A stretch of 64,000 bases of DNA from the IMG/VR virus record IMGVR_UViG_3300030376_007544, positions 32,001-96,000 of that record. One strand, 5' to 3'. Under the pieces are notes generated by a model, which searched no databases, was not told where the DNA came from, and worked only from the letters and a program-made list of their open reading frames with translations. This DNA is from a virus. Its lineage: Duplodnaviria > Caudoviricetes. Shown here piece after piece: positions 1 to 64,000 of this stretch. The first letter of the stretch is position 1. Each line of letters starts with the position of its first letter. The translations under genes were made by a program, and so were the position numbers.

Positions 1-495
1 GAACCCACAAATCCCCACATAGCTGGGGCTTACACTATATGGGTGCCTGAGTATATGCATTCCTTGGTGCAAGCAATGGAAAAATCAACTAATCTTTACT
101 GGTTGACCACTTGGAGGGAGAAGGCAAACGAGTTTGTTTCTCCAATACTGGGAACATCTCAGGATATTCCAGTAATCACTGACGGTGGCCCCATGAGATC
201 TGTTGAGTGGAAGTTTCCGGCTTGCCTACCTTTAGCAAAAGCGTTAAAGGCTAATGGCGAAGAAATCTTTTGGATTGAAGATTTTCATGGAATGACTCAA
301 AAAGAGCATGAGGACTACCTAACATACATAGACACGGACACAAAGAGCGAAGGCGTACTATTGCCTCAGCACCTTCCAGAAGCCCTTCTAAGCCACTTAG
401 TGGACGAAGGTGGGTATGATGGTCCTATGCACGTAGAAGCCCCTACAACAGTCAGAACAAGTCGTATGGGCGCTAGAAACTTTTGGATTGAGTAA
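1..495 (+). CDS. HAD-superfamily (Swiss-army-knife type) protein, 5'-truncated at window edge
   Basis: Frame is open from base 1; WLTTW and WIED motifs resemble HAD_SAK proteins. Confidence 0.5.
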   Translation, partial: EPTNPHIAGAYTIWVPEYMHSLVQAMEKSTNLYWLTTWREKANEFVSPILGTSQDIPVITDGGPMRSVEWKFPACLPLAKALKANGEEIFWIEDFHGMTQKEHEDYLTYIDTDTKSEGVLLPQHLPEALLSHLVDEGGYDGPMHVEAPTTVRTSRMGARNFWIE

Positions 496-1178
496 TGTCT
501 CAAGTTCAGGTACTAGATGACGGCTTTGTTCGCCTAGACGCATGTGATGCAACAGACTTAAGTGTTGTTAATGCTGCAAGAGTTAGTTTCGGAATGAAAA
601 GTGAGGAACTTAGCGAAAAAGACAAAGGTTTAATTGGTTTTCTTATGCGAGAAAAGCATGGAACCCCATTTGAACACAACTTTTTTAGGTTTCACATTAA
701 AGCGCCAATTTTCGTAGCAAGGGAATGGTTTAGGCATCGCATTGGTTGGTCATACAACGAGTATTCAGGAAGATACTCTGAAATGCCAAAAGAAGCATAT
801 ATGCCTTTACCAGAACAAATCCGAACTCAAGTCGGAAAACCAGGCGCATACACGTTTGAACCGATGGAAGATTGGTCAGCACAGATGGCTTTAAAAGCTA
901 TTGAAGATGGATACTACGAAGCATTTGATAGATATGACTATCTTCTTTCTATCGGAGTAGCCAAAGAAGTTGCAAGACTTGTAATACCTGTAGGAGGGTA
1001 TACAGAGTTTTATGCCACAACAAATGCACGAGCGTTAATGAACTTCATAAATTTACGAGGCGACAGCAATGCGCAATGGGAAATACAGCAGTACGCTAAC
1101 GAATTAGAAAACGTATTTGAAAGGCAAATGCCAGTAACACACGGGCACTTCGCAGAGAATGGATACGTTGCACCATAG
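495..1178 (+). CDS. thyX: FAD-dependent thymidylate synthase
   Basis: ThyX signature RHRxxxSxNExSxRY; HGTPFEH; AQWEI. Confidence 0.96.
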   Translation: MSQVQVLDDGFVRLDACDATDLSVVNAARVSFGMKSEELSEKDKGLIGFLMREKHGTPFEHNFFRFHIKAPIFVAREWFRHRIGWSYNEYSGRYSEMPKEAYMPLPEQIRTQVGKPGAYTFEPMEDWSAQMALKAIEDGYYEAFDRYDYLLSIGVAKEVARLVIPVGGYTEFYATTNARALMNFINLRGDSNAQWEIQQYANELENVFERQMPVTHGHFAENGYVAP

Positions 1179-1250
1179 CCCTGTTCGTCTAGAGGCCTAG
1201 GACGCCACCCTCTCAAGGTGGTAGCACGGGTTCAAATCCCGTACAGGGTA
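1178..1250 (+). tRNA. tRNA-Glu(CTC), CCA not encoded
   Basis: Acceptor stem GCCCTGT/ACAGGGT; anticodon arm CCACC-CTCTCAA-GGTGG; T arm ACGGG-TTCAAAT-CCCGT. Confidence 0.95.
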
Positions 1251-1280
1251 CTAAAACATAAGATAAAGTTTTATAAAAAC

Positions 1281-1309
1281 TTGACAAACATAGAAAAGTA
1301 TGCTAATGT
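1281..1309 (+). promoter_or_regulatory. sigma70-type promoter
   Basis: TTGACA-17 bp-TAATGT with extended TG. Confidence 0.75.
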
Positions 1310-1321
1310 GGCATACAGGAG

Positions 1322-2269
1322 GTGAATTATATGAACAAATCACTAAATTACAAATTATATTACAACGAAAAATACACAGGGGCAAAACATGCCTTTGACA
1401 CAACACGCAAAAGCAAAAGCATTGCAGAAGCGTTAGGTGAGGACAACGTGGTAGACCATACTGCGTACATATCTACTTACGACTGGTTAGAGCTTGCTAA
1501 TCATTGGATTGCTCGCTCAATATCGCCCAGATACTATCGTGCCCTTCAAACAGGGGACAGCCCACTAAGTTCAAGCAATGGATTTTCTTGGGACAAAGGT
1601 ATTTGGGAGATGGCGTTAAACTCAACGGCTGGCGTTATGGCAGCGGTTGAATCTGCTTTAGCCTACAAAGTAGCAGGAAGCCTATCTTCAGGACTGCATC
1701 ACGCAGACACTGAAGGAGGAATGGGCTTCTGTACAGTCAATGGCCTTGCTGTGGCAGCAAACTGGATACTCAACGGGGTATTCCAAGTTGATAACGGCTT
1801 CGACAGCAAACTCAATGTCAATCATGTTACAATACTTGACTTTGACGCACACAATGGTGGTGGAACAGTACACTCGCTTAGAGCGTTAGAAATAGATGAC
1901 AGAGTAGATCAATACGATCTATCTACAAACACTTTTGACTCATACCGAGAAGACGACAACCACACAATTGCCATCGCAAACAATGACGATGAATACCTAA
2001 ACACAGTGGCCGTAATTTTGGAAACAATGAATCAAGATACTGACATCGTGTTGTACAATGCAGGCACAGATCCATACCCAGAAATATCACACGAGGCTCT
2101 AGCAGAAAGAGACAAACTCGTATTTGATTACTGTGTACAGAATGACATACCATGTGCATTCGTACTAGCAGGAGGGTACACTTGGGGACAAGAAATGGAT
2201 AGCCTTGTTCAAAGTCACGTAAACACTATCTATGCCGCAGAAGACGCATTAGTAGTAGAAAGGGTCTAA
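1322..2269 (+). CDS. Zn-dependent histone-deacetylase-family amidohydrolase
   Basis: GLHHA, GFC, DFDAHNGGG, NAGTD and GGY motifs. Confidence 0.88.
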   Translation: MNYMNKSLNYKLYYNEKYTGAKHAFDTTRKSKSIAEALGEDNVVDHTAYISTYDWLELANHWIARSISPRYYRALQTGDSPLSSSNGFSWDKGIWEMALNSTAGVMAAVESALAYKVAGSLSSGLHHADTEGGMGFCTVNGLAVAANWILNGVFQVDNGFDSKLNVNHVTILDFDAHNGGGTVHSLRALEIDDRVDQYDLSTNTFDSYREDDNHTIAIANNDDEYLNTVAVILETMNQDTDIVLYNAGTDPYPEISHEALAERDKLVFDYCVQNDIPCAFVLAGGYTWGQEMDSLVQSHVNTIYAAEDALVVERV

Positions 2270-2270
2270 T

Positions 2271-2597
2271 ATGGGAATGCTAGAAAAAGTCGTTCACGGC
2301 TTAGAAGAAAGCAACCCAGATGCACTACTGGCTGATAACATTGAAGATGCTTTAGTGGGAATAGCAATAATACATATCGATGGGGAACGACGACATTTGG
2401 CAGCTTACTCAATGCAAAAAGTAATTGAAGTATTTATGCGAGATAGAGGACTTTCTTACGAAGACGCCTATGAGTTGGCAACCGTTGACACCATGAGCGC
2501 CTATGTTGGGGATCATACCCCAATCTACATAGATGAACTAAGAGAAATAAACGTCCCCATCGAATTATTGCCACCGGAAGAAATGTATGAACTTTAA
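2271..2597 (+). CDS. hypothetical phage protein
   Basis: Tightly packed ORF in the operon; ALLADxxEDALVG motif. Confidence 0.7.
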   Translation: MGMLEKVVHGLEESNPDALLADNIEDALVGIAIIHIDGERRHLAAYSMQKVIEVFMRDRGLSYEDAYELATVDTMSAYVGDHTPIYIDELREINVPIELLPPEEMYEL

Positions 2598-2753
2598 ATT
2601 TTGGAAAGAGTGGGCCGTAGTTGATACTGATCTGAAAACCATTGTTTACAGAGGAAAGCGAGACGACTGTCTCTACATTATTGAATACACACCCTCAAGA
2701 CACAGGTTCTTAAAAACAATGCCACTACATGAAGCAGAGGAGTTGCTAGAAAC

Positions 2754-3875
2754 ATGGAACAATTAGAGTTAATAGAAACATCACAAAGTGTAATTGAACT
2801 AAAGTCTAAGGTTCCCCATGACGAGTATACTGAAAAGTTGGCTGAGTTTTTTGACTTTCGCTTTGAGGGAGAAGTGGTTAGTGAAATCAAAACACTACCA
2901 AAACTACCAGAAACTTTCGGAATTGGAGCAATTATTGGTCCAAGTGGTAGTGGTAAGTCCACACTTTTGAAATCCCTAAACGAAAACTCTAATCTGAACA
3001 AGCCTGAATGGGATAGTACAAAGTCAGTTATTGCTCACTTTGATACCCCAGAAGAAGGCATAGATAAGTTTGCAGCTGTAGGATTTAATTCAATACCACA
3101 AATGACTCTACCTTATGACAAACTCTCAAACGGAGAGCAGTTTCGTTGTGATCTAGCACGGCAACTAAAAGATAACGCACTAATAGACGAATACACGTCA
3201 GTAGTAAACCGAGATGTTGCTTATTCCACATCAAACGCATTTAAAAGATATGTCACTAAAAACGACTTACAAGGAATCGTGGTAGCATCATGCCATTACG
3301 ACATCTTAGAATGGTTACGACCAGACTGGGTATTTGATACTTTCACAGGTAACTTCTACTCAGGGAGGTATCTTCGGCGACCATCAATACAAATTGACAT
3401 ATACCGAACAACTCATCACTTCTGGGACACTTTTAAAAAGCATCACTATCTAAGCACAAGCCTAAACAAAGCATCACATTGTTATGTGGGCATATGGCAA
3501 GATAATCTTGTAGCCTTCGGATCAGTTTTACGTTACCCAAGTGGAACAGTTAAAAACGGCTGGAGAGCGCACAGGACAGTAGTACTGCCAGACTTTCAAG
3601 GACTAGGCATAGGAAACCGCTTCTCAGACGCAATAGGGCAACACTACGTAGACGAAGGCGGAAGATACTTCTCTAGGACAGCGCACCCAAGCATGGGTAA
3701 CTATAGAGAGCGATCAGAACTATGGAGAGCTACTAGTAAAAACAGAAAGTTACGAAAAGACATAAAACACGAAAACGTTTGGAAGAATCACTACGCAGAC
3801 AACACTCGAATATGTTGGTCACACGAATATACAGGATTGACAAAATTAGAAGAATCGAATAAACTAAAATCATGA
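2754..3875 (+). CDS. ABC-type ATPase fused to a GNAT (Mom-like) acyltransferase
   Basis: Walker A GPSGSGKST, LSNGE signature, IDE Walker B; C-terminal RTVVLPDFQGLGIG acetyl-CoA motif. Confidence 0.85.
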   Translation: MEQLELIETSQSVIELKSKVPHDEYTEKLAEFFDFRFEGEVVSEIKTLPKLPETFGIGAIIGPSGSGKSTLLKSLNENSNLNKPEWDSTKSVIAHFDTPEEGIDKFAAVGFNSIPQMTLPYDKLSNGEQFRCDLARQLKDNALIDEYTSVVNRDVAYSTSNAFKRYVTKNDLQGIVVASCHYDILEWLRPDWVFDTFTGNFYSGRYLRRPSIQIDIYRTTHHFWDTFKKHHYLSTSLNKASHCYVGIWQDNLVAFGSVLRYPSGTVKNGWRAHRTVVLPDFQGLGIGNRFSDAIGQHYVDEGGRYFSRTAHPSMGNYRERSELWRATSKNRKLRKDIKHENVWKNHYADNTRICWSHEYTGLTKLEESNKLKS

Positions 3876-4729
3876 AACAAACGCTTAAACTTGCAAGTAT
3901 ATGCTCAGGATATGGAGGTCTAGACTTATCAGTCGAACGCCACTTCAAAAACAAAGGCTTTGACGTAGAGACAGTTTGGTTTGTGGAAAAAGACAAAAAA
4001 TGCAGTCAAATTTTAAGCCATCATTGGCCAGATGTCCCCAACTATGGAGATGTCAAAACTGTGGATTGGGAAACAGTTTCTCAACCAGATATAATGGTAG
4101 CGGGCTACCCGTGCCAGCCGTTCTCAGTTGCCGGGAACAGATTAGGAGAAAAAGATGAAAGATCAATCTTTGAATACATCGCCGAAGGCATATCTACACT
4201 CAGACCAAAATGGGTCATCTTGGAGAATGTACAAGGACACCTCTCTTTGGGAGGAGCAAACGTCACTTCAGAAGTTGCCCGCCTGGGGTACAGTCTCCGG
4301 TACGGAATTGTACGAGCAAGTGATGCCGGAGCTCCTCACAGACGTGCGAGATGGTTCTGCATTGCTACCGACTCCAGTTGTGAACGATATGGGTCGGGGG
4401 AAGACGATACAGAAGTGGGACGAGTTGCTGGCGAAGTGGAAAGCGAAGCACAACAACAACGGACATGGCAAAAGCCTGTCCATAGAGTTCCAAAAGATTA
4501 TGGAGAATACGCAACAGCAATTGAGAGGTGGGAACGAATCACAAGACCTGCCCCAGACGAACTCTTCGACGACGACGGAGCACACTCCCTCTTTGTAGAA
4601 TGGATGATGGGACTGCCAGAAGGTTGGGTAACCGGACACGGACTAACCAGAAGTGCAGAACTAAAAATGCTCGGCAATGGAGTAGTCGTACAACAAGGCG
4701 AACTTGCGTTAAAACTACTAGACAATTAA
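3872..4729 (+). CDS. DNA (cytosine-5) methyltransferase
   Basis: Motifs I CSGYGG, IV GYPCQPFS, VI ENV, VIII HRRARWF, IX EWMMGLPEGW, X LGNGV. Confidence 0.92.
   Translation: MKQTLKLASICSGYGGLDLSVERHFKNKGFDVETVWFVEKDKKCSQILSHHWPDVPNYGDVKTVDWETVSQPDIMVAGYPCQPFSVAGNRLGEKDERSIFEYIAEGISTLRPKWVILENVQGHLSLGGANVTSEVARLGYSLRYGIVRASDAGAPHRRARWFCIATDSSCERYGSGEDDTEVGRVAGEVESEAQQQRTWQKPVHRVPKDYGEYATAIERWERITRPAPDELFDDDGAHSLFVEWMMGLPEGWVTGHGLTRSAELKMLGNGVVVQQGELALKLLDN
4155..4598 (+). CDS. out-of-frame ORF nested in the C5-methyltransferase, possible second polypeptide
   Basis: 147-aa ORF in the +1 frame, AGGAG upstream of the ATG, LLPTP motif. Confidence 0.5.
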   Translation: MKDQSLNTSPKAYLHSDQNGSSWRMYKDTSLWEEQTSLQKLPAWGTVSGTELYEQVMPELLTDVRDGSALLPTPVVNDMGRGKTIQKWDELLAKWKAKHNNNGHGKSLSIEFQKIMENTQQQLRGGNESQDLPQTNSSTTTEHTPSL

Positions 4730-4744
4730 AACAAAGGTAACGAC

Positions 4745-5335
4745 ATGAGAATACTAATAGCATGCGAATATTCAGCGACAGTAAGAGAAGCCTTCGCCAA
4801 AAAGGGTCACGACGTAATGAGTTGCGATATTGAACCCACAGATGTTCCAGGACCACACTACCAAGGTGACATTTTCGACGTCCTATACCAAGACTGGGAC
4901 ATGATGATCGCACACCCACCATGCACTTACCTCAGTAACGCTGGGGCACGCTTTCTTTACCCAGGTGGAAAAGAAAATGGCATGAATATGGAACGATACG
5001 AAAAAGGAATGGAAGCAAGAGAATTCTTCATGAAACTCTATGATGCTAATCACATACCCAAAATCTGTGTAGAGAACCCAATAAGTAGCAAGGTATTTGA
5101 ACTACCCACCCACACACAGACAATACAACCATACGAATATGGACACCCATTCAAAAAAGCGACACGCCTATGGCTAAAAGGGCTACCGCCACTAGAACCT
5201 ACAAATATAGTAGACACATCGCAAAGCACAAAAGTTCCTGGAAACTGGTTTAACAAGGGTGGAAAAGAACGACAGAAAAACAGAAGTAAGTTTTTTGACG
5301 GATTTGCAGATGCCATGGCAGAGCAATGGGGATAA
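4745..5335 (+). CDS. short phage cytosine-methyltransferase-like protein
   Basis: ACEYS SAM-binding start, HPPC catalytic motif, ENP, K-T-LW. Confidence 0.8.
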   Translation: MRILIACEYSATVREAFAKKGHDVMSCDIEPTDVPGPHYQGDIFDVLYQDWDMMIAHPPCTYLSNAGARFLYPGGKENGMNMERYEKGMEAREFFMKLYDANHIPKICVENPISSKVFELPTHTQTIQPYEYGHPFKKATRLWLKGLPPLEPTNIVDTSQSTKVPGNWFNKGGKERQKNRSKFFDGFADAMAEQWG

Positions 5336-5856
5336 CGCTCCCATCAAAGCAGTACGAAGTTGTTTATGCGGATCCCCCTTGGAAGTACAAGGAGAACTGG
5401 GGCAACGGAGCTGCTGAGTGGACATATCCTACAATGACTAACGAAGACATTATAAACATGCCAGTAAAAGAAATCCTCGCAGACCAAGCCCACCTATATT
5501 TATGGGTAACAAACCCATTTATTAAAACAGGTCTAGAAGTATGTGAAGAATGGGGATTTGAGTACAAAACACTCCTAACATGGATAAAGACATACAAAGA
5601 TGGAACACCAGAGATGGGAATGGGGTACTACTTTAGAGGTTGCACCGAACATATCATCTTTGGAGTTAAAGGCAAGAAGAAAATCTTAAACAAAACAACT
5701 AAAAACATGTTTCAAGAGATCAATCCTAGAAAGCATAGCCAAAAACCTGCAAGTACACGAGATATGATTGTAGAATGCTCAGGCGATGTACCACGAATAG
5801 AACTCTTTGCTAGACAAACAGTAGACGGCTGGGACAGTTGGGGTAACGAAGTATGA
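5326..5856 (+). CDS. MT-A70-family N6-adenine methyltransferase
   Basis: ADPPW, LYLWVT, HSQKP and IELFAR motifs. Confidence 0.92.
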   Translation: MGITLPSKQYEVVYADPPWKYKENWGNGAAEWTYPTMTNEDIINMPVKEILADQAHLYLWVTNPFIKTGLEVCEEWGFEYKTLLTWIKTYKDGTPEMGMGYYFRGCTEHIIFGVKGKKKILNKTTKNMFQEINPRKHSQKPASTRDMIVECSGDVPRIELFARQTVDGWDSWGNEV

Positions 5857-7739
5857 AAACTCTAACCCTAGACAATGATAAACTTGCACTAAAGACTCCC
5901 TACGACAAAGACGAAGTAGAAGCACTAAAACACAGTTTCCCACAAGCACGTTGGGATCGCTTAAATAAAGTGTGGACACTCCCAATTACCAACCTACCGA
6001 AAGCAATTGAATTTGCAGAAGCGTGGGGAATAACAGTAGCTGACGACCTGATGCGTTTACAACTTCCAGATCACCCCATCGGACGAACTTCCATAAGACT
6101 CAAAAACGGAAAACTCAAAATACGGCTTCCTTACGAGCCGGTACAAGTTACCGCCCTCAAGACAATTCCCGGAATACAGTGGGATCCAAACAAAAGTGAA
6201 TGGTCTGCACCCTACAAAACAGTCCACGACTTAATGCAATGGGCGGCCAACTTTGACATACCAGTCCCAGAGGGCATAAAAGAGCAGGCAGAAATAGAAC
6301 TACGGCAAGCACAACACTCCCAAGACCTAGCAAACGCCGAAACAGCCAATATAACCGTACCAAACCTACAATTAGAACTTTACCCCTACCAAAAAGCAGG
6401 AGTAGCGTACGCAACAGAAAAACAACGATGCTTTATCGCTGACGAAATGGGTTTAGGTAAATCACTACAAGCCTTAGCCGTAACAGAATACACAGATCAA
6501 TATCCAGCGTTAATCATCTGTCCATCAAGCCTCACCGAAGATTGGAACACAAAAATCAAAGAGGCATTGCCAAATCGCACAACTCAAACCATACAGGGAC
6601 GCAAAACCCCCAATATGACTGAAACCGATTACACCATAATTGGCTACCCAAACATACATGCACAAAAACCTCACTTAAATCAACAAAACTACAATACGTT
6701 GATACTCGACGAGTCACACTACTGCAAAAACAGAACCGCCCAAAGAACGAAGGCTGCAAAAAACTTAGCCAAGAATATACCACCAACAGGAAACGTATTA
6801 CTCCTAACAGGGACACCGATCACCAACAGGCCATCAGAATATGCGCCACAACTTGAAATAATTCAAAAAATAGACGAATTTGGCGGATTATGGAACTTTT
6901 ACAAACGCTACTGTGATGCCTACAAAGATCAGTGGGGGCATTGGCAGATCTACGGGTCAAGTAACTTAAAAGAACTCCATAACAAGCTCAAAACCCATTG
7001 TTACATACGAAGGGAAAAGCAAGACGTCCTACCAGACCTTCCACCAATCACCTACAGCACGATAACCACTCAAATGGCACCAAAGTACCGCAAAGAGTAC
7101 AATCACGCCCTACAGGACCTGCAAGATTGGTACATGCAACAACAAGAACAACTCGCAGAACAAAACGGCGGAAACCCAACAGCAGCAGGGATCAGAGCGC
7201 ACTATGCAGCCCAAAACTACGAAACCTTGATCCAACTTACCGCTCTTCGACAAATTACCGCCAAAGCGAAACTCACCCACGCCATTGAATGGGTACAAAA
7301 CGCAAATGATCAGGGACACAAGATAGTCATAGCAGCCCACCACCGAGACATAGTACAATCTCTCTCGGCAGAACTCAACTCCCCAATGATAATTGGAGGA
7401 CAAACCCCCCAAAAGACTGAAACCGCAAAACACGAATTTATGACTAATACAAACTGCATGAATATCGTTATAAGTATAACTGCAGCAGCACACGGACACA
7501 CCCTAACAGCAGCAAGCAACATGCTTATACTAGAAGCGCCTTGGACACCAGCTCAGTACCATCAAACAACGGCTAGAATCCACAGGATCGGACAAGATGA
7601 CAACGTTACAATCCATAACCTCATCATACCTAATACCATAGATCAACATATCTACAACACACTAGACAAGAAAACCCAGAACACCCAACCAGCCATAACG
7701 AATAGTACAATCCAAAAGATACTGGAAAGTACAATTTGA
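5853..7739 (+). CDS. SNF2-family helicase with two N-terminal HARP-like repeats
   Basis: DEMGLGKS, DESH, TGTP, RIHRIGQ; two PY...LK...W...W repeats at the N-terminus. Confidence 0.9.
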   Translation: MKTLTLDNDKLALKTPYDKDEVEALKHSFPQARWDRLNKVWTLPITNLPKAIEFAEAWGITVADDLMRLQLPDHPIGRTSIRLKNGKLKIRLPYEPVQVTALKTIPGIQWDPNKSEWSAPYKTVHDLMQWAANFDIPVPEGIKEQAEIELRQAQHSQDLANAETANITVPNLQLELYPYQKAGVAYATEKQRCFIADEMGLGKSLQALAVTEYTDQYPALIICPSSLTEDWNTKIKEALPNRTTQTIQGRKTPNMTETDYTIIGYPNIHAQKPHLNQQNYNTLILDESHYCKNRTAQRTKAAKNLAKNIPPTGNVLLLTGTPITNRPSEYAPQLEIIQKIDEFGGLWNFYKRYCDAYKDQWGHWQIYGSSNLKELHNKLKTHCYIRREKQDVLPDLPPITYSTITTQMAPKYRKEYNHALQDLQDWYMQQQEQLAEQNGGNPTAAGIRAHYAAQNYETLIQLTALRQITAKAKLTHAIEWVQNANDQGHKIVIAAHHRDIVQSLSAELNSPMIIGGQTPQKTETAKHEFMTNTNCMNIVISITAAAHGHTLTAASNMLILEAPWTPAQYHQTTARIHRIGQDDNVTIHNLIIPNTIDQHIYNTLDKKTQNTQPAITNSTIQKILESTI

Positions 7740-7847
7740 GTCAGTTCGCTGAAAAATGTGTCACGTTACCTCCCGGTACAGAAGTTCGTCGCCGAAAAGT
7801 TCCGAACAAGTCCCGACCTTGTGAAAAATTTCACTAAGTTTCGAGCT

Positions 7848-7999
7848 AAGTTACCCGGCAGTAACTTAAAAATGACAAGTTACCCGGGAGTAACTTATGA
7901 AAAATGACGAAAACTTAAGTTACCAGGAAGTAACTTACGAAAACTTAAGTTACCCGGCAGTAACTTATCAAAATTTACGAAGTTACCCGGCAGTAACTT
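7848..7999. repeat. five copies of the palindrome AAGTTAC-N6-GTAACTT
   Basis: Copies at 7848, 7877, 7917, 7947, 7980; a sixth at 14166. Confidence 0.9.
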
Positions 8000-8473
8000 A
8001 TCGAAGCTCGAACGCCCAGGGGTGATTCCTCCCCTTGCCAGTGGGGAGGAACTTTTGGTGTTACTTCTTCGGAGGGATTGCACCTCTTAAGATTATGAAC
8101 CAAACTGTGCAGAACCCTATTGGTCCTACTAGTGCGAATAATGTATCCACTTTGTTTCTCTTTCTATGTGATTGTGACTTTCACAACCTCACACCTTCCA
8201 GGATAACTGCTAAAAACAGAAATACCAACCTCTAAAAAAGAAATTTCTAATATTTAAATTTCTTCTATTTGAGGTTGCAAATTAGACATTTATCAGATAC
8301 TCGACCTGTTAGATTTTGAGCAGCTTTTGAGTAGCAGTAAAAAACAGAAATACCAACCTCAAAACCTAAAAAAAGAAATATCAAGATTTCTTTTTTTAGA
8401 GGTTGGTATTCGCCTGGTGAATCTGTATCCTGGTATATGTGAGGTTGAAAGTCAACTCCACAGAAAGGAATAA

Positions 8474-8698
8474 GTGAGACACTTATTAACGTTTACTAGA
8501 ATGATCGCACAAGAGATCAGACTAGTAATCACAAAGGTGCTAGATCTTCTAGCAACTCCATATTGGAGAGTTTACAACAAACTACACAATAGGAGGTACA
8601 GAAGAGAAAACCCCGAAAGGTTTGATCGACTAACTGGCGAGATGTTAGTTTTTGATCCTAGATCAGAAACATACAAAAGACTAGAGGAACTAGTCTAA
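8474..8698 (+). CDS. small hypothetical protein
   Basis: AAAGGA ribosome-binding site, GTG start, hairpin downstream. Confidence 0.6.
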   Translation: MRHLLTFTRMIAQEIRLVITKVLDLLATPYWRVYNKLHNRRYRRENPERFDRLTGEMLVFDPRSETYKRLEELV

Positions 8699-8847
8699 TC
8701 GCAGAGGAGGCGCCCCTCGCAAGAGGGGCAACTCTTCACTACATAGAACACCTAGACAACCCTAGAGCGTTCAGAGTCCCCTAGAGGGCTAGAATACCTC
8801 TCTGAAATATAGAGGGGGGAGGGGAACCTGGGCGCTTTTATCTAACT

Positions 8848-8890
8848 TTGTGAAAACTTTCACAAACTTACTTTGTGAAAACTTTCACAA
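8848..8890. promoter_or_regulatory. two tandem Rex-type operators TTGTGAA-N4-TTCACAA
   Basis: Perfect copies at 8848-8865 and 8873-8890; others at 7819, 12662, 18479. Confidence 0.75.
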
Positions 8891-8896
8891 ACTTTT

Positions 8897-9119
8897 GTTA
8901 AGTTTGCTTAACTTTGTTCGTGAAGTTCGCCTAACTCGATAAGTTAAGTTTGCTTAACTTTGTTAGTTAAGTTCGCCTAACTTTTTCTGTTAAGTTTGCC
9001 TAACATAAAATGTTAAGTTTGCTTAACATAAAATGTTAAGTCAGCCTAACAAAAAATGTTAGCTTAGCCTAACATCAAATGTTAGCTTAGCCTAACATCG
9101 AATGTGAGGCATGCCTAAC
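8897..9119. repeat. ten copies of GTTAR-N6-YTAAC at an exact 23-bp period (DtxR/MntR-box-like)
   Basis: Starts at 8897, 8920, 8943, 8966, 8989, 9012, 9035, 9058, 9081, 9104. Confidence 0.9.
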
Positions 9120-9626
9120 ACCCAAATTTCGCCAGTTTCGCCTAAGCGCTGGAATCCTACGGTCAAGCTTTTTAGGATTTTTTGAAAAAAAAATTGAAAA
9201 AAATTTGAAAAAAAAATTGAAAACATTTAACATTCAACACACAAAGGAACCTTATACCTAGTAAAGAACTAAAACAATTACCAAACCAAACCACATATAC
9301 CCAGTGCCACAGTAGACCAACATCACTAACATGACACGTTGGAACTACGCAACAGTACCTAAACTGATACTAAATGATCACTACTCCAACTCAACTAAGT
9401 TAAAAAAACATTGAGGAACTGCACCCGAAGTAAGCAACTCGCTAGCTTTCTCCCAGAAAACTAGGGGATTACACTCATCAACCATGTACATAACTGCAAT
9501 CAAACGTTCCATTATATCCATGAACATACTGTATCGCAACCCTTTCCCCAAAAATCCTCCAATTCCTGCTACAATAGTTCAACAAATACTTGACACTTCA
9601 AACGGGACTATATAAGATAGATAAAC

Positions 9627-9785
9627 ATGAACGAAAACAACGACGACCACGCTACAGAAGCTTCGCCAGTTACTGCGCCTAGACTGTCACGCTATACTTG
9701 TCATAAGTGTGATGTATCACTAGAGGCACTAACAGAGTCTGATGTTTGGTGTGGAAAAGGACATCGCATGGAGAGGATAGGCTAA
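9627..9785 (+). CDS. small Zn-ribbon protein (52 aa)
   Basis: CHKC...CGKGH; TTGACA-17-TAAGAT promoter at 9590-9618. Confidence 0.6.
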   Translation: MNENNDDHATEASPVTAPRLSRYTCHKCDVSLEALTESDVWCGKGHRMERIG

Positions 9786-9786
9786 A

Positions 9787-9930
9787 GTGGCTAGAAGAAA
9801 CGCATCGTTTGGAGCAGGAACTATCAGCAAAACCCAGCGTAAACGCAAAGGGATACACGCAAAGAGTAAGCACTCCAAACTCAAAGGTTCCAAGAACTAT
9901 AAGAAAAAGTACAGAGGACAGGGAAGATAG
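9787..9930 (+). CDS. small, highly basic protein ending KKYRGQGR (47 aa)
   Basis: GTG start two bases after the previous stop; K/R-rich. Confidence 0.6.
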   Translation: MARRNASFGAGTISKTQRKRKGIHAKSKHSKLKGSKNYKKKYRGQGR

Positions 9931-9937
9931 TTAGGCC

Positions 9938-10035
9938 CGAACAAACGTTCGCCAATGTTAAGCACGCCTAACATTTGATGTTAGCTTAACCTAACACATC
10001 GAACAAACGTTCGCCACATACCGAACAAATGTTCG
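9938..10035. promoter_or_regulatory. three LexA (SOS)-type boxes with a DtxR-like pair between them
   Basis: CGAAC-N4-GTTCG at 9938, 10000, 10022; GTTAR-N6-YTAAC at 9957 and 9980. Confidence 0.75.
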
Positions 10036-10174
10036 CCCATGTTCGTCACATTTTTGCTCGTTTTGCGAAGCCACCCGAATCCTACGGTCAACCTACGGTC
10101 AGCATAAAACAGAAAAACCCCACACCCGAAAGAAAAAGAAAAGGTGTGGGGTTAGACTGGAAAGAAAGGTACTT

Positions 10175-10438
10175 TTAAGGTAGCACCAACCTCTGTCCTA
10201 TTTGAAGATATGAACCTCCATTGAGTTCGCTTGCTTGATAGACTGCGTGTCCAGTATGACCTTCGCAGTGTTCATTTATTATGTCCCAGAGAGTGTCGCC
10301 ACTTTCAACTGTCACTTCACCGGATTGGCACTTGTAGTCAATTGCGTCATTTGCGCCCTTGACTATCCCTATTCCCAGTCCAGCAGTGATAGCAATTGCG
10401 CCTATCCCTCCAAGAGCTTTTTTAGTTAATGTGTTCAT
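10175..10438 (-). CDS. membrane-anchored LysM-domain protein, leaderless
   Basis: N-terminal TM helix; VESGDTLWDI...LQIGQRLVLP; ATG 7 nt after TAAGGT. Confidence 0.85.
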   Translation of the reverse strand: MNTLTKKALGGIGAIAITAGLGIGIVKGANDAIDYKCQSGEVTVESGDTLWDIINEHCEGHTGHAVYQASELNGGSYLQIGQRLVLP

Positions 10439-10554
10439 AGGTATAACCTTAACACACTCCATGTCACATTGCAACACTTCTCAACAAAAAATAAAAAAAT
10501 AATTTCTTAGGTAAAAGGTTGCGTTCATGTTGCAACTCTGCTAACATGGTATTC

Positions 10555-10701
10555 ATGAGTTACAGATACGACATAAAACACGACTGGTACACTGATAAGT
10601 GGAACGTCGTTGATACTCGTAACAGAGACTGCACAGTCTCCACACATAGTTCTAGGGAAGAAGCACTAGCCGAAGCGCTAAAAAAGGATAGTTCTTCTTA
10701 A
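10555..10701 (+). CDS. small hypothetical protein, leaderless
   Basis: TTGCGT-17-TAACAT, ATG 7 nt downstream. Confidence 0.65.
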   Translation: MSYRYDIKHDWYTDKWNVVDTRNRDCTVSTHSSREEALAEALKKDSSS

Positions 10702-11286
10702 CTAAGGGGGATGCTGAGGCTACCCCCCTAAATCTTAGCCCCACTTCTGGTTTCACTCATTTCCCAGAGGTGGGGCTTTCTTCGTGTACCCCCAACATTC
10801 ACCCAAAGCTCAACACGAACATATGTTCGCATCGAGGTCAGGTCAGGCCGAGCAGGTCGAGAGGCCGATGTGTCCCGATTACATCGGGGCTTTATCAGAC
10901 CTAAGCTTAGCTCGAAGCTTAGCTTGACCAGCTCGAAGCTTAGCTGGATGCAGGAAAAGTTTGCCAAAAGGTTGCATTTTGAATCGTTTTGCGCTAAACT
11001 TCAGCAAACCCTACGGTCAGCCTACGGTCAAACCTGGGAAAAATCAACAAAAGCCAACGAAAAGTTGCAATTTTGTCCAGCTTTGCAGCAGCTTAGCAGC
11101 AGCTTAACCAGCTTAGCAGCAGCTCGGATGCAGCGATTCGAGGTCAACCTCGTGAAGTCCCGACTATATCGGGACGATATGACCTCACTTATTGGCCATC
11201 TCGCACTTGCATCCATATAAGCTCGCATACCAGGAAGAAACCCCAGACTAGGGAAATGAGTAAAACCTAGTCTGGGGTTATGAACT

Positions 11287-11379
11287 TTAGTGTCCTAAAA
11301 CATTTAGGACTGCTAAAGTTAGAAATAGGATTCCGAACATCCAATACATCGGAACCATTTCTTTTGAATACCAACTCAT
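11287..11379 (-). CDS. 30-aa membrane peptide
   Basis: MSWYSKEMVPMYWMFGILFLTLAVLNVLGH; GGGAG RBS; own promoter and terminator. Confidence 0.65.
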   Translation of the reverse strand: MSWYSKEMVPMYWMFGILFLTLAVLNVLGH

Positions 11380-11459
11380 CTTTATCTCCCTTCGTTGATA
11401 CTTCATCTTATCAAACTCACAACTAATTGCAACCTTTAATTAAAATTATTTATTATTTA

Positions 11460-11732
11460 TTACCACTCACGCCAACTTCTGCCCCAACGTGGAGATGTTG
11501 ATCGTAAGTAGGTTGCGAGTTCAGGGTACTTCTCTTCTATAGCGCTAGGCAAGTAAACGTGCACTAGCAGATCAAGCGTCCTAACGAACCTACAGGGAGA
11601 ACCAAACCAAAACCTACTTCGTGGTTTCATTTCGTTCTTGATGTAGGCACGAACCCTATTGTGATCTATGTCCCAATAATCAACGCCAACTTTATCTGCG
11701 AAGATTCGTAGTCCTATGTAGTAGTTGTTCAT
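11460..11732 (-). CDS. hypothetical protein, paralogue of 27108-27389, leaderless
   Basis: Shared DYWDIDH, SRFWFGSPC, LRSTSPRWGR. Confidence 0.8.
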   Translation of the reverse strand: MNNYYIGLRIFADKVGVDYWDIDHNRVRAYIKNEMKPRSRFWFGSPCRFVRTLDLLVHVYLPSAIEEKYPELATYLRSTSPRWGRSWREW

Positions 11733-12374
11733 ATGTATGAGTATAGGTTGTCTACAACTATATTGCAAGTTTTATCTAAGAAATTGTTTGATATTATTAG
11801 CTCCACCTAACATGCCCGAATGTTAGGCTTGCTTAACATTGAGTGTAAGTTTAACATAACACAGGTCAGGTCAGGTCAGGTCGAGCAGCAACAGGCCAAA
11901 TCGAGGTCAAGATGTCCCGAATATATCGGGACTAATCGAGAGCTTAGCAGCTTAGCAGCAGCTCGAAGCTTAGCTCGATCCCAGCTCAGCCGAAGCTGGA
12001 AAACCCTACGGTCAGCCTTTTTTTGCTAAAATGTTGCAAAACGAAAGGCTTTGTGATATAATGGAATCAACTTTTGCCCATCCTAGCACAAACTTTGGCG
12101 AAGACCATCCCAAATCCAGCTCGACGCAGCAACTTTGATCGACTCGACTCAGTGAGTCCCGACTATAACGGGGGTCTACTAGGTCGATTTGACCAGCTTT
12201 GGCCCTTATCGCCACATCCCGTATACCAGGAAGAGATCCCAAATTAGATAAGGAAATAAAACTAATTTGGGATCAACTCCGTAAATTTATTGTGTCACTC
12301 ACTTCTTGAGTGTGAGGGATTTATGTTGCCACGATCCCTACTCGCCGAATCTGATTCAGATGGTTTAGTTACGC

Positions 12375-12565
12375 TTAAGCCTGAACTGTGTCGAGCCATG
12401 CCTGCGCTTCCTCGTGCGTCTTAAACCCCATTAGGATTTTTGACGCTTCTGGATAAAGCGCGTGGAAGGCTGATGGTTCATTGCTCTCAGGTCCCCATAG
12501 CCGAAGCCATCGAGCACTGTAGCGAACTACGCCTGTCTCTATATGATCACCCCATTTCCACTCAT
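12375..12565 (-). pseudogene. small gene with an apparent frameshift at its start
   Basis: The leaderless ATG at 12565 is out of frame with the ~62-codon ORF that ends at 12375. Confidence 0.35.
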
Positions 12566-12641
12566 GTATCCAGGTTATCACGAAATTTCGCAAAACCACC
12601 CGGTTTTTTAAAAAAATTTAAATTTGCCACATTATGGGAAA

Positions 12642-12787
12642 TGAGAATGATTCTCAAAAGTTTGTGAAATGTTTCACTAAGTGACCGAACATTTGTTCCC
12701 CCGAACACTTGTTCCCCCCGAACATATGTTCCCCGAACACTTGTTCGTGTTAAGCATGCCTAACATTGAGTGTTAGCTTAACATAAC
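12642..12787. promoter_or_regulatory. stacked operators: Fur-like, Rex-like, 4x LexA-like, 2x DtxR-like
   Basis: TGAGAATGATTCTCA 12642; TTGTGAAATGTTTCACTA 12662; CGAAC-N4-GTTC at 12686, 12702, 12719, 12734; GTTAR-N6-HTAAC at 12749, 12772. Confidence 0.75.
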
Positions 12788-13354
12788 AAAATAAAAAAAA
12801 TAAAAAAATTTCAAGAAAAGGTTGTTTTTTTTGAAAGGCTGCACAAAAAATCGACAGGTCAAAATCGACCTCAGCGTGTCCCGAATATATCGGGGGTCTA
12901 CCAGGTCGCTGGAAACGCTACGGTCAAGCTACGGCCAAGCTTTCGAGCTGAAAAGGTTGCGAAAGCAAAAAACTTCTGCTAAAATGAAAAGAAATCTTCA
13001 AAAGTTTAGCGAAAGCCTGGGGAAAAACAACCAAAAGCGGCAAAAAGTTGAAAAAAAGCAGCTTCGCAGCGCAGCTTCGGGTCATCCAGCAGCCACATCC
13101 CGCATAAGTCCCGACTATATCGGGGGCCTCTAAGGTCCACGTATCCTGGATCGGATCATCCTTTTCACGAGCTTCACTCAGTGTGTTCATGTGACTACTT
13201 TTTAGTCTGGATCCCGATTTCACTCAGCGTGTTCATATGACTACTTTTTATTCTGGATCCAGAATCGTATTCATGGGATTTCCCACAATGTGGTTAATTT
13301 TGAAACTTTGGTAAAAAAGTTTCGAATGTCACAGGCATTAGATAGATTGAATAC

Positions 13355-13657
13355 ATGGAAAAGAAACAAGGGAAGGAAGGTGAAAAAATGAGAACTCTTG
13401 AGAACGGAGCAACCGCTCTTGTGTGGAGTGTGCAACACAATGCTGAAGGCAGTGGGTATCGCAACTACACAGGCGTTGTTCTGGCTCATGCGCCCCATCT
13501 GATGGATCCATATGCAACATGGACTGTCGCTTCAGATGATGGGATCACGTTCTGGTGTAATGCAGGGCATTACTACTCCAGTCGTGAAGATGCACATCAA
13601 GACTTCGTAGTGCGTGCCACTAACGAAACAGACTTGATGTCTCACGCAGTAGCCTAA
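13355..13657 (+). CDS. hypothetical phage protein
   Basis: Own promoter; PYATW...GHY motif; alternative start at 13388. Confidence 0.7.
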   Translation: MEKKQGKEGEKMRTLENGATALVWSVQHNAEGSGYRNYTGVVLAHAPHLMDPYATWTVASDDGITFWCNAGHYYSSREDAHQDFVVRATNETDLMSHAVA

Positions 13658-13773
13658 AGCGAGTCAGACTCGGAGCCTGATGGGGGCTTGGCAACAGAAC
13701 CCCATCACCCCAACAACTTGATAAGGAAGGAAAAAGATCCCCCACTCCCTAAGGTGGGGGATTTTTATTTACC

Positions 13774-13875
13774 CCAGATCCAGATCCAGATCCAGATCCA
13801 GATCCGAGCCTGATCCTGATCCGAGTCAGATCCAGATCCAGATCCAGATTGGAGTCAGATCCAGATCCAGATCCA
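13774..13875. repeat. (CCAGAT)n microsatellite containing 13 GATC
   Basis: Read directly from sequence. Confidence 0.9.
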
Positions 13876-14165
13876 TCCCCGAAACTCTTTCAAACTGGGC
13901 AACTTTGGAAATCGCTACGGTCAAGCTCCGGTCAAACTTTTTGCATCCTTCTGATCCGCCCTCGATCCAACCCTGCAACCTGGAATACCCCCGATTATAT
14001 CGGGACTTTCTGAGAAGTCGAGGGTCTAAAGCTGCATCCGAGCTGCATCCGAGCTGGAGCTTAGCTACTGCGTGAGTCCCGTTATATTCGGGACTATACG
14101 ATAGGTTTTGACCTGACCTGACCTGCTGCTCGACCTGACCTGACCTGATGACCATCCCCCGAACT

Positions 14166-14324
14166 AAGTTACTCAGTGGTAACTTGTGTTAGGCACGCTT
14201 AACACTAAATGTTAGGTGAACTTAACATATGTTAGGTATGCTTAACATTCAATGTTAGGCACGCTTAACATACTCCCCGAATAATGTTAGCTTCACCTAA
14301 CACTCAATGTTAGGGCTACTTAAC
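14166..14324. repeat. one GTTAC-N6-GTAAC plus six GTTAG-N6-YTAAC boxes in three 23-bp pairs
   Basis: 14188/14211, 14231/14254, 14286/14309. Confidence 0.85.
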
Positions 14325-14392
14325 GAAATAAATAATCTAAAGAATTCATCAAAAACACCCGGAGTGTCACACATAGATGATAGATTGAACTT

Positions 14393-14704
14393 ATGAGTAG
14401 TTTGGAGGTGAAAGAAAATATGAGTCATGTACTTCTGATTGAAGGCGCTGATGGCGATTTAGTTGATGCACATACAGTGTGTAGCGACAGTTGTCACCGG
14501 AGCCTAGCAGTAGAGTTAGACGTGCCCTATGGAGGGTGGTTCGGTTGTATCGAACTGGAGTTTAACGACTACTGTCAGTCTTGTGGGACGCTGATTCATG
14601 GGGTTGAAGGACCCCATGAGTTCCATAACACTGTATGTGAAGATACCACTTGTGAACTTTGTTCTGATGAACGTAAGTTGCAACTGGAACTCGCTACAGT
14701 TTAA
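14393..14704 (+). CDS. Cys/His-rich putative metal-binding protein
   Basis: CSDSC, CQSC, CxxxxCxxC; alternative start at 14420 after GGAGG. Confidence 0.7.
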   Translation: MSSLEVKENMSHVLLIEGADGDLVDAHTVCSDSCHRSLAVELDVPYGGWFGCIELEFNDYCQSCGTLIHGVEGPHEFHNTVCEDTTCELCSDERKLQLELATV

Positions 14705-15514
14705 GGCTTCAATCCAATCCTGAATAAGATTCGGACTCACACCCCTAGAGTTGGCACCAGAATAGGGGCAACACAAACAACAACACATTCAACGAAACAT
14801 TGAAATACAACTAAACAACTCATGGATATTCCCCGATTTACTTAGGTGAGTCGGGGAACTTTCCTGGAATCCGAGAAAGCTCGGAATTGCTACGGTCAAG
14901 TTATTCTGGTCAAACTGCAGCCAATCATCCGAACTCAAGCAGCCAATCGATTCGAACTCAAAAAGCCCCGTATATATCGGGACTAAATAAGAAGCTGAAT
15001 GAAATCGTGAGCTTAGCTGCTGCTGCGAGCTGAGCTTAGCCGCTAAAAAGTGACGAAAAGTGACGAAAGTGACGAAAAGTTCGAAACTTTTTTACCATCC
15101 TATCAAAAGTTTTTGAAAATTGCAACTTTTTGCCGAAAAACCAGGGAGCTTAGCCGCTGAATCAGCCGCTACACGCTGCAAATCGAAGTCGATTCAGCAG
15201 GTAAGTCCCGTAATAATCGGGACATATTAAGGTTGGCCTGACCTGACCTGCCATCCCAGCAGCCATCCAAGTGTTAGGTATGCTTAACACGAAATGTTAG
15301 GTACGCTTAACATTAGAACCGAACAAGTGTTCGTTTATGTCATTTATGTTACAGAAAAAGAAATTTAAGAAAATCTTGCGTAAAACTTGCAATTGTCACA
15401 CCCACCACCTAAGATGGTGTTTACATAGATGAGGCACCTGCCAAGTAGGTGAAGAGTCTGGGTAAGAGTCCCAGAAGGTGCCACATTGTAAACACCTATA
15501 GGAAAGAAAAACAT

Positions 15515-15760
15515 ATGCTTACACGTATGCATTTCGACACTGTAGCGAATAGCTTAAGGCTTAGGCTTGAAGCACTTATTGACAACCTCAATAGAGCGCC
15601 TCAAATCCACATGGAAGCCGTTAAGGTATGGCACGCAATCGCTTGCGATATGCGCACCATGTTCGCTGGAAGTAACCCTAGATTTGATGAAGAAAAGTTT
15701 AACGACGCTTCTGGAATCACTTCAGTGGAATACTTTCTCCCCAGTGTCAAAACCGACTAA
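15515..15760 (+). CDS. hypothetical phage protein
   Basis: LTRxHF...NPRFDxxKF motif; promoter and structured leader upstream. Confidence 0.7.
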   Translation: MLTRMHFDTVANSLRLRLEALIDNLNRAPQIHMEAVKVWHAIACDMRTMFAGSNPRFDEEKFNDASGITSVEYFLPSVKTD

Positions 15761-16067
15761 GAGTCGGAGTCCGGCGGAACTCGGCAACAGAATCCGCCCA
15801 AATAAATAGCCAACCTAAACAAATACTCCGCTGAAAGGGCGGGGTATTTGCCTGGAATCGAGAAAGTTCGAAAACCCTACGGTCAAGCTACGGTCAAGCT
15901 TTTGAGCTGGTCGGCAGGTCAAAACTCAAGTCGATCCCAATCAGTCCCGAATATAACTGGACTATCTAACCGTTCTTTTGTTTAATTCGAGCTTAAGGAC
16001 CACCCAGGCAAAGGTTCCCGACTTGTCTGACGGGAACCTTTTTTAATCCGGTATTTAGTTTGGAACC

Positions 16068-16160
16068 TTATCGCTTTTTGGGCGGTATACAACTTTTCAG
16101 TATGTAAAACCACACCATAGCAAATCCTACTGGACCTACTAGAGCAAATACAATTTCCAT
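16068..16160 (-). CDS. 30-aa membrane peptide
   Basis: MEIVFALVGPVGFAMVWFYILKSCIPPKKR; own promoter and terminator. Confidence 0.6.
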   Translation of the reverse strand: MEIVFALVGPVGFAMVWFYILKSCIPPKKR

Positions 16161-16302
16161 GTATTTCTTTCTGAGTGATTAAGTACTTCTTAACCTCTCA
16201 CCTTCAATACTAGGTGCAAATATCATAAATTGCAACCTTAAAACAAAAAAAATAAAAAATAACCCCTGATCCGAAGATCAAGGGCTACTTTTGTTATTAG
16301 TT

Positions 16303-16566
16303 TTAGCCTATTCCTGCGAACTTATTAAATTCAGCCTCTTCAGCGATTGTTAGTTCTCTAGGTTGTTGGTTGTGGATTTCTAACCCCCACATTGTTCGGT
16401 GCATATGCTCAATCTCTTTAGCCTGTCTGTAGTCTTTACAAAACAGTTGTAGTATTTGACAATCAGTTTGATCGCCAGTTGGAGATTGAAACCATAAGTG
16501 TAGAGCATTATCTCTTACTTCGGTTCCGCATAAAGCTCCCTTTGTTGTTATTGTTGGTTCTATCAT
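16303..16566 (-). CDS. hypothetical protein
   Basis: Promoter, RBS and terminator bracket the ORF. Confidence 0.7.
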   Translation of the reverse strand: MIEPTITTKGALCGTEVRDNALHLWFQSPTGDQTDCQILQLFCKDYRQAKEIEHMHRTMWGLEIHNQQPRELTIAEEAEFNKFAGIG

Positions 16567-16706
16567 GTATTCCCATCTAATCCGTTAGTACTTCTAACTT
16601 CATAACTTAATCGTATCATGACCCGAAACAGATTGCAACCCCAATAGCAAAAAATTATCTAAAATAATTCTTGCTTTTGTCACACACCTATGTTAAGGTA
16701 ATAAAC

Positions 16707-16859
16707 ATGATAAACAAACTAAAAGACAACGGACATAAGTGGAAGGCACTTGATGGAGATGTTCGGTGTGTTGTGTGTGATGCACGGCCATCGGGAGCAT
16801 CTGCCAAAAAGTTGTGCATACGCTTTGATCTGGAGAGAATGCAAGGCTCTAAAATATGA
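16707..16859 (+). CDS. small Cys/His protein, leaderless
   Basis: TTGCTT-17-TAAGGT then ATG; H...CxxC...C. Confidence 0.6.
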   Translation: MINKLKDNGHKWKALDGDVRCVVCDARPSGASAKKLCIRFDLERMQGSKI

Positions 16860-16957
16860 TTACAATTCTAGTCACATTTGGAGTTGGAGTGATAGTTGGA
16901 ATACTTATCGCAACTTACTTAGAGCATGGGGCAATACTTTTGCCCGATGACGAGTAG
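16856..16957 (+). CDS. 33-aa membrane peptide
   Basis: ATGA overlap with the upstream stop; MITILVTFGVGVIVGILIATYL... Confidence 0.6.
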   Translation: MITILVTFGVGVIVGILIATYLEHGAILLPDDE

Positions 16958-16989
16958 CAAACTCTACGGTCAGACTATTTCGCAAAAAG

Positions 16990-17207
16990 ATTGAGTGTCC
17001 TGACGGGTACATAAGGACCAACGGCAGTTGGCGGTATTGTTGGGGTGTGGTAGGAATACTGCACTAAAGCGACACACTCTAGGGAATCGAGCCTACTTTC
17101 GGGGACAGATAGCAATATGTCCAGTCCGATAGGGCTAGCCGTACCAAGCGGTTGAGTACTCCTTAATCCCTAACCCCACCTTCGTGCTGAGGGTGGGGTA
17201 TTCTTTT
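16990..17207 (+). ncRNA. candidate structured RNA
   Basis: No ORF, GC-richer, several stems, ends in an intrinsic terminator. Confidence 0.35.
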
Positions 17208-17229
17208 ACCCCACCCCCTACGGTCAGCA

Positions 17230-17481
17230 CTACCGTCGGTTGTAGCGCCTTCGGTTAAACGCCCGACATGTACGGCAGTTAGTCGCCAACTTCTCTTCGC
17301 CCTGATAGACGTAAGTGAATTGCTCCACTTTCAACCATTGACGACAAGTGCGACATATGTACATCTCGCCCTTCGCAGCTCGTTTAATGGCTTCAAGATC
17401 AGTGTGGTCGTGGTTGTCTTCCATGACACTGGCACGATCCATTCTTGCCTTTAACTTAGTCGCTTGAAAACGATCTTTCAT
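17230..17481 (-). CDS. Zn-finger protein
   Basis: Two CRTC motifs; GGAGGTG RBS. Confidence 0.7.
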   Translation of the reverse strand: MKDRFQATKLKARMDRASVMEDNHDHTDLEAIKRAAKGEMYICRTCRQWLKVEQFTYVYQGEEKLATNCRTCRAFNRRRYNRR

Positions 17482-17678
17482 AATTCACCTCCTTAGGTAA
17501 TTTGTCTTACACTACATATAGGCACCAAAGTCGTAAAAAGCGGACATAAAAATAAAAATAATTTATTTTGCTTAAAGGGTTGCATTCGGGCCACAAAGAT
17601 GCTACGCTGGTAATTACCAAGTTGGAAGTACCAATTTGGCTCAAGTCGGAAGTACTGACTTGATTAAGGAGATATTCG

Positions 17679-17822
17679 ATGCAAAGAGAATTGAACTGCA
17701 AATGTGTTAGATGTGACAAATTGTACACAACTAGCAAACTAGCAGGAATAGATCGCAAAGGTTTCTGCATTAACTGTTGGCAACACCAACGAAATATATG
17801 GAGACTCGTAAGATCAACATAA
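17679..17822 (+). CDS. 47-aa Zn-finger protein
   Basis: CVRC...CINC; AAGGAG RBS. Confidence 0.65.
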   Translation: MQRELNCKCVRCDKLYTTSKLAGIDRKGFCINCWQHQRNIWRLVRST

Positions 17823-18084
17823 ACATAAACTAAAACATAAAGTTTCGTGAAGAAGTTTTCTCATTTTCCTTCTTCATGAAACATTCCCAAAAAGACCCAC
17901 ACTTTTTCATTTTCTTTCGAGTGTGGGTCTTTTTCTGTCCAGCTACATAATACAAAATCAAAAAAATACTAAGAGTTGTATTTATATCGGGACTTTCTTA
18001 CTTACCCTTCCTTCTATTACACCTCTATGGTGTCCCTATGGTGTCCCTACCCAGGCAGAAGGGGAGCCGAAGCCCCCCTCCAAA

Positions 18085-18279
18085 TTAAGACGCTTTTTTA
18101 GCGTTGAGTTTTTTGAAGTAAGGAGTGACATCATCAACCACTTTTTCACCGTAGTGAATTTCAGTGGCGATTACCATGTCTCCACAGTCCCTTATTTCTT
18201 GGGCTTTTTCTTCGAGCTCATATTCACATACGATTTCCGAAGTGCCTTCGTTATAAGCAATTAATAAGAATTCTCTCAT
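18085..18279 (-). CDS. hypothetical protein
   Basis: RBS, promoter and terminator bracket the ORF. Confidence 0.6.
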   Translation of the reverse strand: MREFLLIAYNEGTSEIVCEYELEEKAQEIRDCGDMVIATEIHYGEKVVDDVTPYFKKLNAKKAS

Positions 18280-18730
18280 TGTTTTCTTTCTATCTGATTG
18301 AGACTCTCTCAACCCGATAACTTAACTCTAACAGGGTTTGAGAAAAAACACAACCTTTTTTCAAAAAAAAATAAAATAATTTTTTCCTCTATTTTGTTAG
18401 GTATGCTTAACATCAAATGTTAGCTACGCCTAACACTTTTACTGGTCGAGTGGCCTGAAATTGAAAAATCAAGCTGACTTTGTGAAACTTTTCACAAACT
18501 ATCGAGGAGTTTGTCGATATTTGGCCTCAAAAAGTCCCGATTATATCGGGGGCCTCTGAGGTCGAAAACTCTACGGTCAGCTCACGGTCAGCTTGCCCGC
18601 CCACCCGTAAAGTCCCGTATATATCGGGGCTTAAAGACCTCGAAACTCGAACGGCCACTCAAAAGCTCGTATACCAGGCGAAATCCACCGCACTCATAAT
18701 GCGGTGGAAGCCTCCTTCGGTTAAGAAGTT

Positions 18731-19111
18731 TTACCGTCTTGGTTGTGTAACTTTGACGGAAGAAACTTCTTTGATGTTGATCGCTTTACCAACAAGATCG
18801 CTATCTAGCCACCCTGCTTCAACCGCACCGTCAATAAGTTTCATCTCACCGACTCGCTTGGTAACACGTTGGTGTTGCCCTTGCGGAAGAATCGCTTTCA
18901 GAACATCGTTGTCAATAGATCGTCTGTTTTGATTCACTATTGCAACTTTCGTTCCGTCTGCGAGGGTTACGCTTTCAACTTCTAACGCTCGGAAAGCAAG
19001 TTCTGCTTCCTCAACCGCTTCCCTTGCTTCTGCAAGAGCGCTCCGTGCTTCCACGACTCGCTGTGCGGTTAGTTCGCTGATCTTGCGATCATTCACTAAT
19101 AAAGTATCCAT
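18731..19111 (-). CDS. hypothetical protein, paralogue of 25023-25406
   Basis: Near-identical VESVTLADGTKVAIV...LPQGQHQRVTKRVG. Confidence 0.85.
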   Translation of the reverse strand: MDTLLVNDRKISELTAQRVVEARSALAEAREAVEEAELAFRALEVESVTLADGTKVAIVNQNRRSIDNDVLKAILPQGQHQRVTKRVGEMKLIDGAVEAGWLDSDLVGKAINIKEVSSVKVTQPRR

Positions 19112-19656
19112 GTCGGACCCTTTCTCTAATTCAGAAGCCTATCTGGGACTCTCACCCTGACTCTTCACCTAATGGCTAGACTCCTGTTTTCTTTGATATA
19201 TCCAGGTTACCATCGTTGTGAGACAAAACCACCCGGTTTTTCAAAAAAATTTCAAATAATTTTTTTCGTAACATAAATGACATATTTGTTAAGTTCGCCT
19301 AACAGGCCATGTTCACGCTTGCGAACAGATTATGTTAAGTGCACCTAACAAACGATGTTAAGCAGAGCTAACAAATAAAAAAATAAAAAAAATAAAAAAA
19401 ACTTGACAAAAGGTTGTTTTTGTGAAAGCAGCGTGCAGGTCAAAATCGAGGTCAGTATGTCCCGATTATTACGGGACTCTCTTCCTTCTATTAAGCCTCT
19501 ATGGTGTCCCTACCGCATGACCTGCAGCAGCGCTGACCAGTACCCGCCCAGGAAGAAGCCCTAGCAGGAAAATGAGTGAAACCTGCTAGGGCTTTCGGAC
19601 ATCGCATCAGTAGTTAGCAAAACTAGGTTACTAATCAGTAGTGCGATCCTCCGATT

Positions 19657-19794
19657 TTATGAGGAGAGATGTTTCGCTAGTTTGGGGTGCTCCCTTAGCG
19701 TCTTCTCTCTTACTTCACGCTCATGATGCCTGTGCATCGTTTTGGCGAGCGTAGCGTATAAGAGCGCTCCTATTATGTAAAGTGCTAATGTCAT
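19657..19794 (-). CDS. 45-aa membrane-anchored peptide
   Basis: MTLALYIIGALLYATLAK...; GAAAGG RBS; own promoter. Confidence 0.6.
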   Translation of the reverse strand: MTLALYIIGALLYATLAKTMHRHHEREVREKTLREHPKLAKHLSS

Positions 19795-20016
19795 TGTTTA
19801 CCTTTCGTTTTAACGACAAGTACCACCGTATCAAAGATTCAACTACATTGCAACACCGAAAAGCTAAAAAATTAAATAATTATTTTTACGCTAAATACTT
19901 GCAATTGTCTCACGGGCCCTGTAGCATGGAATGTATAAAGAAAAGCGAGTAGTCCGCCGTAAGGACTGGTTCGAGTGAAAGCCTCGAAGGACTGCTCCCA
20001 AGTAGAAAGGTAAAGC

Positions 20017-20352
20017 ATGAAACTAATCACTGCTGATCAACGTAAACGGCTTCTGGCAAACCACGAAGCCAATCTCGAAGGAGAAGGAGGGATCGACCAC
20101 AAACCTGTAGTGAAAATATTCACGGCAGGGGCAGGGGCGACATGGTTGCTTACAGAGATGGACGAAGATGGAATCTTCTTCGGCCTATGTGATCTTGGTC
20201 TGGGGTTTCCAGAACTAGGTTATGTCTCTCAAAGTGAATTTGATTCACTTCCTGCAAATATGTTCCTCGAACGTGATGCATGGTTTACGGCTACGAAAAC
20301 CCTTAGCGAGTACGCTTCGGAAGCCCGTGGCCTGCGACGAATCGCTGCTTAA
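20017..20352 (+). CDS. DUF2958-family protein
   Basis: PVVKIF...ATWLLTE...FGLCDLGLGFPELGYVS...ERD. Confidence 0.85.
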   Translation: MKLITADQRKRLLANHEANLEGEGGIDHKPVVKIFTAGAGATWLLTEMDEDGIFFGLCDLGLGFPELGYVSQSEFDSLPANMFLERDAWFTATKTLSEYASEARGLRRIAA

Positions 20353-20523
20353 TCGGATGCCTCCGGCCTTCTGGTCGGGGGTATTTCCCTGGGTGGCCAT
20401 AAATAAAAATCGACTACCCGTGAAGTCCCGATATAGTCGGGGCATCCTGACCTCGACCTGACCTGACCTGACCAACCAGGAAAAATCCCCCAACACTTTC
20501 GTGCTGAGGGATGAACCTACACG

Positions 20524-20658
20524 TTATCCGTGACAGAGATCATGCATGTGGCGGAGATCTTCGTCCCAATCCCACATCATCTCCATAAGGTCTTCCTTAC
20601 TCATGAGTGGTTCTGCTTCGACCCACTCTCCGTCTTCATTTCTGGTCCATTCAGTCAT
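20524..20658 (-). CDS. 44-aa acidic, Trp-rich peptide
   Basis: GGAG RBS; own promoter and terminator. Confidence 0.6.
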   Translation of the reverse strand: MTEWTRNEDGEWVEAEPLMSKEDLMEMMWDWDEDLRHMHDLCHG

Positions 20659-20992
20659 TTTATCTCCGATCTGAATCTACAAGCTTCCACTTTGAAGGCC
20701 TGATATATCCAGATTACCATGACCACTTCATAATTGCAACCCCAAATAAAAATTAATTAATATTTTTAGCAGCCGTTGAAAATAGCAGCCACTGAAAATG
20801 CAGCAGCAGGTCAGGTCGAGTGCAGGTCAGATCAAACACAGGTCAGGTCTGGTCAGGTCTGGTCACCCCGTAAAGCCCCGATTTATACGGGGCTAAATAA
20901 GTAAGACCACTCAGGATTTCTCCCCCTCACTCTAGGCCACCCGTAGGTGGCGAGGCCCGTTGGTCTACGGGGTGGTCTACTTACTTCGACAA

Positions 20993-21142
20993 TTAGACGA
21001 TTTCGATTTCGAATTCGCCGTTGTCGTACTTCTTGTCGCATCCGTTTCCTCGAAAGCTTCCACAGAAGACTAATCCTTCTTCGGTTGCTATCGCATCGAG
21101 TGACGAGCAGAAGATTCCACAATTATCACATTTTACTGGCAT
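20993..21142 (-). CDS. small Zn-finger protein
   Basis: CDNC...C...C; GAAAGGA RBS. Confidence 0.65.
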   Translation of the reverse strand: MPVKCDNCGIFCSSLDAIATEEGLVFCGSFRGNGCDKKYDNGEFEIEIV

Positions 21143-21392
21143 ACTGAATTCCTTTCGGTAGTTAATTATTTCAGTACTTCCAGGATACCACCGTTTGACC
21201 AGCATTGCAACATCAAATGCAAAAAAAAAGAATTTTAATTTCTTTGCAAAAACCGGGTGGTTTTGTCTCATAGTCGTGGTATCGTTCTATTTGTTGGTAA
21301 AGTACCGACATTACATACTAGCCGTAATTCTCGAATGAGTGGAAAGCCCCTGACAGTAGAAGCCTGTAGGTTCGAGTGGGAAAGGAATAGAA

Positions 21393-21761
21393 ATGTTTAC
21401 ACGAACAGATAGTGTTTGTATAGATATTAGTCAAGACGGACAAGTGCCTGTTCTAGGTTACGCTTATTCGTTCTCGAAAGCTCGTGACGAGTGGTTTGGC
21501 TACGTCGCTGTCAGAGAGGGTATGCTCTCTTCTGAAATGCGATACGTAGTTAAACAAATGCACCGTATCACGAAGTACGGAGAGGACGTATGGGAAGTAA
21601 TCGAAGGAACTACTGTCGAAGGTACCGATCCTGTAGAATCAGGAATACGGAACAACCGACAAAGTGCACTCGTTACACTGTCGAAATTGTCTTTAGATTT
21701 ATTTCGGGGTAACGACTATGTTGATTACGGAACCGTAATGAACATCCCACCACTTGGCTAA
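21393..21761 (+). CDS. hypothetical protein
   Basis: RBS, promoter and terminator. Confidence 0.7.
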   Translation: MFTRTDSVCIDISQDGQVPVLGYAYSFSKARDEWFGYVAVREGMLSSEMRYVVKQMHRITKYGEDVWEVIEGTTVEGTDPVESGIRNNRQSALVTLSKLSLDLFRGNDYVDYGTVMNIPPLG

Positions 21762-21977
21762 CCGAAGGGAATCCACCGAACTAAACACTCGGTGGATTTT
21801 GCCTGGTATGCGAGATTTTGTCAATTTCTGACCAGCAGGTCAGGTCATGCAGCAGGTCAGGTCAGGTCGAAGGTCGAGTAGTCCCGTATCTATCGGGACT
21901 CTTCTCCTTCTATTAGACTGCTATGGTGTCCCTATGGCGTACCTACGCTATGCAGCTCGCCCCAACCCCAACCAGGC

Positions 21978-22251
21978 GAAAAGCCCACCGAACTTCGGTG
22001 GATCGGTTCTTCACTCTCTACTTGCGAAGGGTATCTTGTTTGCCATTTAGGTTCGCCCTCCACCTTGCAAGGTTTTTGAGGAGTCCGCACCGTACCTTTC
22101 GGTTCTTTTGATGGTTTCCGTTTCCACTTCTGGTAGGTTTTTTGGTAAAAAGAACCTCTTTCCACGAAGTTCGGTGGGCCCTTAGTTGCAACCCAACCGA
22201 ATGGATATTCAGTTGTCAATTCGGGGTTTCCCCCTGCCACCCTTTCGGGCT
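21978..22251 (-). ncRNA. candidate structured ncRNA, about 275 nt
   Basis: TTGCTT-17-TAAGAT promoter; GNRA-capped stems; terminator; only an 11-codon ORF has an RBS. Confidence 0.55.
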
Positions 22252-22647
22252 ACGCCCATCTTAACATAAGGGTGAGACAAAAGCAACCTTTGTCCAACAA
22301 TTTCTTAAATAATTTTTTATTCCCAGTAGCGGCAAAATAGCGGCAAAATAGCAGCGAAAATCTGTCGTTTTTGAAAGTTTTTGACAAAAAACGGGAGACC
22401 AGCGGGCAGGCCAGTAGAAAATTTGGCAAAACTAATCAAAAATGACAGTTTTTGCTCAGCTCAGGCAGAGCTAAAAGGAGCAAAAGATGAAGGAGGTCAG
22501 GTCAAAGTTTACCTGAGGTCTAATAGCCCCGACTATATCGGGACCCGGTTAGGTATGCTTAACTCTTTTTGTTAGGTTGGCTTAACATCACTCTAAAAGG
22601 ACATGCAGAAACCCCGACCCTTTCGGGCCGGAGTTCGCTGCTGGGAT

Positions 22648-22866
22648 TTAGATGGGGAATTGTTCTCCGTATTGAAACTCTCGAACAACTATGACCATTT
22701 TTCCGCAACTATGGCAGTGATCATTTTCCCAATACTTAGAGCCACAAGAACATCGTGTACAACCTTCTTTGGCTATTCTGTTACCGAGTAGTTCATCTTG
22801 GGTAAACATTTGCAGTTGGCCCTCAAGTTCTACTCGTACTGTATCTTTTGTTAGTTCTTTTAACAT
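22648..22866 (-). CDS. small Zn-ribbon protein
   Basis: CSCGSKYWE...CHSC. Confidence 0.7.
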   Translation of the reverse strand: MLKELTKDTVRVELEGQLQMFTQDELLGNRIAKEGCTRCSCGSKYWENDHCHSCGKMVIVVREFQYGEQFPI

Positions 22867-22957
22867 CTTTTGTCTATTCCTAACTTCGCTCGGTACTTCC
22901 TTGCGATAACTCCATTATACACCGTCTACAGTAAATTGCAAGTCTTTAGGTAAGATT

Positions 22958-23488
22958 TTACAGAGTTAAGTTCTGTAGTTCTCCGTTATCCATCATCTCA
23001 AATAAGATCGTTAATGACTTACTTTGCCTCTCTTGAGTGTGTTTACCTTGATCTACTTTGAATGACCAGCGTGGGTCCTTCTTCGCTTCCTCTAAACCTT
23101 TGTTACTGAAAGGTTCACCAGTGTAGTGGTAGACGCTAGTAATTGTTGGTTTACGTTCTTTAGAACTCCAGAGCTCGTTTAGGCAGTCACATTCATGATC
23201 ACCAAACTCTCCTACTAATGCTCCGATATGCTCCAGATCACAAGTACTTAAAAGATCAGTCTGTACTACCAGATGATCTAATAGTTCACTTCCCTCAAAA
23301 ATGGTAAGAGAAGGAGACTCTGTAGACACAACTAAGTCTACTGCTGTAGCCATGTCTAGTTGGTCGTGGATAGGCATAACTTCTGCCCACTTGTATCCAT
23401 CTTCTTCGTGTATGTCAAGAACGAGAACAAGCGAGTCGCCATTGACGACCCGCAAGTCTCCTCTCGCTAAAGTTCTATTAGCACCCAT
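22958..23488 (-). CDS. hypothetical protein, possibly PemK-like fold
   Basis: RGDLR...LVLVL...VMPI pattern; GGAGG RBS. Confidence 0.55.
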   Translation of the reverse strand: MGANRTLARGDLRVVNGDSLVLVLDIHEEDGYKWAEVMPIHDQLDMATAVDLVVSTESPSLTIFEGSELLDHLVVQTDLLSTCDLEHIGALVGEFGDHECDCLNELWSSKERKPTITSVYHYTGEPFSNKGLEEAKKDPRWSFKVDQGKHTQERQSKSLTILFEMMDNGELQNLTL

Positions 23489-23586
23489 GTACGAGATTAC
23501 CTCCTATGAATGCAAACAGAAAGACTGCTACGGCAAGTATTATAGAGACACCTATGCGTCTCCTGAAGTAAATAGTATCCCAATCT

Positions 23587-23871
23587 TTATTCAAGGTCCT
23601 CACCTACTTCTATTGCTACTGCTTTAACCATCTGTCTGATTTCAGTTCTTCCATTAGTATGACTCCGCAGAACTGTCATAAAGGCTGTCTCTCTCATTTC
23701 CATGAGCGAGTCCTCTAGGAGTTCATTGTCATCATGTCCTTCATCAAGAGCCTCTTGATAAAGGATTTCTAAACCTTCTTCTACCATCTTGAGGGATTCC
23801 ATTACTAGGTAAAGACGATCACTAAATGGTAGTGCTTCGGTATCTGTTCGTTCTTGAAACTCAATACTCAT
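23587..23871 (-). CDS. acidic hypothetical protein
   Basis: Start overlaps the upstream stop. Confidence 0.7.
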   Translation of the reverse strand: MSIEFQERTDTEALPFSDRLYLVMESLKMVEEGLEILYQEALDEGHDDNELLEDSLMEMRETAFMTVLRSHTNGRTEIRQMVKAVAIEVGEDLE

Positions 23872-24056
23872 TACCAGTTCCCCTTTCTACAAGCCTTACG
23901 ACTTGCTTCTTTTTTACGATTAGTAAACTTGACTGCACGCTGTCTACGGCCTTCTTGCATGTGTGCCACTTTGGACTCATACGCTAATTTCCGTATTGAC
24001 TTGTGTATGTCATATGGTTCTAATTCTATTTTTAGCTTTTTCTTAGTTCTAGCCAT
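23871..24056 (-). CDS. small basic protein
   Basis: AAGGAG RBS; K/R-rich. Confidence 0.65.
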   Translation of the reverse strand: MARTKKKLKIELEPYDIHKSIRKLAYESKVAHMQEGRRQRAVKFTNRKKEASRKACRKGNW

Positions 24057-24140
24057 TTTGACTCCTTTTGTCTAGGCTGATTTGTTGTTAGTTTAAGGAT
24101 ACCAAAACCGGAGAGGCATTGCAACCTCTCCGGCATGATA

Positions 24141-24776
24141 TTATAGATTCGCTAATGCTCCTCTAGCGCTACTATGATGAGCAGACAATTCGCTAGTCTC
24201 ATCGTAGTGACACTCTCCGGCAAAGTACGCTTGCCCTCCCTCGAAGCACATACCTTCCTCTCGGAAAGATACGCTAATTTTTAGGGTAGGGAATTGTTTA
24301 GACACATGCTCCCAGAATGAATTACTTAATGGACTCCATGCCGTTTCAAAACGACCATCTATCTGTCCACGTTCATCATCGTAGTAAGAGTCCAGATGGG
24401 TTTCATAGTCTCCCCATTTGGTTCCCCAATTCTCGTCAGAGATTGCCCACGAGTACCAGTCACTGAAACCTGTTGTTTCTCTAGCCTCAATACCAGCAGC
24501 CCACTCTTCTGCATGAATCGCTTTTGCTTTATTGTACTTATCCATATTCCAATTTTCATTGGTTGGATTGTTCACCCATTCCATATACTTTCCATCTTCA
24601 TCAAATTGCTCTGATTTTGGACTTGGGGATTTAGTACCCTCAAGTATTTCTGGCATGGGCATGAGGTTTACGATACGAACGTCATCAGTTACCTGATCCC
24701 TGATCGCTTCCTCGAAACGTCTTACATCAGACGCTGGTCCTTCTACCTCTAGGTAGTTTTCGCAATGGTTCGGCAT
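24141..24776 (-). CDS. DUF1281/Api92-like ferredoxin-fold protein
   Basis: MPNHCEN, WYSW...NWGTKW, FETAWSP. Confidence 0.8.
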   Translation of the reverse strand: MPNHCENYLEVEGPASDVRRFEEAIRDQVTDDVRIVNLMPMPEILEGTKSPSPKSEQFDEDGKYMEWVNNPTNENWNMDKYNKAKAIHAEEWAAGIEARETTGFSDWYSWAISDENWGTKWGDYETHLDSYYDDERGQIDGRFETAWSPLSNSFWEHVSKQFPTLKISVSFREEGMCFEGGQAYFAGECHYDETSELSAHHSSARGALANL

Positions 24777-24777
24777 A

Positions 24778-24969
24778 TTAGCCTCTACTTTCTAGCAGAT
24801 CATCTGCCATGTCTCGGATACCTTGATAATCTGGTACCTCGTCACTGAAATGAATGTCATTAGGAACATTTAGCTCCGCTAACATACTTTCAATTTCTTC
24901 ATCTGGTAAAGTTTCCTCTACCTCTATTGTGTTTTTCATAAAGTCTCCTGACTTTGGTTTGTTTAACAT
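24778..24969 (-). CDS. small acidic protein
   Basis: Promoter upstream; packs against the next gene. Confidence 0.6.
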   Translation of the reverse strand: MLNKPKSGDFMKNTIEVEETLPDEEIESMLAELNVPNDIHFSDEVPDYQGIRDMADDLLESRG

Positions 24970-25022
24970 ATTACGAGTGTATCAGGCTAGGGAGTCTATT
25001 GCAACTCCCTAGCCCAAATAAC

Positions 25023-25406
25023 TTATCGCTTTGGTTGGGTAACTTTCAGCGATTGTACTTCTTTGACGGTGATTGCTTGGTTTACCAAGTCTCCATCTAA
25101 CCAACCTGCTTCGATTGCTCCGTCAATGAGTTTCATGTCACCGACTCGTTTGGTTACTCTTTGATGTTGTCCTTGTGGAAGAACATCTTTGAGAACCTCA
25201 TTGTCAATGCTTCGTCTATTTTGTGTGACGATTGCAACTTTGGTTCCGTCTGCAAGAGTTACAGATTCAACATCTAACGCTTTGAATTGCGCTTCTGCTT
25301 CTTCAACTGCATCTTTTGCATCTGCTAAAGCGGAACGAAGTTCAACAACTTTTTGGGCTGCTAACTCCTCTACTTTAGTTTGGTTAATAATTACTGTTGT
25401 ATTCAT
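25023..25406 (-). CDS. hypothetical protein, paralogue of 18731-19111
   Basis: Sequence near-identity; GGAGG RBS. Confidence 0.85.
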   Translation of the reverse strand: MNTTVIINQTKVEELAAQKVVELRSALADAKDAVEEAEAQFKALDVESVTLADGTKVAIVTQNRRSIDNEVLKDVLPQGQHQRVTKRVGDMKLIDGAIEAGWLDGDLVNQAITVKEVQSLKVTQPKR

Positions 25407-25660
25407 TTTAAGTCCTCCATGACTTATTAGTGTGTTTTCAACTTAACAGATCGTTTTCTTTCTGTCAAGTCTTTACCTAAGATTTTTCAAATAAATTTTA
25501 TTTGCTTCCTCATCGGTATATTCAATTTACCAGATGGGTGTGACAATGACAACCTCGAACACAATAAAATTAAATAATTATTTTTGGAATAATGACTTGA
25601 CAAGGTAAATCAGGCCTGCTACCATTACTGACGTAAACAACTATAACTCATGGAGGTACT

Positions 25661-25912
25661 ATGAGCGACACAATGCAAGACATTGAAACAAAATGGATAG
25701 AGCGAATCAGCAAGGAGCTTGTCGGTAAGACAATCACGAGTGTTGAGTATCTCTCTCCAAAAGAAGCAGAAGATAATTATTGGTACAAGCGACCAATCGC
25801 AATTACTTTTGATGATGGAACATGGATAATACCCATGTCAGATGACGAAGGAAATGACGGAGGTTCTCTTGCCACAAGCATAGAGGAACTTCAGATAATC
25901 CCAGTCCTCTAA
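25661..25912 (+). CDS. hypothetical phage protein
   Basis: LVGKTI...SDDEGNDGG motif; GGAGG RBS. Confidence 0.75.
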   Translation: MSDTMQDIETKWIERISKELVGKTITSVEYLSPKEAEDNYWYKRPIAITFDDGTWIIPMSDDEGNDGGSLATSIEELQIIPVL

Positions 25913-26191
25913 TTCCACCACAGTCCTGAACATGACTCAAAACTGTTCACCCAAAACCAGACATATATTTTCGGAGACAAAACCGAAACAAAAAAAAGAT
26001 AGGACTTCCCCTGCGCTTTGTTGAACTCCAGCAAACAGCAGCGAAAGCAGCAGCAGGTCAGGTCAGGCCAAATCTGGTCAAAATCAAAAGAAGGGTGAGA
26101 TAGTCCAGTTTCTTTCGGGACTTCCTTAGTGCTATATGAGCTCAATGGTGTCCCTATGGTATCCCTACGGTTGGCAAGACCAGCAACCAGG

Positions 26192-26633
26192 AAGAAACCC
26201 CACCCTAGTGTTTATAACTTTAGGTGAGGCTTTGCCTGACTTGAAGCGGTCTGATGAACCCACGAAAGCGCTTTCGTACTCACGAGCAGCCTTCAAGCCA
26301 AACGACGAAGTAGATCAACAGCACGCTTTCACGCCGTCACTCTCATCTTACAAAATAGTATCTTTACCGACTCGGAGTCTATATTTAGCATCCCATACTC
26401 TAAGTAACTATGGTGCTAATAGAAACCTTTTGGTTCTACTTCAATACTGGTAGTGACTCCAGTATCCGTTTTTTATTCTATTGTGTGTAACATACCGGAT
26501 ACAAATCGTTTGAGGTTGAATCAGGTCGCTAGGCTCCCATATAATCCAGACCAGCAAGGTCGAATATAGTTCCGATATGTTACCTGTAACTTTGGTGGGG
26601 TAGCCGCAGCGCCCCACCTCCTGTTACCGGATA
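26192..26633 (-). ncRNA. candidate ncRNA, about 440 nt
   Basis: TTGACA-17-TAATGT promoter; terminator plus CCTGG; no sense ORF of 60 aa or more. Confidence 0.45.
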
Positions 26634-26675
26634 TAAATACATTAGCAGACTCTTAAAGGTTTGTCAAGTCTTTTT

Positions 26676-27014
26676 TTAAGAAATTTTAACTTGCCTATTA
26701 AGTAAGGTAACTTTACGAGCTTTTTTAACTGGCTCTCCGTTATCCTTGCGAAAGAAATGACCAGCCTTGTACGGATTGTAAGAGACATCTATTGTCGTGT
26801 CTAATTCCTCATCTGTGAGTGTTCCGATTACAAAGGCGTGGACATTCTTCCTGCCTTCCTTTAGCACCCTTCTACGGCCAGCCTCACTCACTCTAAACTC
26901 AACGTCTGTCAGGTTTAGTGAGTCAGCATAGTCAGTAACCCTCCACCCCTTCGGGGTTTTGGTTTGAATACTAAATGTATGTTTATGTAAGTTGTAATAA
27001 ACTTTTACTTTCAT
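26676..27014 (-). CDS. hypothetical phage protein, leaderless
   Basis: VYYNLHK...RKNVHAFV...YNPYK. Confidence 0.8.
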   Translation of the reverse strand: MKVKVYYNLHKHTFSIQTKTPKGWRVTDYADSLNLTDVEFRVSEAGRRRVLKEGRKNVHAFVIGTLTDEELDTTIDVSYNPYKAGHFFRKDNGEPVKKARKVTLLNRQVKIS

Positions 27015-27107
27015 GTGTTCCACTGTAGCAGGTCTTGAATACCATTGCAAGTAAATCTTAAATAAAAATTACTTGACAACTGAAACAAAGTATGTCATAC
27101 TGTTCTT

Positions 27108-27389
27108 ATGAATAAATTAAACAACTACCAAATAGGCATCATGATGCTGGCAAACAAGATAGGAATTGACTACTGGGACATAGATCATGGAAGGATTCGC
27201 AAGTTCATTAAGAGCGAAACGAAACCTTGCAGTAGGTTCTGGTTCGGCTCCCCTTGTAAGTTTATTAGAAGACTGGACCTGCTGGTCCACGTTTACCTAC
27301 CAAGTTCTATTGAGGAAAAGTATCCTGAATTAGCTTTTTACTTACGTTCTACTTCTCCAAGATGGGGAAGAAATTGGCGTAATTGGTAA
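27108..27389 (+). CDS. hypothetical protein, paralogue of 11460-11732
   Basis: Shared motifs; leaderless start. Confidence 0.8.
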   Translation: MNKLNNYQIGIMMLANKIGIDYWDIDHGRIRKFIKSETKPCSRFWFGSPCKFIRRLDLLVHVYLPSSIEEKYPELAFYLRSTSPRWGRNWRNW

Positions 27390-27470
27390 AAATCTTAAAT
27401 AAGACTTGACAAGCCAGAAAACTTGTGCTAATAATTGTATTAACAACGAACAGGATCAAGGAGGTCCAAA

Positions 27471-27638
27471 ATGAATACCGATAAATGCCCACGATGTGGG
27501 ATAAATGAATTAACAGAATATCCGGCTCTTAGTCGGACAGACAATGAAACTGACATATGCAGTGAGTGTGGAGTCTTTGAAGCAGTCGAGCAATGGGCAG
27601 GTTCACTAACACCTAAAGGAGCGTGGCAACATGCCTAA
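27471..27638 (+). CDS. 55-aa Zn-finger protein
   Basis: CPRC...ALSRTDN..ICSEC; GGAGG RBS. Confidence 0.7.
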   Translation: MNTDKCPRCGINELTEYPALSRTDNETDICSECGVFEAVEQWAGSLTPKGAWQHA

Positions 27639-27948
27639 TCTAAACGTAGAATTAACAGAACAAGAGTGGGAGCAAGTTAGCGCTGCTATTGACTCGCACT
27701 TAAATCAGATGGAAGAACATAATGATCTTATGAATCCTGATGATGCTTATCCAGAAGCAACTGATGACATGATGGCATTAACTTGCGCACGAGAGAGAAT
27801 CCATAGAAACCTTAGCCCAACTTTTGCGGAAGCATGGGTAAAGGAAGGAATCGAGCGAGGCTTTCTTGACATAGATGGTGGCATACAGTTCTTAACTGGA
27901 GAGGCTGGTCCTAACCACGAAGATTGGGATCAGGACAGAAAATCTTAA
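27631..27948 (+). CDS. acidic hypothetical protein
   Basis: AAGGAG RBS; overlaps the upstream stop. Confidence 0.7.
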   Translation: MPNLNVELTEQEWEQVSAAIDSHLNQMEEHNDLMNPDDAYPEATDDMMALTCARERIHRNLSPTFAEAWVKEGIERGFLDIDGGIQFLTGEAGPNHEDWDQDRKS

Positions 27949-28040
27949 TTAAAACTTGACACATATAAAAAACTATGCTAAAGTTTACTTATCAAGTAAA
28001 TCGCTTGATAATAACACCGACCTAATGGAGGTCCAAAAAT

Positions 28041-28943
28041 ATGGCACATATGCTAACTAGAAATAAAACATGGGATCAGGGCTTATCGGCCACTGATGCT
28101 GCGTTAGATGCTGATGCTCTCTTTGAGCCACAACTAACAGGTACTATTCTTCCTAACGGAACTGTAGATGATTCGTCATTTACTATTTACCGTGATATGG
28201 CAGACGGTACTCAAGTTGTTCTCAATGCTGGCGTTAAAGAAGGCTACTATGCTGGATCATACCAATCACTTCTGAACACGGCTGAGGCCATGTTCCCTGA
28301 AAGTGTTACTGGTATGCAGACATGGGATAATGGTGCAGTTCTAGTGTTCACTCAAGATATAGAAGATACATTCTCTTTCGGTGACGGTGACTCTTTAACT
28401 AAACACATTATGTACACTGCTAGTCTTAACAGCACCTACAAAACAAAAGCAATCGGTTTTACGTTCCGACCTTTCTGTACTAACCAAGAGGGACAAGGTA
28501 CTCTCCAAATTGCACAGAAGCGAACTCGTAACCACGATGGCTTACTGTTCCAAAAAGCTCAGATAATGTCAAGTTATGCTGATGCTTTTGATAGGTTCAT
28601 CACCAATGCAACTATGCTCAAAGGTTTACCGATGACCAGTGGTCTACGGAACACAATCCTTGACGAAGTTGCTCCACTGTTGGACTTTGATCCAGACGCT
28701 AACACGAAAGCAATAAATGCTGCGCAGAAGCGTCGTGATGGAATCATGTACTACTACGAGGAAGAAGCAAATACCTTCGGGCATAACGCTTACTCTCTCT
28801 ATCAAGCAGTACAGTCTTACGAGTACCACATCGGTACTAAAGGTAAGAGCAAACAACTGAAACAAGTTAATGTTGTATCCGATCCGGCAAAGGCTCAAAG
28901 CCTTACCATTCGGACTGGCGACATGCTACTTGCGTCAGTCTAA
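28041..28943 (+). CDS. DUF932-like phage/plasmid protein
   Basis: R-x-x-CTN motif; C-terminal AYSLYQAVQSYExH; typical size. Confidence 0.65.
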   Translation: MAHMLTRNKTWDQGLSATDAALDADALFEPQLTGTILPNGTVDDSSFTIYRDMADGTQVVLNAGVKEGYYAGSYQSLLNTAEAMFPESVTGMQTWDNGAVLVFTQDIEDTFSFGDGDSLTKHIMYTASLNSTYKTKAIGFTFRPFCTNQEGQGTLQIAQKRTRNHDGLLFQKAQIMSSYADAFDRFITNATMLKGLPMTSGLRNTILDEVAPLLDFDPDANTKAINAAQKRRDGIMYYYEEEANTFGHNAYSLYQAVQSYEYHIGTKGKSKQLKQVNVVSDPAKAQSLTIRTGDMLLASV

Positions 28944-29022
28944 AGTTTGGGGGAGGGGCTTGACAGAGCCTCTCCCCTATGCTAAAGTCAAAATATTAAC
29001 TAACAATTTTACAGGAGGTAAA

Positions 29023-29475
29023 ATGAAAAAACCAAACAATGAAAATCAAATAAACCAAGAACAAGAAGCAGATCAAGAACTGGATAACTTCTACGGCTGG
29101 AAAGCCGTGCGAAAAGCTACAGACAAACTTATTGATCTTCGGAAGGAATATAAGCAATATAAAGATCGGGGAAAGAAACAACAGTTTCACGAAGTCCTAG
29201 ATTACATTATTGAAAACTTAGATAATCTTTTTGAATTAGGGCTTGATGATAAAGGCCTTGACATTCATACGCTCGTAGAGGAAGAACTCGTAGAGTTAGA
29301 TGCTTATGAGAAGATATCTTCTGATCCGAGTCCAATAAGTCCAATAGTAGAAACAGATGACCAGTACAACAATCGTGTATTGGACAACATCATAAGCTTT
29401 TTGCAGGAAAACGAACAGTACGGAGATGACTGGGATTCAGAAATCAATGTACTAAATAATTTGAAAAAATCTTAA
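29023..29475 (+). CDS. acidic hypothetical protein
   Basis: AGGAGG RBS before ATG 29023. Confidence 0.7.
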   Translation: MKKPNNENQINQEQEADQELDNFYGWKAVRKATDKLIDLRKEYKQYKDRGKKQQFHEVLDYIIENLDNLFELGLDDKGLDIHTLVEEELVELDAYEKISSDPSPISPIVETDDQYNNRVLDNIISFLQENEQYGDDWDSEINVLNNLKKS

Positions 29476-29556
29476 ACAAGACTTGACAGGGTATAAAAAC
29501 TCTGCTAATGTTTTGTTTGTGGAGGAAAGCCCTCTACAGATGTACTGGAGGTACAT

Positions 29557-29964
29557 ATGAAAACAAAATTGCCAATCGGATCAGGAACTAAAGAAGATGA
29601 ACTCTTTTTTGATGTTCGGATAGATAATCATAGTAATGATATTATCGGAACACTCATTATGAGTTTCACCTACGGTACCAGTGTCCGAAGGTTAAAAGCC
29701 GACATTCGCAGGAATAGTTACGACTTCCAATCATGGGGTTCCGTATCACTATTCTCTGAAAGTGTTGGACAGTGGAATGAACTCCACAAAACTCAAATTG
29801 AGGACTTGCCCATCATGGGATACCGTGACAACGGTGCAGGAACTCAAATACAATCATACTTGGGACAATACAATTACACAGACTACGAGTGGGCTGAACT
29901 CTGCTCTGACATGTGGAATAGTTTAGACTCACTACTAGAAATAGGAAGGAAGGTGTTGCGATAA
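29557..29964 (+). CDS. hypothetical protein
   Basis: GGAGG RBS and promoter. Confidence 0.7.
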   Translation: MKTKLPIGSGTKEDELFFDVRIDNHSNDIIGTLIMSFTYGTSVRRLKADIRRNSYDFQSWGSVSLFSESVGQWNELHKTQIEDLPIMGYRDNGAGTQIQSYLGQYNYTDYEWAELCSDMWNSLDSLLEIGRKVLR

Positions 29965-30452
29965 TGGGAGAGCGAGCAGTAATCTCAATTAATCAAGGCT
30001 ACCTAGATAGCGAAGGACAACCAAAGTCAAGAGGTGTTGTACACTTCTACACACATTGGACAGGAGATAGCGTTTGCGAAATACTTGCAGATGGACTTCA
30101 AAAATGTGTAGACGCTGGTCGTATAGATGACGAGGCGTATGCAAGTCGGATAATTTTTGACACATTAACCAATCCTCGCAGAGTTGTAGAACCTGAACTA
30201 CAGGATCACTATGACACTACTGGATATGGAATTATGATCACGCATGCACCAGCGGACATCGGCTACCCAGCACCATGTGTTTGGTATAACAAAGGCTCGG
30301 AAGAACCAGTTGTACTTTACAACAAGGACTACTGGGGAGATGATCATGCTAACGAGCTCGGTGTTGAAAGCGCCTATACCGTTATGCAGTTCATAAATAA
30401 ATTTAGATTATCTAAAGAAATTTTAGATAAAGACTTGACAGCGATACAATAA
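29964..30452 (+). CDS. hypothetical phage protein
   Basis: YTHWxG...DxxYxxRIIF motif. Confidence 0.75.
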   Translation: MGERAVISINQGYLDSEGQPKSRGVVHFYTHWTGDSVCEILADGLQKCVDAGRIDDEAYASRIIFDTLTNPRRVVEPELQDHYDTTGYGIMITHAPADIGYPAPCVWYNKGSEEPVVLYNKDYWGDDHANELGVESAYTVMQFINKFRLSKEILDKDLTAIQ

Positions 30453-30531
30453 TCTGCTAACGTTGTTGTTGGTGGGGGGAAGTTCCTCCCACCAACCAAA
30501 ACCATAAAGAAATGTACTGGAGGTACACACA

Positions 30532-31251
30532 ATGGAAAATCAAGAGAGAGAGAATTGTTGGGAAACTTACAAACAGATTCTTAACGCAGGAGTGGACAGA
30601 GTAATTCTGTACGGTCCTCCGGGAACTGGTAAGACCTTCTCCGCACTTCATACTCAAAAGAGAGAAGGGCAAGAGTCTCACAGACTTACTTGTACTGACG
30701 ACATGACGAACATGGATGTCACTGGAGGGTTCCTACCATCAGCAGATGGTGGCTTCCAATGGATTGAAGGTGTTGCGATCAAGGCTCGTCGTACTGGAGC
30801 TCGACTCGTAGTAGACGAAATAGATAAGGCAGGTGGTGACGTATTCGCTACGCTCCTAAACATGACTGATTCTGACGGATCGTCTGAATGGGAACACCCA
30901 GTAACTGGAGAAAAAACAACTCCGGCTCCGGGTTATACCGTAGTGATGACAACTAATGTTGAAGTCATTGAAGAACTGCCACAGGCACTGATAGATAGGT
31001 TCCCAGTTCGCTTGCGAATAGATCGCCCTCACCCAGATGCTCTGGCTACATTGCCAATGCACTGGAGAGGCTATGCTGATCGTATGGCTGACGCTGGCGC
31101 AGAGCGTATGTCGCTCCGCTTATTCCAATCCATGAGCAAACTTGCTCAACAGATGGGTGAGGAAAAAGCAGCCAAACTTATCTTAGGAGAACGAGCCACT
31201 GCATTTATTGAAGCAATCAACATTGATAAGTTTCAATCTGTAGAAGGCTAA
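30532..31251 (+). CDS. MoxR/CbbQ-type AAA+ ATPase
   Basis: GPPGTGKT, VDEID, TTN, ALIDRF. Confidence 0.9.
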   Translation: MENQERENCWETYKQILNAGVDRVILYGPPGTGKTFSALHTQKREGQESHRLTCTDDMTNMDVTGGFLPSADGGFQWIEGVAIKARRTGARLVVDEIDKAGGDVFATLLNMTDSDGSSEWEHPVTGEKTTPAPGYTVVMTTNVEVIEELPQALIDRFPVRLRIDRPHPDALATLPMHWRGYADRMADAGAERMSLRLFQSMSKLAQQMGEEKAAKLILGERATAFIEAINIDKFQSVEG

Positions 31252-31460
31252 GATCGTGCCTCCAAGTGGTTAGGTTTTATTTCTTTCGCCTAGCCATCGC
31301 ACAGAGGGAGAGGGGTTTGGTTGGTTACCCTCTCCCTCACAGTCTATAAAAACCAACCACAAAAAATTAGATAAAAGACTTGACAAAAAGCTCAAAGTCT
31401 GCTAAATTTGTTATATCAAGCAAGTCGCTTGATACTAAATAATCCGTAGAGAGGATTACA

Positions 31461-33095
31461 ATGACAAACCATATAATTGAAAAAATTGAAAACAGAAACC
31501 GACCAATGCCAGAGGTGTTCACACGGAGAGATATCCGTAACACTGGTGGCTGGGACGTTGGACGTGCCAGAGCAGTTAGAGGAGAACCCTTTATTACTGT
31601 TTCAGGTCGTATCATGCGAGTACCTTTAGATGACTCTAATCTTGCTAGAAGCATCAGAGGGCATGAGCAAATTCATGTGAAGGTTTCTCCCCAAGACTTA
31701 ACTCCGTACATAAACGAAGTTACTCCAGAGGGAGCAATCCGAGCAGCAGAAGAAGCAAGAGTAAACTTTATTGCGGAATCTTTAGGGTTCCCCATGAAGG
31801 ATATGATTACAGGATCAGAAAAGCATGACGGTGAAGTATTGGTAGCCACCAACTCATGGGCAGAATCAGTCTATGCAGTTGCGGCCTCCATTCACACTGG
31901 TGGGCTTCGTCCTCTACTAACTGGTATGAGGCGTGAGGCTCCAGCATGGGCAGATCAACTAAGAGTCATATCTAAAGAGTTTGTAAAGTTCCAGAAAAAC
32001 CAGATTAGGGAAATCAAAAAGCATTACGCAGGCGTTCAGAGAACGGACGACTCAACTGCTTTCGGTATCTATGGTTCTACTGAATCAGCAGATCAAAACC
32101 CTGAATGGATATCTGGAATGTCTTACACGGTAGAGTTCGCAATGCTCATTGAAGGTATTGCATCTTTACCAGCACCACCAATGGAAATGCCAGAACAAGT
32201 CCAAAGCTCGTCAGATGAATCCGAAGAAGATGAATCAGATGAAGGACAAGAGGAACTGGAAGCCGACGGTGGGCAAGAAGGTGATGGAGAAATATCCGTA
32301 GATCATGAAGCAGGTCTTGACAAAGACACAAAGAAAGATGAACTTTCAGAAGATGCTAAAATGATAGATCGGAAAGATATCCAAAAGCGAGCAAAAGAAG
32401 CATTAAACAGCAGAATTGCTCGCAAAGGTGGACTCGGAAACTGGATACCAGTCAAAGTGGACACTGGATTACCTTTAACCTTAAACGTACAAGGAGCAAT
32501 CGGTAAAAAGCGAGTTGCATCAAACGTAGGTAGAAACCCACGAAGGATACAAAGACTGCTGACTGATCCTGAAAGACGAATCTTTGATAAGAAGGTAAAG
32601 GCTCAAGGAGGCGTAGTGCTGATTGACGTATCAGGCTCCATGTCTTTATCAAAAGATCAGGTAAAAGATATGATGATGGCAGCCCCCGGTTGTACCGTCA
32701 TCGCTTACTCTTGTGGCTGGGATACAGATGACTTTAACACTTTTATCCTCGCTGACAAAGGTAAAGTGTTTGGTGGTTCGCTACCACGATTCTTCAATGG
32801 CAACGGAAACGACTTGCCAGCGATAGAGTACGCTGTTAGCAAACGCCAAACTATAGGAGCGCCAGTTGTATGGATAACTGACGGAATGGTTTACCGACCT
32901 TCCGGTGCAAGTTCCTACGACGAGCGTGAGTGTGCATTGTACGCAAAGAAGTTCAATGTACACATGGAGTATGAACCTGAAGGAGCCATTGAATATCTCA
33001 AAGGCTTGCAGAGGGGACAAAAGCCTAGCCCTAGAATCTTGGAACGCTGGGAAGAAAAACTATCCGGCGTAGTTAAACCAAGTCAAAGGAGTTAA
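31461..33095 (+). CDS. VWA-domain partner of the AAA+ ATPase
   Basis: N-terminal HExxH, acidic linker, MIDAS DVSGS, ITDG. Confidence 0.85.
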   Translation: MTNHIIEKIENRNRPMPEVFTRRDIRNTGGWDVGRARAVRGEPFITVSGRIMRVPLDDSNLARSIRGHEQIHVKVSPQDLTPYINEVTPEGAIRAAEEARVNFIAESLGFPMKDMITGSEKHDGEVLVATNSWAESVYAVAASIHTGGLRPLLTGMRREAPAWADQLRVISKEFVKFQKNQIREIKKHYAGVQRTDDSTAFGIYGSTESADQNPEWISGMSYTVEFAMLIEGIASLPAPPMEMPEQVQSSSDESEEDESDEGQEELEADGGQEGDGEISVDHEAGLDKDTKKDELSEDAKMIDRKDIQKRAKEALNSRIARKGGLGNWIPVKVDTGLPLTLNVQGAIGKKRVASNVGRNPRRIQRLLTDPERRIFDKKVKAQGGVVLIDVSGSMSLSKDQVKDMMMAAPGCTVIAYSCGWDTDDFNTFILADKGKVFGGSLPRFFNGNGNDLPAIEYAVSKRQTIGAPVVWITDGMVYRPSGASSYDERECALYAKKFNVHMEYEPEGAIEYLKGLQRGQKPSPRILERWEEKLSGVVKPSQRS

Positions 33096-33212
33096 GCAAA
33101 AGGGCTGGAGGTGTATCTCTACTACCCTCCAGCCCTAACTCTGAATGGCTAACCCATTAACCGTTCAAATCATTACACTAACAAAAAATTAACTAAACCA
33201 TAGGAGGTTTAA

Positions 33213-33419
33213 ATGGAATACACAATAGAAATAGAAATTAAAAGAGTAGTATCGCTCAATCTAGACGAGGAAGATATCACTTGCCCACAAGAAGCTTTGG
33301 ATAGAGGCGAAGGTATGGTAGATGATATTGACAGTGACTTGTTCTGGGAAGAGACTACTATCAAGGTATTAGACAAAGACGGCCAGCAGGTCGGTATAAA
33401 TCAGGTGGTGACACAATAA
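33213..33419 (+). CDS. small acidic protein
   Basis: AGGAGG RBS. Confidence 0.65.
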   Translation: MEYTIEIEIKRVVSLNLDEEDITCPQEALDRGEGMVDDIDSDLFWEETTIKVLDKDGQQVGINQVVTQ

Positions 33420-33559
33420 TGGCAACATACAACGTAAGTTTTATCCACGAACACGGTATACAAGTGTTCAGAGTTGAAGCAGATGATCCAGAAATGGCGG
33501 AAGCCACAGTAGATATGACACTGGGTACCCTTATTGATATCGAAACGGAGGAGATATAA
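33419..33559 (+). CDS. 46-aa acidic protein
   Basis: TAATG overlaps on both sides. Confidence 0.6.
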   Translation: MATYNVSFIHEHGIQVFRVEADDPEMAEATVDMTLGTLIDIETEEI

Positions 33560-33756
33560 TGCATATGAAATACAACATAGTAGATAATACTGTCAAGTTA
33601 TTCCTTACACAGGAAGATGCTAGGCTGATACATACTGCTTTGAATATCGTGGAGGTTCAAGCGTTAGACAATGATGATGAGATGCATCATTTGACTGCGG
33701 AACTAGAACGAGTTAATCTAAAGATAGTAAATGCAATTCACACAAGCGAGGCCTAA
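33559..33756 (+). CDS. hypothetical protein
   Basis: Translationally coupled ORF. Confidence 0.6.
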   Translation: MHMKYNIVDNTVKLFLTQEDARLIHTALNIVEVQALDNDDEMHHLTAELERVNLKIVNAIHTSEA

Positions 33757-34091
33757 TGGATAATGAAACACTCTTTGATATAGAGAGTCCGCTAGAGGAA
33801 CTGTTTGAATACTGGAAAGATACCTTTAACAAAAGATCATCTACAGTTTTTGACGAGGCTCGGCGCAAAAAGCTCGGTGTTGCATTACGACACTACTCTA
33901 TGGAGGAGTGCAAGCAGGCTATCAAAGGGTGTTCGCTATCTGCATGGCACAACGGACAGAACCCAACCAATAAGAAGTACCACGATCTAAGTCTCATCTT
34001 CCGCAACGCAGAGAAGGTAGAATATTTCTTAGACATCTACGCTACTCACACGAAGGGTGAGGAGGAGATGGAAGAGTGGTTAAATAGTTAG
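33756..34091 (+). CDS. protein resembling the C-terminal domain of phage replication initiators
   Basis: FEYW...RRKKL...YSxEECKQAI...W.GQN...LIFR..KVEYF. Confidence 0.5.
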   Translation: MDNETLFDIESPLEELFEYWKDTFNKRSSTVFDEARRKKLGVALRHYSMEECKQAIKGCSLSAWHNGQNPTNKKYHDLSLIFRNAEKVEYFLDIYATHTKGEEEMEEWLNS

Positions 34092-34108
34092 ATCCTTGTG
34101 TGGGTTCT

Positions 34109-34450
34109 TCAGTGAACACAGATGTCACAAGCATGACAAAACTCGTAGTCTCCAAGTACTTTAACTTGATCAGGATCGTAGTCGCACGGAAAAGGTTCGC
34201 CACAAGGACCTATGAGCTTGCTGGTCCCTTCGACATAACTTCTTAACACATCACTCACCGTAGGTATCGAAGCAACGGGGGGCTTTCTAATGATGCCAAT
34301 GGTGTCCCTAGCGCTCTCCTCTAACTTGTGAGCACAGTACTGGGAAGTACTCATCTCTTCTTTTTGAGCAGCATCAACTAAAAGCTCTTTTAACCAAAAA
34401 GGAACCGAAATGTGCAACTTTGTCAGTTTATTCTTCTGATCCAAAATCAT
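34109..34450 (-). CDS. ribbon-helix-helix-like protein with C-terminal Cys cluster
   Basis: LHISVP..LKELL..AA....MSTSQY; Cys pairs. Confidence 0.55.
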   Translation of the reverse strand: MILDQKNKLTKLHISVPFWLKELLVDAAQKEEMSTSQYCAHKLEESARDTIGIIRKPPVASIPTVSDVLRSYVEGTSKLIGPCGEPFPCDYDPDQVKVLGDYEFCHACDICVH

Positions 34451-34649
34451 CCAAACTTTCCAACCCTGCCTCTTTTAAGGCCATGGTCAAAAGAAGTTCG
34501 GTTATCGTAATATCGTAGCCCTCAGAAATCTCAAGTAAAAGATTCTTTAATTTAGGATCAACCTTAAACGACATTCCAATTTTATGCTCAGAAAGGTCTG
34601 CCTTTTTAGGCGGTCTTCCCGTTCTCATAACGTGAAAAGAATCTCTCAT
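34428..34649 (-). CDS. ribbon-helix-helix-like DNA-binding protein
   Basis: GRPPK, then MSFKVDPKLK..L...ITITELL. Confidence 0.6.
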   Translation of the reverse strand: MRDSFHVMRTGRPPKKADLSEHKIGMSFKVDPKLKNLLLEISEGYDITITELLLTMALKEAGLESLDDFGSEE

Positions 34650-35766
34650 TGTTACACCTCTTTATATATAGTAGCCCGCATACAGCTCGTTTGCAAGCAG
34701 CTCGTTTGTAAGCGGGACTAACCTACCTTTATATTCTATCGGGGCTTCCTAACCTTCTATTCCACCTCAATGGTGTTCCTACGGCAGGCCACAATGTTTC
34801 AGCCATGTTAAAACTACCAAACGTGTCAAAGGACACAGGCTATTTACTAGACAAGAATCTCTAGATGTTATACATTAGATACTGGAGTTAAACGGAAGAG
34901 GTGAAACTAAATGAAAAACTTACGAAAAGCAATCGACAAACAACGGGAAAACTCAAGAAAGCGTCGATTCAATCGACAATTCGATGACATCAACGTCCCC
35001 GAACGTAGAATGTGGACCGATTCTCTCGAAAGAGAACTACTTCGATCCCGCTTCTAAAAGTAAAAGTCGATAAAACTTTCAAAAACGTCAGATTTTTGCC
35101 GCATTTACGGGAAGCCGCGGGCCACTCAGCACGGGGCCCATCCCAAATGTTTGCAAAAGCTGGCGTTTTTTGCATTTTCTAAGAATGCTGATCCACTTCC
35201 TCAGCGGCAATAGCAGCGCAAAACTTTAAAAAACCACAACTTTTCACCATTTTACGGGGCCAACCAGGAGACGGGAGCTCCGGCCCCCAGGAAAGCTCTC
35301 GAAAACTGCACCTTTCTGCAACTTTCTTCAGATTCTTCGAAGAGTAGAAAGTTACCTAAGGTTTTTGACAGGCCAGCTGCAGCTGAGCTGAAAACTTTCA
35401 AAAACTACAACTTTTGGCCGTTTACAAGAAGACCGATCCAGGGTTTCAAGAAAATCCCGCGAAAAGGTTGCAAATGTCTCACCCCCGTGATAGAGTGGAA
35501 CTACGTTAAAAATCACGAAGAAAAACGGGAACGGGTGAAATCCAAAATCCGAAAAAATAAACTTGGCCCTCCCCTGGGCGAAATTAAGTAGAAAACTTAC
35601 CCAGTCTAGAAAGACAATCCATCCCCGCCTCAGAACCCACACCGATAAATTCCGAAGCTCACACCAGCCCGCCAACCACTAACGGGACTAATCCACCAAG
35701 TTTCCTAAGTTCAAAACTAGCTCAATGGCATCCCTATGGTATCCCTACCGCAGGGCAACCGCACCG

Positions 35767-36093
35767 CTAGCGCATTCGAGTACCGCACTTCAGACAAAAC
35801 TCTGACCAAGGATAAACTTGACGATCATCCAACGGATGTGTACAAGAAAAGATTTCACGCCATCTTGTATCAGCCATCTGACGAAGCCACTCAGAAACAG
35901 AACAACTATCTGCTTCAGCAGCTGCCGCCCACTGGTCACGCTGAGTTTCAGAAACCCTAATTAAAACTTGTTTATCACGGGATTCTTCAATTAACTCCTC
36001 AGGTTCGCTAAGCTCTTCAAGCAAAGCTGCCTCAATATTAGATTTCTTCACTTCATCTGAGCGAAGAACTTCCTTCATATACTCAGTAGTCAT
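35767..36093 (-). CDS. ribbon-helix-helix-like protein with Zn finger
   Basis: VLIRVSETQRDQW..AA....SVSEWLR; CTH...CLKC. Confidence 0.6.
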   Translation of the reverse strand: MTTEYMKEVLRSDEVKKSNIEAALLEELSEPEELIEESRDKQVLIRVSETQRDQWAAAAEADSCSVSEWLRQMADTRWREIFSCTHPLDDRQVYPWSEFCLKCGTRMR

Positions 36094-36095
36094 AA

Positions 36096-36785
36096 CTACC
36101 CTTCCTCTTCATCAATGGTTACATCGATAGTAACATCAACGATCTCAACATCTTTGACGGGACTATCTGTCCCATCGTCTTCCTCTATAACACCCAATGG
36201 CGTCCCTACGGCTTCCTCCGAAACTTCATCTAAGATATTCGAAACAACTTCTTGATCCAAGACACCAGAAGAGGCCATTAACTCTAATAAAGCCAAAGAC
36301 TCATCCTTAGCTGCATCCTTATTGCCAACTTCTTTCACTTGACCAACCAACGAAGATTGTACCTCAATAACCTCCTGAGAATCAAGCCCAGAGATAGCAA
36401 CCTCAGTACGCTCCACGTTCATGCCCAGTAACTTCGACCTGCGATCCATGATACCTAATACAGTACGCACTGCATTCTGATCAGGTTCCACCATTATCTC
36501 AGTACCGTCGTCCAACGTCTCCCGTCGAAACTGGGTCAAAGGCCATAAAGACTTCTGCATTTCATCAAGACGTTCTAATTCTAACCTAAGAACTTCTGGG
36601 TAAGAAAGGAACGCCTCAGAGTTAAGCCTACCTAACACTCTACGAGAAGCAGCTGCTACTGCTGCAGCCGACATGTTAAACCGTTTACCGATATCAACAT
36701 TCGACAAGCCAGACTTCTTTAGCGAGAAAATCCGCAAATCCCTCTCAGCGAGGAACTCTCTTGAAAGCTTGTTAGACTCAACCAT
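36096..36785 (-). CDS. HTH protein, possibly terminase small subunit-like
   Basis: N-terminal HTH; ELERLD...IMDRRSKLLG. Confidence 0.55.
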   Translation of the reverse strand: MVESNKLSREFLAERDLRIFSLKKSGLSNVDIGKRFNMSAAAVAAASRRVLGRLNSEAFLSYPEVLRLELERLDEMQKSLWPLTQFRRETLDDGTEIMVEPDQNAVRTVLGIMDRRSKLLGMNVERTEVAISGLDSQEVIEVQSSLVGQVKEVGNKDAAKDESLALLELMASSGVLDQEVVSNILDEVSEEAVGTPLGVIEEDDGTDSPVKDVEIVDVTIDVTIDEEEG

Positions 36786-36821
36786 AATACTTATTGTATA
36801 GTGCCGTGCTATACATCGTCA

Positions 36822-37208
36822 TCAACTCCGATTTAAATACGACCAAATCTGCGCTAATGTGAAACGCTCTGCCTTAACACCACGACGTTGAGCTTCAGCA
36901 GCCAACTGACGGGGAGTCAAACCAGCCCAAACTCCGTGAAGGTCTGATGGGGGAAAACTGAGGGCATAATCGAGACATTCTTTACGTACATCACACTGTC
37001 TACACATACGTCTAGCCTCTGATATATAGGACAGGTCTTTGTGTTCTTTGGGGAACATCTTGTCCGATTTACCTTTGCAAAGTGCTTCTTGTGACCAGTG
37101 TTGAGTGGGTTCTGGTGGGTTATTGTGGGGTGAAGTGGGATCGTTTTCGGAGGGGTGTGGTTGTATAGTAGTCTTTGTGGTTTTGGTTATTTTGTGTAGT
37201 TTATTCAT
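36822..37208 (-). CDS. whiB: WhiB-family Fe-S transcription factor
   Basis: W...ALC, CxxC-x5-C, GVWAG turn. Confidence 0.92.
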   Translation of the reverse strand: MNKLHKITKTTKTTIQPHPSENDPTSPHNNPPEPTQHWSQEALCKGKSDKMFPKEHKDLSYISEARRMCRQCDVRKECLDYALSFPPSDLHGVWAGLTPRQLAAEAQRRGVKAERFTLAQIWSYLNRS

Positions 37209-37571
37209 GAGTCTTATCCGTTTCAGGGTTATGTTGTGGATAGTAGACTCTTTATGTTGTTATATTTCTATGTTACATTAGTGTGACAAAGAAGTCAAGG
37301 AGTGTGATTTAAAGATTGTGAAGGATGTAATCTAGTAACGCTATCAGCAATAATATGGTAAACCAGATGATTAGGTTGGTTATCATTTTCGTATAATCAG
37401 GTCTGTTATAAGCATAAAGCATACTAAAGAAAGGGTTAAAGCTATCGGTGTTATCATTATAGGTGTATCCTTATATAGGTGTATTAGTGTATCTGTGTCT
37501 ATGGGATTTAGTACATATTGGTGATCGTGGGGGTGTTTTGCGCCGCTTTTAATCAGAGGTGGTTACTATTT

Positions 37572-37895
37572 TTAGCAGAAACTTTGACCACATCCACAGG
37601 TTTTCTTGGCCCTATTATTGGATATTTTGAACCCTGATTCACCTAATCCGTCATGGTAATCTAGGCTTGCTCCTTCTAATAGGTCTGCACTTACTGGGTC
37701 TGTTACTACCTTTACTTCTCCGAATAGTTGTTCTATATCTTCTTCTGTGATGTCTGATTCAAAGTGCATTTCGTAATTCATGCCTGCACACCCGCCGGGT
37801 CGAACTCCTACCCTTAAGGCTTTAAGGGTTTTATCTTCTTCAGCAGCTAGTAATTCAGCTACTTTAGTTGATGCTTTTTCTGTTAAAGTTATCAT
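37572..37895 (-). CDS. iscA: A-type Fe-S cluster carrier (HesB/IscA family)
   Basis: GGCAG and CGCGQSF motifs. Confidence 0.92.
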   Translation of the reverse strand: MITLTEKASTKVAELLAAEEDKTLKALRVGVRPGGCAGMNYEMHFESDITEEDIEQLFGEVKVVTDPVSADLLEGASLDYHDGLGESGFKISNNRAKKTCGCGQSFC

Positions 37896-38025
37896 GTTTT
37901 GCTCCTTTTTCGCCAGAGGGCCGGTTTCGTCAAACGGAAAGTTTGCCGTTTCTTACGTTTTTCAGCCTTTTTCTCCCAGCGTGATTCGAGTTCATTACGG
38001 TAGATTATCTTCCAAAATAGATCAG

Positions 38026-38235
38026 TCATCGTATTCTTTTCCTGTTTAGGAATCGTGGAAGTGTGTCGTGAGTGGTGGAAGTACCTACAAATTTACTCTT
38101 TATCCTTCTATCCCACTCTACGCCTACTGCTATTGGTACGAGTATCCCAAAAGCCCACCACTGCTTATACATAACTGCATGCACGGTGGATACTATAAAT
38201 ACTACTACAAATAGAACTTTACCTAGTATTTTCAT
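38026..38235 (-). CDS. small two-TM membrane protein
   Basis: Two hydrophobic segments. Confidence 0.55.
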   Translation of the reverse strand: MKILGKVLFVVVFIVSTVHAVMYKQWWAFGILVPIAVGVEWDRRIKSKFVGTSTTHDTLPRFLNRKRIR

Positions 38236-38325
38236 TAATATTTACTTGTCCCGAATGCACGAGATGCAATAATATATCCAGCAATAACCACCGCAGTTGT
38301 GGTAGCTAATGCCCATAGTGTGCGT

Positions 38326-38652
38326 TTAACCGGCTTTGTCATTAGAATTCCCCTCTAAATGTAAGCCCCAAATGATGTTTACTCCATGTCTGTCATGTCT
38401 CATTGGGGGTAATTTTTCTGATTTCTCTGTATCAACAGGAGGGGAAACGGCAATCATTGCATACGTTCCTTCATATGCTGCTATTCTAAAATCTTCCAAT
38501 TGAGAAAGTTGCCCTAAATCATAGGATTCTTTAACGTAACGCTTATCCGTGTCACTGGTTATTTTTACATAATTATGCAGGATATTCACTTTCCAGTGCT
38601 GTTCTCCTGCATAAAAGTCATAATCAAAATCTTTTATTTCCGTTTTATGCAT
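38326..38652 (-). CDS. hypothetical protein
   Basis: Coupled ORF in a - strand operon. Confidence 0.6.
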   Translation of the reverse strand: MHKTEIKDFDYDFYAGEQHWKVNILHNYVKITSDTDKRYVKESYDLGQLSQLEDFRIAAYEGTYAMIAVSPPVDTEKSEKLPPMRHDRHGVNIIWGLHLEGNSNDKAG

Positions 38653-38978
38653 TATTTATCCACTTCTTCGTTTGGTATATACGCTTTTTCGTATGATTCT
38701 GACGTAAGTGTCTTATTTAGAGTTTTGTTTATTTCATACCCTCTGTAGTGTATATACTCAGCAATAGCGTCATCTGGCCTCTTGTTCCACTCAATTGAAT
38801 GGACTAAAGCGTCAGCATGTGTTATTAAAGTAAGTATTGTATCCCTCGCCATTAATAAATCTTTGGAGAGAGTGGAATAGTTTAAATCACGGAAGAATTC
38901 CTCTGCATGCTCTAGGTTGTCAACAACCCTTGCAGGTGTTTCTAGTCCCTTAGAAATACGCAGAGTAAATTCCTCCAT
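38652..38978 (-). CDS. hypothetical protein
   Basis: Coupled ORF in a - strand operon. Confidence 0.65.
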   Translation of the reverse strand: MEEFTLRISKGLETPARVVDNLEHAEEFFRDLNYSTLSKDLLMARDTILTLITHADALVHSIEWNKRPDDAIAEYIHYRGYEINKTLNKTLTSESYEKAYIPNEEVDK

Positions 38979-39141
38979 GACTCTACTCTTGAAGCTGTGA
39001 AGCTAAACTATGTAGATCTAAAAGGTCATTCTGTAGTTCATCAGCAGAAAACAGCGATCTTTTAGGATCAGCCGTTAATTTTAACATATCCTCAAGTTGG
39101 GATATCATCTGCTCTACAACTTCTTTGTCCATATATCTCTC

Positions 39142-39561
39142 CTACGATATCTCTATTGTACGAAGTTTCTCGTACTCTGGAATGATTCTTTCCAAATTTA
39201 TACTCAATAAACCGTCAGAAAGATCTGCGGACTTTACTTCTACGTTGTCTGCAAGCCTAAACTGCTTTCTGAAATGCCTGTGAGATATCCCACGATGCAA
39301 AACAGTTCGGTTATCTTCTGCTTGTTTCGTAGAAATAATCAGGATACCGTTTTCTACTGTCATGTTTAAGTCTTCTTTGTTGAATCCAGCGACAGCAAGC
39401 TCGATAACAAAGTTTTCCTCGTCCACTTGGACAAGGTTATACGGTGGGTAAGCATGATATGACTCATTGTACTCCAACAGTGACTCAAAATGGTCAAAGA
39501 GGGAGTCAAACCCAATACTAAAAGGCCGTAGCCTGTTTAAGACACTAATATCTGTGCCCAT
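39142..39561 (-). CDS. small heat-shock protein (Hsp20/IbpA-like)
   Basis: YPPYN, ELAVAGF, HRGI, DGLL. Confidence 0.93.
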   Translation of the reverse strand: MGTDISVLNRLRPFSIGFDSLFDHFESLLEYNESYHAYPPYNLVQVDEENFVIELAVAGFNKEDLNMTVENGILIISTKQAEDNRTVLHRGISHRHFRKQFRLADNVEVKSADLSDGLLSINLERIIPEYEKLRTIEIS

Positions 39562-39659
39562 AATAACCTCCTAAATAGCAAAGTTAAATTAATTTTTTAC
39601 AAAGACCCAATTGGCATCTTCTGTAAATATTATAGCGCTTTATAGATACAAGTCAAATA

Positions 39660-40592
39660 TTAAAAGTCAGGGTTTTCTTCACTAAATACCCATGCGATAC
39701 CAGAAGAGGGGTGCCGAAGCCTAGCAATTGCTTTTGCTTCTAACTGGCGTATACGCTCACGAGTTAAACCCATTACTTCACCTATCTCCTGTAGAGTCAT
39801 AGGGTTGCCTATATTGCTTAATCCGTGGTGCATTGTGAGTACTTGGAACTCACGCTCTGGTAGAATGGATAGTGCTTTTAGAATATCTTGGGCAAAACTT
39901 TGTCTAATACCAAGCTCATCAACCTCAATCTGGTTTGGATCTGCTAACGTATCCGCATGAGAAACATAACTATCATCAGAAAGGGGTATGTCTAACGACT
40001 CTAAACGAGTGTTTTCCATATGTGACCAGATATCATCAAACTTATCGGTATCCCAATCTAAATACTCTGCTAATTCGTGTCGAGAATACTCCCCTGCGCC
40101 GTATGTAGACTCAAACTCCTCAAGGGTTGCCGCCAACTTGCGCACATCTGCTTCTACATGCATAGGAAGGCGTATGGCACGACCAGCATTAGCGATTGCT
40201 CTTTGGCAGGCTTGGCGACACCACCACGTGGCGTATGTTGAGAACTTGAAACCTTTATCGGGATCAAACTTATCTACAGCACGCATCAAGCCAATTGTTG
40301 CTTCTTGAATTAGATCTTCGTACTCCATACGAGACTGCGAACGAGCGTACTTTGCTGCCGTGTCCATTGCTAGTCGTAAATTATGCTCAACAAAGTTATC
40401 TTTGGCACGTTGTCCTTCACGAACTGCCGCATTTAATGCTCTTCTTTCGGGAAACTCTAAAGTTATTCCCTCAATAAAACAAGTATTTAACTTTTTTGAG
40501 GCCTTTTGCCCTTCTATTACAGCCCTGCCCAGAACAATTTCTTCTTCTCTGGTAAGTATTCTATGTTTAGAACTATTAACGTAACCAGCCAT
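39660..40592 (-). CDS. RpoD/SigA-like sigma70 factor lacking region 1.1
   Basis: LTREEE, NLRL, DLIQE, GFKFSTYATWW, TRERIRQLE..LRHP. Confidence 0.93.
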   Translation of the reverse strand: MAGYVNSSKHRILTREEEIVLGRAVIEGQKASKKLNTCFIEGITLEFPERRALNAAVREGQRAKDNFVEHNLRLAMDTAAKYARSQSRMEYEDLIQEATIGLMRAVDKFDPDKGFKFSTYATWWCRQACQRAIANAGRAIRLPMHVEADVRKLAATLEEFESTYGAGEYSRHELAEYLDWDTDKFDDIWSHMENTRLESLDIPLSDDSYVSHADTLADPNQIEVDELGIRQSFAQDILKALSILPEREFQVLTMHHGLSNIGNPMTLQEIGEVMGLTRERIRQLEAKAIARLRHPSSGIAWVFSEENPDF

Positions 40593-40866
40593 TATTTGTC
40601 CTCCTCGGTGTTTGTTTGGCTAGATGGGTGGCGAAGTTTAGCCTCTTCCCTATCGAGCTCTTCAAGTTTATCATTCATTGCCTGTTGAAGCAATGCATCT
40701 AAGTAAATTTTCATATATACGCTCCTCGCTGTTCGATGTGTAATTTTTGAGTTACTGTGGTATCACTTTAGCACATAAAAGTACCAAAGTCAAGGCTAAA
40801 ACGGAACTTTTGTCAGTAAGATGTAAGTTTTGTATCTATGTTGATACTTTTGTATTTAATTATGGC

Positions 40867-42798
40867 CTAAAATTCTGTACTAACTCGGTTAAAAAGGTGG
40901 TCTTTGAGAGATTTATCGCCATACTTGTTTCGATCTTCATCACTAAGGTCAACAACACAGTGTTCGTCCTCTGTATATAACGTTCCCCATGAGTCACCAC
41001 CTAGATCAGGTTCAGATGTAATGTGTACATCTTTAAGTATCATTTCCATTGTAACGCCTGCATGACGGCATAATTCTTCTGCATCTTCCTTAGGGAAACT
41101 AAATAAGATCTCATCATGTATAGGTAGTAATGCATACTCCCACAACCCAGCCTCTTGGACCTTTATCATGGCTCTACCTAGAACATCTCTTGCCGTGGAC
41201 TGTATGCAATAGTTTAGGGCAGCATATGGGCGCTCTTTATCTACAGGAAGTTTCCTGCCTGTATGGGTTATCACGTAATTTCTTTGCCCACGTTTAACTG
41301 GGGCTGCCAATTGGTGAGAATACTTTGTCACTCCCTGATATGTGGAATCAAACAAGTCGCATACTTTTTGCGCTTCCTCAACAGATAATCCAGATTGTCT
41401 CGCTAGAGTTTTAGGTCCAGCTCCATAAACTTTACCAAAATTAACAGTTTTTGCAATTTTTCTTGTAACTCCTGTGTTGTCAGCAGTTGCTTGATGTAAA
41501 TCATCATTTTTACTAAAAATATCTAACATTACAGGATCTTGGGATAGTGCTGCAAGGACTCTCAACTCTACACCAGAAAAGTCAATTGACGCCATAGAAC
41601 AGCCTTCTTCCGCTAAAAACATACGGCGTATAGCATCTTGACCAGCAGGTAATTGCTGTAAAGGAGGATTACTTATTGACATTCTACCTGTTCTAGCCTG
41701 AAGACTGTTTATGCTAGGGTGAACTCTACCGTGCGCATCCATACTGTCTATGCATGCAATAACATAAGCATCTCTCCATTTAGCATTGTTTTTCGCTGCC
41801 ATTACCGACTTTGCCAGCATGGCCGCATTTCCCAATGAGTCATCATTTGCTATGTTAGTTAGTATTGTTTTATCAACTTTTAACGCACCAGAATTCGTAG
41901 TTTCTATAAGTTTAGCCCCTAATGATTGAAGAGCCTCCGCTACTTGCTTAGTGGCGTTATGGTTTTCAACCCCAAAAGAACTAATTATACCAAGGTGGCG
42001 TTCTTCCTCCTTAGTCATCTCTTCAGCAAGGTTTCTAGCGTAGTCAACATCAAGACGAATACCACGTCTTTGCATGTCCACGACAAGCCTAGATATAGTA
42101 TGCTCGTATTTAACTAGATGTTCCATTGTCTTACGCTTAACTTCGTCCCTTAACTTAGGAAAAAGTCTAGCAGTTAAGATAACATCTGTACCTGCGTAAT
42201 GAACAAGAGTGGGGTGTGACGCAGGAATGTTCTTCCAGCCTTCTTGAATACTCCAGCCCTGTTTCTTAAATATGTCTTTAAGTGCCGAGTCAGAGTCAGG
42301 TGCTGACGGATCAACGTGGAATGTTGAGAGCATCTTTAGCCCGTGTCCTACACCACCTTCAGATCTACTCCTAGGATCTGCTAAATGAGCAAGTATCTTT
42401 GTGTCATACGTTCGCTCTAGCATCTCTATAGCATCAACGTGCCCATGCCTATCAAGTCCTAACGTATCATAAGCTGCGTTATGCGCTAGAAGCCTGTAGT
42501 CTGTGTCATTCATGACTATATCGATTGACTTCTGGAACCAAGGCTCTGTCCACAAAAATACGTAGGCAGTGTCCTTGTCGCCCCATTGAATGCTTTTAAT
42601 CTCCCACTCTGGTGAGAAAATGTCTAAACCAGTTGCTTCGATGTCATATGCCAACGGACGCTTTCTCTCAAAAAGCCAGTCTCTAAAGTCAGCAAATTGA
42701 TCGTCTGACCTTACGAGAATAACCTCGCCTAATGAATTGTCTGCTGTATATGTATCGTGTAACCAGTCGTCTAATAGTGTTATCGGTGCATCTGTCAT
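40867..42798 (-). CDS. polA: family A DNA polymerase with 3'-5' exonuclease
   Basis: DIEATG, TGRMS..NPPLQQ, DFSGVELR, KTVNFGKVYG, IHDE. Confidence 0.95.
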   Translation of the reverse strand: MTDAPITLLDDWLHDTYTADNSLGEVILVRSDDQFADFRDWLFERKRPLAYDIEATGLDIFSPEWEIKSIQWGDKDTAYVFLWTEPWFQKSIDIVMNDTDYRLLAHNAAYDTLGLDRHGHVDAIEMLERTYDTKILAHLADPRSRSEGGVGHGLKMLSTFHVDPSAPDSDSALKDIFKKQGWSIQEGWKNIPASHPTLVHYAGTDVILTARLFPKLRDEVKRKTMEHLVKYEHTISRLVVDMQRRGIRLDVDYARNLAEEMTKEEERHLGIISSFGVENHNATKQVAEALQSLGAKLIETTNSGALKVDKTILTNIANDDSLGNAAMLAKSVMAAKNNAKWRDAYVIACIDSMDAHGRVHPSINSLQARTGRMSISNPPLQQLPAGQDAIRRMFLAEEGCSMASIDFSGVELRVLAALSQDPVMLDIFSKNDDLHQATADNTGVTRKIAKTVNFGKVYGAGPKTLARQSGLSVEEAQKVCDLFDSTYQGVTKYSHQLAAPVKRGQRNYVITHTGRKLPVDKERPYAALNYCIQSTARDVLGRAMIKVQEAGLWEYALLPIHDEILFSFPKEDAEELCRHAGVTMEMILKDVHITSEPDLGGDSWGTLYTEDEHCVVDLSDEDRNKYGDKSLKDHLFNRVSTEF

Positions 42799-42808
42799 AA
42801 ATTGTGGT

Positions 42809-43588
42809 CTACGGAACTATTTCCGGCCTTTCTATCTTCTCAGCCAATCTTGTTCTACTGTATGACTTACAGTCATTACATTGGTGTGTTTGGTACGTCG
42901 CCGACTGCGTTGTGCGCTTGCCACGTTTCTGTAGATTGTCTGAACCACATGTCGGGCAAGATGCCCCACCAGTGTATACGTTTAAGTTCGGGTGATTAGT
43001 CATCCATGGGCGTAGTTTCATGTATACGTCTCTTAAAAGCGCTACGTCCTGTCGTGCGTACTTTATCATTGTTCTCCATGCCTTTTTGTCGCCACGCATA
43101 CAACCAGCCCAAGTCTCAAACCCACCAGTAGAGACTTTACGTCCTACTCCAAGATAGTTACCTAGATGGTCTAATTTATTGCTGTTAAACATAAAATATT
43201 TACGAGCAACTTTAAGTGTGTCAACTTGGCGAACTGGGGACACTGGACCTAATCCGTGTGCCACAAATCTAGCGTTAGCCTTTCTCATGTCAAACCGATC
43301 TCCATTATGAGCAATAACTATGTCCGCTTTGTTAAAAAGTTCATGGAGCTTTTTAACTACGTGTAGATCGTTTTCGGGATCTTGCTTGTATGAGTCAGGG
43401 AAATCTACAAGTGAACACACATGTGTCTTTTTTTCATTTTCCCATCGGTAAGAAACGCATAACATGTACCACTCTCTGTCATGATCAATAACGTTCTGCT
43501 CGTATTGACCCCACACATAACTCAAGTTAGGTGCAGTCTCAATATCGTAGTACAATATGTTTGCTTTTGTCTTTGTCTGTTTACTCAT
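42809..43588 (-). CDS. DnaQ/RNase H-like exonuclease with C-terminal Zn ribbon
   Basis: DIET, HNGDRFD, Y..QDV, CPTC...CNDC. Confidence 0.85.
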   Translation of the reverse strand: MSKQTKTKANILYYDIETAPNLSYVWGQYEQNVIDHDREWYMLCVSYRWENEKKTHVCSLVDFPDSYKQDPENDLHVVKKLHELFNKADIVIAHNGDRFDMRKANARFVAHGLGPVSPVRQVDTLKVARKYFMFNSNKLDHLGNYLGVGRKVSTGGFETWAGCMRGDKKAWRTMIKYARQDVALLRDVYMKLRPWMTNHPNLNVYTGGASCPTCGSDNLQKRGKRTTQSATYQTHQCNDCKSYSRTRLAEKIERPEIVP

Positions 43589-43872
43589 AATGTTGTGCTT
43601 TCTCTATTGTCTAAGTGTAGCATACTCTCGCCGTCAATGCAAGCATATAGCCGTTTAATGTCTTCTAATTGGTAAAAACCAGTGTCTGCCTTAAAAAATG
43701 TTCTTCGATCTCTTCGTTCTTTTTTTAGAATACCTTCCTTAACTAGGCGATCTAAAGACCTCCAAACATGCTGGTAATGCATTCCCAAAAGCCTACTTAT
43801 TTGTCTTTGATTCATAGTAGGGTTCTCTAAAACCGCAAGAAGAACCTTTGTATTATTTGTCAGAATCCTCAT
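43585..43872 (-). CDS. winged-HTH (MarR-like) protein
   Basis: NQRQISRLLG...LDRLVKEG. Confidence 0.7.
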   Translation of the reverse strand: MRILTNNTKVLLAVLENPTMNQRQISRLLGMHYQHVWRSLDRLVKEGILKKERRDRRTFFKADTGFYQLEDIKRLYACIDGESMLHLDNRESTTL

Positions 43873-44362
43873 CGAATGTTATTGACTCCATTACAGACAA
43901 AGATAAATCCATCTCTGCTAGTTTCGCTTCTAAGGCATGTGTTTTTTCAAGAGCAATTCCTAATTTTCCAAAAGTGTCAGAAACGACAGATGTAAGGTAT
44001 ATTAGTTTTTCATCTGTAGAAGTAATAGAATTTAAGTGTTGCATTACTTCTGATTCAGCAACATCATATTCATTGAGTTTCTTTTGAATAAGTGATCTGT
44101 AGCTTACGAGCGTTGGTGTAAAGTTAGTGTTTTCTGAAATAACATGCAACAAAAACTCTTCAAAGTTTTCTCCAATTGATAAACAAGTACCATCTTGGTT
44201 AACATACCCCTCTTTGATTAAGAGTCGTAAAGAATCATGCACCCATTTCTCGCTTGTGCGAAAAACTCCATCTTTTGCGATAAGTAAATCTAAGGCTCTG
44301 ATTGTGTCTTTAGTGGAGTCTAGACGTATTGTTTCGGTAATTGCGTGTGTAACTTTTTTCAT
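43853..44362 (-). CDS. hypothetical protein
   Basis: ORF in operon with coiled-coil C-terminus. Confidence 0.65.
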   Translation of the reverse strand: MKKVTHAITETIRLDSTKDTIRALDLLIAKDGVFRTSEKWVHDSLRLLIKEGYVNQDGTCLSIGENFEEFLLHVISENTNFTPTLVSYRSLIQKKLNEYDVAESEVMQHLNSITSTDEKLIYLTSVVSDTFGKLGIALEKTHALEAKLAEMDLSLSVMESITFDEDSDK

Positions 44363-44399
44363 AAAACTATGATACTAGCAAAATGGGAACCTGTCAAGG

Positions 44400-44759
44400 T
44401 TATCTTTTTCCACCAAAGTATTCAGTTGCGTGGCCATTTTCAAGTAAATCGTCATTTAAGCACTTATTCCGTTCTTCATCAAGGAAAATGTTGCCTAATA
44501 TTCTTCCATATTTACCTCCAGCATCTTTAAATGTTTGAATGTAAAAATGGTCACTTTGACTCAACCAGTTTTGGACAAAAGACTTAGCTTTTAAGCCCAA
44601 CTCCTTTTCCTCTAAATCACGTGTTCTTGTTTCTGGTGTATTCACACCATATAAGCGTACTCTAGCCTTATGTAAGACATCAAAACCCAAGTCAATTACA
44701 ACATCAACTGTGTCGCCGTCTACAACTCGATCTAAAGTAACCTTATAAAAGTATCTCAT
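44400..44759 (-). CDS. thermonuclease (SNase) family protein
   Basis: VVDGDT, RLYGVNTPE, KYGRILG. Confidence 0.9.
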   Translation of the reverse strand: MRYFYKVTLDRVVDGDTVDVVIDLGFDVLHKARVRLYGVNTPETRTRDLEEKELGLKAKSFVQNWLSQSDHFYIQTFKDAGGKYGRILGNIFLDEERNKCLNDDLLENGHATEYFGGKR

Positions 44760-44787
44760 ACCTCTATTCTACCGAAATATGTAGAAA

Positions 44788-45582
44788 TTAGCACCAACTG
44801 CCACTCATGTACCACGGTTGCCATCTGCACCCATAGTGCCGATCAGCAAAATCTGAGATAATTTTTGCTTGTGTTAGGTTTATTGCAGGATCTAAAAGGT
44901 CTTCTCTAGATATACCTTGACTAGATAACCTATCTCCATGTGCTGCCCAATTAACTTGGGTAAGCCCATAGTCCTCTGTGGCGCTGATGGCATCAGATTG
45001 GCAACGTGTTTCTGCCCACATGATTGATCCAAGTTGTAGGAGGTCTGATTCTTGCCACCCTACAGAGCGTGCTGTGTCCCACCACTCTGTACATCGTGGT
45101 GTAATGGCGTAGGACGGTACGCTTGGGACATTAGTGCTGTCTAGCCCTACTGCTTCGAGTTCCTTAATATGTGCCTCTCTCGTCATGTGCCCATACACCC
45201 CATCATCTTCTACGCCTATGATTCCTTGTAAAATTTTAACCCTCGCACTAGTTTCATTCCATTGATAGTCTGTTGTGAGGGCAAACATGGCTACACCTTG
45301 CTCTAATTCCGCAATTGAAGGTTCTTGTAGTATTGTGACCTCTGGTTCCGCTTGCACTGCTAACGGAGTTGAGACTGGAATTTCACTAACAAGTGTAACT
45401 TCGTCTGCTATTGACTCACTCAAGGGTGCGTAGGGTGTTTTTTCTTCATAGCTGCTTAATTCGATTATTGATACAATCCCATCTTCTTTTGGAACGGTAC
45501 CTTCAGGAGAGGTTGTATTCGCTACAACAGCCGCACCCATAAAGCCAAGAAAAATTAAGCCAAGAAGTTTATCTGTATTCAT
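44788..45582 (-). CDS. exported lytic-transglycosylase-like protein with peptidoglycan-binding motif
   Basis: Signal/TM segment; DGVYGxxT; ETRC...DYGLTQVN...WQPW. Confidence 0.75.
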   Translation of the reverse strand: MNTDKLLGLIFLGFMGAAVVANTTSPEGTVPKEDGIVSIIELSSYEEKTPYAPLSESIADEVTLVSEIPVSTPLAVQAEPEVTILQEPSIAELEQGVAMFALTTDYQWNETSARVKILQGIIGVEDDGVYGHMTREAHIKELEAVGLDSTNVPSVPSYAITPRCTEWWDTARSVGWQESDLLQLGSIMWAETRCQSDAISATEDYGLTQVNWAAHGDRLSSQGISREDLLDPAINLTQAKIISDFADRHYGCRWQPWYMSGSWC

Positions 45583-45675
45583 AGTAATTAACGTCCTTTC
45601 ATAAAGATAGTAGATACTTTAACACAAGGTCATAAATTTGTCAAATTAATAGCAAAAACCTGTAAAAGACTTTCT

Positions 45676-46866
45676 CTAAGCAGATTCTAACGCTTCTACT
45701 TTGTCTGCCAGTTTTTGAATTGCTTGAAGCATCATAGGCACAAGAACGCTGTATCTAATGTTTTTAATACCGTCTTGATCTGTTTTTACTAAACCGGGAA
45801 TATGTTTTTCAGTTTCCTGAGCGATCAAACCCAGTAACTTTGGACCCGGAGTAGTTGCATCAATAATAGAAAATTCTCGTGTACTTTCAATAGGTTCTCC
45901 CGTATCGTTATAGTCGTAGGTTATCCTTACAGACTTGTCAAAATTGAAGTTTTTAACCTCAAGTTTACGAAGATCAGCATAATAATCTCTAGGATTTTCA
46001 ATATTTGTTTTCAAACGCTCATCTGAAAGACCAGTATACGAGTTGTTTGTGTTCTGTACATCTCCGTCTGCTTCAACCTGAAAATGCTTTGTGCCCGTTG
46101 AGGTGACATCAGACAATAAATATATGCAGTCATGCGTAGAAGTAGAAGTTGTTCTATAAAACGCCGCAGCAATAGTATTTGCTTTAACAGAAAAGAATCC
46201 ATCAGTGCCCGGAAAATCAGCGCCACCTGTTGACCCAACATAAACATAGCCAGCAGATCCAGTAATATACAATCTAGATGTTTCGTTCGTAGCAAGAGTC
46301 AATCCTCGTGCGGCAGAGTTGTGTCCAACCCACATCATAGAACCATCTCCTGCAATACCACCTGTATATCCACTAAACGCAATACTAAGTTGTCCGTCCC
46401 AGTTGGCATCAGGGGTAACATTTGTGCTAGCATTTACATAAAATTCATCACACTTTACCTGAAATAAATCTAATTTAGCGTTGTTACCCATATACACTTT
46501 TCCACCCTCAGTCTGCAAATGCAAATCACCCGCAGTCGTAGCGTCACTCTTAGACATTATCTCATTAGCATCAATCGCTAAATGCTGACCTGTGCCATCT
46601 CCGCCAGTAATTAAACAACCAGACACAGCATCTAAATCGGCGTCATCAGTATTCTTTAAAAGTAAACGTGTGCCATCAAAACAGAAATCAGCGTCACCAG
46701 CAAAAGCACTAGAACTATTTTTGAACTGTACCTGCGTATCTGAACCCGCAGGAGCTAAGGCTGTGGCGACAGTAAGTTTCCAAACTGTACCGTCCCAAAT
46801 CCATGTTAAATCGCCTTGTGTGACAGTATCGTTCGTAGAAGGGCTGTCAGGAAAATTTATAGCCAT
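45676..46866 (-). CDS. tail fibre with C-terminal S74 chaperone domain
   Basis: AINFPDSP start; SDERLKTNI, GLIAQE, coiled-coil end. Confidence 0.85.
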   Translation of the reverse strand: MAINFPDSPSTNDTVTQGDLTWIWDGTVWKLTVATALAPAGSDTQVQFKNSSSAFAGDADFCFDGTRLLLKNTDDADLDAVSGCLITGGDGTGQHLAIDANEIMSKSDATTAGDLHLQTEGGKVYMGNNAKLDLFQVKCDEFYVNASTNVTPDANWDGQLSIAFSGYTGGIAGDGSMMWVGHNSAARGLTLATNETSRLYITGSAGYVYVGSTGGADFPGTDGFFSVKANTIAAAFYRTTSTSTHDCIYLLSDVTSTGTKHFQVEADGDVQNTNNSYTGLSDERLKTNIENPRDYYADLRKLEVKNFNFDKSVRITYDYNDTGEPIESTREFSIIDATTPGPKLLGLIAQETEKHIPGLVKTDQDGIKNIRYSVLVPMMLQAIQKLADKVEALESA

Positions 46867-49769
46867 TATGCACTCTCCAATGCTTCTAAGCGAGTAGTTA
46901 GTTCTTGTACCGCTTTAACTAGCGGAGCAATAATTTCTGTGTATCGTAAAGATTGACGTGGTTCGTTATCAACCTCAGTTTTTTGAGGTATATCGTTCTC
47001 ATCTGTAATAGGGCGCATAACTTTCGTTCCCTCTTTAACAGTGTTTAACCCCCACATAGACTGTTCTGCGGAATCGGCTTGAGCGTCTAAAACTGTTTTA
47101 ACTTCTTGAGCGATAAAGCCTTGATGCTTCCTAGAGCCGTCTTTCCATTTGTATTCAACAGGTCGTAAAGCCTTAATGAAGTTAAGTCCTAACGTGGCAT
47201 CAGAAATGTCTTTTTTGAGGTTTACGTCTGATGTTTGGATAGTTCCGTTGGTTGCATAAACATCGTCCCAGCGAGTACTGCTAGACCCTAAATCAAAAGT
47301 GTTATCTGAATAAGGGAGAAAGCCGGTAGTGGAATTATTTGTTGTATAAAATTTCCAAGTTCCACCAGCAGCCATATAAAGATATCCATTAGAAGCACTG
47401 CCTCTTAGATGCAAGTCATCGTTACCCGGCGAACCCACATAACTCATCGTATTGGAATCACTGTCGTAGAATATTATGTACATACCTTCATTAGTAGCAG
47501 CGCCGTAATATGCTGCGTAAGAACCAGCACTTATATAATATTTGTTTGTTCCTGAATTTTTCCAAGTATGTGAATACGCATTGTAAAGCATGTGGGCGTA
47601 ACTAGTTTTATCGCCAGTGGCATGCGCTCTTAACTCAGGATAGTTATTTAACCCACTATCCCCGATACTTATTTCTCTGTTTTGAGCCTTAACAGTTAAG
47701 TTTTGCTCAGGAGCCGAAGTACCAATACCAACCTTACCGTCACTTAAAATAGTCATTCTCTCAGTGTCGTTAGATATAAACCTAACCCTATGCGCTGAAC
47801 TAGTTCCAAACAGTGCAGTATTAGAACTATCAGAACCTATATAAGTAGTAGCCGTACCATTCAACGATCTAAAGTACGCAGCACCAGACGTTGCAACTAC
47901 ATCTAACCTACCTTCTGACTCATCCCATAAAAGATGATCGCCAGCACCGGCACCATAAAACTTAACATCATGGCCAGTGTCATCAACCCCAACCGTCAAA
48001 GTGCCGGTCATTGTAGAGTTGCCTGAAATTTTTAAATCAACTATATAGGCTTCTGACCACTCTTTTGACGAAGATCCAAGTTTATAGCCCTCATCGGCAT
48101 AAGGCTCAAGTCCAGTTGAAGAAAAGTTTACTTCATACTCACCCTCTGCCCTAATAGCAATAGAACCTTCAGATTCAATGAACATATTACCTGAAGTAAG
48201 GTTTTTCATATACCAGTTAGTATTAGCACTAAAACCAAAATATCCCAACTGGGTTCCATCATCATCTACAAAATCAACCCTACTACCTTTGTTTGCTTGA
48301 TTATGCCAAATCTCAAGTGCTGCTGCATCAGTATTTGCAGTGCCTCCCCGAACAACTACCTTTCTGACTGGGGAAGTTTGGTCAGAAGGGGTAACCCAAA
48401 ACTCTATATCAGACGGAGTATAGTTATCAGAATAAAAGTACTCTCCTACTAAAGTCTTAATTGCAGCAGCATGATGGTATCCATTGCTGGCTGTCTGCCC
48501 ATAAAAATCTATTTGCCCATAAACGGCATCTTTGTCAAGCCTTCCAGCGCCAGCAGCCTCAGACTTATAAAAAGCGATATTACCAGAATGTGCTTCAGTA
48601 TCGCTGGCTACATCTAGTTTAATTCCTGTGTTGGCACCGCTTTTTGTCATGGTAATTAAGGAAGATCCATCGTAAACAAAGTTGGCGTTTCCTGCTAAAG
48701 AACCAGAACTATTGTACTGAACTTGAGTATTGGCTCCACCAGTAGCGGCAGACGCTCCACCAACCTCAACCCACTGATTGCTAGAACCATCACCATAATA
48801 AATAAAAGTTTTACCAGTATCAGACTCGAACCAAAGGTTACCAGCCGAAGGGCTACCCGGAGCGCTGTCAGCAATCGTGACACTAGCGCCACCACCCCCA
48901 GAAGCATCTTCCCAAGCAACACCACTTCCTGTTGAAGTTAAAACCTGTCCATCAGAACCCTGACCACCATTAACTTTGAAATTGACAGCATCTACAGTGT
49001 CTTTAACAATCAAAGCGTCTGCTGATTCATCCCACAGCATGTATTTACTAGCAGTAGCTCCAAAGAACTTCACATCATAACCTGTGTCATCAACACCAAC
49101 ATTTAATGTGGCATCTAATTGTAATGTTTTGTGAATTGTTGTTTGTACAGATCCACCATCTACAGTAATATATGCTGTTTCTCCACCACTTCCATCGTCT
49201 GAACTCAATACGATATCACCATCTGTATTGTAATTAGTTATCTGGATATTACCAGTAGTTTCACTTATTTGTAAATTACTTCCGGTATGTTTTATGTTCC
49301 CGTCTCCACCTGCCTTACTACCGAGACATATTTTTACATTATCTACTAATACTAGAGAGTCTTCACTTTCATCCCATTCCATGTACCTTCCAGATGTTGC
49401 ACCAAAAAACTTAACGTCTACGCCAGTGTCATTAACACCAAAGGTGGTAGCGCCATCTATTTGAACGGTTCCGTCAATATCAACATCGTCAAGGTTGGTT
49501 GTGCCGTCAATGTCAGCATTCCCAGAAATATCCAAACTCGCAGCAACAAAACCATCATCAGTTTTAAGAACATTTGCAGCGTTTCGATACAGCGTAGTAT
49601 CACCAGCGCTAGACCCGCCAGCACCCCAAGTGATTTTACCGCCAGCATCAATAAGAACCCTATTTTGTGAATCGCCGTCAACTTTGATAGAAAGTGCTTG
49701 TGAGGATGCAGAAGCAAGTCCGTCAAAAGAAATAGCGGTTCTAAAGCTTTGTGCCATGGCCTCAACCAA
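46866..49769 (-). CDS. long tail fibre with S74 chaperone domain
   Basis: Three GVxDTGxDVKFxGA repeats; SDVNLKKDI, GFIAQEV. Confidence 0.85.
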   Translation of the reverse strand: MVEAMAQSFRTAISFDGLASASSQALSIKVDGDSQNRVLIDAGGKITWGAGGSSAGDTTLYRNAANVLKTDDGFVAASLDISGNADIDGTTNLDDVDIDGTVQIDGATTFGVNDTGVDVKFFGATSGRYMEWDESEDSLVLVDNVKICLGSKAGGDGNIKHTGSNLQISETTGNIQITNYNTDGDIVLSSDDGSGGETAYITVDGGSVQTTIHKTLQLDATLNVGVDDTGYDVKFFGATASKYMLWDESADALIVKDTVDAVNFKVNGGQGSDGQVLTSTGSGVAWEDASGGGGASVTIADSAPGSPSAGNLWFESDTGKTFIYYGDGSSNQWVEVGGASAATGGANTQVQYNSSGSLAGNANFVYDGSSLITMTKSGANTGIKLDVASDTEAHSGNIAFYKSEAAGAGRLDKDAVYGQIDFYGQTASNGYHHAAAIKTLVGEYFYSDNYTPSDIEFWVTPSDQTSPVRKVVVRGGTANTDAAALEIWHNQANKGSRVDFVDDDGTQLGYFGFSANTNWYMKNLTSGNMFIESEGSIAIRAEGEYEVNFSSTGLEPYADEGYKLGSSSKEWSEAYIVDLKISGNSTMTGTLTVGVDDTGHDVKFYGAGAGDHLLWDESEGRLDVVATSGAAYFRSLNGTATTYIGSDSSNTALFGTSSAHRVRFISNDTERMTILSDGKVGIGTSAPEQNLTVKAQNREISIGDSGLNNYPELRAHATGDKTSYAHMLYNAYSHTWKNSGTNKYYISAGSYAAYYGAATNEGMYIIFYDSDSNTMSYVGSPGNDDLHLRGSASNGYLYMAAGGTWKFYTTNNSTTGFLPYSDNTFDLGSSSTRWDDVYATNGTIQTSDVNLKKDISDATLGLNFIKALRPVEYKWKDGSRKHQGFIAQEVKTVLDAQADSAEQSMWGLNTVKEGTKVMRPITDENDIPQKTEVDNEPRQSLRYTEIIAPLVKAVQELTTRLEALESA

Positions 49770-49839
49770 TCATGTATAGGGGCGTCCTCAAACGCATTTA
49801 CACATATTATAGCACATTAAGTATTGTGTACTCCAGAGG

Positions 49840-51837
49840 TTATCCGGTTACAACAATGCGATAATCTCCAGCCGATATAGTTCCAAGTAGTGTAACTGTG
49901 ACTGTGTTTGTGTCTGTTCTTACAATATCGCCTTGTACTTCAGCGTATGAAGAAGCGTCATAAACCTGAACAAGTACGTCACGAGTTCCGAAGTTGTGTG
50001 TAACAGTAGTAGTGCTTGTACCTGAAGAATCAGCGGAACAATCTTTACCAGCAACTCTTGCTAGAGTTGTGCCTGACAAACCGCTACCTGTTGCAGCAAG
50101 ATTGTCACGAGCATCGCCAGCAGATGAAGCACCAGTACCACCATAGGCTACACCAATATCGGTTGCCTGCCATGTACCAGTAGCAATCGTACCAATTGCT
50201 GTAATATTAGTTTGAGACGCAGTGAGAATCGTACCAGTCAGGTTACCAGTCACATTACCTGTCAAGTTACCTGTGACAGAAGTAGTTGTTAGAACTCCCG
50301 TACTTGGGTTGTAATTAAGACCTGTGTCTGTTTCGATGCCTTGATCTCCAGTGGCTCCATCAACAAAGGTTAAGTACACTGTTTCATCAGTTGAGTTATT
50401 TGCAGTGGCTGTAACGTTCGTCGCAAGAGATGCTGTACCAGTTAGATCACCTGTTACGTTACCAGTTACTGCACCTTCAAGTGTTCCAACAACAAGTGTA
50501 GCAGCAGCATACCCAGTTCCGCCAGTGTTTACTGTCGTAGTAGGCTCGACCTGTAGATCTTTGAAGAGTTTGAACTTACCGCTGTCGTTAGCATCACGGA
50601 AAAGACCAGCGTAAAGATCTTGCGAACCGCTTGTGTCATACAAACCGTAGAAACCAATGTCTACAGAGTCGGCAGCATTGTTTCCATTTGCCAAAATGAT
50701 AAGCGGATCTTCAACTGATAGCGTAGCAGTGTTAACAGTAGTTGTGTCACCATTAACTGTAAGGTTACCAGAAATCGTTACGTTGTTAGGAAGCCCAACA
50801 GTTACTGCACCAGTTGAAGCATCAACCTCAACCTCATTGGCTGTGCCAGTAAGAGAGTTGACCGTTGTTGCCGCAATTCTATCATTGATAGAAGCAGAAG
50901 TCATTAAAGACGTATCGTTATCAGCAAAGGCTTCGCCACTTGATTGAACTGTGGTTAGCGCCACGCTGTCAAATGTAAATGTGTCAGTGGCTTGAATGGT
51001 TATGCCACCATTAGCAGTGATCAAGCCTGCTACAGTCAAGTCGGCAAGTGTGCCAACACTCGTAAGAGATGATGCTGTAACGCCAGAAGCAAGGGTATTC
51101 GTTGTTAGTGTGTTAGCAGCAGCAGTAACTGTAATATTGCCAGTGCCATCAAATGACTCACCGTTAATTTCTCTCGCAGTTGCCAATGCAGTCGCTGTTG
51201 CGGCATTACCAGTAATATCACTGTCTAAGTGAGCAACTGTACCAGTAGCGTTCTGGAACGTAATTGTTCTATCGGCGGTAGGATCGGTGATTGCAAACGT
51301 GGTTTCGTGAGCGTCCGCAGTAGCACCTTCGAATACAAGAGGGCTAGCAGAACTAAAAGTAGCAGTTGCTATGGAGATATTAGTATCTAAGTTAAGAGTA
51401 ACGTCACCTGAGGCTCCACCACCATTTAAGTTGGTACCAGCAGTAACGCTTGTAACGTCACCCTGTGGTGCTAAGTTAGCAATAGCCTGTGCTGTAACAG
51501 TTTTTGGGTTGTCGCTGTCATTTGTATCAGCGATGATTACTTTATCGTCTGCAGCAACGGTAACAGCAGAAAGACCAGAGGGGGCAAAGTTTACTGTAAC
51601 TGCACCAGATGTCCCACCACCAGAAAGACCTGTACCAGCCGTAACACCTGTTATATCGCCTTGTTCTTGTAGGCTTATCCAACCAGATCCGTTGTAAATA
51701 TAGAGTTCATTGTCGCTGGTGTTAAAGTAAATTTGACCAGTCGCTGGCGAACCCGGAGCGGTTCCTAAGTTCTGAACTTTAGCGTTCTGCAACTCATTTT
51801 TATTTAGATCTATATTAGTTAAAAACTTTTGAGCCAT
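49840..51837 (-). CDS. tail fibre / virion structural protein
   Basis: G/T/A/S-rich, GNLTG repeats, GNLTVNG. Confidence 0.75.
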   Translation of the reverse strand: MAQKFLTNIDLNKNELQNAKVQNLGTAPGSPATGQIYFNTSDNELYIYNGSGWISLQEQGDITGVTAGTGLSGGGTSGAVTVNFAPSGLSAVTVAADDKVIIADTNDSDNPKTVTAQAIANLAPQGDVTSVTAGTNLNGGGASGDVTLNLDTNISIATATFSSASPLVFEGATADAHETTFAITDPTADRTITFQNATGTVAHLDSDITGNAATATALATAREINGESFDGTGNITVTAAANTLTTNTLASGVTASSLTSVGTLADLTVAGLITANGGITIQATDTFTFDSVALTTVQSSGEAFADNDTSLMTSASINDRIAATTVNSLTGTANEVEVDASTGAVTVGLPNNVTISGNLTVNGDTTTVNTATLSVEDPLIILANGNNAADSVDIGFYGLYDTSGSQDLYAGLFRDANDSGKFKLFKDLQVEPTTTVNTGGTGYAAATLVVGTLEGAVTGNVTGDLTGTASLATNVTATANNSTDETVYLTFVDGATGDQGIETDTGLNYNPSTGVLTTTSVTGNLTGNVTGNLTGTILTASQTNITAIGTIATGTWQATDIGVAYGGTGASSAGDARDNLAATGSGLSGTTLARVAGKDCSADSSGTSTTTVTHNFGTRDVLVQVYDASSYAEVQGDIVRTDTNTVTVTLLGTISAGDYRIVVTG

Positions 51838-51850
51838 GTTTTCTCCACAC

Positions 51851-52327
51851 TTAAGTTAAATACGCTTTACCGGAAAACGCAGATTCAAATGAAACTGTAA
51901 CACTACTTGTACTATTATATGATACCTCACCAACTACTACTGTCCCAGCAGAATCAACAACAGTTACAGAAGGAAAACCATCTAGAGTATGACTAATTGT
52001 CCATGAAGAAGAAGTTGTAGACTGGGTGTGTGTAAAACGCTTTGGTATCAAAGGTAACGGATCAGAACCCCAAGAAGTGTTGCCTTTGGGTCCCCAAAGT
52101 TTACCTCCAGATGTATCGATGTAAAAGTCACCAGCAGAACCCAAACTATCTAATGGAGAACCTGTAGAATACAACAAATTTGAAGAAGCTCCAGCATCAT
52201 TCACGAACGTTGCCGCTACCACTGAAACAGTATTCGAAGTAGTTTCTGAAACGCTAACTGAATTAATTATGTCTTGAGCTGTTACGGCATTAGTCGTTTC
52301 TGTTACATTAACTGTGTAATCTGACAT
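51851..52327 (-). CDS. virion structural protein
   Basis: GDFYID...GPK; W.I.H.L..P.VTV. Confidence 0.7.
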   Translation of the reverse strand: MSDYTVNVTETTNAVTAQDIINSVSVSETTSNTVSVVAATFVNDAGASSNLLYSTGSPLDSLGSAGDFYIDTSGGKLWGPKGNTSWGSDPLPLIPKRFTHTQSTTSSSWTISHTLDGFPSVTVVDSAGTVVVGEVSYNSTSSVTVSFESAFSGKAYLT

Positions 52328-52328
52328 A

Positions 52329-52670
52329 TTAACCTACCGTAAAATTCCCTTGAACCAATCGAACCACACCTGGTCGCCCACCATTGCTCACTAACTCTAA
52401 ATCGTATACATGTGTACCTGTCGGCAGATTTGTCGTTTCTGACGAAGATAAACTTAATACTATTTTACCACTAGAAGCGTCATGTGTAATCCTACCATTG
52501 CTGTTCGTTAGTTCAATTAAGTAAGATGACGAAGATTTTAGTTCACGCACTTGCATGCGGGAGTCCCAATAAGTTAAAGAAGCAACTGAATCGTTAGGAT
52601 TTGTTATAAAAATATTGTAGGTAAAAGTTTGTCCTTTTGTACATGAAAGATCTAACGGTCCAGCAGTCAT
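52329..52670 (-). CDS. tail/baseplate adaptor-like protein, paralogue of 61486-61830
   Basis: RMQVR...LIELT..NGRI...VYDLE. Confidence 0.7.
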   Translation of the reverse strand: MTAGPLDLSCTKGQTFTYNIFITNPNDSVASLTYWDSRMQVRELKSSSSYLIELTNSNGRITHDASSGKIVLSLSSSETTNLPTGTHVYDLELVSNGGRPGVVRLVQGNFTVG

Positions 52671-53020
52671 TATTCCATCTCCTCATCAAAATGCATGGGA
52701 GGGAGTTGTGGACCGTGGGCAATGTACTCGTCGGCAAGTTTTATCATTCCACGTGCAATCCACTCAGGTAAGTTGTCTGACGTTACCACCATTAAATTGG
52801 CTTGACCTTCTTCGTCTATTATCTCACCAATAAGAACAAAGTTTCCAATAATACCTACGTCTTCGCCTCTAGATTCAAAAACATCATCAAGTATCTTACC
52901 AACCACGTCCTGCCCGCTTGTTTCTGACTCTCCTTGAACAGCATCAGACAGCATCGCAATCAAATCGTCAACGCTGTCGTCATCTGCACGCTCACTCCAC
53001 GGCACAAAGTCATCAGCCAT
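52670..53020 (-). CDS. acidic hypothetical protein
   Basis: Coupled ORF. Confidence 0.65.
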   Translation of the reverse strand: MADDFVPWSERADDDSVDDLIAMLSDAVQGESETSGQDVVGKILDDVFESRGEDVGIIGNFVLIGEIIDEEGQANLMVVTSDNLPEWIARGMIKLADEYIAHGPQLPPMHFDEEME

Positions 53021-53021
53021 T

Positions 53022-53339
53022 TTAATTGTCCTGTGACTTATATGATTGAAGCTCTTCCATCAGCTCATCATTTTTCTTTTCAAGTTGATCAATTTCTTCT
53101 TGCAAGTGGTGCGTGATATAGCGAAGTCTATTATTCTCTTTCCTTTGTAATGCGTATTCTATTCTACTCTGTCTCACGAGATCTAACCAAACTTCATCCT
53201 GTGCCGCCCCAACATCAAAATCTAATTTTTGTTTCTTAATTCTATTTGATAATAGGATTCCGGCAAATGTAACAACTGAACCAACGAGGGCAGGCACCGT
53301 CATGTTTATAAATTCACTCCACATGTGTCTGTCCTCCAA
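53022..53339 (-). CDS. TM plus coiled-coil protein, possibly lysis-related
   Basis: One TM helix followed by a heptad region. Confidence 0.55.
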   Translation of the reverse strand: MEDRHMWSEFINMTVPALVGSVVTFAGILLSNRIKKQKLDFDVGAAQDEVWLDLVRQSRIEYALQRKENNRLRYITHHLQEEIDQLEKKNDELMEELQSYKSQDN

Positions 53340-53378
53340 CTATATTGTATGTATACCCCCTAAGGGAAAATAGTAATT

Positions 53379-54197
53379 TTATGAATAATCTAACTCAACT
53401 GTAATCGTAGGTCCCAGTGGTGCGGTGGAATAAAACGCATTATATGGATAATATAAAAAATAGTCCGTATCAAAAGATGATCCATAATTGTTAAGCCCAC
53501 CGCTACCAGTGCCTGTATCTGTTTTGTTTGCTATAACTAAAGGCTTTTCAGTTGCAGCATGATCTAACAAGGCTTTGGCTGTTGCGTTACTTTGAGACTC
53601 TAAATTAATAATTGCTTGCTGATTTAAATCTAGCGCATTATTTGGTCTACCCGCATAGTTCTTAGTTGCATAATTTGAAAAACTAATTTTAGTAGGTGTT
53701 GGTGATGTATCCGTTATTGTGCCAGAGTATGTTCCAATGTTTATATTTCCCCAGCCTCCACCACTGCCCCAAAATCCATATTGGTAACTATGTCTGAACA
53801 AACTTAACGTGGCTGATACCACAACGGGTCTTTCATCAAGAGCGTCTTCTAAGGTTACAGCCCCACTTGTGTCATACTTGAATGTTGCTAGTCCAAACCA
53901 TCTATAGTAACTATCTGTGCCAGTGGGGTAACTTCCAGCCCATCTTCCTTGCCTAAGCCCATTTATACCTCCGCCATCAGCACCTGACCATAGCCACTGT
54001 GTACCACGTGCAGATTTTGAGTTGTTAGCAACAAACGTGTATGTTTGTGGATCAGAACCAGTGTAAATTGGGTCCCACCCAGACCCCGTGCTGCGGTAGG
54101 CTTTCTTCACCGTCTTCCACTCGGAGCCATCAGACGCTTTTAAGTCTCCGCTGGCTACTGGTTGCCAACCGCTGCCGTTACTTCCATAGATAGCCAT
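53379..54197 (-). CDS. minor tail protein
   Basis: G/S/W-rich, next to fibre genes. Confidence 0.6.
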   Translation of the reverse strand: MAIYGSNGSGWQPVASGDLKASDGSEWKTVKKAYRSTGSGWDPIYTGSDPQTYTFVANNSKSARGTQWLWSGADGGGINGLRQGRWAGSYPTGTDSYYRWFGLATFKYDTSGAVTLEDALDERPVVVSATLSLFRHSYQYGFWGSGGGWGNINIGTYSGTITDTSPTPTKISFSNYATKNYAGRPNNALDLNQQAIINLESQSNATAKALLDHAATEKPLVIANKTDTGTGSGGLNNYGSSFDTDYFLYYPYNAFYSTAPLGPTITVELDYS

Positions 54198-54206
54198 AGC
54201 GTTCCC

Positions 54207-55631
54207 TTAAATCTGGAACCATAGGTTGCCCGAAGCACCGTAAGAAGGAGTGCCTGACTGAACGAAAATTCTACGCCCATCAGTAGCGCTAGAATCACCG
54301 TAGGTATCATCCTTATGCAAGAACCGGCCATCAAGGTCACGGGTACCTATAGCAGTAACATGGCCACGGGAGTCAACAGTAAAATCTTCGATAACAACAC
54401 CGTTATTACTGCCGCCGTAGATTCCGCTTAACGTAGAGGTATCGGCGTGAGTTACAGTCACTGAAGAAGTCTCGGTATCGTTAGATGACACGTCGATACT
54501 CGTCCCAGCAATAATTCGCCGAACATACGCACCCGAAGTTTGCGTTCCTAGAGTTACAGCGTTGCCATCAATCTTGTCATTAGTGATAGCGTCGCTGGCA
54601 ATCTGATCAGTATCAATCGTACCAGTAATTTTAGTGGCAGCAAGAGAAATAATTTTAGCGTCTTCAATGCTACCAGCCAACTGAGCGTTTGTCACCTTAT
54701 CAAAAGTAAGATTGCCAGTAGTTCTACCAAGAACAGTATTTTCAGTATTGGCTACTATTTGAGTAAGGTTAGCAGGAGTACTACCAACACGACCCAAAAT
54801 AGCGTGCCCAGAAACCTGTTGCATCTGCTCAACATCAACTGCATTAGCAGTAATATTATCTGTATCAATTTTAGCAAATTCAAGAGAAGTGCCGTTTCTA
54901 AGAAGCACCTCATTATCATTGCCAGCAGTAATGTCTGCTACAACACCGCCAGAACTTGCAGAACGACCAATCACAGACAAGCCAGCAGAATCCTCAATCT
55001 TTTCATGAGTTACTGCACTAGTAGCAATCCTAGCGATAGGTAAAGTTCCGGCTGTGATCTTACCAGCATCAATATCTGAGCCAAGTTTAGCGTTTAAAAT
55101 AGTACCAGCACCAATCCTGCCCACGTCAAGAGTACCAGTTGTCATCTTTGAAATATCAAGACCAGAGGCAGCGAGTTTATCATTTGTCACATGAGCGTTA
55201 GTTATCTTTATCGTAGTTACAGCATTATCAGCCAACTCATCAGTGTTAATAGCATTATCAGCCATCATTGCATTCGTAATAGTGTTATTTGAAATACTAT
55301 GCTTGTGATCTGCACGTGCAACGAGCGTGGAAGAGCCGTCTGCTAAAGTTCCATCAATCGCTACAGCACTACCAGGTTTTCCTATCTCGAACCAAGCCGC
55401 CCCATTGCAATAAGACAGCGTTCCAGTATCAGTGTTTGAAGTGGAATAGTGAAAAAATCCTTTATACTTAGCAATAGCTTTAGCCGTTGGAACCGTTGAT
55501 CCAGCTTGATCAAATCCAGCGCCCAACGCCTCTAACTTGTCGTGAGACGTGTTCATTTGAGTACGGGTAAACGTATCAGCACCCGAACTCCAAGTGAAAA
55601 TTTCTAAACGATCTGTTTGTGAAGCAGCCAT
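54207..55631 (-). CDS. tail fibre protein
   Basis: ARADHKH and repeated xVTxxKI motifs. Confidence 0.75.
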   Translation of the reverse strand: MAASQTDRLEIFTWSSGADTFTRTQMNTSHDKLEALGAGFDQAGSTVPTAKAIAKYKGFFHYSTSNTDTGTLSYCNGAAWFEIGKPGSAVAIDGTLADGSSTLVARADHKHSISNNTITNAMMADNAINTDELADNAVTTIKITNAHVTNDKLAASGLDISKMTTGTLDVGRIGAGTILNAKLGSDIDAGKITAGTLPIARIATSAVTHEKIEDSAGLSVIGRSASSGGVVADITAGNDNEVLLRNGTSLEFAKIDTDNITANAVDVEQMQQVSGHAILGRVGSTPANLTQIVANTENTVLGRTTGNLTFDKVTNAQLAGSIEDAKIISLAATKITGTIDTDQIASDAITNDKIDGNAVTLGTQTSGAYVRRIIAGTSIDVSSNDTETSSVTVTHADTSTLSGIYGGSNNGVVIEDFTVDSRGHVTAIGTRDLDGRFLHKDDTYGDSSATDGRRIFVQSGTPSYGASGNLWFQI

Positions 55632-55658
55632 GATAATCCTTTCCTATGGCTTATTGTA

Positions 55659-58600
55659 CTAGGTTATTTGTGAATTCATTAGTGTAATTTCTGCATCAGA
55701 CAGCCTTCTGTTGAAGTAAGCAAACTGTGCTAAACCAAACCGTGCATTCCATGCTCCCGCTGCACCTTCCCCAAAAGAAGCCAAAGATGTAGCAGAAGAA
55801 AAAGTTTTCGTTATAGCTGCTGCAACAGTAGACTGTTCAGTTCCATTAATAACTAAACTAAAACCAATAGTTGGATCTCTGCGCACAACAACCTCATGCC
55901 ATGATCCGTATGTTGGGGATTCAGTCCAAGTCACAGTCTCAGTGTCTGTGCCATCTGTAAATGTGGCTTTTATTGCAGGACCATCATAATAGATATGTAA
56001 TCCCTGATTTGCGGCATTTAATAATTTAAATATTGTGTAGTCTGTGCCAGCAGAAGCCGTCCAAAAACGCCTAACTTGCATCGCTACAGAAAACGGGTGA
56101 TACGCCTCAAGTTCAGGAGGGTTATACATAGTGAGCGTTCCCTCATACGCATGAATCGACTCTTTGTTTATCAACTGACTAGGAGCATATGCAACTGACG
56201 ATGCAGGAAAGTTTCTTGTTAGCGTCCACGTGTGACTTGCATCAACGGAGTCTGCCCCTGTTGTTGCACCAGTCCCAATTGTTGTGGGTAAAAACTTAGC
56301 AAGGTTTGTTCCAGAAGGTCCTGTTCCGTTTGCTTGAATAGTTATTTGATTTAAAGTTAATCCACTAAAGGTGTTAGAAGTTGACGCCTCATAAACGGTA
56401 GCAGGGGTTAATGTTAAAACACCCGAACCATTTGTGGTTACGGAGTTTACTTTGTTTGTTGCCCCACCTGTTGTTGTGTTTACAACTCGTGTTACAACAT
56501 CGTATGCTGTTGAGTTGCTTAAACCATTTATTGTTAGCGTGTCTCCACCTGAAGCAGCGTGCCCAAAGTACCATGTGTCTGTGGTCCCACCAATTCTCCG
56601 CATAGCAAGAACATCAAAATCTTTATCTCCAGCAGCTGCGCCATCAACATCAACTGTCACCGTAGATGTTGCGCTGTCTGGAAGGCTAGCATTAAAACTT
56701 GTACTGTATACCGATACACCGCTTAAGTCAACATCAACACTTGGGGAATACGTAAACTTTCCGTAAGTTTTTGTTGCGTCCCCGTCAATGTAAGCATGAT
56801 TATTCGTCGAAGTGTCACTATCGCCAGTAAATGTTAGCGGAGTTTTAAAGATCATAAACCTTTTTACCCCACAAGAAAGTGGGTTAGCATCTGCCCAATT
56901 GTCTGAAGCATCTAGTTTTCCTAAAACTTGTAAGCGTGCATGGGCGTTGCCCGCAGAAGATGAGGCAGGAGTAATTGTTGCTGTGCCGATCTTGTTTCCC
57001 TCCCAGTCATCATATAAAGATGATTGGGCATAAAACGTAACTGAAGCAGTTCCGCTAACGGCACCACGCTTTACTCTTAAAACTATATCTCCCTTGTTTC
57101 CTACTGTAGAAAAATCAATAGGATCAGAAGCGGCATAGTTAGTCGCCCCAACAGCGTTATACCCTTCAACAAGTAGCATTCTTGTATCATTATCAATTGC
57201 TGCTGTAGCACCAGACACTAAATATAGTGCCCAGTCATTATCGCCTTGACTATCACTATCCACACCACAAGCAATTAAGCGCTTTTCTCTATAGAGCCAG
57301 TCCGATGGAGTGTTTCCTCCGCTTCCTGCACTATCCACACTTGCTGTAGGAGCAGTAACATCAGTCAAAATCGCAACCAAATCGAACCCAGCAGTATTTC
57401 CGCCTATGTCCGCATAAGTTGTAGAAGCCGTTGTTAAACTTCCAAAAGTTGTAGCCGTCTTTTTGCCAAAATAATACTCTGAACCAGTTGAATGATGAGC
57501 GTATCCAACCCCACCACCAACTTCAGTTAATGGTACTGACACAGAAGAGTTTAATAAAATATTTCTAGCAAACCCATCTTTATCAGCAATCAAACTAGGT
57601 CCATACGTAACGACACCTCCACCGCCACTGTTCGAAACAGTAGCTGGATAAAAAACATCTGTAAAACTATATGTGCCATTACCGCTATCTATAACTTGCC
57701 CCACCTTTGTAGCAAACGCTCCAGCAGAAAGACCATGGTTCACAGCGTCAACAACAAGAGAACCTGAAGCATCAGGGTCCGAATCGGGGTCAACAAGAAC
57801 TTCAACTAAAAACGGATTCTCTTTATCATTATTGTTTACATTAACTGCATCTGTTGAGGGCGTAGCGCTTGCAAGCATTGTTCTAACAAAAGCCTCAACG
57901 GTGTCTGGTCTTCCAGCGTGTATTCCTGTAAACCCAGTACGAATCTGATCCCTGAAAGACTGAACCGTATCGAAAAAGTCTGGATCAGCGGCCTGAAGTG
58001 CAAGCCAATCAGAAAAAGACTCAATGTCGGTCCACTCGCCTGGATCGCTTCCTGCGTCACCACCGTCATAGGACTCTATAGCACTCCATGGGGTAAAGCC
58101 TGAACTCGAAACTAGCAGAGTTGTTGCTGTCACTGAAGCCAACCATGCCAAATAAGAAGCAGCAGCGGTGTCAGGATCTGTAAGTTTTGATTTGATTTCA
58201 GTCCCTTCTTCGGGTCTAGTGTAATCAAACTGGGCTGCTTCGTCAGCGATTTTGTCAGCGTATGATGCAAGTGACTCTAAATACCTTCGTAGTGGTAAAT
58301 TGAGTTGATCTTGTCCAAGTATGTTATGTATTTTTTCGTCATCTAATCGCATGAAAGCCGGAAGGCCCGTGTATGCTCGATGAGAAATTCTACCTATCTT
58401 ATTTAAAGAGTCTTCGCAGATAACGGGATCATAGAAAAATCCACCGTCTTCACTTGCTAAGTTTCCCCCAGATCCACCGGATATTTTAAAAACCATTCTA
58501 ACATACTTATCAGACGCTCTAGCAGTAAAATCTTTAAAAAGCCTAGAAACAGTTGTTTCTGTTGCAAAAGTAATTGTTGTAGGTGCAGACAAAGAAGAAT

Positions 58601-58961
58601 CTGTAGCGTATGTATCACCAGTCCCACTGTTTGTGCTATTGAACTCCATGTCTAGCGTAACATCAGCATCTCCCTTTCCTTGAAAGTAGAAAAGGGAAGC
58701 CATGTAACGTTGAGAACTTTCAATGGGTATCCAATCAGATTTAATAGTAATATCGTTAGTTCCGTTAGAAATCCAAGCCATTATACGACCTGGAAAGTCG
58801 TTAGTATTTGGATTGTATTTATTATAAAACCAAGTATCGTCTACTCGAACTATAGCACCAGTTGGAGAAGAAACTAATTCCCAACCAGAAAGATTCGTTC
58901 CGCCCTCAGCACCAAAATTAGCTTGATTTGCAGAAAAAAGATTAACATCTCGAACTGACAC
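55659..58961 (-). CDS. baseplate wedge/tail protein with C-terminal LamG-like domain
   Basis: LP.F...D, DPDTA..YLAWLA (P2 gpI-like); WH.V...L.ING...LSDAEI. Confidence 0.7.
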   Translation of the reverse strand: MSVRDVNLFSANQANFGAEGGTNLSGWELVSSPTGAIVRVDDTWFYNKYNPNTNDFPGRIMAWISNGTNDITIKSDWIPIESSQRYMASLFYFQGKGDADVTLDMEFNSTNSGTGDTYATDSSLSAPTTITFATETTVSRLFKDFTARASDKYVRMVFKISGGSGGNLASEDGGFFYDPVICEDSLNKIGRISHRAYTGLPAFMRLDDEKIHNILGQDQLNLPLRRYLESLASYADKIADEAAQFDYTRPEEGTEIKSKLTDPDTAAASYLAWLASVTATTLLVSSSGFTPWSAIESYDGGDAGSDPGEWTDIESFSDWLALQAADPDFFDTVQSFRDQIRTGFTGIHAGRPDTVEAFVRTMLASATPSTDAVNVNNNDKENPFLVEVLVDPDSDPDASGSLVVDAVNHGLSAGAFATKVGQVIDSGNGTYSFTDVFYPATVSNSGGGGVVTYGPSLIADKDGFARNILLNSSVSVPLTEVGGGVGYAHHSTGSEYYFGKKTATTFGSLTTASTTYADIGGNTAGFDLVAILTDVTAPTASVDSAGSGGNTPSDWLYREKRLIACGVDSDSQGDNDWALYLVSGATAAIDNDTRMLLVEGYNAVGATNYAASDPIDFSTVGNKGDIVLRVKRGAVSGTASVTFYAQSSLYDDWEGNKIGTATITPASSSAGNAHARLQVLGKLDASDNWADANPLSCGVKRFMIFKTPLTFTGDSDTSTNNHAYIDGDATKTYGKFTYSPSVDVDLSGVSVYSTSFNASLPDSATSTVTVDVDGAAAGDKDFDVLAMRRIGGTTDTWYFGHAASGGDTLTINGLSNSTAYDVVTRVVNTTTGGATNKVNSVTTNGSGVLTLTPATVYEASTSNTFSGLTLNQITIQANGTGPSGTNLAKFLPTTIGTGATTGADSVDASHTWTLTRNFPASSVAYAPSQLINKESIHAYEGTLTMYNPPELEAYHPFSVAMQVRRFWTASAGTDYTIFKLLNAANQGLHIYYDGPAIKATFTDGTDTETVTWTESPTYGSWHEVVVRRDPTIGFSLVINGTEQSTVAAAITKTFSSATSLASFGEGAAGAWNARFGLAQFAYFNRRLSDAEITLMNSQIT

Positions 58962-58976
58962 GTTACGCTCCTAATC

Positions 58977-60581
58977 CTACGACACTGTGATAGTTAGAGT
59001 TCCAGCAGTAACTAAAGTTCCTAAATTGGGTAAAACAATATCTGTGCTCACAGCCCCAGAACCACTTAAGGCAACAAACTGATTGGCGCTAGAACTTCCT
59101 CCAGTTATCGCACTTGTTGAAGCAAACGTGACGTTTGCGTGGGTGGAACCAGCCCAATCTCCGGCAACAGGCGTCCATGCTGTTGTACTTGCTGGAATGT
59201 TTCCACCGTTGTTGGCGTCATTGTAAGCTATTCCATTATCAACAGCCGTGTATGTTACGCCAGTTTTAGCCCCACCACTCAGTGTAAATGCCTCATTAGA
59301 GAATTGATACACAGTTGGGACTGCGGTTGAACTTGAAGAGTCAACATAGTAAATTGAAGCTTCCCCAGCAGCATAACTGCCAGAACTTGCAGCATTAGCA
59401 ACATTTACAGTAAAACTTGAGTTTGATCCAGTTGTTGATAAGTATCCAACATTGCTTGTTCCTACTAGTGGGGTTCCGTCCATTGTTAACGTGTCTACAT
59501 AGTCAACCCCAGAAACAGAGTCAATAACAGATATTATTTCATTTCTTCTAACATACTGCTGTGACCAATCCCAAGTATTAGCATTTAAGTATGCTTTCAA
59601 TGCTGTTTCAATGTTTGTTTTAACTGTTGACGCAGTTTCACCTGATTTCATAACAACAGAAGATGTTATATTAATTGACGCCAGTTCTGCTGACATAACA
59701 TCAACCGACAAGCCACTAGGAACCCTAGCGGATAGCGAAGTGTAAAGATCAGATAGATTTGAATTTGCAACAGGTAGTTCGAGCGCTGCAGATGCAGGCG
59801 TGTTTATAGTGCCAGCCACGGCAACTAAAACGCTACCATCGTGGGTGGAGTAGGAGGTTGCTAAAGTGTTTCGATCTCGATATCTCCTGCGATTGAAAAC
59901 TTCAACCCTATTTGCATACGATTTGTTAGCAGAAATATAATACTTTATCTGAGATGTGCTTGTTGAAGCAGATGTGTAACTTGCTAAAAGGTTAATGGCT
60001 CTAGCAAAATACCTTTCATCTGATTCAGCGTCTGTACCACCAGAAGGACTTATGCTGAAGGTAGCAGAAGAGAAAAAAGACGAAGGAGTAAGAAGCGACA
60101 AACTTGCTGTGTCGGCTGAAATATTATAAGTCGATCCCACCGCTTGTGCGCTAACAGTTGCTGTTCCAGACAATGAGCCGTCAAGACTAAAGGCTGAATC
60201 TAAAACAAATACATACGAAGTGCTAGTCGCCGTGTCTGTGTACAAAAATCTTGTACCAGCAGGAAGTGACCTAGCCACCGTATCGGAGTCAGCAAATGTA
60301 ATTGTTAAGGTTGCAGTCGCTTTAGTACCACTGCTCCTTGTAAGGCCAAAAAGTTGTAAAAGCACTTCAGCAGTTGCTGAAGGAAGCCTGTTTATTCCAC
60401 CAGCCAACTCTGATGATCTTGTAGCAAAGGATTCTGCCAGTGCAACCTCAATCTGACCAACTTCTGGCATCCAATTTGGTAACAAACCTCTAGCAGAAGT
60501 AAGAATGCTGTTTAGTACGGTAACTGGATTATCATCAAAAACTGTTAAGTCTACATATTTTGAAACATCAGGAGAAGACAT
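58977..60581 (-). CDS. baseplate J-like protein
   Basis: GTxF, AxxVGxxYN, GGTDAESDE, VSGVDYV. Confidence 0.85.
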   Translation of the reverse strand: MSSPDVSKYVDLTVFDDNPVTVLNSILTSARGLLPNWMPEVGQIEVALAESFATRSSELAGGINRLPSATAEVLLQLFGLTRSSGTKATATLTITFADSDTVARSLPAGTRFLYTDTATSTSYVFVLDSAFSLDGSLSGTATVSAQAVGSTYNISADTASLSLLTPSSFFSSATFSISPSGGTDAESDERYFARAINLLASYTSASTSTSQIKYYISANKSYANRVEVFNRRRYRDRNTLATSYSTHDGSVLVAVAGTINTPASAALELPVANSNLSDLYTSLSARVPSGLSVDVMSAELASINITSSVVMKSGETASTVKTNIETALKAYLNANTWDWSQQYVRRNEIISVIDSVSGVDYVDTLTMDGTPLVGTSNVGYLSTTGSNSSFTVNVANAASSGSYAAGEASIYYVDSSSSTAVPTVYQFSNEAFTLSGGAKTGVTYTAVDNGIAYNDANNGGNIPASTTAWTPVAGDWAGSTHANVTFASTSAITGGSSSANQFVALSGSGAVSTDIVLPNLGTLVTAGTLTITVS

Positions 60582-60588
60582 TATACCC

Positions 60589-60906
60589 TCACTTAAAATT
60601 AATCTCTACATTGGTTAATGCGCCTTCTGACTGCACAAGCCCAATTTCCACAATATCGATATTATCCGTAGTGTAAAAGTCACTAAATGAATCGTAAAAC
60701 TGACCAGAGTCAAAAGTATTAAAAGTTGGCTCTTCAATGCCAAAATTTGGAAATATACTACGTTCGGTAGTTTCTGTTCGAACAAAAGCTTTAACTTGTT
60801 GTGCTTTGTACGTGTCTGTACCAGTCAGCACCACATCTGCTCTTCTATTGTTGTTGCTCATCCTAAATGGATATGAAAGAACATACTCAGCCATTAGATT
60901 CTCCAA
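60589..60906 (-). CDS. baseplate wedge subunit (gp25/W-like)
   Basis: LSYPFR...T..TER...PNFG, directly upstream of baseplate J. Confidence 0.7.
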   Translation of the reverse strand: MENLMAEYVLSYPFRMSNNNRRADVVLTGTDTYKAQQVKAFVRTETTERSIFPNFGIEEPTFNTFDSGQFYDSFSDFYTTDNIDIVEIGLVQSEGALTNVEINFK

Positions 60907-60956
60907 AAAATACCTACATATACATTCTACCTAAATTTCAGGGGGTACTACCACTA

Positions 60957-61295
60957 CTAGGAAGTTTCATCTGTTATAGATTTATACCATTCATTAAAAT
61001 TTGGGTCATCTACAGGTATTACCTTAAGATCAACTAAGTCAACTTCCCATTTACTTCCAGACATTGCCCATGCAATTTCCAGTGAGGGTTGGGCAGGTGC
61101 AACTCCTGTGTTTACCTCTAATCCATAGGTGTTTACAAAATAATTAACTACACAGGACTGTATGCCTTCATGGTAACATGGGGCATCTTCTGATGCTCCA
61201 TATGGGCAAATGTTTGGAGTTACGTCTATTTCTGTGTTATTAACGTTGATAAGTATCCGATGCCCATCAACATTCCAAGAAAGTTCTTTAATCAT
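60957..61295 (-). CDS. hypothetical protein
   Basis: Operon ORF. Confidence 0.65.
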   Translation of the reverse strand: MIKELSWNVDGHRILINVNNTEIDVTPNICPYGASEDAPCYHEGIQSCVVNYFVNTYGLEVNTGVAPAQPSLEIAWAMSGSKWEVDLVDLKVIPVDDPNFNEWYKSITDETS

Positions 61296-61486
61296 TTTTT
61301 CTTAGTGGGCGTGGTTTCTTCCTCATCGGCTGGAGGGTTAGAAAGTTCTTCAATCTGGGCAGAAAGCGTTGCGACAACTTGCTCGGCAACAAAAAGTTTT
61401 GCTTTTAGGTATATTATTTCTTTTTGTAACTCAACTGCATGTGTCCAAGTCGTATCTGCAATTAGCCCATCGTCTGCTTCAAACAT
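61292..61486 (-). CDS. small coiled-coil protein
   Basis: Coupled ORF. Confidence 0.6.
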   Translation of the reverse strand: MFEADDGLIADTTWTHAVELQKEIIYLKAKLFVAEQVVATLSAQIEELSNPPADEEETTPTKKK

Positions 61487-61830
61487 TATCGTGTAACCTC
61501 TAAATCTAGGTAAAAGTTTCCTTCAACTACTCTTTCAACTGTTCCATCAGAAGCAATTATTTCCAAATCGTACACGCCACTCTCTGCTAGCGATGCAGTA
61601 TCTGAGGCGGAAATCGACAAAGCAATCTCCCCACTACTGTTCAAGGAAATACGCCCATTAGTAGTAGTAAGCTCAATAAGTGTGCTTGAAGACGAAACTA
61701 AGCGTCTTACCTGCATGCGTGCAGTATAACCGCTTAAGTTCCTAGCATTGCCACTACTGTCTTTAACTGTTAAAGTTCTGCTAAATGTAGCGCCTTGTTC
61801 ACAAGTAATATCGTATGCTCCGGCAGACAT
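61486..61830 (-). CDS. tail/baseplate adaptor-like protein
   Basis: EQGATF...LSGYTARMQVR...GVYDLE. Confidence 0.75.
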   Translation of the reverse strand: MSAGAYDITCEQGATFSRTLTVKDSSGNARNLSGYTARMQVRRLVSSSSTLIELTTTNGRISLNSSGEIALSISASDTASLAESGVYDLEIIASDGTVERVVEGNFYLDLEVTR

Positions 61831-61864
61831 AACTAAACCTCCTTGGTAGTTATATTATACCTAA

Positions 61865-62068
61865 TTACTTACTACTTTTGGACTCTTTCGCAGGGGCTTC
61901 TTCAACTGGCTCTGGAGCATTTGCTAGGGCTTGCGCCTCAGTAATAGCTTGATTTAGAGCCGCCCGAAGAGTGGCGTTTTCCGCTGTAAGTGTTTTAATT
62001 TGCTCAAGCAAATTCTCCATCACGGCATTAGGGTCAATATTAATTGAGTTATTTGATGTATCAGTCAT
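61865..62068 (-). CDS. small coiled-coil protein
   Basis: Heptad pattern. Confidence 0.6.
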   Translation of the reverse strand: MTDTSNNSINIDPNAVMENLLEQIKTLTAENATLRAALNQAITEAQALANAPEPVEEAPAKESKSSK

Positions 62069-62174
62069 AATACCTATACTACTAAATATTTATATGGTTG
62101 TCAACTATAACATTGCTCCAGCACCGATGCACCAGAGAATTCCCCCTATTAGTAGGAGCCACCCAAGTCCCATA

Positions 62175-62408
62175 CTACCTACGTCTCATTTCAGTATTCA
62201 AGTAACGAAGGTTGTCGCTTGTGTCAGTTTTAAACAAAAATGGAAATATGGCATGAATAATACCTAAACATGCTGTCCAGATCAACAAAACTGCGGTGCT
62301 AATAGCAAAAGCAAAATGTTGCAAATAGGTCATATTATTTGACTTCGGGTGATTTATGAATGCCCCCTGAAGTTTCTTCAGCATTCTTTCCCCTTTCAAC
62401 TTCTTCAA
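62175..62408 (-). CDS. DUF6356-like small membrane protein
   Basis: HP....TY.QH..FA...IHAIFPFLF...S; true start probably MLKK. Confidence 0.65.
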   Translation of the reverse strand: MKKLKGERMLKKLQGAFINHPKSNNMTYLQHFAFAISTAVLLIWTACLGIIHAIFPFLFKTDTSDNLRYLNTEMRRR

Positions 62409-62506
62409 CTTTCTTTGGTTTTTTCAGAGCTTTTCTAATTATCTCAGCATATGGTGGTTTTTCACCATACGACTCAATTGGTACAGAATCCCACATATCT
62501 GGCATT

Positions 62507-62893
62507 TTATGCTTCCTTTGTTTTAACCTCTGTAAAAGATGCAAGATCTTTTTCTAGGTTGTCCAAAGATCTAGCACCAACTAAGCGTTCTTGTTCTTTA
62601 CCATCAACAAAAACTAACATTGTTGGTATGTTTACGATATCAAAGCGCTCTTGTAGGAGTGGTGCTTTATCAACTTCAACTTTAATAACCTGAACTTCAT
62701 CAGCATATTTAGCGGCAAAGTCATCAAGAATGGGGGCCTGCATGTCACATGGACCACACCACGATGCCCAAAAGTCCACTACAACTGGTTTCGATGCTGT
62801 TGTGATTAGTTGATCGAAATGCTTTTCCTCAACTGGCAACGCAAAGCCTTCGGCAAGGACTACTCTTTTTACTGTGTTTTGTTTACGAGTCAT
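62507..62893 (-). CDS. trxA: thioredoxin
   Basis: DFWASWCGPC and IPT motifs. Confidence 0.92.
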   Translation of the reverse strand: MTRKQNTVKRVVLAEGFALPVEEKHFDQLITTASKPVVVDFWASWCGPCDMQAPILDDFAAKYADEVQVIKVEVDKAPLLQERFDIVNIPTMLVFVDGKEQERLVGARSLDNLEKDLASFTEVKTKEA

Positions 62894-63013
62894 GTATCTA
62901 TGATACCATCATAAATACACTAAATCAATTACTCTTCCCAGCAACAACATCCACAGTTGCAGTCTTGGGTACACACACAAGCTTCACACTCACATTCTTT
63001 CATTAAGCCCCCT

Positions 63014-63691
63014 CTATGTTTCTTGTTCTATAAAAGTTGTAATAATTGTTTTATGACCACTCAAAGGAATTTCTCCTCTATGCGGATACAGCCAATGGAC
63101 AGGGAAAATTAAAACTCTTCCAGCCTTCGGTTCAACACTTAACCCATGCTTAGTGAACGTTGTTTCGCCACCAACTTCTACATCATTCAAATACAAAAGA
63201 ACCGCTAAAAAACGATCCTTTGTTGAATTAAAAGGCCCGCCATCTACATGCTCTGCATAAAAACCGTGACCTTCTTCATAGCGTTGAACTTGGAATCCTG
63301 TATCACGCAGAGGCCATGCCAACTGAGCCAAACCGTCATATTTACTGACATAGTAGTTAAGCGCTTTGCTAATACTTTTGTGAAGTTCATCCTCGAACCA
63401 TCCCAAACTGTATAAACCTTCGCCCATTTCTGAAGATAATGCCATATCTGAAGAATTTTTTATTCTGGTATCAACTCCTAGCATGGATTTACCTTCTGAC
63501 AAAACATTGGAATCCCACAAGACATCCCAATGCTCAGTCAATGTAGCATCAACTTTGCCGCAAATATCAGGATCAACGAACCCATCGCAAACACCTACGC
63601 CTGCCCACTTGCCTAGCGGGAAATCTATATTCATGAGCCTGTAGGCATGAAGCCTATTAATGATGTTTTTTGTATTAAAGGAAGAAGCCAT
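63014..63691 (-). CDS. 2OG-Fe(II) oxygenase (prolyl-4-hydroxylase-like)
   Basis: HVD...YLNDV..GGET.F...H...K. Confidence 0.9.
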   Translation of the reverse strand: MASSFNTKNIINRLHAYRLMNIDFPLGKWAGVGVCDGFVDPDICGKVDATLTEHWDVLWDSNVLSEGKSMLGVDTRIKNSSDMALSSEMGEGLYSLGWFEDELHKSISKALNYYVSKYDGLAQLAWPLRDTGFQVQRYEEGHGFYAEHVDGGPFNSTKDRFLAVLLYLNDVEVGGETTFTKHGLSVEPKAGRVLIFPVHWLYPHRGEIPLSGHKTIITTFIEQET

Positions 63692-63909
63692 TCTTCAACT
63701 ATAGTCCCAGAAATATCAGGAGGATCATCTGCTACCTGAGCGTCAGTTTTACCTTCCAAATACTTCTGAACTTTATTAGCAGGAACGTTTGTCCAAATCC
63801 ATTCTCTAACATCGTCTGGCATTTCTAAACGTGTAAGCATGTTTTTACAAACATCAACCATAGGTTCAGTGGAATCAAAGTCAGAACCTGCAACTTCCCA
63901 TTCCATCAT
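63631..63909 (-). CDS. hypothetical protein
   Basis: Operon ORF. Confidence 0.5.
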   Translation of the reverse strand: MMEWEVAGSDFDSTEPMVDVCKNMLTRLEMPDDVREWIWTNVPANKVQKYLEGKTDAQVADDPPDISGTIVEEWLLPLIQKTSLIGFMPTGS

Positions 63910-64000
63910 TAAGCGTAAGAGTTCCTGTATCGTTCTTGTTCCAGCAGAATGACGACCAGCAACTACTCTATTTTCTGCTTCGGTATCAGACGACTCAATA

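Follow-up and report, generated by a model that had tools for sequence, protein, structure and literature searches.

Predicted host-repressor binding-site arrays on the DNA of a large marine actinobacterial phage

Binding sites for host-encoded transcription factors have been described on the DNA of several phages. In the virulent Bacillus phages phi29 and Nf, boxes for the host regulator Spo0A are scattered over genomes that lack a copy of that regulator, so that host state is imposed on the phage, and a handful of sites overlapping early promoters and origins have been shown to repress phage transcription and replication (PMC2731898). The locus examined here likewise has operator-type sites without the regulators searched for, but for five regulators instead of one, with about 50 sites, tandem arrays of up to ten, and most sites lying off the core promoters, all of which are inferred from sequence alone. 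In LexA-controlled switches of temperate phages, such as that of the tectivirus GIL01, host LexA boxes of the same CGAAC-N4-GTTCG type lie in promoter P1 and require the phage protein gp7 (PMC4551915), whereas the nine boxes found here, four of them butted end to end, lie outside core promoters and are mixed with other operator families. The corynephage tox gene is controlled by the host DtxR through a single operator that overlaps the tox promoter; here, about 32 boxes of a variant palindrome (TGTTAGG-N4-CCTAACA) were found, up to ten of them in tandem. The untranslated repeat regions of the phage T5 left terminal repeat also form long non-coding stretches in the early part of a large phage genome, dense with repeats and palindromes and of unresolved function, but their identified host sites are conserved consensus DnaA boxes with a proposed role in stopping injection (bioRxiv 10.1101/866236), whereas the sites described here resemble operators of metabolic and stress repressors spread over 15 kb between small gene cassettes. 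Cluster A mycobacteriophages carry dozens of repressor-binding stoperators in short intergenic regions, many of them not at promoters; however, stoperators are a single asymmetric 13-14-bp family bound by the phage's own repressor, while our locus holds several palindromic families that match host regulons, and no phage repressor was found. Finally, repeated high-affinity sites that do not control a gene can titrate a regulator and change the expression of its targets (PMC7826281, PMC3322331, PMC8599769), but those cases are engineered arrays or chromosomal sites, and no phage-borne decoy array turned up in our literature searches.

Operator-type boxes confined to a 15-kb cassette region

We analyzed a 64-kb stretch (hereafter the window) of a 128-kb phage record. 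The original prediction, that intergenic DNA at 7.8-22.6 kb of the window carries about 50 palindromes of unrelated families, was confirmed. CGAAC-N4-GTTC occurred at 9 sites, 6 of them with both flanking C/G, and shuffled sequences gave a mean of 0.39 matches counted on both strands against 15 observed. TTGTGAA-N4-TTCACWA occurred at 5 sites, and at up to 2 mismatches there were 6 matches against 0.65 expected. GTTAR-N6-YTAAC occurred at 28 exact sites, 27 of them in 8897-22586 and one at 36621, together with four one-mismatch copies in register inside arrays (8920, 9104, 11796, and 12772) and a TGTTC-N8-GAACA variant at 19311, so that the earlier estimate of about 33 was fair. AAGTTAC-N6-GTAACTT was found at 6 sites, and TGAGAATGATTCTCA at one site, 12642. 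All of these counts in the 7.8-22.6 kb region were far above shuffled expectation, and the other 113 kb of the record held one such site. The remaining 64 kb of the record outside the window (pieces L194-L197) had no LexA-type or GTTAR-type box, and all TGTTAR-N6-YTAACA sites of the record were located at window positions 8988-22587. The region also contains further repeat families that had not been listed in the original prediction.

The boxes are grouped into 11 clusters, hereafter named after the repressors whose operators they resemble. Cluster 1 (7819-7999) consists of one Rex-type box (7819-7836) and five AAGTTAC-N6-GTAACTT boxes (7848, 7877, 7917, 7947, and 7980) between the stop codon of the SNF2 helicase gene (7739) and a bidirectional terminator (8026-8051), with no promoter nearby. 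Cluster 2 (8848-9120), located between convergent genes, comprises two perfect Rex-type boxes (8848 and 8873) followed by ten iron-repressor-type boxes at a 23-bp period (8896-9120; 10 copies at 8897-9119), after which phased A-tracts follow at 9182-9223. Cluster 3 (9938-10035) consists of a LexA box, two iron-type boxes, and then two LexA boxes, starting 8 nt after the stop codon of ORF 9787-9930 and lying before the terminator at about 10118-10152. A single perfect LexA box, CGAACATATGTTCG, lies at 10816-10829, just after a terminator. Cluster 5 (11795-11862) contains one exact and two degenerate iron-type boxes directly upstream of the AT-rich tract and the TTGCAA-N17-TATACT promoter of the minus-strand gene ending at 11768. 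Cluster 6 (12642-12788) lies between two AT-rich tracts of divergent promoters and combines a Zur box (12642-12656), a Rex-type box (12662-12679), four butted LexA boxes (12686-12747), and two iron-type boxes (12748-12788). Cluster 7 (14166-14325) holds one AAGTTAC box and six iron-type boxes, the last of which ends about 30 nt upstream of the likely -35 of gene 14393-14704. Cluster 8 (15272-15333) has two iron-type boxes and one LexA box, about 45-105 nt upstream of the -35 of the promoter for ORF 15449-15760. Cluster 9 (18395-18497) has two iron-type boxes next to the AT-rich tract of the minus-strand promoter of gene 18085-18312, and a perfect Rex-type box at 18480-18497. Cluster 10 (19287-19373) has three iron-type boxes and one TGTTC-N8-GAACA variant in the same register, between divergent AT-rich tracts, and cluster 11 (22547-22587) has two iron-type boxes at 23-bp spacing next to the terminator of minus-strand gene 22648-22866.

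The original claim that the boxes do not lie over -35/-10 elements held for the cassette promoters that could be mapped, in part by eye, although two adjacent GTTAR boxes themselves spell TTAACA-N18-TAACAT, which is promoter-like. About 45% of the boxes, including the 10-box array, lie between convergent genes. The claim that no such repressor is encoded in the window also held for the LexA, Rex, and DtxR families, and for LexA_DNA_bind, Rex N-terminal, and Fe_dep_repress domains it extends to the whole record. The region was near-identical in marine metagenomes of three studies from 2014-2018, and multi-family clusters of this kind recurred in unrelated contigs of other uncultured phages (handles L011, L179, L155, L193, and L175).

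Matching sites in front of actinobacterial regulon genes

The identification of the boxes as host operators had rested only on a resemblance; comparison with actinobacterial genomes gave direct support for iron (DtxR/IdeR-type), zinc (Zur), SOS (LexA), and redox (Rex) operators. In one family, that of genome handle G416, TGTTAR-N6-YTAACA occurred at 16 sites in 13 of 41 genomes, against 1 for the reversed control, and these sites lie 10-45 nt upstream of FTR1 iron permease or Fe(III)-type ABC binding-protein genes. In G362, a site lies 23 nt upstream of a DtxR-family gene, and each of 5 genomes has exactly one DtxR-family gene. One host site is identical to the phage's commonest 18-mer, and an alignment of phage and host boxes showed one shared consensus. 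The exact 15-mer of the Zur box lies about 20 nt upstream of znuA in two genomes, in one of which it is also divergent from a CobW-family gene. All 5 small genomes have a rex gene, and 3 of 3 rex upstream regions tested hold a box with 2-3 mismatches. LexA boxes of the same CGAACAnnTGTTC form occur about 6-8 times per small genome of this family and 2-4 times in another family. The fifth family, AAGTTAC, maps to fatty-acid degradation genes, with the AGTTAC box preceding beta-oxidation genes. The assignment of the G416 family as the candidate host is inferred from motif matches only.

Possible sequestration or control of neighboring genes

What the analysis shows is that the phage sequences match sites in front of the corresponding regulon genes in genomes of one actinobacterial family, and that the phage record encodes no LexA, Rex, or DtxR homologue; the binding of host repressors to these boxes, their sequestration, and any effect in trans are inferred. 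In our explanation, the spacers of the small-gene cassette region carry genuine host-type operators for an IdeR/DtxR-type iron repressor (about 32 boxes), LexA (9), Rex (5), an acyl-CoA-type regulator of fatty-acid degradation (6), and Zur (1). The proposal that the phage DNA acts as a decoy or sponge was only partly supported, its operator assignments having support from host-type genomes while its function remains an inference, and we favor sequestration tentatively and by a narrow margin. This reading fits the box numbers, their near-consensus quality, and the promoter-less positions of the largest arrays. Clusters 1-3 (23 boxes) lie between convergent genes or behind stop codons. In the 10-box array, the half-sites are kept (2 mismatches in 100 defined positions) while the centers and spacers differ, which suggests selection on the array. 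However, LexA and Rex are usually negatively autoregulated, which buffers titration, metal repressors bind only when metal-loaded, so that a sponge would do nothing in iron- or zinc-starved cells, and one Zur box cannot titrate anything. Moreover, every experimentally studied case of host transcription-factor sites on phage DNA known to us acts on neighboring phage genes or phage replication.

Nearly as likely is that the boxes let host repressors gate the expression of adjacent accessory cassettes, which would be switched on by iron or zinc shortage, DNA damage, high NADH, or acyl-CoA. In this view, adjacent iron boxes form iron-repressed promoters, the other boxes hinder use of the AT-rich upstream elements, and the orphan arrays are left-overs of cassette shuffling. 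Eight of 11 clusters lie within about 250 bp upstream of cassette promoters, abutting their AT-rich tracts, and iron-box doublets give TTAACA-N18-TAACAT in the direction of genes 14393, 15516, and 19111. In the host, a doublet with the same layout overlaps what looks like the promoter of an iron transporter gene, just before that gene. Other phages carry 2-4 of the same boxes just upstream of whiB or early promoters, the single Zur box and the single LexA boxes fit this reading, phi29/Nf (PMC2731898) and GIL01 (PMC4551915) offer precedents for host factor sites acting on the phage's own genes, as does the corynephage tox gene, and cassette-sized skips in a variant population show that shuffling occurs. 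On the other hand, no box overlaps the strong cassette promoters, 23 boxes in three clusters have no promoter to act on, the 10-box array keeps its half-sites while the rest diverges and so is under selection where it stands, and four butted LexA boxes and ten iron boxes exceed what a switch needs.

An architectural use of bound host proteins, as roadblocks or insulators between cassettes, as barriers against a host silencer of AT-rich DNA, or as anchors during DNA entry, as proposed for the DnaA boxes of T5 (bioRxiv 10.1101/866236), appears unlikely. The arrays do sit at cassette borders beside terminators and AT-rich tracts, several unrelated families are used interchangeably, and L179 has two DnaA boxes beside its LexA and iron boxes. 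Nevertheless, Lsr2 was not found in 5 small genomes of the candidate host family, there are no DnaA boxes in the window, binding that depends on metal or redox state makes a poor constitutive barrier, and intrinsic terminators are already present. Least likely is binding by phage-encoded proteins (iterons of an origin, partition sites, or operators of a phage repressor) with a coincidental or mimicked likeness to host operators, because, although cluster 2 (ten 18-bp dyads at 23 bp followed by phased A-tracts) has the layout of an iteron origin such as lambda ori, most small ORFs of the region have no known family, a weak NikA-like ribbon-helix-helix hit below the family cut-off lies at 35767-36093, and the record is only 87% complete, the five families each match a different host regulon's operator, one over 15 of 15 bases and one over 18 of 18, no LexA, Rex, or DtxR domain and no clear HTH_3 domain was found in the record, and the same boxes occur in phages of very different G+C content.

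If sequestration is the main effect, host repressor dimers would load onto these sites after injection. The consensus boxes of the phage equal (LexA) or far exceed (iron, Rex, and fatty-acid) those of a whole 1.7-2 Mb host chromosome, and in this view their number multiplies as the phage replicates. This would partly de-repress iron uptake, SOS functions, respiration, and beta-oxidation without any phage protein, which would suit a phage that encodes Fe-S proteins (two WhiB and one IscA-like). The smaller promoter-proximal clusters and the single Zur box probably also tie neighboring cassettes to host state, and the two effects are not exclusive; the phage DNA probably soaks up these host regulators or reads the state of the host through them.

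The phage record and its cassette region

The window (bases 32001-96000 of a 128,360-bp IMG/VR virus record, estimated to be 87% complete) encodes ThyX, two DNA methyltransferases, an SNF2 helicase, a sigma-70 factor, a family-A DNA polymerase, two WhiB proteins, an IscA-like Fe-S assembly protein, and an Hsp20. The helicase is about 30% identical to those of Arthrobacter, Gordonia, and Microbacterium phages, and the record is therefore that of a large actinobacterial phage. Relatives were found by PolA at about 75% identity (L198-L216), whereas the relative L217, found through neighboring genes, has no arrays, and none of 72 loci with DUF2958 relatives carries TGTTA boxes. The 12-16 kb part of the region occurs almost unchanged in marine metagenomes of at least five studies from 2014 to 2025, although no RNA data set was listed among these sequencing runs. 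Contigs from three studies (2014-2018) differ from it at only 0-8 positions per 4-5 kb, showing that it is a real and stable natural sequence.

Window 7.8-22.6 kb contains only small ORFs, most of which have their own TTGCAA-N17-TAnnnT-type promoter, a short or absent leader, and a hairpin terminator, and which are separated by gene-free spacers of 0.3-0.7 kb. The original prediction that these spacers hold palindromes of several unrelated families was confirmed, and its counts hold. The CGAAC-N4-GTTC family has nine sites (15 both-strand matches against 0.39 in shuffled sequence), six of them full and three near-full matches to CGAAC-N4-GTTCG, and all of the CGAACA-N2-TGTTC form. The TTGTGAA-N4-TTCACWA family has five sites (six matches against 0.65 expected at up to two mismatches), of which three are perfect TTGTGAA-N4-TTCACAA palindromes and two carry one mismatch. 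GTTAR-N6-YTAAC occurs as 27 exact sites in the region, along with four one-mismatch copies in register and one TGTTC-N8-GAACA variant, while AAGTTAC-N6-GTAACTT occurs six times and TGAGAATGATTCTCA once. Inside arrays the GTTAR boxes stand at a 23-bp period, with ten in a row at 8897-9119. Outside the region, the window has a single GTTAR box (36621), just downstream of a WhiB gene and inside ORF 36096-36785, and the other 64 kb of the record has neither LexA-type nor GTTAR-type boxes. The stretch around that outlying box encodes, all on the minus strand, a weak NikA-like ribbon-helix-helix hit below the family cut-off (35767-36093), a WhiB (36822-37208), the IscA-like protein (37572-37895), and the Hsp20 (39142-39561).

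Other repeat families share the region but are not part of this finding. About 19 GTCCCG-N7-CGGGRC palindromes with AT-rich centers flank the cassettes between 10872 and 22544 (e.g., 11915-11933 and 14077-14095). In a diverged 2025 metagenome population, cassette-sized skips (10613->11914, 11934->14075) have their joints at these palindromes, suggesting that they are the recombination points for cassette exchange. A search for TCCCG-N7-CGGGA in the candidate host genomes gave about a 2.7-fold excess over the control, but with GC-rich centers unlike the ATATA center of the phage copies, providing no evidence that it is a host operator. CTACGGTCA occurs 15 times at 9157-18590, always on the + strand and often as 11-bp doublets; the doublet was not found in any related IMG/VR contig, only in an unrelated Mu-like one (L027). 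Short-unit tandem repeats (CCAGAT x17 and (AGGTC)/(GACCT) runs) lie in the spacers at 13774-13875, 14109-14148, and 20806-20865, together with several 11-bp direct-repeat families (AGCTTAGCAGC, TAGCGGCAAAA, CTATGGTGTCC, AGCTGCATCCG) that look like sites for response-regulator-type proteins. Two paralogous ORFs of about 30 codons, which fall below the ORF length cut-off used, at ~8062-8150 (-) and ~16100-16190 (-), appear by eye to encode hydrophobic peptides ending ...IPPKK, each following a GAAAGAGAAA-like ribosome-binding site. Two strong promoter-like sites at 12034-12062 and 12957-12985 (TTGCAA-N17-TATAAT with a TG extension, and TTGCGA-N17-TAAAAT) point into spacer DNA without a convincing ORF and may drive small RNAs. 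Searches against Rfam gave nothing near the gathering scores in 7-24 kb, the only tRNA (tRNA-Glu, 1178-1251) lies outside the region, and no DnaA boxes were found in the window. An RNA-hairpin reading of the iron boxes was considered and set aside, because the commonest box type pairs A with C on one strand and G with T on the other, in both orientations; the LexA dyads leave only a 2-nt loop.

Correspondence of the boxes with operators in actinobacterial genomes

The original prediction identified the boxes as host operators by resemblance only. We tested them against genomes, using reversed patterns as controls. The phage record has no LexA DNA-binding, Rex N-terminal, or DtxR N-terminal domain and no clear HTH_3, and the small ORFs of the region show no DNA-binding family by Pfam. 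The phage sigma factor was uninformative about the host, being about 40% identical to all 292 genomes that matched (eight unpublished genomes were touched by that search, and no claim here rests on them). In a first candidate family of streamlined actinobacteria with 1.2-1.5 Mb genomes (the family of genome G096), the TGTTA box was not enriched (4 of 61 genomes, fewer than the control) and Rex boxes were missing (0 of 41), although LexA boxes of exactly the phage's form (CGAACATATGTTCG, CGAACAAATGTTCG) are present 2-4 times per genome; this family was rejected as the host family. A scan of species genomes for TGTTA doublets mostly hit unrelated operators. For example, in two Actinocorallia genomes (L019:829-869 and L021:2050-2090) a TGTTAAT-N4-ATTAACA doublet at 23-bp spacing, with a different half-site, lies between a TetR-family gene and a divergent gene read by eye as an acyl-CoA carboxyltransferase, an unrelated operator with a similar outline.

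A phylum-wide sample of 151 genomes showed no general enrichment of the GTTAR box but gave two telling hits. In genome G362, whose family and order each hold a single genome, the box lies 23 nt upstream of a DtxR/IdeR-family gene, and in genome G416 a doublet lies directly upstream of an Fe(III)-type ABC binding-protein gene. In the family of G416 (41 genomes, 1.7-6 Mb), the box is clearly a host motif, with 16 sites in 13 genomes against 1 for the reversed control, and in the further contexts examined it lies 10-45 nt upstream of FTR1 iron-permease genes or Fe(III)-type binding-protein genes. Each of five genomes of this family has exactly one DtxR-family (Fe_dep_repr_C) gene. One host site is identical to the phage's commonest 18-mer, TGTTAGGTATGCTTAACA, and 31 phage boxes and 7 host boxes align to one consensus, aaTGTTAGGtnnGCCTAACAt. 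Compared with the classical 19-bp DtxR/IdeR consensus, TTAGGTTAGGCTAACCTAA, the half-sites TTAGG/CCTAA are shared but the dyad spacing differs by 5 bp.

The remaining boxes were sought in the same family. The phage's 15-mer TGAGAATGATTCTCA occurs unchanged about 20 nt upstream of znuA in two genomes (G516 and G500), and in G500 it is also divergent from a CobW-family gene, which is a textbook Zur regulon. All five small genomes examined carry rex, and three of three rex upstream regions hold a Rex box with 2-3 mismatches 40-80 nt upstream of the gene, for example TTGTGAAAACTTGCACGA against the phage's TTGTGAAAACTTTCACAA. Perfect Rex boxes are rare in these genomes (2 of 41), and a CRP-type reading (TGTGA-N6-TCACA) is not excluded by sequence alone. 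LexA boxes, judged by the motif itself, recur as CGAACATATGTTC, CGAACAAATGTTC, and CGAACAGATGTTC in nearly every genome of the two actinobacterial families, some as doublets 30 bp apart, and occur about 6-8 times per small genome in the family of G416. The weakest of the five assignments is that of AGTTAC-N6-GTAACT, found at 5 sites against 2 for the control in 41 genomes; in two of three contexts examined it lies, as AGTTACC-N4-GGTAACT, just upstream of an acyl-CoA dehydrogenase gene and a thiolase gene, which points to a fatty-acid-degradation regulator (TetR/FadR-like). By sequence, the boxes are therefore host-type operators of five repressors, the fatty-acid one being putative. This family, or one close to it, probably contains the host, an inference from motifs alone.

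Arrangement of the boxes relative to genes

Three clusters, holding 23 boxes, have no promoter to act on. Cluster 1 (one Rex and five fatty-acid boxes) lies between the helicase stop codon and a bidirectional terminator, cluster 2 (two Rex and ten iron boxes) lies between convergent genes, and cluster 3 (three LexA and two iron boxes) begins 8 nt after a stop codon and precedes a terminator. The other eight clusters lie upstream of cassette promoters, usually abutting the AT-rich tract upstream of the -35, and are centered at roughly -75 to -250. None covers a mapped -35 or -10, and the LexA boxes lie behind stop codons or 45 nt or more upstream of the -35 rather than overlapping a regulated promoter. 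In the host, by contrast, the iron boxes sit 10-45 nt before the start codon. However, two adjacent iron boxes at 23-bp spacing themselves read TTAACA-N18-TAACAT (14199-14271, 15284-15313, 19361-19332, and 9039-9010), so that each doublet is also a sigma-70-like promoter in either direction. The host doublet upstream of the iron transporter has the same layout, and phage doublets could therefore be iron-repressed promoters.

In the ten-box array, the ten defined half-site positions are kept (2 mismatches in 100) while the centers and spacers differ between units, indicating selection on the boxes at a place with no gene to regulate. The diverged 2025 population carries an extra fatty-acid box at a new place and one substitution inside an iron box, which falls in the free center. 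A variant at window 13365 in a related population (run X8) has an inserted AAGTTACCAGGTGGTAACTT box that this record lacks at that place, showing that boxes are gained at new positions.

Recurrence in other viral contigs and possible functions

Doublets of the iron box occur in eight other IMG/VR contigs. In three viral contigs (L008, L015, and L014), four boxes and a hairpin lie upstream of a whiB gene. In contig L011, about seven tandem LexA-like boxes are followed directly by two iron boxes, the same order as at window 12686-12788 but in DNA of much higher G+C. Butted LexA doublets occur in 59 stretches of IMG/VR. An unrelated 60.6-kb viral contig (L179:780-900) has one iron-type box, two butted perfect LexA boxes, and two inverted consensus DnaA boxes (TTATCCACA / TGTGGATAA) within about 90 bp, and a 62-kb viral contig (L175:1141-1260) holds nine GGAACAGGTGTTCTA units at a 15-bp period, a pure LexA-like array. 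Two contigs of 130-144 kb (L193:9050-9210 and L155:2240-4200) have spacers packed with many boxes of several palindrome families in a few kb (LexA-type, GTTAAC-type, and a 5 x 31-bp ACAAAT...ATTTGT array), with a grammar resembling that of this window. Our literature searches found decoy sites studied in cells and in synthetic circuits, but no phage-borne array.

Our analysis establishes that the sequences are of host-operator type, that the record lacks LexA, Rex, and DtxR homologues, and that the boxes are confined, selected, and recurrent, whereas the binding of host repressors to them, and any de-repression in trans, is inferred. The original prediction that the array acts as a decoy for host repressors is only partly supported. 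Sequestration is our tentative preference, by a narrow margin. It is favored by the promoter-less arrays, by the near-consensus quality of the boxes (the phage's Rex boxes are better than the hosts' own), and by their numbers, which rival or exceed the exact pattern matches of one host-family genome: 27-32 against 0-2 for iron, 3 perfect against 0-1 for Rex, 6 against 0-1 for the fatty-acid box, 9 against about 6-8 for LexA, and 1 against 0-1 for Zur. In this view, all five proteins are repressors of uptake, repair, or energy regulons, from which a replicating phage with Fe-S cargo would profit. Negative autoregulation of LexA and Rex, and the metal dependence of IdeR-type and Zur binding, weaken a sponge. 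Control of neighboring genes, which is almost as plausible and may coexist with sequestration, is favored by the eight clusters upstream of promoters, the single Zur box, the promoter-like iron-box doublets, and the small clusters upstream of whiB in related phages; every experimentally studied precedent known to us works this way (phi29/Nf Spo0A and GIL01 LexA). An architectural role is unlikely, and the idea of counter-silencing gained no support, as Lsr2 was not found in five candidate host genomes. Binding by phage-encoded proteins is more unlikely still. Cluster 2 has the layout of an iteron-type origin, with tandem dyad repeats beside an AT-rich tract; however, its repeat equals the host iron operator, and no initiator was linked to it.

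Host regulator sites on phage DNA are already known as single switches (tox/DtxR, phi29/Spo0A, GIL01/LexA). What is new is the scale (about 50 near-consensus sites for five regulons on one phage), the tandem promoter-less arrays, and the recurrence of similar clusters in other uncultured large phages; titration in trans, if it occurs, would be categorically new. A bolder possibility, which we hold to be less likely than not, is that large phages carry protein-free repressor sponges, arrays of consensus operators tailored to the host's own iron, zinc, SOS, redox, and lipid-catabolism repressors that de-repress the host regulons as soon as the DNA enters and replicates. Such arrays would be a recurring, lineage-spanning takeover device whose box composition reveals both the host and the resources that the phage needs. 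Under either of the two leading readings, the boxes are a new kind of host-prediction signal, having pointed to one actinobacterial family and away from another, and the arrays are short enough to clone. If they titrate repressors, this is a way of reprogramming the host that needs no phage protein and is missed when a genome is annotated gene by gene; if they act on neighboring genes, the phage senses iron, zinc, DNA damage, redox, and lipid status at once.

Follow-up and report, generated by a model that had tools for sequence, protein, structure and literature searches.

A strand-polar, 11-bp-phased motif at about 1-kb intervals in the small-gene array of an uncultured marine phage

The small-gene array and its repeats

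The window analyzed here is a stretch of 64,000 nucleotides (IMGVR_UViG_3300030376_007544:32001-96000) from the 128,360-bp contig of an uncultured marine phage, which probably infects an actinobacterium since two WhiB-like proteins are encoded in the contig. The best matches of its DNA polymerase among cultured phages are from Streptomyces and Thermobifida phages (43% identical). Among the phage proteins is a full RecA (E 1e-135). The 128-kb contig, whose completeness is 87%, gave no match to tyrosine or serine recombinases (PF00589, PF00239). Neither RecT nor ERF was found in the contig, and no OmpR-type DNA-binding domain (Trans_reg_C) is encoded by the phage.

Within the window lies an array of about 14 kb with small genes of about 45-125 aa on both strands, organized in cassettes that are separated by very long spacers (about 475-760 bp). 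By our own gene calls, about 64% of the stretch from 9157 to 18571 is non-coding. Genes near the array include DNA methyltransferases, DUF932, DUF2958, and DUF1281_C, and look early or anti-defence-like. Between cassettes, only common motifs of 17-47 nt and no long homology were observed, and the cassettes are thus not recent duplicates. The subject of this work is the 9-base motif CTACGGTCA (Table 1), whose core is neither a promoter nor a hairpin but a head-to-tail direct repeat. A 19-bp palindrome is found 41-190 bp 3' of the motif at seven loci and has no T-run; beyond 18.6 kb, cassettes are without the motif but carry this palindrome as far as 22526. The same spacers contain the palindromes CGAAC-N4-GTTCG and TTGTGAA-N4-TTCACAA, which match the Gram-positive/actinobacterial LexA consensus and a Rex/CRP-like consensus, respectively. 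Three loci (10971, 12034, and 12957) have a promoter-like site beside the motif, with a weaker one at 9205 (partly by eye), and the promoter scan overall was not above chance (21 vs 17.6 +/- 4.3 in shuffles). No Rfam family was matched in the array. The 74-aa product of 12375-12599 was considered as a binder of the motif and dropped, its match to Arm-DNA-bind_4 being weak (E 0.003, below cut-off); it has almost no relatives, and its single-sequence fold is all-helical with low confidence (pLDDT 71).

Strand, spacing, and form of the motif

The window contains 14 exact copies of CTACGGTCA, each of them on the + strand, between 9157 and 18579; shuffled sequences had 0.23 copies on average and never more than 1. 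The 14 copies are also the only ones in the whole contig (14 forward, 0 reverse). The two-sided binomial probability of this strand bias is 1.2e-4, or 1e-3 if the copies are counted as 11 loci. The first-pass annotation, which had placed the motif at these coordinates, on the + strand only, irrespective of gene direction and with no reverse-complement copy, is thereby borne out. The motif-bearing span of 9.4 kb makes up 7% of the 128-kb genome, the remaining 119 kb being devoid of CTACGGTCA.

The gaps from locus to locus are 925, 929, 995, 912, 997, 975, 987, 1087, 254, and 1353 bp; over the first eight, the mean is 976 bp (SD 56, CV 0.058). Eight consecutive gaps of 900-1100 bp were obtained in none of 200,000 random placements, and the period of about 1 kb noted previously (912-1087 bp) holds for eight gaps in a row. 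Eight consecutive cassettes contain one motif locus each, whatever the number or orientation of their genes. As the coding length of a cassette goes up, its non-coding filler goes down and the total stays near 1 kb, in agreement with the earlier suggestion that filler maintains the spacing.

Six doublets spaced exactly 11 bp had also been reported; three of them proved exact (10082/10093, 11011/11022, and 15877/15888), while the other three are imperfect, the second copies at 12929 (CTACGGCCA) and 13926 (CTCCGGTCA) each having one mismatch and that at 18581 (CTCACGGTCA) a one-base insertion. The usual full form is GRAAAnC followed by CTACGGTCA, 2 nt, and CTACGGYCA. The first 9-mer with its GAAAnC context was present in 20/20 distinct sites, an invariance that is partly circular since these sites were picked by an exact first copy. 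Direct repeats spaced 10-11 bp centre-to-centre, as in OmpR/PhoB-type sites, are found in the three exact and in two near-exact doublets. The copy at 17218 may not be a true member.

Table 1. Motif loci and accompanying repeat features in the window.
Feature	Position	Strand	Remarks
Whole repeat-rich array of small-gene cassettes	8840..22600	.	Every repeat family confined here
Single copy	9157..9165	+	Upstream context GGAATC; syntenic copy in L105 at 1171; flanked by an array of 10 x 23-bp palindromes on one side and an A-tract on the other
Exact doublet, 11-bp phased	10082..10101	+	18-nt island identical in L105 and L139
Exact doublet	11011..11030	+	Promoter-like TTGCAT-N17-TAAACT (10971) just upstream
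Single copy	12006..12014	+	Promoter-like TTGCAA-N17-TATAAT at 12034-12062, first hexamer 28 bp past motif start
Doublet, second copy CTACGGCCA	12918..12937	+	Followed by TTGCGA-N17-TAAAAT site at 12957-12985
Doublet, second copy CTCCGGTCA	13915..13934	+	After terminator of + gene 13388-13657 and CAGATC microsatellite
Single copy with shifted, degenerate second copy CTGGTCAAAC	14890..14915	+	
Exact doublet at demonstrated cassette junction	15877..15896	+	Extra 756-bp cassette in L101
Single copy	16964..16972	+	14 bp past stop of + gene ending at 16950
Single copy	17218..17226	+	Without GAAAnC upstream context; off the period
Doublet, 1-nt insertion in second copy	18571..18590	+	19-bp palindrome on both sides
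19-bp palindrome GTCCCGA-N5-TCGGGAC	10872..18630	.	13 starts: 10872, 11157, 11914, 12156, 12878, 13108, 13988, 14076, 14965, 15205, 15944, 18534, 18612

Conservation and cassette junctions in relatives

Three independent assemblies (L083, L085, and L088) show the same arrangement at 99.6-99.9% identity, and it is thus not an assembly artefact. In variants and relatives from other marine metagenomes the motif is perfect, its orientation is unchanged, and the spacing is 738-989 bp, while the cargo changes. Exact spacing, the conservation of which the first-pass annotation had proposed to test, is not kept, since syntenic cassettes differ by 49-246 bp (925 vs 876, 929 vs 839, and 995 vs 749 or 859 bp). 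Compared with L105 and L139, genes are about 75% identical and the non-coding identity is 0.53, and in these alignments the doublets stand out as perfect islands of 18 and 9+12 nt. Such islands within non-coding DNA of about 53% identity point to selection on the motif, as does, with the partial circularity given above, the invariance of the 20 sites. The promoter and doublet layout of 11011 is also kept in L105 and L139 (TTGCAA-N17-TACAAT; read by eye).

An analogous array, whose repeats are different and non-polar, occurs in the nearest long relative, G001 (helicase 72% identical). Its two copies of CTACGGTCA, 1029 bp apart, were attributed to chance as they have no GAAAnC context and one lies inside another repeat. 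A Megablast search with the array gave no match in 50,697 phage records (cultured phages). Scans of IMG/VR returned the exact doublet in one contig only (L028, unrelated and iteron-like), the relaxed doublet in L028 again and in 12 more unrelated contigs, and the 19-bp palindrome as 27 single matches, all unrelated. Arrays of this 9-mer in 11-bp tandem, seen in metagenome contigs such as L093, L079, and the Ga0194135 set, are without homology to the phage and probably surfaced through selection by the search pattern. Among 185,579 species genomes the exact doublet occurs 15 times, against about 17 by our own rough estimate of chance, with no taxon enriched and no actinobacterial match. A literature search for the 9-mer returned primers only.

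The relatives also contain rearrangements at the motif. In L101, an extra cassette of 756 bp lies between two copies of the doublet where this genome has only that at 15877; sequence to the left of the first copy corresponds to that left of 15877, and sequence to the right of the second copy to that right of 15877. These flanks are 96-98% identical, whereas the gene of the inserted cassette is only 75% identical to 12375-12599. The same joint was observed in a contig of run X7 from a different study, and in a contig of X11 position 15890 is joined to 10108, giving a third right-hand neighbour of the same left flank. In L105/L140, a motif doublet comes after the gene that matches 11460-11793, and beyond it lies sequence matching 15923-15963; the cassettes found here between 12006 and 15877 are thus missing at that position. 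Three or four rearrangements were seen, of which only that in L101 is base-resolved. The run data (four runs) were examined as assembled contigs; the shared doublet core of 17-27 bp is shorter than assembler k-mers, and the variant junctions are therefore unlikely to be chimeras. Divergence of L105 and L139 sets in some 35 nt right of the doublet, and some joints in the runs fall at the 19-bp palindrome and at a TGTGAAA palindrome. Breakpoints at other common motifs show that CTACGGTCA is not the sole crossover site.

Possible roles of the motif

We give roughly even chances to the reading that the motif forms the core of an element at cassette boundaries, where cassettes are gained, lost, and reordered by recombination in a manner resembling the promoter-early stem-loop cassettes (PeSLs) of T4-type phages (Arbiol et al. 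2010, PMC2839356; Comeau et al. 2014, PMC4122927). In those phages, PeSLs are intergenic and conserved, and small ORFs are shuffled as modules through them (Arbiol et al. 2010, PMC2839356). Here, a cassette junction coincides with a motif that is conserved, polar, and located once per cassette. The array would be a hyperplastic set of small accessory genes in cassettes of about 1 kb, and recombination between the directly repeated cores, whether inside a single genome or across co-infecting relatives, would insert, delete, and reorder whole cassettes by means of the phage RecA or of a dedicated enzyme. Because all cores are direct repeats, such exchange would yield insertions and deletions and not inversions, and the scaffold would stay polar. 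Gene orientation would be set by each cassette relative to its own core, and the period of roughly 1 kb would be the cassette length. The core may in addition be bound by protein, head-to-tail on one face of the DNA, as the invariant first 9-mer and the phasing of 11 bp (one helical turn) suggest a candidate protein-binding site; the putative binder might act in synapsis or recombination, or as a regulator or insulator. Against the recombination route, 17-27 bp of identity is short for RecA-type exchange, and recombination by itself does not account for the 11-bp phasing or for cassettes of near-constant length. Also counting against it are the small number of rearrangements, the breakpoints at other motifs, the negative searches for tyrosine and serine recombinases, RecT, and ERF, the motif-free cassettes beyond 18.6 kb, and the different, non-polar repeats of G001. 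As in the PeSLs, a short conserved intergenic element lies between small non-essential ORFs of a hyperplastic region, junctions of indels or replacements between related phages fall at the element (at base resolution in L101, with some breakpoints elsewhere), and at some loci promoter-like sites and a palindrome without a T-run lie beside it. The phage array differs from the PeSLs, however, in that its core is a phased direct 9-mer repeat instead of a sigma70-like early promoter with a terminator stem-loop, in the single orientation of the motif beside genes pointing both ways, in its very long spacers and near-constant cassette length, and in its probable actinobacterial host.

A single polar boundary site per cassette of about 1 kb, with cassettes gained, lost, and reordered at that site and gene orientation belonging to the cassette, is also what characterizes the attC arrays of integrons. 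It is nevertheless improbable that a lytic phage has a dedicated integron-like platform for cassette recombination, without a known integrase, with the doublet as its attachment site. A candidate protein would then bind the phased 9-mers and catalyse or direct excision and insertion of cassettes, whose near-constant length might reflect a physical ruler of the machinery (synapsis or loop size). Unlike in integrons, no IntI, tyrosine, or serine recombinase is present in 128 kb, the cassettes have their own promoters and terminators, and the site is a direct repeat whereas attC is an imperfect palindrome foldable as a single strand.

Direct repeats with an 11-bp phase are the classic site architecture of winged-helix response regulators, and the motif could be purely an operator, bound by a factor for tandem repeats (an OmpR/PhoB-type response regulator of the host, or a regulator of the phage) that controls neighbouring promoters or for which the array is a titrating decoy; the junction coincidence would be a by-product of conservation. 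Relative to the promoter-like site 12034, and likewise to that at 12957, a copy is placed at about -63 to -55; for the site at 10971 the position is about +13 to +30, a layout kept in L105 and L139; LexA-like and Rex/CRP-like palindromes occur in the same spacers. This position is, however, inconsistent, at least five loci (10082, 13915, 15877, 16964, and 17218) are without a convincing promoter, the promoter scan is at chance, and motif orientation never tracks the gene. The chance-level occurrence of the doublet in species genomes and the lack of an OmpR-type domain in the phage likewise make this a minority reading, though one compatible with the cassette-boundary element since PeSLs are both regulatory and recombinogenic. 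Stoperators, the L5 gp71 sites of cluster A mycobacteriophages, are asymmetric short sites in many intergenic copies with orientation-dependent action. The motif resembles them as an asymmetric short site with many copies in the intergenic DNA of a probable actinophage, but stoperators are genome-wide and oriented with transcription, while the copies here are local and unflipped beside + and - genes.

The first-pass annotation had favoured a directional signal for DNA tracking, such as Chi-like exonuclease attenuation near a genome end, pauses in ejection or packaging, or ruler-spaced loop anchors. The strict, gene-independent polarity and the regular spacing on which it was based are sustained; coding and filler lengths compensate to keep cassette length constant, the neighbouring genes look early or anti-defence-like, and the polarity of the motif is that of the upstream + strand module. 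What did not hold is a genome-wide signal: Chi and KOPS are single words of 5-8 nt, skewed along replichores throughout the genome, and share with the motif that they are short and strand-polar, whereas the conserved unit here is longer (9 nt with flanks, doubled at 11 bp) and is missing from the other 119 kb. Syntenic spacing in relatives keeps neither helical phase nor exact distance, and, as a weak point, contig depth in run X5 (25 to the left vs 32-38 in the array and beyond) has no clear twofold step of a terminal repeat, so that a tracking signal is very unlikely. An iteron-type origin was rejected, the copies being about 1 kb apart and only that at 9157 adjoining a repeat array and an A-tract. 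We regard it as highly improbable that the motif is an RNA-level signal on + strand transcripts (processing, antitermination, or protein binding). The doublet at 11011 is within about 30 nt of the predicted start of a conserved promoter, at + genes the motif sits after the terminator and would enter read-through RNA, and its polarity agrees with the upstream module; yet for the copies at 12006 and 12918 the only nearby + promoter is downstream of the motif, the motif takes part in no conserved pairing, Rfam gave no match, and the 11-bp phasing indicates double-stranded DNA. There is equally scant likelihood of a passive relic of an ancestral tandem duplication of about 1 kb with no present function, for which the regular unit length and common spacer grammar speak; it is largely refuted already by the asymmetry of conservation, the motif being perfect in diverged non-coding surroundings, and the cassettes share no long homology.

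Accessory genes of phages, whether early, host-takeover, or anti-defence, turn over fast by mechanisms understood in few model groups. The array described here is an unusually clean natural example, with a polar, perfectly conserved junction motif and near-constant cassette length, and the natural variants, which come from several marine studies, are set apart by whole cassettes at the motif. A largely non-coding stretch this dense with operator-like palindromes is rare in phages and is itself of interest. If a dedicated binder or recombinase acts at the motif, the array would be a new platform for gene cassettes in phages whose hosts are marine bacteria, probably actinobacteria.

Polar motif array in a zone of small genes

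The 9-mer CTACGGTCA occurs in 14 exact copies in the window, all on the + strand (0.23 copies expected on average from dinucleotide-preserving shuffles), and the coordinates and strand listed in the first-pass annotation match these exactly. The phage contig as a whole (128,360 bp in IMG/VR, classed as linear and 87% complete, with the window at bases 32001-96000) contains no copies beyond these 14 on either strand. Elsewhere on the contig, sequences with one mismatch are spread over both strands at the frequency expected by chance; those within the array are the second halves of doublets, in which two copies lie 11 bp apart. Three of the doublets reported earlier are exact, but two contain one mismatch and one a one-base insertion. 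The extended element consists of GRAAAnC, CTACGGTCA, two bases, and CTACGGYCA. The 11 motif loci, each a single copy or a doublet, are separated by 925, 929, 995, 912, 997, 975, 987, 1087, 254, and 1353 bp. The even spacing noted earlier is borne out by the first eight gaps (coefficient of variation 0.058), since eight consecutive gaps of 900-1100 bp were obtained in none of 200,000 random placements. The arrangement is reproduced over 8.5-13.7 kb at 99.6-99.9% identity in three independent metagenome contigs (L083, L085, and L088).

The motif zone spans ~14 kb (window about 8.8-22.6 kb) and is unlike the remaining genome. Its ORFs are small (about 45-125 aa), occur on both strands, mostly lack family matches, and are set apart by long spacers, with about 64% of 9157-18571 being non-coding by our own gene calls. 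All mapped repeat families are restricted to this zone. Each of eight consecutive cassettes, the ~1-kb units of small genes and non-coding DNA between successive loci, has one locus on the same strand, whether it holds one gene or several and whatever strand these occupy, in agreement with the gene-independent polarity first proposed. Homology among cassettes is limited to short motifs of 17-47 nt, and the cassettes are thus not recent duplicates. Sub-modules, for example operator, GGTCAG repeat, and palindrome, are present in either orientation; the CTACGGTCA element and the AGCTTAGC repeats are never flipped. Coding (225-584 bp) and non-coding (475-741 bp) lengths per cassette are inversely related, so that the total stays at 912-1087 bp, as the earlier remark on filler repeats would have it. 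Cassette length may be under a ruler-like constraint, set for example by looping, by synapsis, or by the geometry of packaging.

The phage encodes DNA polymerase A, an SNF2 helicase, baseplate J and tailspike domains, ThyX, two DNA methyltransferases, and one sigma factor, and has a GC content of ~42%. The stretch is present in marine and aquatic metagenomes of 11 studies dated 2014-2025, and no close cultured relative of the phage was found. Two WhiB-like proteins suggest that this marine phage infects an actinobacterium. The genes flanking the array (DUF2958, DUF1281_C, DUF932, and methyltransferases) resemble those of an early or anti-defence region.

Repeat families and other elements of the zone

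The repeat families and further elements are summarized in the table. The tract of ten tandem palindromes resembles an iteron/origin region or a very large array of operators. The two-hairpin element, located directly 3' of stop codons of + strand genes, is likely a structured 3'UTR RNA motif; in its second hairpin, the loop (..TGGCAACAGAA) is conserved and the stems are wholly different yet complementary in at least six copies from this phage and its more distant relative G001. The gene-free interval between two motif copies is a candidate small RNA, with a fold that is somewhat more stable than in shuffles (z -2.4). Neither of these two elements has a match in Rfam. The arrangement of TGTCACAC followed ~8 nt on by a TAnnnT hexamer, found ahead of small + strand genes in both phages, may represent a phage-specific promoter class.

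Features of the array, the phage contig (G000), and other metagenome contigs (L-numbers); positions refer to the window unless a contig is named
Feature	Position	Remarks
CTACGGTCA element		Zone repeat family
18-bp palindrome TGTTARG-N4-CYTAACA	8896-9130 (ten in tandem, exact 23-bp phasing)	Zone repeat family; often 23-bp phased; pairs in most spacers; also in G001
Motif copy and A-tract	9157	Follows the ten palindromes; A-tract carries 11-bp-phased TTGAAAAAAA
CGAAC-N4-GTTCG boxes	9939-10034, 10817, 12687-12746 (four consecutive), 15321; G000:C1:20547-21332	Zone repeat family; Gram-positive/actinobacterial LexA consensus
TTGTGAAA-N-TTTCACAA boxes	8849, 8874, 12663, 18481	Zone repeat family; Rex/CRP-like; conserved in L105
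Fur-like 7-1-7 box TGAGAAT-G-ATTCTCA	12642-12656	Conserved in L105
19-bp palindrome GTCCCGA-N5-TCGGGAC	10872-22544	Zone repeat family; at least 18 copies, roughly one or two per cassette; continues rightward past the last CTACGGTCA copy with a similar ~1 kb period
Microsatellites AGCTTAGC, GGTCAG, CAGATC		Zone repeat families
AAAGGTTGCA-type promoter-like sites		Zone repeat family
TGTCACAC-TAnnnT sites	13327, 14365, 15394, 16678	Many in L031
Two-hairpin element	13660-13710, 14725-14775, 15755-15800	Several in L031 (reverse strand)
Gene-free interval (+)	16975-17210	Strong intrinsic terminator at its end (17173-17199 plus T-run)
Paralogue of cassette gene 11460-11793	27120-27402	72-74% nucleotide identity; outside the array, without adjacent motif
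Sigma factor gene	39660-40592	
WhiB-like genes	G000:C1:68906-69097; G000:C1:15660-15833	
Unrelated 11-bp-unit arrays	L093 7860-8340; L079 7290-7390; L086, L124, L127, L132	

Conservation and cassette junctions in relatives

A metagenome-wide scan with the exact doublet as query gave four informative variants or relatives, L101 (96-98% identical to the phage studied), L105 and L140 (genes 75-82% identical), and L139 (genes 75-85% identical), along with many unrelated tandem arrays. Some of the latter are extended stretches of 11-bp units, arranged in tandem or as palindromes, that include the 9-mer (for example, about 40 repeats of CACACTACGGT); no homology to the phage was found in the contigs listed, which probably surfaced owing to the search pattern. 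In all four relatives the orientation of the motif relative to syntenic genes is the same, with gaps of 738-989 bp. A three-way alignment showed 75% identity in coding and 53% in non-coding DNA, in which the doublets, along with terminators, promoters, and palindromes, stand out as islands, with 18 and 9+12 nt fully identical in the doublets, and the motif is thus under purifying selection. The conservation anticipated in relatives therefore applies to the motif and its orientation, but only roughly to the spacing, as syntenic cassettes measure 925 vs 876 bp, 929 vs 839 bp, and 995 vs 749 or 859 bp. In G001, whose helicase is 72% identical, an analogous array follows the same helicase with different repeats that are not polar, and the polar motif is thus specific to a narrow clade.

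L101 matches the window from 13438 to the 15877 doublet, continues with a 756-bp cassette whose gene is just 75% identical to 12375-12599, and from a second doublet onward is once more 98% identical to the window (15856-16175). When aligned, the left flank of the window doublet is the same as that of the first L101 copy and the right flank the same as that of the second, and the sequence common to both junctions is limited to about 17-27 bp, which is the doublet itself. Chimeric assembly is unlikely, because assembler k-mers exceed this core in length. The same joint was found in a contig from a sequencing run (X7) of another study. In run X11, 15890 is joined to 10108, giving a third right-hand neighbour of the same left flank. 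In L105 and L140, a motif doublet separates the gene matching 11460-11793 from sequence that matches 15923-15963, and the cassettes present between 12006 and 15877 in the phage studied are thus absent there. The doublet is not the site of every breakpoint: L105 and L139 diverge ~35 nt to its right, and further joints in sequencing runs lie at the 19-bp palindrome (e.g., X7 11934 to 14075) and at TGTGAAA boxes.

The doublet as a proposed cassette-boundary element

The evidence best supports a role of the doublet as the core of a cassette-boundary element, a site where cassettes would be inserted, removed, and rearranged by recombination. Such a role would explain why the motif is polar and occurs once per cassette, and why the period equals the cassette length. 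A genome-wide signal of Chi or KOPS type, as one form of the DNA-tracking process proposed in the first-pass annotation, is rejected because the motif is local, with 14 of 14 copies in the array and none in the remaining contig. A stoperator is likewise rejected, as the copies are local and their orientation is independent of the direction of transcription. Less probably, the doublet may act as an operator: a motif copy is found about -63 to -55 relative to each of two good promoter-like sites, and another just downstream of a third, which is conserved in relatives. However, its position relative to promoters is otherwise inconsistent, and the exact doublet is no more frequent than expected by chance across 185,579 species genomes, none of the matches being actinobacterial.

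For a cassette boundary, the closest known systems are the PeSLs of T4-type phages, conserved intergenic promoter/stem-loop cassettes that bring about modular shuffling of small ORFs and give rise to mini-circles (PMC2839356). Setting and junction behaviour are common to both; in contrast to PeSLs, the core here is a phased direct repeat, the orientation of the element is independent of that of the genes, and the cassettes are of almost uniform length. Integron attC sites follow a similar logic, but an integron is rejected on both defining features, as an integrase is absent from the contig and the boundary site is not palindromic.

The phage encodes a full RecA (E 1e-135), which could be the source of the exchange activity; no tyrosine recombinase, serine recombinase, RecT, or ERF was found in the phage. 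Homologous exchange needs neither the invariant first 9-mer nor the phasing by one helical turn, and these sequence features suggest that a protein binds along one face of the DNA in head-to-tail arrangement. A dedicated cassette-recombination system of a new kind, with the doublet as its site, is in our view improbable. If the doublet is a boundary core as proposed above, exchange between direct repeats would give insertions and deletions, not inversions, and a circle or donor segment with one core would integrate in fixed polarity, so that the scaffold would stay polar and gene orientation would be a property of each cassette.

Follow-up and report, generated by a model that had tools for sequence, protein, structure and literature searches.

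Terminator loops are usually treated as information-free spacers. Canonical intrinsic terminators consist of stems of 5-9 bp, loops of 3-5 nt and U-tracts of 7-9 nt (PMC3643576), and mycobacterial RNA polymerase terminates at imperfect U-tracts, with stimulation by NusG (PMC3993855). OxyS, SdsR/RseX/ArrS and RepG show that a terminator loop can also be functional in itself (PMC11979758, PMC8295292). [quoted passage not shown] The lambda boxB/N site, the iron-responsive elements and the MS2 operator combine an invariant loop with a covarying stem in several copies per genome; their loops, of 5-7 nt, are recognised by proteins, and hairpins of this type lie promoter-proximally or in the start region. 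Finally, the icaR mRNA of S. aureus reportedly pairs its 3'-UTR with its 5'-UTR through a pyrimidine-rich 3'-UTR motif complementary to the ribosome-binding region.

The hairpins described here resemble members of each group and depart from all of them: their loops are carried at the 3' ends of early mRNAs that encode proteins, are known from DNA, and measure 13 nt in the conserved type. They lie in a 64,000-nt stretch (the window) of an uncultured, widespread phage present in metagenomes from at least 11 studies. The phage is marine, measures approximately 128 kb and has an actinobacterial host, in line with window genes for WhiB (E 1e-14) and for an L5 gp82-like protein (E 3e-34). DNA searches of the GenBank phage collection, both near and distant, gave no match; Rfam 15 at the gathering score matched no hairpin family, its sole match being a tRNA-Glu at 1178-1250.

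All eight hairpins of the original prediction were recovered with the same coordinates, strands and loops. Their proposed 3'-derived location was likewise borne out: they occupy the 3' UTRs of short transcription units, on the coding strand, 7-100 nt 3' of the stop codon of a short gene (Table 1). Seven are strong and fall at 10.1-19.6 kb of the window, with stems of 12-16 bp, loops of 13-14 nt and ViennaRNA energies of -26.0, -24.3, -23.7, -16.3, -20.7, -16.5 and -19.7 kcal/mol. The eighth, at 31.27 kb (31267-31296), is weaker, with -10.6 kcal/mol and 9-10 pairs, 3 of them G-U, and a stronger hairpin at 31304-31338 comes after it. All eight loops are 12-14 nt long and at least 85% pyrimidine. 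A standard terminator scan, with a loop limit of 8, missed these large-loop hairpins. When the genome was searched for stems of 11 bp or longer that enclose a loop of 10 nt or more with a pyrimidine content of at least 84%, seven loci were found in the whole 128,360 bp, every one within 10.1-19.6 kb of the window, against one qualifying locus in total in 30 Markov shuffles.

Table 1. Large-loop hairpins and the genes that precede them, in window coordinates. In the text, hairpins are named by first position and strand.
Feature	Coordinates	Strand	Stem	Loop	3' tail	Context
Main-type hairpin	10737..10777	+	14 bp	UUUCACUCAUUUC	UUCUUCG	35 nt past stop of 48-aa gene
Main-type hairpin	11239..11279	-	14 bp	UUUUACUCAUUUC	UCUUCCUGG	7 nt past stop of 30-aa membrane-peptide gene
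Main-type hairpin	19556..19594	-	13 bp	UUUCACUCAUUUU	CUUCCUGG	62 nt past stop of 45-aa membrane-peptide gene
Main-type variant	17842..17882	+	14 bp, A/U-rich	UUUUCUCAUUUUC	no U-tract	first of tandem pair after 47-aa zinc-ribbon-like gene
U-rich-loop hairpin	17889..17934	+	16 bp	UUUCAUUUUCUUUC		second of tandem pair
U-rich-loop hairpin	10116..10153	-	12 bp	UUUCUUUUUCUUUC	UUUCUGUUUU	21 nt past stop of LysM gene
Hairpin	12235..12274	-	13 bp	UUUUAUUUCCUUAU	UCUUCCUGG	100 nt past stop of 74-aa ORF
Weak hairpin	31266..31297	+	10 pairs (3 G-U)	UUUAUUUCUUUC		14 nt past AAA_5 (MoxR-like) gene
48-aa early gene	10555..10701	+				promoter motif TGCTAACAT; predicted to be terminated by hairpin 10737-10777
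LysM-domain gene, 87 aa	10175..10438	-				PF01476, E 5e-6; upstream of hairpin 10116-10153
30-aa hydrophobic peptide gene	11287..11379	-				own promoter, GGGAG ribosome-binding site; upstream of hairpin 11239-11279
45-aa membrane peptide gene	19657..19794	-				upstream of hairpin 19556-19594
47-aa CxxC...CxxC gene	17679..17822	+				upstream of the tandem hairpins

The eight hairpins are not one family; a tight main-type subfamily stands beside a group of drifting U-rich loops. The prediction had described unrelated stems carrying conserved loops, and this holds in part. Hairpins 10737+, 11239- and 19556- have the 13-nt loop UUUYACUCAUUUY in common and differ only in the middle 4-6 pairs of the stem, and 17842+ carries a variant shorter by one base. 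The stems of the first three are nevertheless related, since they share the base ARCCCYA and the closing GG/CC. Hairpins 10116- and 17889+ have a common stem core, CCCACAC, and so are plain homologues, stem and loop alike, while 12235- and 31267+ resemble the others in U-richness only. A covariance model scores 10737+ at 63.7 bits and 11239- at 64.3 bits; at E<=1 it does not recover 17842+.

Comparison with related phages separates the two groups further. Across eight distinct main-type hairpins, variation in the loop is confined to positions 4 and 13 and to C/U exchanges, so that the conservation in relatives on which the prediction had staked itself is found for the main type. In the main-type alignment 97.3% of cells are paired and 10 of the 14 pairs change on both sides, a result reached by none of 500 shuffles. 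Orthologues of 10737+ in L067, L069 and L070 keep the loop and change the stem with compensation; the 11239- hairpin of L069 comes directly 3' of a 90-aa gene; and the 19556- orthologue in L069 retains 12 of 13 loop bases on a different stem between unalignable flanks. The covariance model found a further 19556- orthologue in L087, outside its training set, at 51.7 bits. When each large-loop hairpin is compared with its best match in L067, L069 and L087, some of these matches being paralogues rather than orthologues, loops are 91-97% identical, stems 79-89% and the 40-nt flanks 34-59%. Because the loop stays unchanged in related phages while the stems change, a separate role is probable for the main-type loop, although blocking of start codons is not demonstrably that role.

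Outside the main type, the 17889+ orthologue in L087 keeps its loop with a compensatory A-U to C-G change, and the 31266+ hairpin is kept in L087 and L088 with a loop longer by one U and with Watson-Crick pairs in place of two G-U pairs. The loop of the LysM-gene terminator, 10116-, drifts, with two substitutions in L067, a length of ~11 nt in L070 and, in L075 and L080, a length of ~7 nt combined with a new stem. No orthologues of 17842+ or 12235- were found among the relative loci compared. The time depth of this conservation is short, since the main-type loop occurs in close relatives, whose adjacent proteins are 73-94% identical, and relatives at 67% SNF2 identity have no main-type loop, only a gene-poor repeat region with short-loop terminators.

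That shallow clade is what one would expect if the hairpins were plain terminators, duplicated as modules in a recombining cassette array, in which flexible U loops close large hairpins quickly and recent common ancestry or gene conversion explains the shared loop. The shared stem base and closing pairs mark the main-type hairpins as homologous modules, 10116 and 17889 are homologous overall, natural variants have cassettes shuffled at spacer repeats, and the LysM terminator loop shrinks from 14 to ~11 to ~7 nt in relatives with the hairpin retained. Neutral loops, however, should diverge faster than paired positions, whereas here the loop is conserved above the stem and far above the flanks: stem middles of paralogues differ on both sides at 4-6 pairs, against 0-2 C/U changes in the 13-nt loop, a tract too short for gene conversion alone to homogenise. 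We therefore regard the absence of any loop function as unlikely.

The reading we prefer, to which we give roughly an even chance, is that the hairpins end early cassettes, as intrinsic terminators or as 3'-end hairpins, and that the shared loop is a docking site for a factor. The cassettes are laid out as promoter, small gene, hairpin and CCUGG. The hairpins would terminate transcription and protect the 3' ends of these short, self-contained units, RNA polymerase presumably halting at the short imperfect U-tract behind the stem. The 13-nt UUUYACUCAUUUY, closed by GG/CC in three or four hairpins, would serve as the sequence-specific docking site of a trans-acting factor. A protein would be likelier in this role than an RNA, and the factor could act jointly on several unrelated early transcripts through stability or read-through. 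The U-rich loops of 10116, 17889, 12235 and 31266 would then be ordinary large terminator loops that keep their U-richness as their sequence drifts.

As in canonical terminators, a stable GC-rich hairpin (-16 to -26 kcal/mol) directly follows the gene and is itself followed by a U-rich stretch. The tetraloop terminators of the phage share the ARCCC...GGGYU frame (UUUCCUGG) with the large-loop hairpins. The stems and loops are larger than the canonical sizes, however; the loop sequence is conserved across unrelated genes; and the U-tract amounts to 2-5 U before C/U-rich sequence interrupts it (UCUUCCUGG, UUUCUGUUUU), being absent behind 17842, where 17889 comes next. Because canonical loops are 3-5 nt and canonical U-tracts 7-9 nt, these hairpins are atypical and may terminate poorly; in actinobacteria, imperfect U-tracts do work with mycobacterial RNA polymerase and NusG (PMC3993855). 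One 13-nt loop kept on the terminators of several unrelated early genes, with the stems rewritten, is the signature of a recognition element, as in the boxB, iron-responsive and MS2 hairpins. If a factor reads it, the loop would give simple post-transcriptional control of a whole set of independently transcribed early cassettes and would join, as a natural case from a phage, the few regulatory terminator loops described recently. At 41 nt the element is small; it is also well defined and easily testable in a surrogate actinobacterium.

A host protein that binds single-stranded pyrimidines, such as one with a cold-shock domain, could instead use the U-rich loops as landing pads, blocking hairpin closure by binding before the 3' arm is made and so allowing conditional read-through; in bulk, the loops could act as a protein sponge. 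Single strands rich in U/C are the preferred targets of cold-shock proteins, which can antiterminate; the loop is transcribed ahead of the 3' arm, and each loop, by composition and length, offers room for one or two cold-shock domains. A sponge of eight loops is small, however, and the strict invariance of ACUCAU in the main type is left unexplained, so that we hold this to be very unlikely. No phage-encoded cold-shock or S1 domain proteins were found.

Besides a sponge for a pyrimidine-binding protein, the original prediction proposed 3'-derived antisense RNAs that block translation initiation. In this model the loops are seeds, and their targets are GAAAUGAGU-type regions or purine-rich Shine-Dalgarno sequences near the AUG in mRNAs of the phage or the host; in a leaderless-rich host this could mean pairing with a 5'-terminal AUGAGU. 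A generic start region, read as its reverse complement, gives the main-type loop exactly, and ATGAGT begins 12 of 154 phage genes. The loop's only variable positions are C/U, either of which still pairs with G. An IMG/VR pattern scan with the loop 17-mer gave 19 matches, none in a hairpin and all resembling the antisense of gene starts; bacterial genomes gave at least 120, and among the 120 matches listed 57 are antisense of a real ORF start and none lies in a real hairpin. [quoted passage not shown]

The pairing energies argue against this model. In RNAduplex the real loops pair with the 154 phage start regions no better, and mostly worse, than composition-matched shuffled loops, the 12235- loop alone beating its shuffles (41 vs 17.6 +/- 7.9). 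The best sites in the phage genome, at -19 to -21 kcal/mol, are within the range of shuffled loops, so that neither the start regions nor the genome is enriched in targets over composition-matched controls. As far as the loop sequence goes, the claim of exact complements to GAAAUGAG-type start regions is literally correct, but contiguous complementarity to predicted phage start regions reaches 9 nt at most, and no complement of 10 nt or more occurs in the phage genome outside the hairpins themselves. Like icaR, the transcripts carry a pyrimidine-rich 3'-UTR element; unlike icaR, pairing with the hairpin's own start region is unremarkable, ranking 11-144 of 154 with no pattern. Loops that contain CAU do show a modest excess of 6-7-nt start-region matches over shuffles (p 0.00-0.13, uncorrected), an excess that any set of U-flanked CAU sequences should show against A-rich AUG contexts, and U-rich loops lacking CAU drift in relatives. 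Blocking of initiation by the loops thus appears distinctly unlikely, and in contrast to the sRNAs with mapped targets no phage target was found.

A related idea, which we consider a long shot, is that UUUYACUCAUUUY is a terminator-loop code, read by one trans-acting partner on several unrelated early transcripts. Its most striking version starts from the CUCAU that the loop shares with the initiator-tRNA anticodon loop and from the loop being exactly antisense to 5'-AUGAGU. The loop might then engage leaderless 5' ends, or a factor that recognises the initiator anticodon, in an actinobacterial host, where leaderless translation is common. Were this so, the phage could redirect initiation early in infection. 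The mRNA of the 48-aa gene is probably leaderless, because its promoter ends 7 nt before the ATG; promoter and spacing are kept in L067, L069 and L070.

The strand on which wobble pairs occur bears on whether the element works as RNA or as DNA. Read on the mRNA strand, the 245 stem pairs include 15 G-U and no A-C; G-U pairs being confined to the mRNA strand, selection acts on the RNA of that strand. A cruciform or folded single-strand DNA site that serves a recombinase or replication and delimits cassettes in the manner of integron attC is accordingly difficult to sustain, and we rate it extremely improbable. It would account for the position of the hairpins at cassette ends, for the different cassette order among natural variants and for one variant joint (11247 to 12313) that falls inside a hairpin. 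Most of the variant joints listed, however, which come from fragmented contigs of four DNA sequencing runs, map to GTCCCG palindromes and CTACGGTCA doublets rather than to hairpins, and none is a strand-switch joint. Of the sequencing runs listed as carrying the sequence, none was an RNA run. Moreover, attC conserves stem-base boxes around a variable centre in a folded DNA strand, the reverse of a conserved loop on a variable stem.

Several further candidates were set aside. That the spacer separating the convergent hairpins 10737 and 11239 inverts was rejected on the same lack of a strand-switch joint among the joints listed. In IMG/VR pattern scans the CTACGGTCA doublet had one match, in an unrelated Mu-like contig, and the GTCCCG palindrome 27 single, unrelated matches. 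Small ORFs from ATGs opposite the loops span, on reading of the sequence, 4-10 codons and are not genes, and there is no convincing -10 element for a promoter on the strand opposite a loop or for an antisense promoter in the spacer. A repeat at both record ends, of ~30 nt only, was rejected as a terminal repeat. A 7-nt loop match to a conserved 16S rRNA segment was dropped, as we take such a match to be expected by chance at rRNA length. The tetraloop terminators of the phage share the ARCCC...GGGYU frame (UUUCCUGG) with the large-loop hairpins.

All eight hairpins of the original prediction were located as proposed, each following a short gene, 7–100 nt 3' of its stop codon. Seven are strong: their stems span 12–16 bp, their energies lie between −16 and −26 kcal/mol, and pyrimidines make up at least 85% of each 13–14-nt loop. 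A genome-wide scan for long stems bearing large pyrimidine loops gives seven loci, all within 10.1–19.6 kb; in 30 shuffled genomes it gives one in total. Behind each hairpin stand 2–5 U residues followed by further pyrimidines, often UCUUCCUGG, and a frame of the form ARCCC...GGGYU UUUUCCUGG is common to these hairpins and the phage's usual tetraloop terminators.

Hairpins and other features of the window (hairpins with a single position are given by their start)
Feature	Position	Strand	Detail
Hairpin, U-rich group	10116	-	after LysM protein gene
Hairpin, main type	10737	+	after 48-aa protein gene
Hairpin, main type	11239	-	after 30-aa membrane peptide gene
Hairpin, U-rich group	12235	-	after 74-aa ORF
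Hairpin, shorter variant	17842	+	after 47-aa zinc-ribbon-like protein gene
Hairpin, U-rich group	17889	+	after same 47-aa gene
Hairpin, main type	19556	-	after 45-aa membrane peptide gene
Hairpin, U-rich group (weakest)	31266-31297	+	after MoxR-like ATPase gene; 10 pairs, three G-U
Hairpin, other loop	33101-33136	+	loop TGTATCTCTACTAC
Hairpin, other loop	13678-13707		loop TTCTGTTGCCAAGC
Hairpin, other loop	31304-31338	+	loop GTTTGGTTGGTTA
Hairpin, other loop	26195-26232	-	loop A-rich
Early promoter	10515-10557		ends 7 nt before ATG
Comparable promoter-ATG spacing	9627	+	
Comparable promoter-ATG spacing	11732	-	
Comparable promoter-ATG spacing	13355	+	
Comparable promoter-ATG spacing	16566	-	
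90-93-aa protein	11460-11732	-	paralogue
90-93-aa protein	27108-27389	+	paralogue
30-aa membrane-peptide cassette	11287-11379	-	own promoter
Gene-poor region	7800-23000		
TGTTAGG-N4-CTTAACA array	8894-9120		23-bp period
Hexamer microsatellite	13775-13897		
Hexamer microsatellite	14109-14148		
L5 gp82-like protein	26676-27050	-	mycobacteriophage L5; E 3e-34
WhiB transcription factor	36822-37208	-	Pfam E 1e-14
Phage sigma-70 factor	39660-40592	-	

The proposal that these hairpins form one family with a shared loop holds in part. The loop UUUYACUCAUUUY, closed by GG/CC, is common to 10737+, 11239- and 19556- (the main type), and 17842+ is a shorter variant with an A/U-rich stem that a main-type covariance model does not recover. 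The set of eight is otherwise heterogeneous: 10116- and 17889+ are homologous in both stem and loop, and 12235- and 31266+ have only their U-richness in common with the other hairpins. The covariance model scores its own members at 51–67 bits and the U-rich group at just 19–24 bits.

Closer relatives were reached via the small cassette proteins and more distant ones via the SNF2 helicase. The predicted conservation of the main-type loop was borne out in every closer relative found; in the relatives found through SNF2 (67% identity), the gene-poor repeat region is present and the terminators are exclusively short-looped. Across eight distinct main-type hairpins, positions 4 and 13 are the sole variable ones of the loop, both restricted to C or U. 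In the stems, 97.3% of cells are paired and both sides have changed in 10 of 14 pairs, a result matched by none of 500 shuffles. The orthologue of 19556 in the related-phage locus L069 has a different stem and unalignable flanks behind an upstream gene of ~65% identity and retains 12 of 13 loop bases. For the large-loop hairpins, best matches in three such loci (L067, L069 and L087), some of them paralogues, are 91–97% identical in the loop, 79–89% in the stem and 34–59% in the 40-nt flanks; the paralogous matches lead to the same conclusion. The main-type loop is under tighter constraint than the paired stem surrounding it. The loop of the LysM terminator (10116-) departs from this pattern: it carries two substitutions in L067 and is ~11 nt long in L070, and in L075 and L080 a new stem bears a loop of ~7 nt.

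Each of the 15 wobble pairs is G-U when read on the mRNA strand and would be an A-C mismatch on the opposite strand. Selection therefore acts on the sense RNA and neither on duplex DNA nor on an antisense transcript. The strand specificity of the wobbles contradicts a reading of the hairpins as DNA-level recombination sites, and so does the location of the cassette joints in natural variants, at spacer repeats and not at the hairpins. Given their position, their tail, the frame that they have in common with tetraloop terminators and the covariation at the RNA level, the hairpins most likely serve early cassettes as terminators or 3'-end hairpins. They would be atypical ones: intrinsic terminators usually have loops of 3–5 nt (PMC3643576), whereas these have 13–14 nt. 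That they are plain terminators whose loop is common by descent would agree with the shallowness of the clade bearing the main-type loop, but this explanation is weakened by stems that have been rewritten while loops stayed unchanged.

A loop that stays invariant while its stem is free to change, and that recurs in several copies on unrelated transcripts, shows the pattern of a recognition hairpin. We therefore suggest that the main-type loop is a putative docking site for a trans-acting factor, protein or RNA, which might act on several early transcripts together. Reading of the loops by a host pyrimidine-binding protein would account for their general U-richness but leaves the invariant ACUCAU unexplained. 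Terminator loops with a role of their own have been documented for a few sRNAs (PMC11979758, PMC8295292), and the main-type hairpins would likewise be terminators with an informative loop. Four further hairpins in terminator position have other loop sequences of 13–16 nt; two of these loops, at 33101-33136 and 13678-13707, are retained in L087, L069 and L075, the former with compensatory stem changes. Since these loops are also kept, large conserved terminator loops are a broader trait of these phages as a group.

The original prediction had the loops blocking translation initiation as antisense RNAs. Each loop was paired against the start regions (−20 to +13) of the 154 called genes across the whole phage genome, and the idea gained no support where it could be tested: pairing by real loops did not exceed that by composition-matched shuffles and was in most cases weaker. 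Pairing with start regions exceeds that with gene interiors, but shuffled loops gain equally because start regions are purine-rich; only the loop of 12235, which contains UCCUU, beats its own shuffles. The hairpins' own start regions rank 144, 43, 11, 138, 49, 53, 128 and 108 among the 154. Loops containing CAU show a modest excess of 6–7-nt k-mer matches (p 0.00–0.13, uncorrected), and the longest match of a loop to a phage start region in the k-mer count is 9 nt. A site search of the whole phage found none that pairs beyond the range of shuffled loops, the hairpins' own antisense strands excepted. As had been claimed, the loop does match the reverse complement of a generic start region, and the complementarity argument rests wholly on that likeness. 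Matches to the loop 17-mer in IMG/VR and bacterial genomes almost always prove to be the antisense strand of an ordinary gene start, and none lies in a hairpin. Antisense pairing as an explanation survives only for targets among host mRNAs.

The window, bases 32001-96000 of a 128,360-bp IMG/VR virus record, encodes a family A DNA polymerase, an SNF2 helicase, a sigma-70 factor, baseplate J and tail-spike proteins. WhiB, the L5 gp82-like protein, the sigma-70 factor and a DNA polymerase whose best matches are Streptomyces phages mark this 128-kb marine phage as an actinophage, and WhiB in particular points to an actinobacterial host. Near-identical DNA is present in marine metagenomes from 11 studies, and no RNA run is listed among the sequencing runs that carry it. 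The family of the 90–93-aa protein, which is encoded next to the hairpins, has at least 174 clusters in marine and freshwater metagenomes; one of its members is labelled as of Actinobacteria MAG origin. Mycobacterial RNA polymerase terminates at imperfect U-tracts with the assistance of NusG (PMC3993855), so the imperfect tracts behind the hairpins fit such a host. The early promoter at 10515-10557 comprises an A-rich upstream tract, AAAGGTTGC and TGCTAACAT, an arrangement kept in the alignment with L067, L069 and L070, and in at least some early promoters a TGnTAACAT element lies 7 nt 5' of the ATG. Because of this spacing and its conservation, mRNAs from such promoters are probably leaderless, which fits the actinobacterial host group. 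Comparable spacing is seen at four further positions.

The hairpins of the 7.8–23 kb region stand in ~1-kb units of promoter, small gene, hairpin and spacer rich in repeated motifs, and by our own gene calls ~26–29% of the region is coding, against 82.5% genome-wide. The spacers contain CTACGGTCA doublets in a single orientation at a spacing of 930–1000 bp, at least 16 GTCCCG-N7-CGGGAC palindromes, and TGTTAGG-N4-CTTAACA palindromes, some in a periodic array. In natural variants among metagenome contigs, differing cassettes meet precisely at GTCCCG palindromes and CTACGGTCA doublets; the spacers thus seem to serve as linkers for recombination in cassette shuffling. Hairpin 11239- keeps its place while the small gene before it is swapped. 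The 30-aa cassette, which lies between the 90-aa gene and this hairpin, is absent from L069 and replaced by a 41-aa gene in L070. Two hexamer microsatellites, of the CAGATC and GACCTG types, are also present; that at 14109-14148 occurs in numerous lengths and reaches a very high summed depth across four metagenomes, and is thus either hypervariable or common to other DNA. In L032, a 67% relative, the corresponding gene-poor region (8900-10000 and 10900-11000) has repeats that differ from those of the window and include several DnaA-box-like TTATCCACA doublets and repeated Cheo/LexA-box-like CGAACGTATGTTCG palindromes.

What the first reader, a model, noticed from the sequence alone, without database searches (positions are those of the whole stretch)
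10872..22544. 19-bp GTCCCG-N7-CGGGRC palindrome bracketing single-gene cassettes
Seen: about 19 copies with fixed arms and a variable AT-rich 7-bp core. They usually come in pairs around a non-coding spacer (10872/11157, 11914/12156, 12878/13108, 13988/14076, 14965/15205, 18534/18612) and are flanked by (CAGGT)n runs. Between pairs sit self-contained promoter-gene-terminator units in either orientation. Known: tyrosine-recombinase core sites are inverted arms around a 6-8 bp spacer. Inference: either recombination sites of an integron-like cassette array or sites for a dimeric phage DNA-organising protein. No recombinase is present in this window.
Basis: partly seen in the sequence, partly recalled or inferred. 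Interest (0 to 1): 0.8.

Follow-up and report, generated by a model that had tools for sequence, protein, structure and literature searches.

The report
Palindromes bounding swappable phage gene cassettes
A 19-bp palindrome repeated about 19 times in one region of a marine phage marks the edges of small gene units that related phages have swapped, lost, gained or flipped, probably by ordinary recombination between the repeats and not by an integron-type enzyme.

Summary
There are 18 copies of [G/C][T/C]CCCG-N7-CGGG[A/G][C/G] at window 10872-22544. A diverged copy lies at 26103 and a half-site near 17972. None occurs elsewhere in the 128-kb phage contig (0.01 to 1.6 expected by chance).

The palindrome (PAL) is conserved in three related marine phage lineages. 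In those lineages the genes between copies are shuffled, inverted, present or absent. Inter-PAL segments are the exchanged units:
- A gene cassette in the window is a gene-free spacer in relative L078.
- An 880-bp cassette is absent from L078.
- A 448-bp cassette sits in an otherwise 78-bp PAL-pair spacer in co-occurring, roughly 99.3-99.8%-identical variants.
- Several L078 PALs are chimeric: left and right flanks match different window PALs.
- 11 of 18 block edges lie within 50 nt of a PAL (p about 0.003).

The integron analogy fails on mechanism:
- There is no tyrosine, serine or Y1 recombinase in the contig.
- Cassettes carry their own promoters and lie in both orientations.
- Arms are 6 bp and cores differ between sites.
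- The one recent insertion lies between two CTACGGTCAGC-type units, not in a PAL core.

Arms show no covariation and the hairpins are weak, so the DNA sequence is what is conserved. The phage encodes RecA. My best reading is a boundary linker like the T4 PeSL elements, probably also a protein-binding site. Earlier notes from this scan on the same stretch flagged the cassette grammar and the polar CTACGGTCA motif.

The parts
10872..10890 (.). PAL 1 (GTCCCGATTACATCGGGGC). Left member of a pair with 11157. (AGGTC)n lies upstream.
11157..11175 (.). PAL 2. Right member of the pair. Its right flank reappears next to a different PAL in L078 (1697).
11914..11932 (.). PAL 3. (CAGGT)4 lies upstream. Left member of a pair with 12156. 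The spacer holds TTGCAA-N17-TATAAT on the + strand.
12156..12174 (.). PAL 4 (right arm CGGGGG). Its left flank is joined to the right flank of PAL 2 in L078.
12878..12896 (.). PAL 5. PAL plus the following CTACGGTCA doublet (57 bp) is 96% identical to L078 2464-2520. Homology ends at the left edge of the PAL and after the doublet.
13108..13126 (.). PAL 6. Left boundary of the gene-13388 cassette, which is absent from L078.
13988..14006 (.). PAL 7 (CCCCCG left arm). Right boundary of the gene-13388 cassette. Forms a pair with 14076 (88 bp).
14076..14094 (.). PAL 8. Followed by (GACCT)n, six GTTAGG..CTTAAC boxes and the promoter of the Zn-ribbon-like gene 14420-14704. A block edge with L078 lies inside it.
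14965..14983 (.). PAL 9. Lies 3' of gene 14420. Forms a pair with 15205. A 14965-like PAL patch replaces the PAL at L078 1697 (gene-conversion-like).
15205..15223 (.). PAL 10. Followed by (GACCT)n and the operators and promoter of gene 15515.
15944..15962 (.). PAL 11 (GTCCCG..CTGGAC). Lies 184 nt 3' of gene 15515. The L066 homologue, although inverted, has the same arm variant 180 nt 3' of the gene.
18534..18552 (.). PAL 12. Left member of the 78-bp pair that is an empty cassette site in the window.
18571..18592 (+). CTACGGTCAGC|TCACGGTCAGC doublet. A 448-bp cassette (promoter, 77-aa ORF, terminator) is inserted exactly between the two units in variants L070, L072 and L075.
18612..18630 (.). 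PAL 13. Right member of the 78-bp pair. Its core differs (AATATAT) in the cassette-bearing variants.
19459..19477 (.). PAL 14. Followed by the CCTTCTAT..CTATGGTGTCCCTA composite.
20425..20443 (.). PAL 15. Homology with L078 ends inside or at the end of this PAL. Left boundary of the g20524 cassette, which is a gene-free spacer in L078.
20875..20893 (.). PAL 16 (GCCCCG..CGGGGC). Right boundary of the g20524 cassette. Homology with L078 resumes about 9 nt before it.
21881..21899 (.). PAL 17. (CAGGT)n lies upstream and the CCTTCTAT..CTATGGTGTCCCTATGG composite downstream.
22526..22544 (.). PAL 18. Followed by two GTTAGG..CTTAAC boxes.
26103..26121 (.). It has the same grammar and its orthologue is L078 14202.
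11460..11732 (-). PAL-flanked unit encoding a conserved 90-aa protein. The unit is inverted relative to its neighbour 10546-10701 when compared with L060 and L066.

Best explanation
The palindrome is the conserved boundary element ('linker') of a hyperplastic region of small early-type genes. The region belongs to a lineage of marine phages of about 128 kb whose host is inferred to be actinobacterial.

Each exchangeable unit lies between two PALs. A unit is either a promoter-ORF-terminator cassette in either orientation, or a gene-free spacer holding a + strand promoter-like element and CTACGGTCA units.

The same 19 bp, plus a weak CTCA-N3-A / T-N3-TGAG extension and AGGTC runs, recurs at every boundary and is its own reverse complement. 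Copies can therefore pair in either orientation. Recombination between them then replaces, deletes, inserts or inverts units and makes chimeric PALs. The recombination could be phage RecA-dependent homologous or microhomology exchange, gene conversion, or template switching, within one genome or between co-infecting relatives.

Shown: the confinement and conservation of PAL, the shuffled units, the junctions at PALs, the absence of a known site-specific recombinase, and the absence of selection for base pairing.

Inferred: that exchange is homology-driven, and that PAL is kept as a double-stranded DNA sequence because a dimeric protein, not identified, binds it (for example as an insulator or roadblock between neighbouring transcription units). 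Recombination would then be a by-product, as proposed for T4 PeSLs.
For: 1. PAL is real and confined. There are 18 to 19 copies in about 15 kb and none elsewhere in 128 kb.

2. It is conserved in relatives whose SNF2 helicase is 78-85% identical, while the surrounding spacers differ. L060 has 3 copies in the 4 kb available, L066/L067 has 11, and L078 has 17. It is absent from more distant relatives L064, L065 and L059.

3. Units are shuffled between the window and L066. Gene 11460 and gene 15515 are inverted. The Zn-ribbon-like gene is moved relative to 16303/16707. Many genes are lineage-specific.

4. Inter-PAL replacement. The window has PAL20425-[g20524 cassette]-PAL20875; L078 has PAL8767-[gene-free spacer]-PAL9018. 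Homology runs up to the PALs on both outer sides.

5. The gene-13388 cassette between PAL13108 and PAL13988 is absent from L078.

6. Chimeric PALs:
- L078 1697 has the left flank of window PAL 12156 (22/25) and the right flank of PAL 11157 (18/25).
- L078 8767 has the left flank of PAL 20425 (25/25) with a core and right flank like PAL 10872.
- L078 2464 has the PAL and right flank of 12878 (24/25) with a new left flank.

7. Of 18 block edges between the window and L078, 11 lie within 50 nt of a PAL and 4 lie inside one. Of noncoding positions, 27% lie that close. Randomisation gives p about 0.003.

8. Variants that are about 99.3-99.8% identical and co-occur in the same samples carry or lack a 448-bp cassette inside the 18534/18612 PAL pair.

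9. No tyrosine, serine or Y1 recombinase was found. A phage RecA is present.

10. There is no covariation in the arms: 484 of 500 shuffles score at least as high. Eleven of 39 distinct sites are unpaired at positions 5-15, and single-strand hairpins are weak, from -0.6 to -8.5 kcal/mol. The selection is therefore on sequence.

11. Precedent: PeSL elements in T4-type phages (PMC2839356; PMC4122927).
Against: - No PAL-binding protein was identified. The best-conserved array protein (90 aa) also occurs in phages without PALs and has no recognisable fold.
- Ends of BLAST alignments are biased towards conserved islands such as PAL. The edge statistic therefore overstates the link.
- Other repeats are junctions too. 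The CTACGGTCA doublet is the insertion point of the one recent event and the end of homology at 12934.
- Nineteen base pairs is short for efficient RecA exchange.
- The + strand excess of T.G over C.A at positions 2/18 (16 against 3) hints at a strand-specific single-stranded form that this model does not explain.
- The 77-aa cassette was seen in only one genomic context in 22 contigs, so movement of a cassette between sites is not shown.
Confidence: 0.55

Rival explanations
1. PAL, alone or together with the CTACGGTCA doublets, is the attachment site of a true site-specific cassette-exchange system. An unrecognised enzyme would cut in or beside the 7-bp core, giving excision, integration and inversion of units.
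For: - Junctions fall inside PALs. At L078 8767 the switch lies between the left arm and the third core base.
- PAL-flanked unit 11460 is inverted.
- A precise 448-bp insertion with no target duplication lies between two CTACGGTCAGC-type units.
- All 15 CTACGGTCA copies are on the + strand.
- There is a + strand T.G excess in the PAL arms.
- Identical cores recur in subsets of sites.
Against: - No tyrosine, serine or Y1-HUH recombinase is found in the contig.
- Arms are 6 bp, against 9-13 bp in lox, FRT or dif (my own knowledge).
- Most cores differ, which would block strand exchange by known tyrosine recombinases.
- Gene-conversion-like patches and junctions 30-50 nt away from PALs fit homology-driven exchange better.
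- The contig is only 87% complete, so an enzyme could be missing from it.
Confidence: 0.15
2. PAL is only an operator, insulator or roadblock site for a phage or host dimeric DNA-binding protein. The comparison is with the repeated intergenic repressor sites of phiC31 and L5, or the KorB sites of plasmid RK2. It would play no particular part in recombination: junctions look PAL-associated only because PALs are the conserved islands in fast-changing spacers.
For: - Sequence is conserved without covariation, and half-sites vary independently.
- PALs sit at the outer edges of transcription units, beyond the terminators.
- The core is AT-rich and variable, as expected for an uncontacted spacer.
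- Two ParB_N-domain proteins are encoded elsewhere in the genome.
- Alignment ends are biased towards conserved islands.
Against: - Chimeric PALs and exact inter-PAL replacements with homologous outer flanks are real adjacency changes, not alignment artefacts.
- No binding protein is identified.
- PALs do not overlap the gene promoters.
Confidence: 0.2
3. PAL acts as an RNA or single-stranded DNA hairpin, for example as a terminator, a processing or stability element, or a site bound by an antiterminator-like protein.
For: - It can form a 6-7-bp GC stem with a 7-nt AU-rich loop.
- The scan lists some copies as terminator-like.
- The top strand is more stable in 30 of 49 sites, and T.G outnumbers C.A on the + strand.
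Against: - There is no covariation.
- 8 of 11 L066 sites and window 15944 and 26103 carry a C.T or A.G mismatch next to the loop.
- Single-strand stabilities range from -0.6 to -8.5 kcal/mol.
- Units already have longer canonical terminators.
- PALs lie outside the terminators and are read in both senses relative to the neighbouring genes.
- No Rfam family matches.
Confidence: 0.05
4. PAL pairs with their spacers are selfish miniature mobile elements, of the REP/BIME or MITE type, that spread in the phage genome.
For: - They are paired short palindromes around mosaic spacers built from a few recurring motifs (GCTTAGC, CTACGGTCA, -35-like boxes).
- Sub-families share flanks.
Against: - There is no Y1 (RAYT-type) transposase.
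- Copies are confined to one region and not dispersed.
- No target-site duplications were seen.
- IMG/VR holds no other contig with several copies outside this phage group.
- Copies in bacterial genomes are single, chance-like hits.
Confidence: 0.05

Closest known systems
PeSL (promoter-early stem-loop) cassettes of T4-type phages (PMC2839356, PMC4122927)
   Same: - A short conserved motif is repeated many times in a hyperplastic region rich in small ORFan genes.
- Insertions, deletions and replacements between close relatives have their junctions at the repeats.
- No dedicated recombinase is involved, and exchange is attributed to recombination between the repeats.
   Different: - A PeSL is itself a sigma-70-like promoter plus a terminator stem-loop. 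PAL is neither: promoters and terminators are separate modules inside the unit.
- PAL is a 19-bp palindrome with an AT-rich core, often paired around gene-free spacers, and is accompanied by AGGTC microsatellites and polar CTACGGTCA units.
- Units lie in both orientations.
- Mini-circles, shown for PeSLs, could not be tested here.
Integron attC / gene cassette arrays
   Same: - It is an array of single-gene units separated by imperfect palindromes.
- Presence or absence of single units differs between close relatives.
   Different: - There is no IntI.
- Cassettes carry their own promoters and terminators and lie in both orientations.
- PAL is 19 bp, without the R''/L''-L'/R' layout or the GTTRRRY core.
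- PALs bracket units on both sides.
Repeated intergenic repressor sites of actinophages: phiC31 conserved inverted repeats and L5 'stoperators' (from my own knowledge, not checked in a paper here)
   Same: - Many near-identical sites of 13-17 bp lie in intergenic regions of an actinophage genome.
- They are conserved as DNA sequence.
   Different: - Those sites are bound by a known repressor of a temperate phage and are spread over the early and late arms.
- Here no binding protein and no integrase are known.
- Here the sites are confined to one region and coincide with rearrangement junctions.
REP / BIME elements of enterobacteria
   Same: - They are short extragenic palindromes, often in pairs separated by mosaic linkers built from a small set of motifs.
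   Different: - There is no RAYT transposase.
- The setting is a phage, not a chromosome.
- The copies are clustered, not dispersed.
Core sites of tyrosine recombinases (loxP, FRT, dif)
   Same: - They have inverted arms around a spacer of 6-8 bp.
   Different: - Arms are 6 bp, not 11-13.
- The spacer is not conserved between copies.
- No recombinase gene was found.

Membership tests
Integron (attC cassette array) | An adjacent IntI-type tyrosine recombinase | tested here: not met
   PF00589 has no match at E<=1 in the 128-kb contig. The contig is estimated 87% complete, so absence is not absolute.
Integron (attC cassette array) | Promoterless cassettes, all in one orientation, read from a common Pc promoter | tested here: not met
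   Units have their own TTGCAA-type promoters and terminators and lie on both strands.
Integron (attC cassette array) | An attC of 57-141 bp with R''-L''/L'-R' boxes and a GTTRRRY core at the cassette's 3' end | tested here: not met
   PAL is 19 bp, GTCCCG-N7-CGGGAC, and lies at both ends of the units.
PeSL-type shuffling linkers (T4-type phages) | Many copies of one short motif in a hyperplastic region of small accessory genes | tested here: met
   19 copies in about 15 kb of small ORFan units, and none elsewhere in the genome.
PeSL-type shuffling linkers (T4-type phages) | Junctions of insertions, deletions and replacements between relatives lie in the motif | tested here: met
   Chimeric PALs, inter-PAL replacement, and 11 of 18 block edges within 50 nt of a PAL, p about 0.003. 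One recent insertion lies at a CTACGGTCA doublet instead.
PeSL-type shuffling linkers (T4-type phages) | The motif is a composite of an early promoter and a terminator stem-loop | tested here: not met
   PAL contains no -35/-10 pair. Its hairpin is weak and often mismatched, and the units have separate promoters and terminators.
PeSL-type shuffling linkers (T4-type phages) | Mini-circles formed by exchange between neighbouring copies | not testable with these tools
   No read data are available.
Tyrosine-recombinase core site (lox/FRT/dif type) | Inverted arms of about 11-13 bp, and an overlap region of 6-8 bp that is identical in the recombining partners | tested here: not met
   Arms are 6 bp with only a weak flank extension. 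There are about 13 different cores among the 18 window sites.
Operator or stoperator-like sites of a phage repressor | A conserved short DNA site repeated in intergenic regions | tested here: met
Operator or stoperator-like sites of a phage repressor | Bound by a phage-encoded repressor | not testable with these tools
   No candidate was confirmed. The HTH_3 search gave only a weak hit at E 0.04. Two ParB_N proteins exist.
REP/BIME | An associated RAYT (Y1 transposase) | tested here: not met
   PF01797 has no match.
Structured RNA hairpin element | Base pairing kept through compensatory changes | tested here: not met
   The covariation score is 0.081 against a shuffled mean of 0.101, and 484 of 500 shuffles score at least as high. 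The pair at positions 5-15 is broken in 11 of 39 distinct sites.

The most novel reading that the evidence does not exclude
PAL, together with the strictly + strand CTACGGTCA doublets, forms the attachment sites of a previously unknown, integrase-independent cassette-exchange machinery in phages. It would be a 'phage integron' run by an unrecognised enzyme, possibly acting on a strand-specific single-stranded form. It would capture, excise and invert promoter-bearing early or anti-defence gene cassettes.
Probability: 0.15. Interest if true: 0.9.

Novelty: new variant of a known kind. Interest (0 to 1): 0.62.

Why it matters
Accessory 'ORFan' regions of large lytic phages are where host-takeover and anti-defence genes turn over. 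How single genes move in and out of them is documented in few systems; the T4 PeSLs are the one checked here (PMC2839356, PMC4122927).

This case offers a second, sequence-unrelated example in an uncultured marine phage lineage. Its boundary element is sharply defined, and cassette-bearing and empty alleles coexist in the same ocean samples.

That makes the process directly testable with existing metagenomic reads. It also gives a simple marker (PAL pairs) for finding exchangeable early-gene units in this phage group. If a dedicated enzyme or binding protein exists, it would be a new DNA-recognition system.

Tried and rejected
- **Known RNA families.** An Rfam scan of 7500-27500 found nothing near any family's threshold.
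- **Known phage genomes.** Megablast of the region against 50,697 phage records found no match.
- **PAL arrays in other viral contigs.** An IMG/VR pattern scan gave 52 contigs, all with single, chance-level hits.
- **Host clue or host operator.** A scan of one genome per prokaryotic species gave single hits across unrelated phyla and no enrichment in actinobacteria.
- **Recombinases.** Phage_integrase, Resolvase and Y1_Tnp gave no match.
- **The conserved 90-aa array protein as PAL binder.**
  - It belongs to a family of about 174 clusters with no Pfam domain.
  - The AlphaFold model is helical with mean pLDDT 74. Foldseek found no match, and the best structural Z was only 5.0.
  - Phages with 59-62% identical homologues have no PAL or comparable palindrome, so the link was dropped.
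- **A replacement palindrome in PAL-less relatives.** None was found in L064, L065 or L059.
- **Site orientation.** An orientation assigned from all positions gave 41 of 49 sites on one strand. This did not hold when orientation was inferred from the flanks alone (30 of 49, p 0.15), because the flanks are themselves pseudo-palindromic. Only the T.G-over-C.A excess on the + strand and the arm asymmetry (40 against 17 canonical arms) survive.
- **Looping phase of PAL pairs.** Spacings of 230-285 bp are near whole helical turns, but 78 and 88 bp, and the L066 spacings, are not. The idea was not pursued.
- **Whole records of the relatives.** They are not held in the genome store.

Full report
**1. 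The observation**

The pattern GTCCCG-N7-CGGGRC matches 11 sites in the window, against 0.01 expected from dinucleotide-preserving shuffles. Allowing GYCCCG and up to two mismatches gives 20 rows against 1.64 expected. Eighteen of them, with at most one mismatch, lie at 10872-22544.

The window is bases 32001-96000 of a 128,360-bp IMG/VR viral contig. All exact matches in that contig lie in this stretch, and the backwards control pattern gives none.

Site 26103 (GTCCAGTTTCTTTCGGGAC) has the same surroundings as the others:
- an upstream (CAGGT)n run;
- a downstream ATGGTGTCCCTATGG motif (the CTATGGTGTCCCTATGG composite of the other sites);
- an ACCAGGAAGA-hairpin.

It has an orthologue in a relative (L078 14202), so the family has 19 members. 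A half-site lies near 17972.

**2. Setting**

The contig is a tailed phage. It encodes:
- a family A DNA polymerase about 43% identical to those of Streptomyces phages;
- baseplate J and tail-fibre proteins;
- an SNF2 helicase.

The PAL region, about 7.7-27 kb of the window, lies between the helicase and a block of conserved genes. It is packed with small ORFs, nearly all without family matches. The exceptions are DUF2958 at 20017-20352 and a weak HNH/endonuclease VII-like Zn-ribbon protein at 17230-17481.

Several other repeats are also confined to this region:
- CTACGGTCA: 15 of 15 copies, all on the + strand;
- GCTTAGC: 14 of 14;
- GTTARS-N4-SYTAAC boxes phased at 23 bp: 27 of 28;
- GAAC-N4-GTTC boxes: 9 of 10.

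Earlier notes of this scan on the same stretch had flagged these repeats and a 'modular cassette' grammar. I used them as leads only.

The grammar I read from the sequence is:

PAL - (GACCT)n - operator-like boxes - promoter - ORF - terminator - CCTGG motif - CTACGGTCA - (AGGTC)n - PAL

This holds on either strand.

**3. Relatives**

No GenBank phage matches the region. No other IMG/VR contig carries several PALs.

Through homologues of the helicase and of the DUF2958 protein I fetched metagenomic contigs from ENA, JGI, Tara and Logan assemblies:

| Loci | Relation to the window | PAL copies |
|---|---|---|
| L070-L077 | 99.3-99.98% identical | all copies retained in the part of the array each contig covers |
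| L078, L079 | array DNA 86-93% identical | 17 in L078 |
| L060-L062 | helicase 85% identical; contigs stop 1.4-4 kb past the helicase | 3 in the 4 kb available in L060 |
| L063, L066-L069 | helicase 78% identical; 99.5-99.7% identical to each other, so one phage | 11 in L066 and L067 |
| L064, L065, L059 | more distant | none |

(PAL counts)

The low-complexity runs beside the PALs differ between lineages: AGGTC in the window, and CGGCTCGTC or GCAGGCTG types in L066. The PAL sequence itself is kept. The more distant relatives have no PAL and no substitute palindrome.

**4. Units are exchanged, and PALs are where**

*Window against L066, protein level.*
- Neighbours 10546(+) and 11460(-) correspond to L066 4961(+) and 5506(+). 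The 11460 unit is therefore inverted. It is flanked by PALs in the window, L078 and L060.
- Gene 15515(+) corresponds to L066 11231(-). In both phages a GTCCCG..CTGGAC-type PAL lies 180-184 nt 3' of the gene, so the PAL travels with the unit.
- The Zn-ribbon-like gene 14420 has moved relative to 16303/16707.
- Many genes are lineage-specific.

*Window against L078, DNA level.*
- The segment between PAL20425 and PAL20875 is a gene cassette in the window (g20524, with its promoter and hairpin). In L078 it is a gene-free promoter spacer between PAL8767 and PAL9018. Homology runs up to 'GTCCCGAT' on the left and resumes 9 nt before the right PAL.
- The gene-13388 cassette between PAL13108 and PAL13988 is missing in L078. 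There, one PAL pair (2464/2713) stands for two window pairs.
- L078 PAL1697 joins the left flank of window PAL12156 to the right flank of PAL11157. It carries a patch of about 25 bp identical to PAL14965, as expected from gene conversion among copies.
- L078 PAL8767 joins the left flank of PAL20425 to a core and right flank like PAL10872.
- Blocks 15387-15993 and 16003-16261 have changed places.

Of 18 block edges, 11 lie within 50 nt of a PAL and four lie inside one. Of noncoding positions, 27% lie that close. Randomisation gives p about 0.003. Alignment ends are drawn to conserved islands, so this number is an upper bound on the association. The adjacency changes listed above do not depend on it.

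**5. A recent event**

Variants L070, L075 and L072 carry a 448-bp insertion in the otherwise 78-bp spacer between PAL18534 and PAL18612. It consists of a promoter, a 77-aa ORF, a terminator, a CCTGGTAT motif and a half-PAL.
- It lies exactly between the two tandem units CTACGGTCAGC and TCACGGTCAGC, with no target duplication.
- The cassette is absent from the rest of the window's genome.
- The PAL to its right has another core, and the next 40 nt differ. The imported tract therefore runs past that PAL.
- Both alleles were assembled from the same runs, ERR868422 and ERR599349.
- In 22 contigs the cassette was found only in this context.

PAL pairs therefore do bracket an occupied-or-empty site. 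The clean left junction, however, is at the CTACGGTCA doublet and not in a PAL core. Homology between window PAL12878 and L078 2464 likewise ends just after such a doublet.

**6. What kind of element PAL is**

*Alignment.* I aligned 45 copies from four lineages. C3, C4, G6, C14, G16 and G17 are invariant. The core is AT-rich but variable.

*Pairing.* Counting the six arm pairs gives no covariation: the score is 0.081 against 0.101 in shuffles, and 484 of 500 shuffles score at least as high.
- Pair 5-15 is broken in 11 of 39 distinct sites. These are the GTCCAG/CTGGAC variants, which dominate in L066.
- Pair 1-19 is broken in 6.
- As single-stranded DNA the hairpins range from -0.6 to -8.5 kcal/mol.

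The conserved thing is therefore the DNA sequence, not a hairpin or cruciform. This argues against a terminator, a processing site or a structure-specific target. It fits recognition of duplex DNA by a protein.

*Two asymmetries remain unexplained.*
- When sites are oriented by their flanks only, one arm is canonical in 40 of 49 sites and the other in 17 of 49 (Fisher p 4e-6).
- On the + strand, T.G (16) far outnumbers C.A (3) at pair 2-18.

A claim of strong genome-strand polarity for whole sites did not survive the flank-only control.

**7. Enzymes and binders**

Present or absent in the 128-kb contig, which is estimated 87% complete:
- No match for Phage_integrase, Resolvase or Y1_Tnp.
- The phage encodes a RecA.
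- It has HNH nucleases.
- It has a ParB_N - PAPS-reductase - ParB_N - HNH cluster.

The most conserved array protein is 90 aa (11460-11732), with a paralogue at 27117-27389. It occurs in all PAL-bearing lineages. It also occurs, at 59-62% identity, in phages without PALs, and it has no recognisable fold. No PAL binder can be named.

**8. Interpretation**

The closest documented system is the PeSL of T4-type phages. PeSLs are short conserved regulatory cassettes in hyperplastic regions, and recombination between them accounts for insertions, deletions and replacements between close relatives (PMC2839356; PMC4122927).

PAL behaves like a PeSL in distribution and in its relation to junctions. It is not a promoter-terminator composite, and it is unrelated in sequence.

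It fails every defining feature of an integron attC array that could be tested, and those of a lox/FRT/dif-type core site.

I therefore read PAL as a boundary linker of exchangeable early-gene units. It is most likely also a protein-binding site, and its repeated, self-complementary copies are the places where RecA-type, microhomology or template-switch exchange reshuffles the units. A hidden site-specific system remains possible at about 15%.

**9. Limits**
- All relatives are metagenomic assemblies, and several break inside the array.
- No reads, transcripts or proteins could be examined.

Noticed in passing
window 9157-18592: CTACGGTCA occurs 15 times, always on the + strand whatever the gene orientation, often as tandem 11-bp doublets. 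One doublet (18571-18592) is the exact insertion point of a 448-bp cassette in near-identical variants. Homology with L078 also ends just after the doublet at 12918-12934.
   Followed up: partly
window 8897-9096, 14188-14324, 15273-15311, 18396-18434, 19288-19372, 22548-22586: There are arrays of GTTARS-N4-SYTAAC pseudo-palindromes at a strict 23-bp phase upstream of promoters, on either strand. They resemble DtxR/IdeR-type boxes. L066 has them upstream of the same Zn-ribbon-like gene.
   Followed up: no
window 9939-10034, 10817, 12687-12746, 15321; L066 about 9850-9885: Clusters of CGAAC-N4-GTTCG boxes (Gram-positive/actinobacterial LexA type) lie in gene-free DNA, up to four in a row.
   Followed up: no
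window 7848-7995: Five copies of AAGTTAC-N6-GTAACTT lie at roughly 30-40-bp intervals immediately after the SNF2 helicase gene. Two TTTGTGAAAACTTTCACAAAC (Rex-like) boxes lie at 8849-8892.
   Followed up: no
window 17990-18050, 19478-19535, 21900-21960, 26122-26170; L066 9679, 12372, 13704, 14507, 18437: A conserved composite follows a subset of PALs: CCTTCTAT..CTATGGTGTCCCTATGG, then ACCAGGMRAA plus a hairpin. It is conserved across lineages and could be a small RNA or another binding array.
   Followed up: no
window 10740-10785(-), 11240-11280, 12235-12275, 19556-19600: Terminator-like hairpins have variable stems but a conserved loop (GGAAATGAGTRAAAC), preceded by ACCAGGAAGA. Stem variation with a fixed loop suggests recognition of the loop.
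   Followed up: no
window 15440-15482 and 19140-19180(-); L060 13545-13585; L066 5520-5560: A conserved 5'-UTR element (AGGTGARNGNNTNNGGTRARAGTCCNRA) lies upstream of unrelated small genes. In L060 and L066 it precedes the 90-aa gene; in the window that gene has a near-leaderless promoter instead.
   Followed up: no
window 16960-17220: A stretch of about 250 bp has no plausible ORF and ends in a strong terminator (17173-17199). It is conserved at about 86% in L078 and has no Rfam match. It may be a non-coding RNA gene.
   Followed up: no
window 13770-13870: A (CAGATC)n microsatellite varies in length between variants that are 99% or more identical (L070, L071).
   Followed up: partly
G000:C1:7000-10400 (L083 1030-4406), outside the window: There is a gene cluster of ParB_N, PAPS-reductase-like, ParB_N and HNH, with a MazG gene next to it. 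It looks like a DNA-modification or IbrA/IbrB-like module. A phage RecA lies at G000 20547-21332.
   Followed up: partly
L084, L089, L104, L105, L123, L136, L139, L149, L150, L152, L158, L162 (Cloacimonadota MAG contigs): The 18-mer GTCCCGANTATATCGGGR recurs on many contigs of several Cloacimonadota MAGs. It may be a dispersed repeat of their own. A Saccharicrinis contig (L160) has six matches, five of them in a row 159 bp apart.
   Followed up: no
P0013, P0020, P0021 (helicase homologues): Some relatives' SNF2 helicases are about 970-985 aa and carry a LAGLIDADG (PF14528) insertion, apparently an intein, that the window's gene lacks.
   Followed up: no
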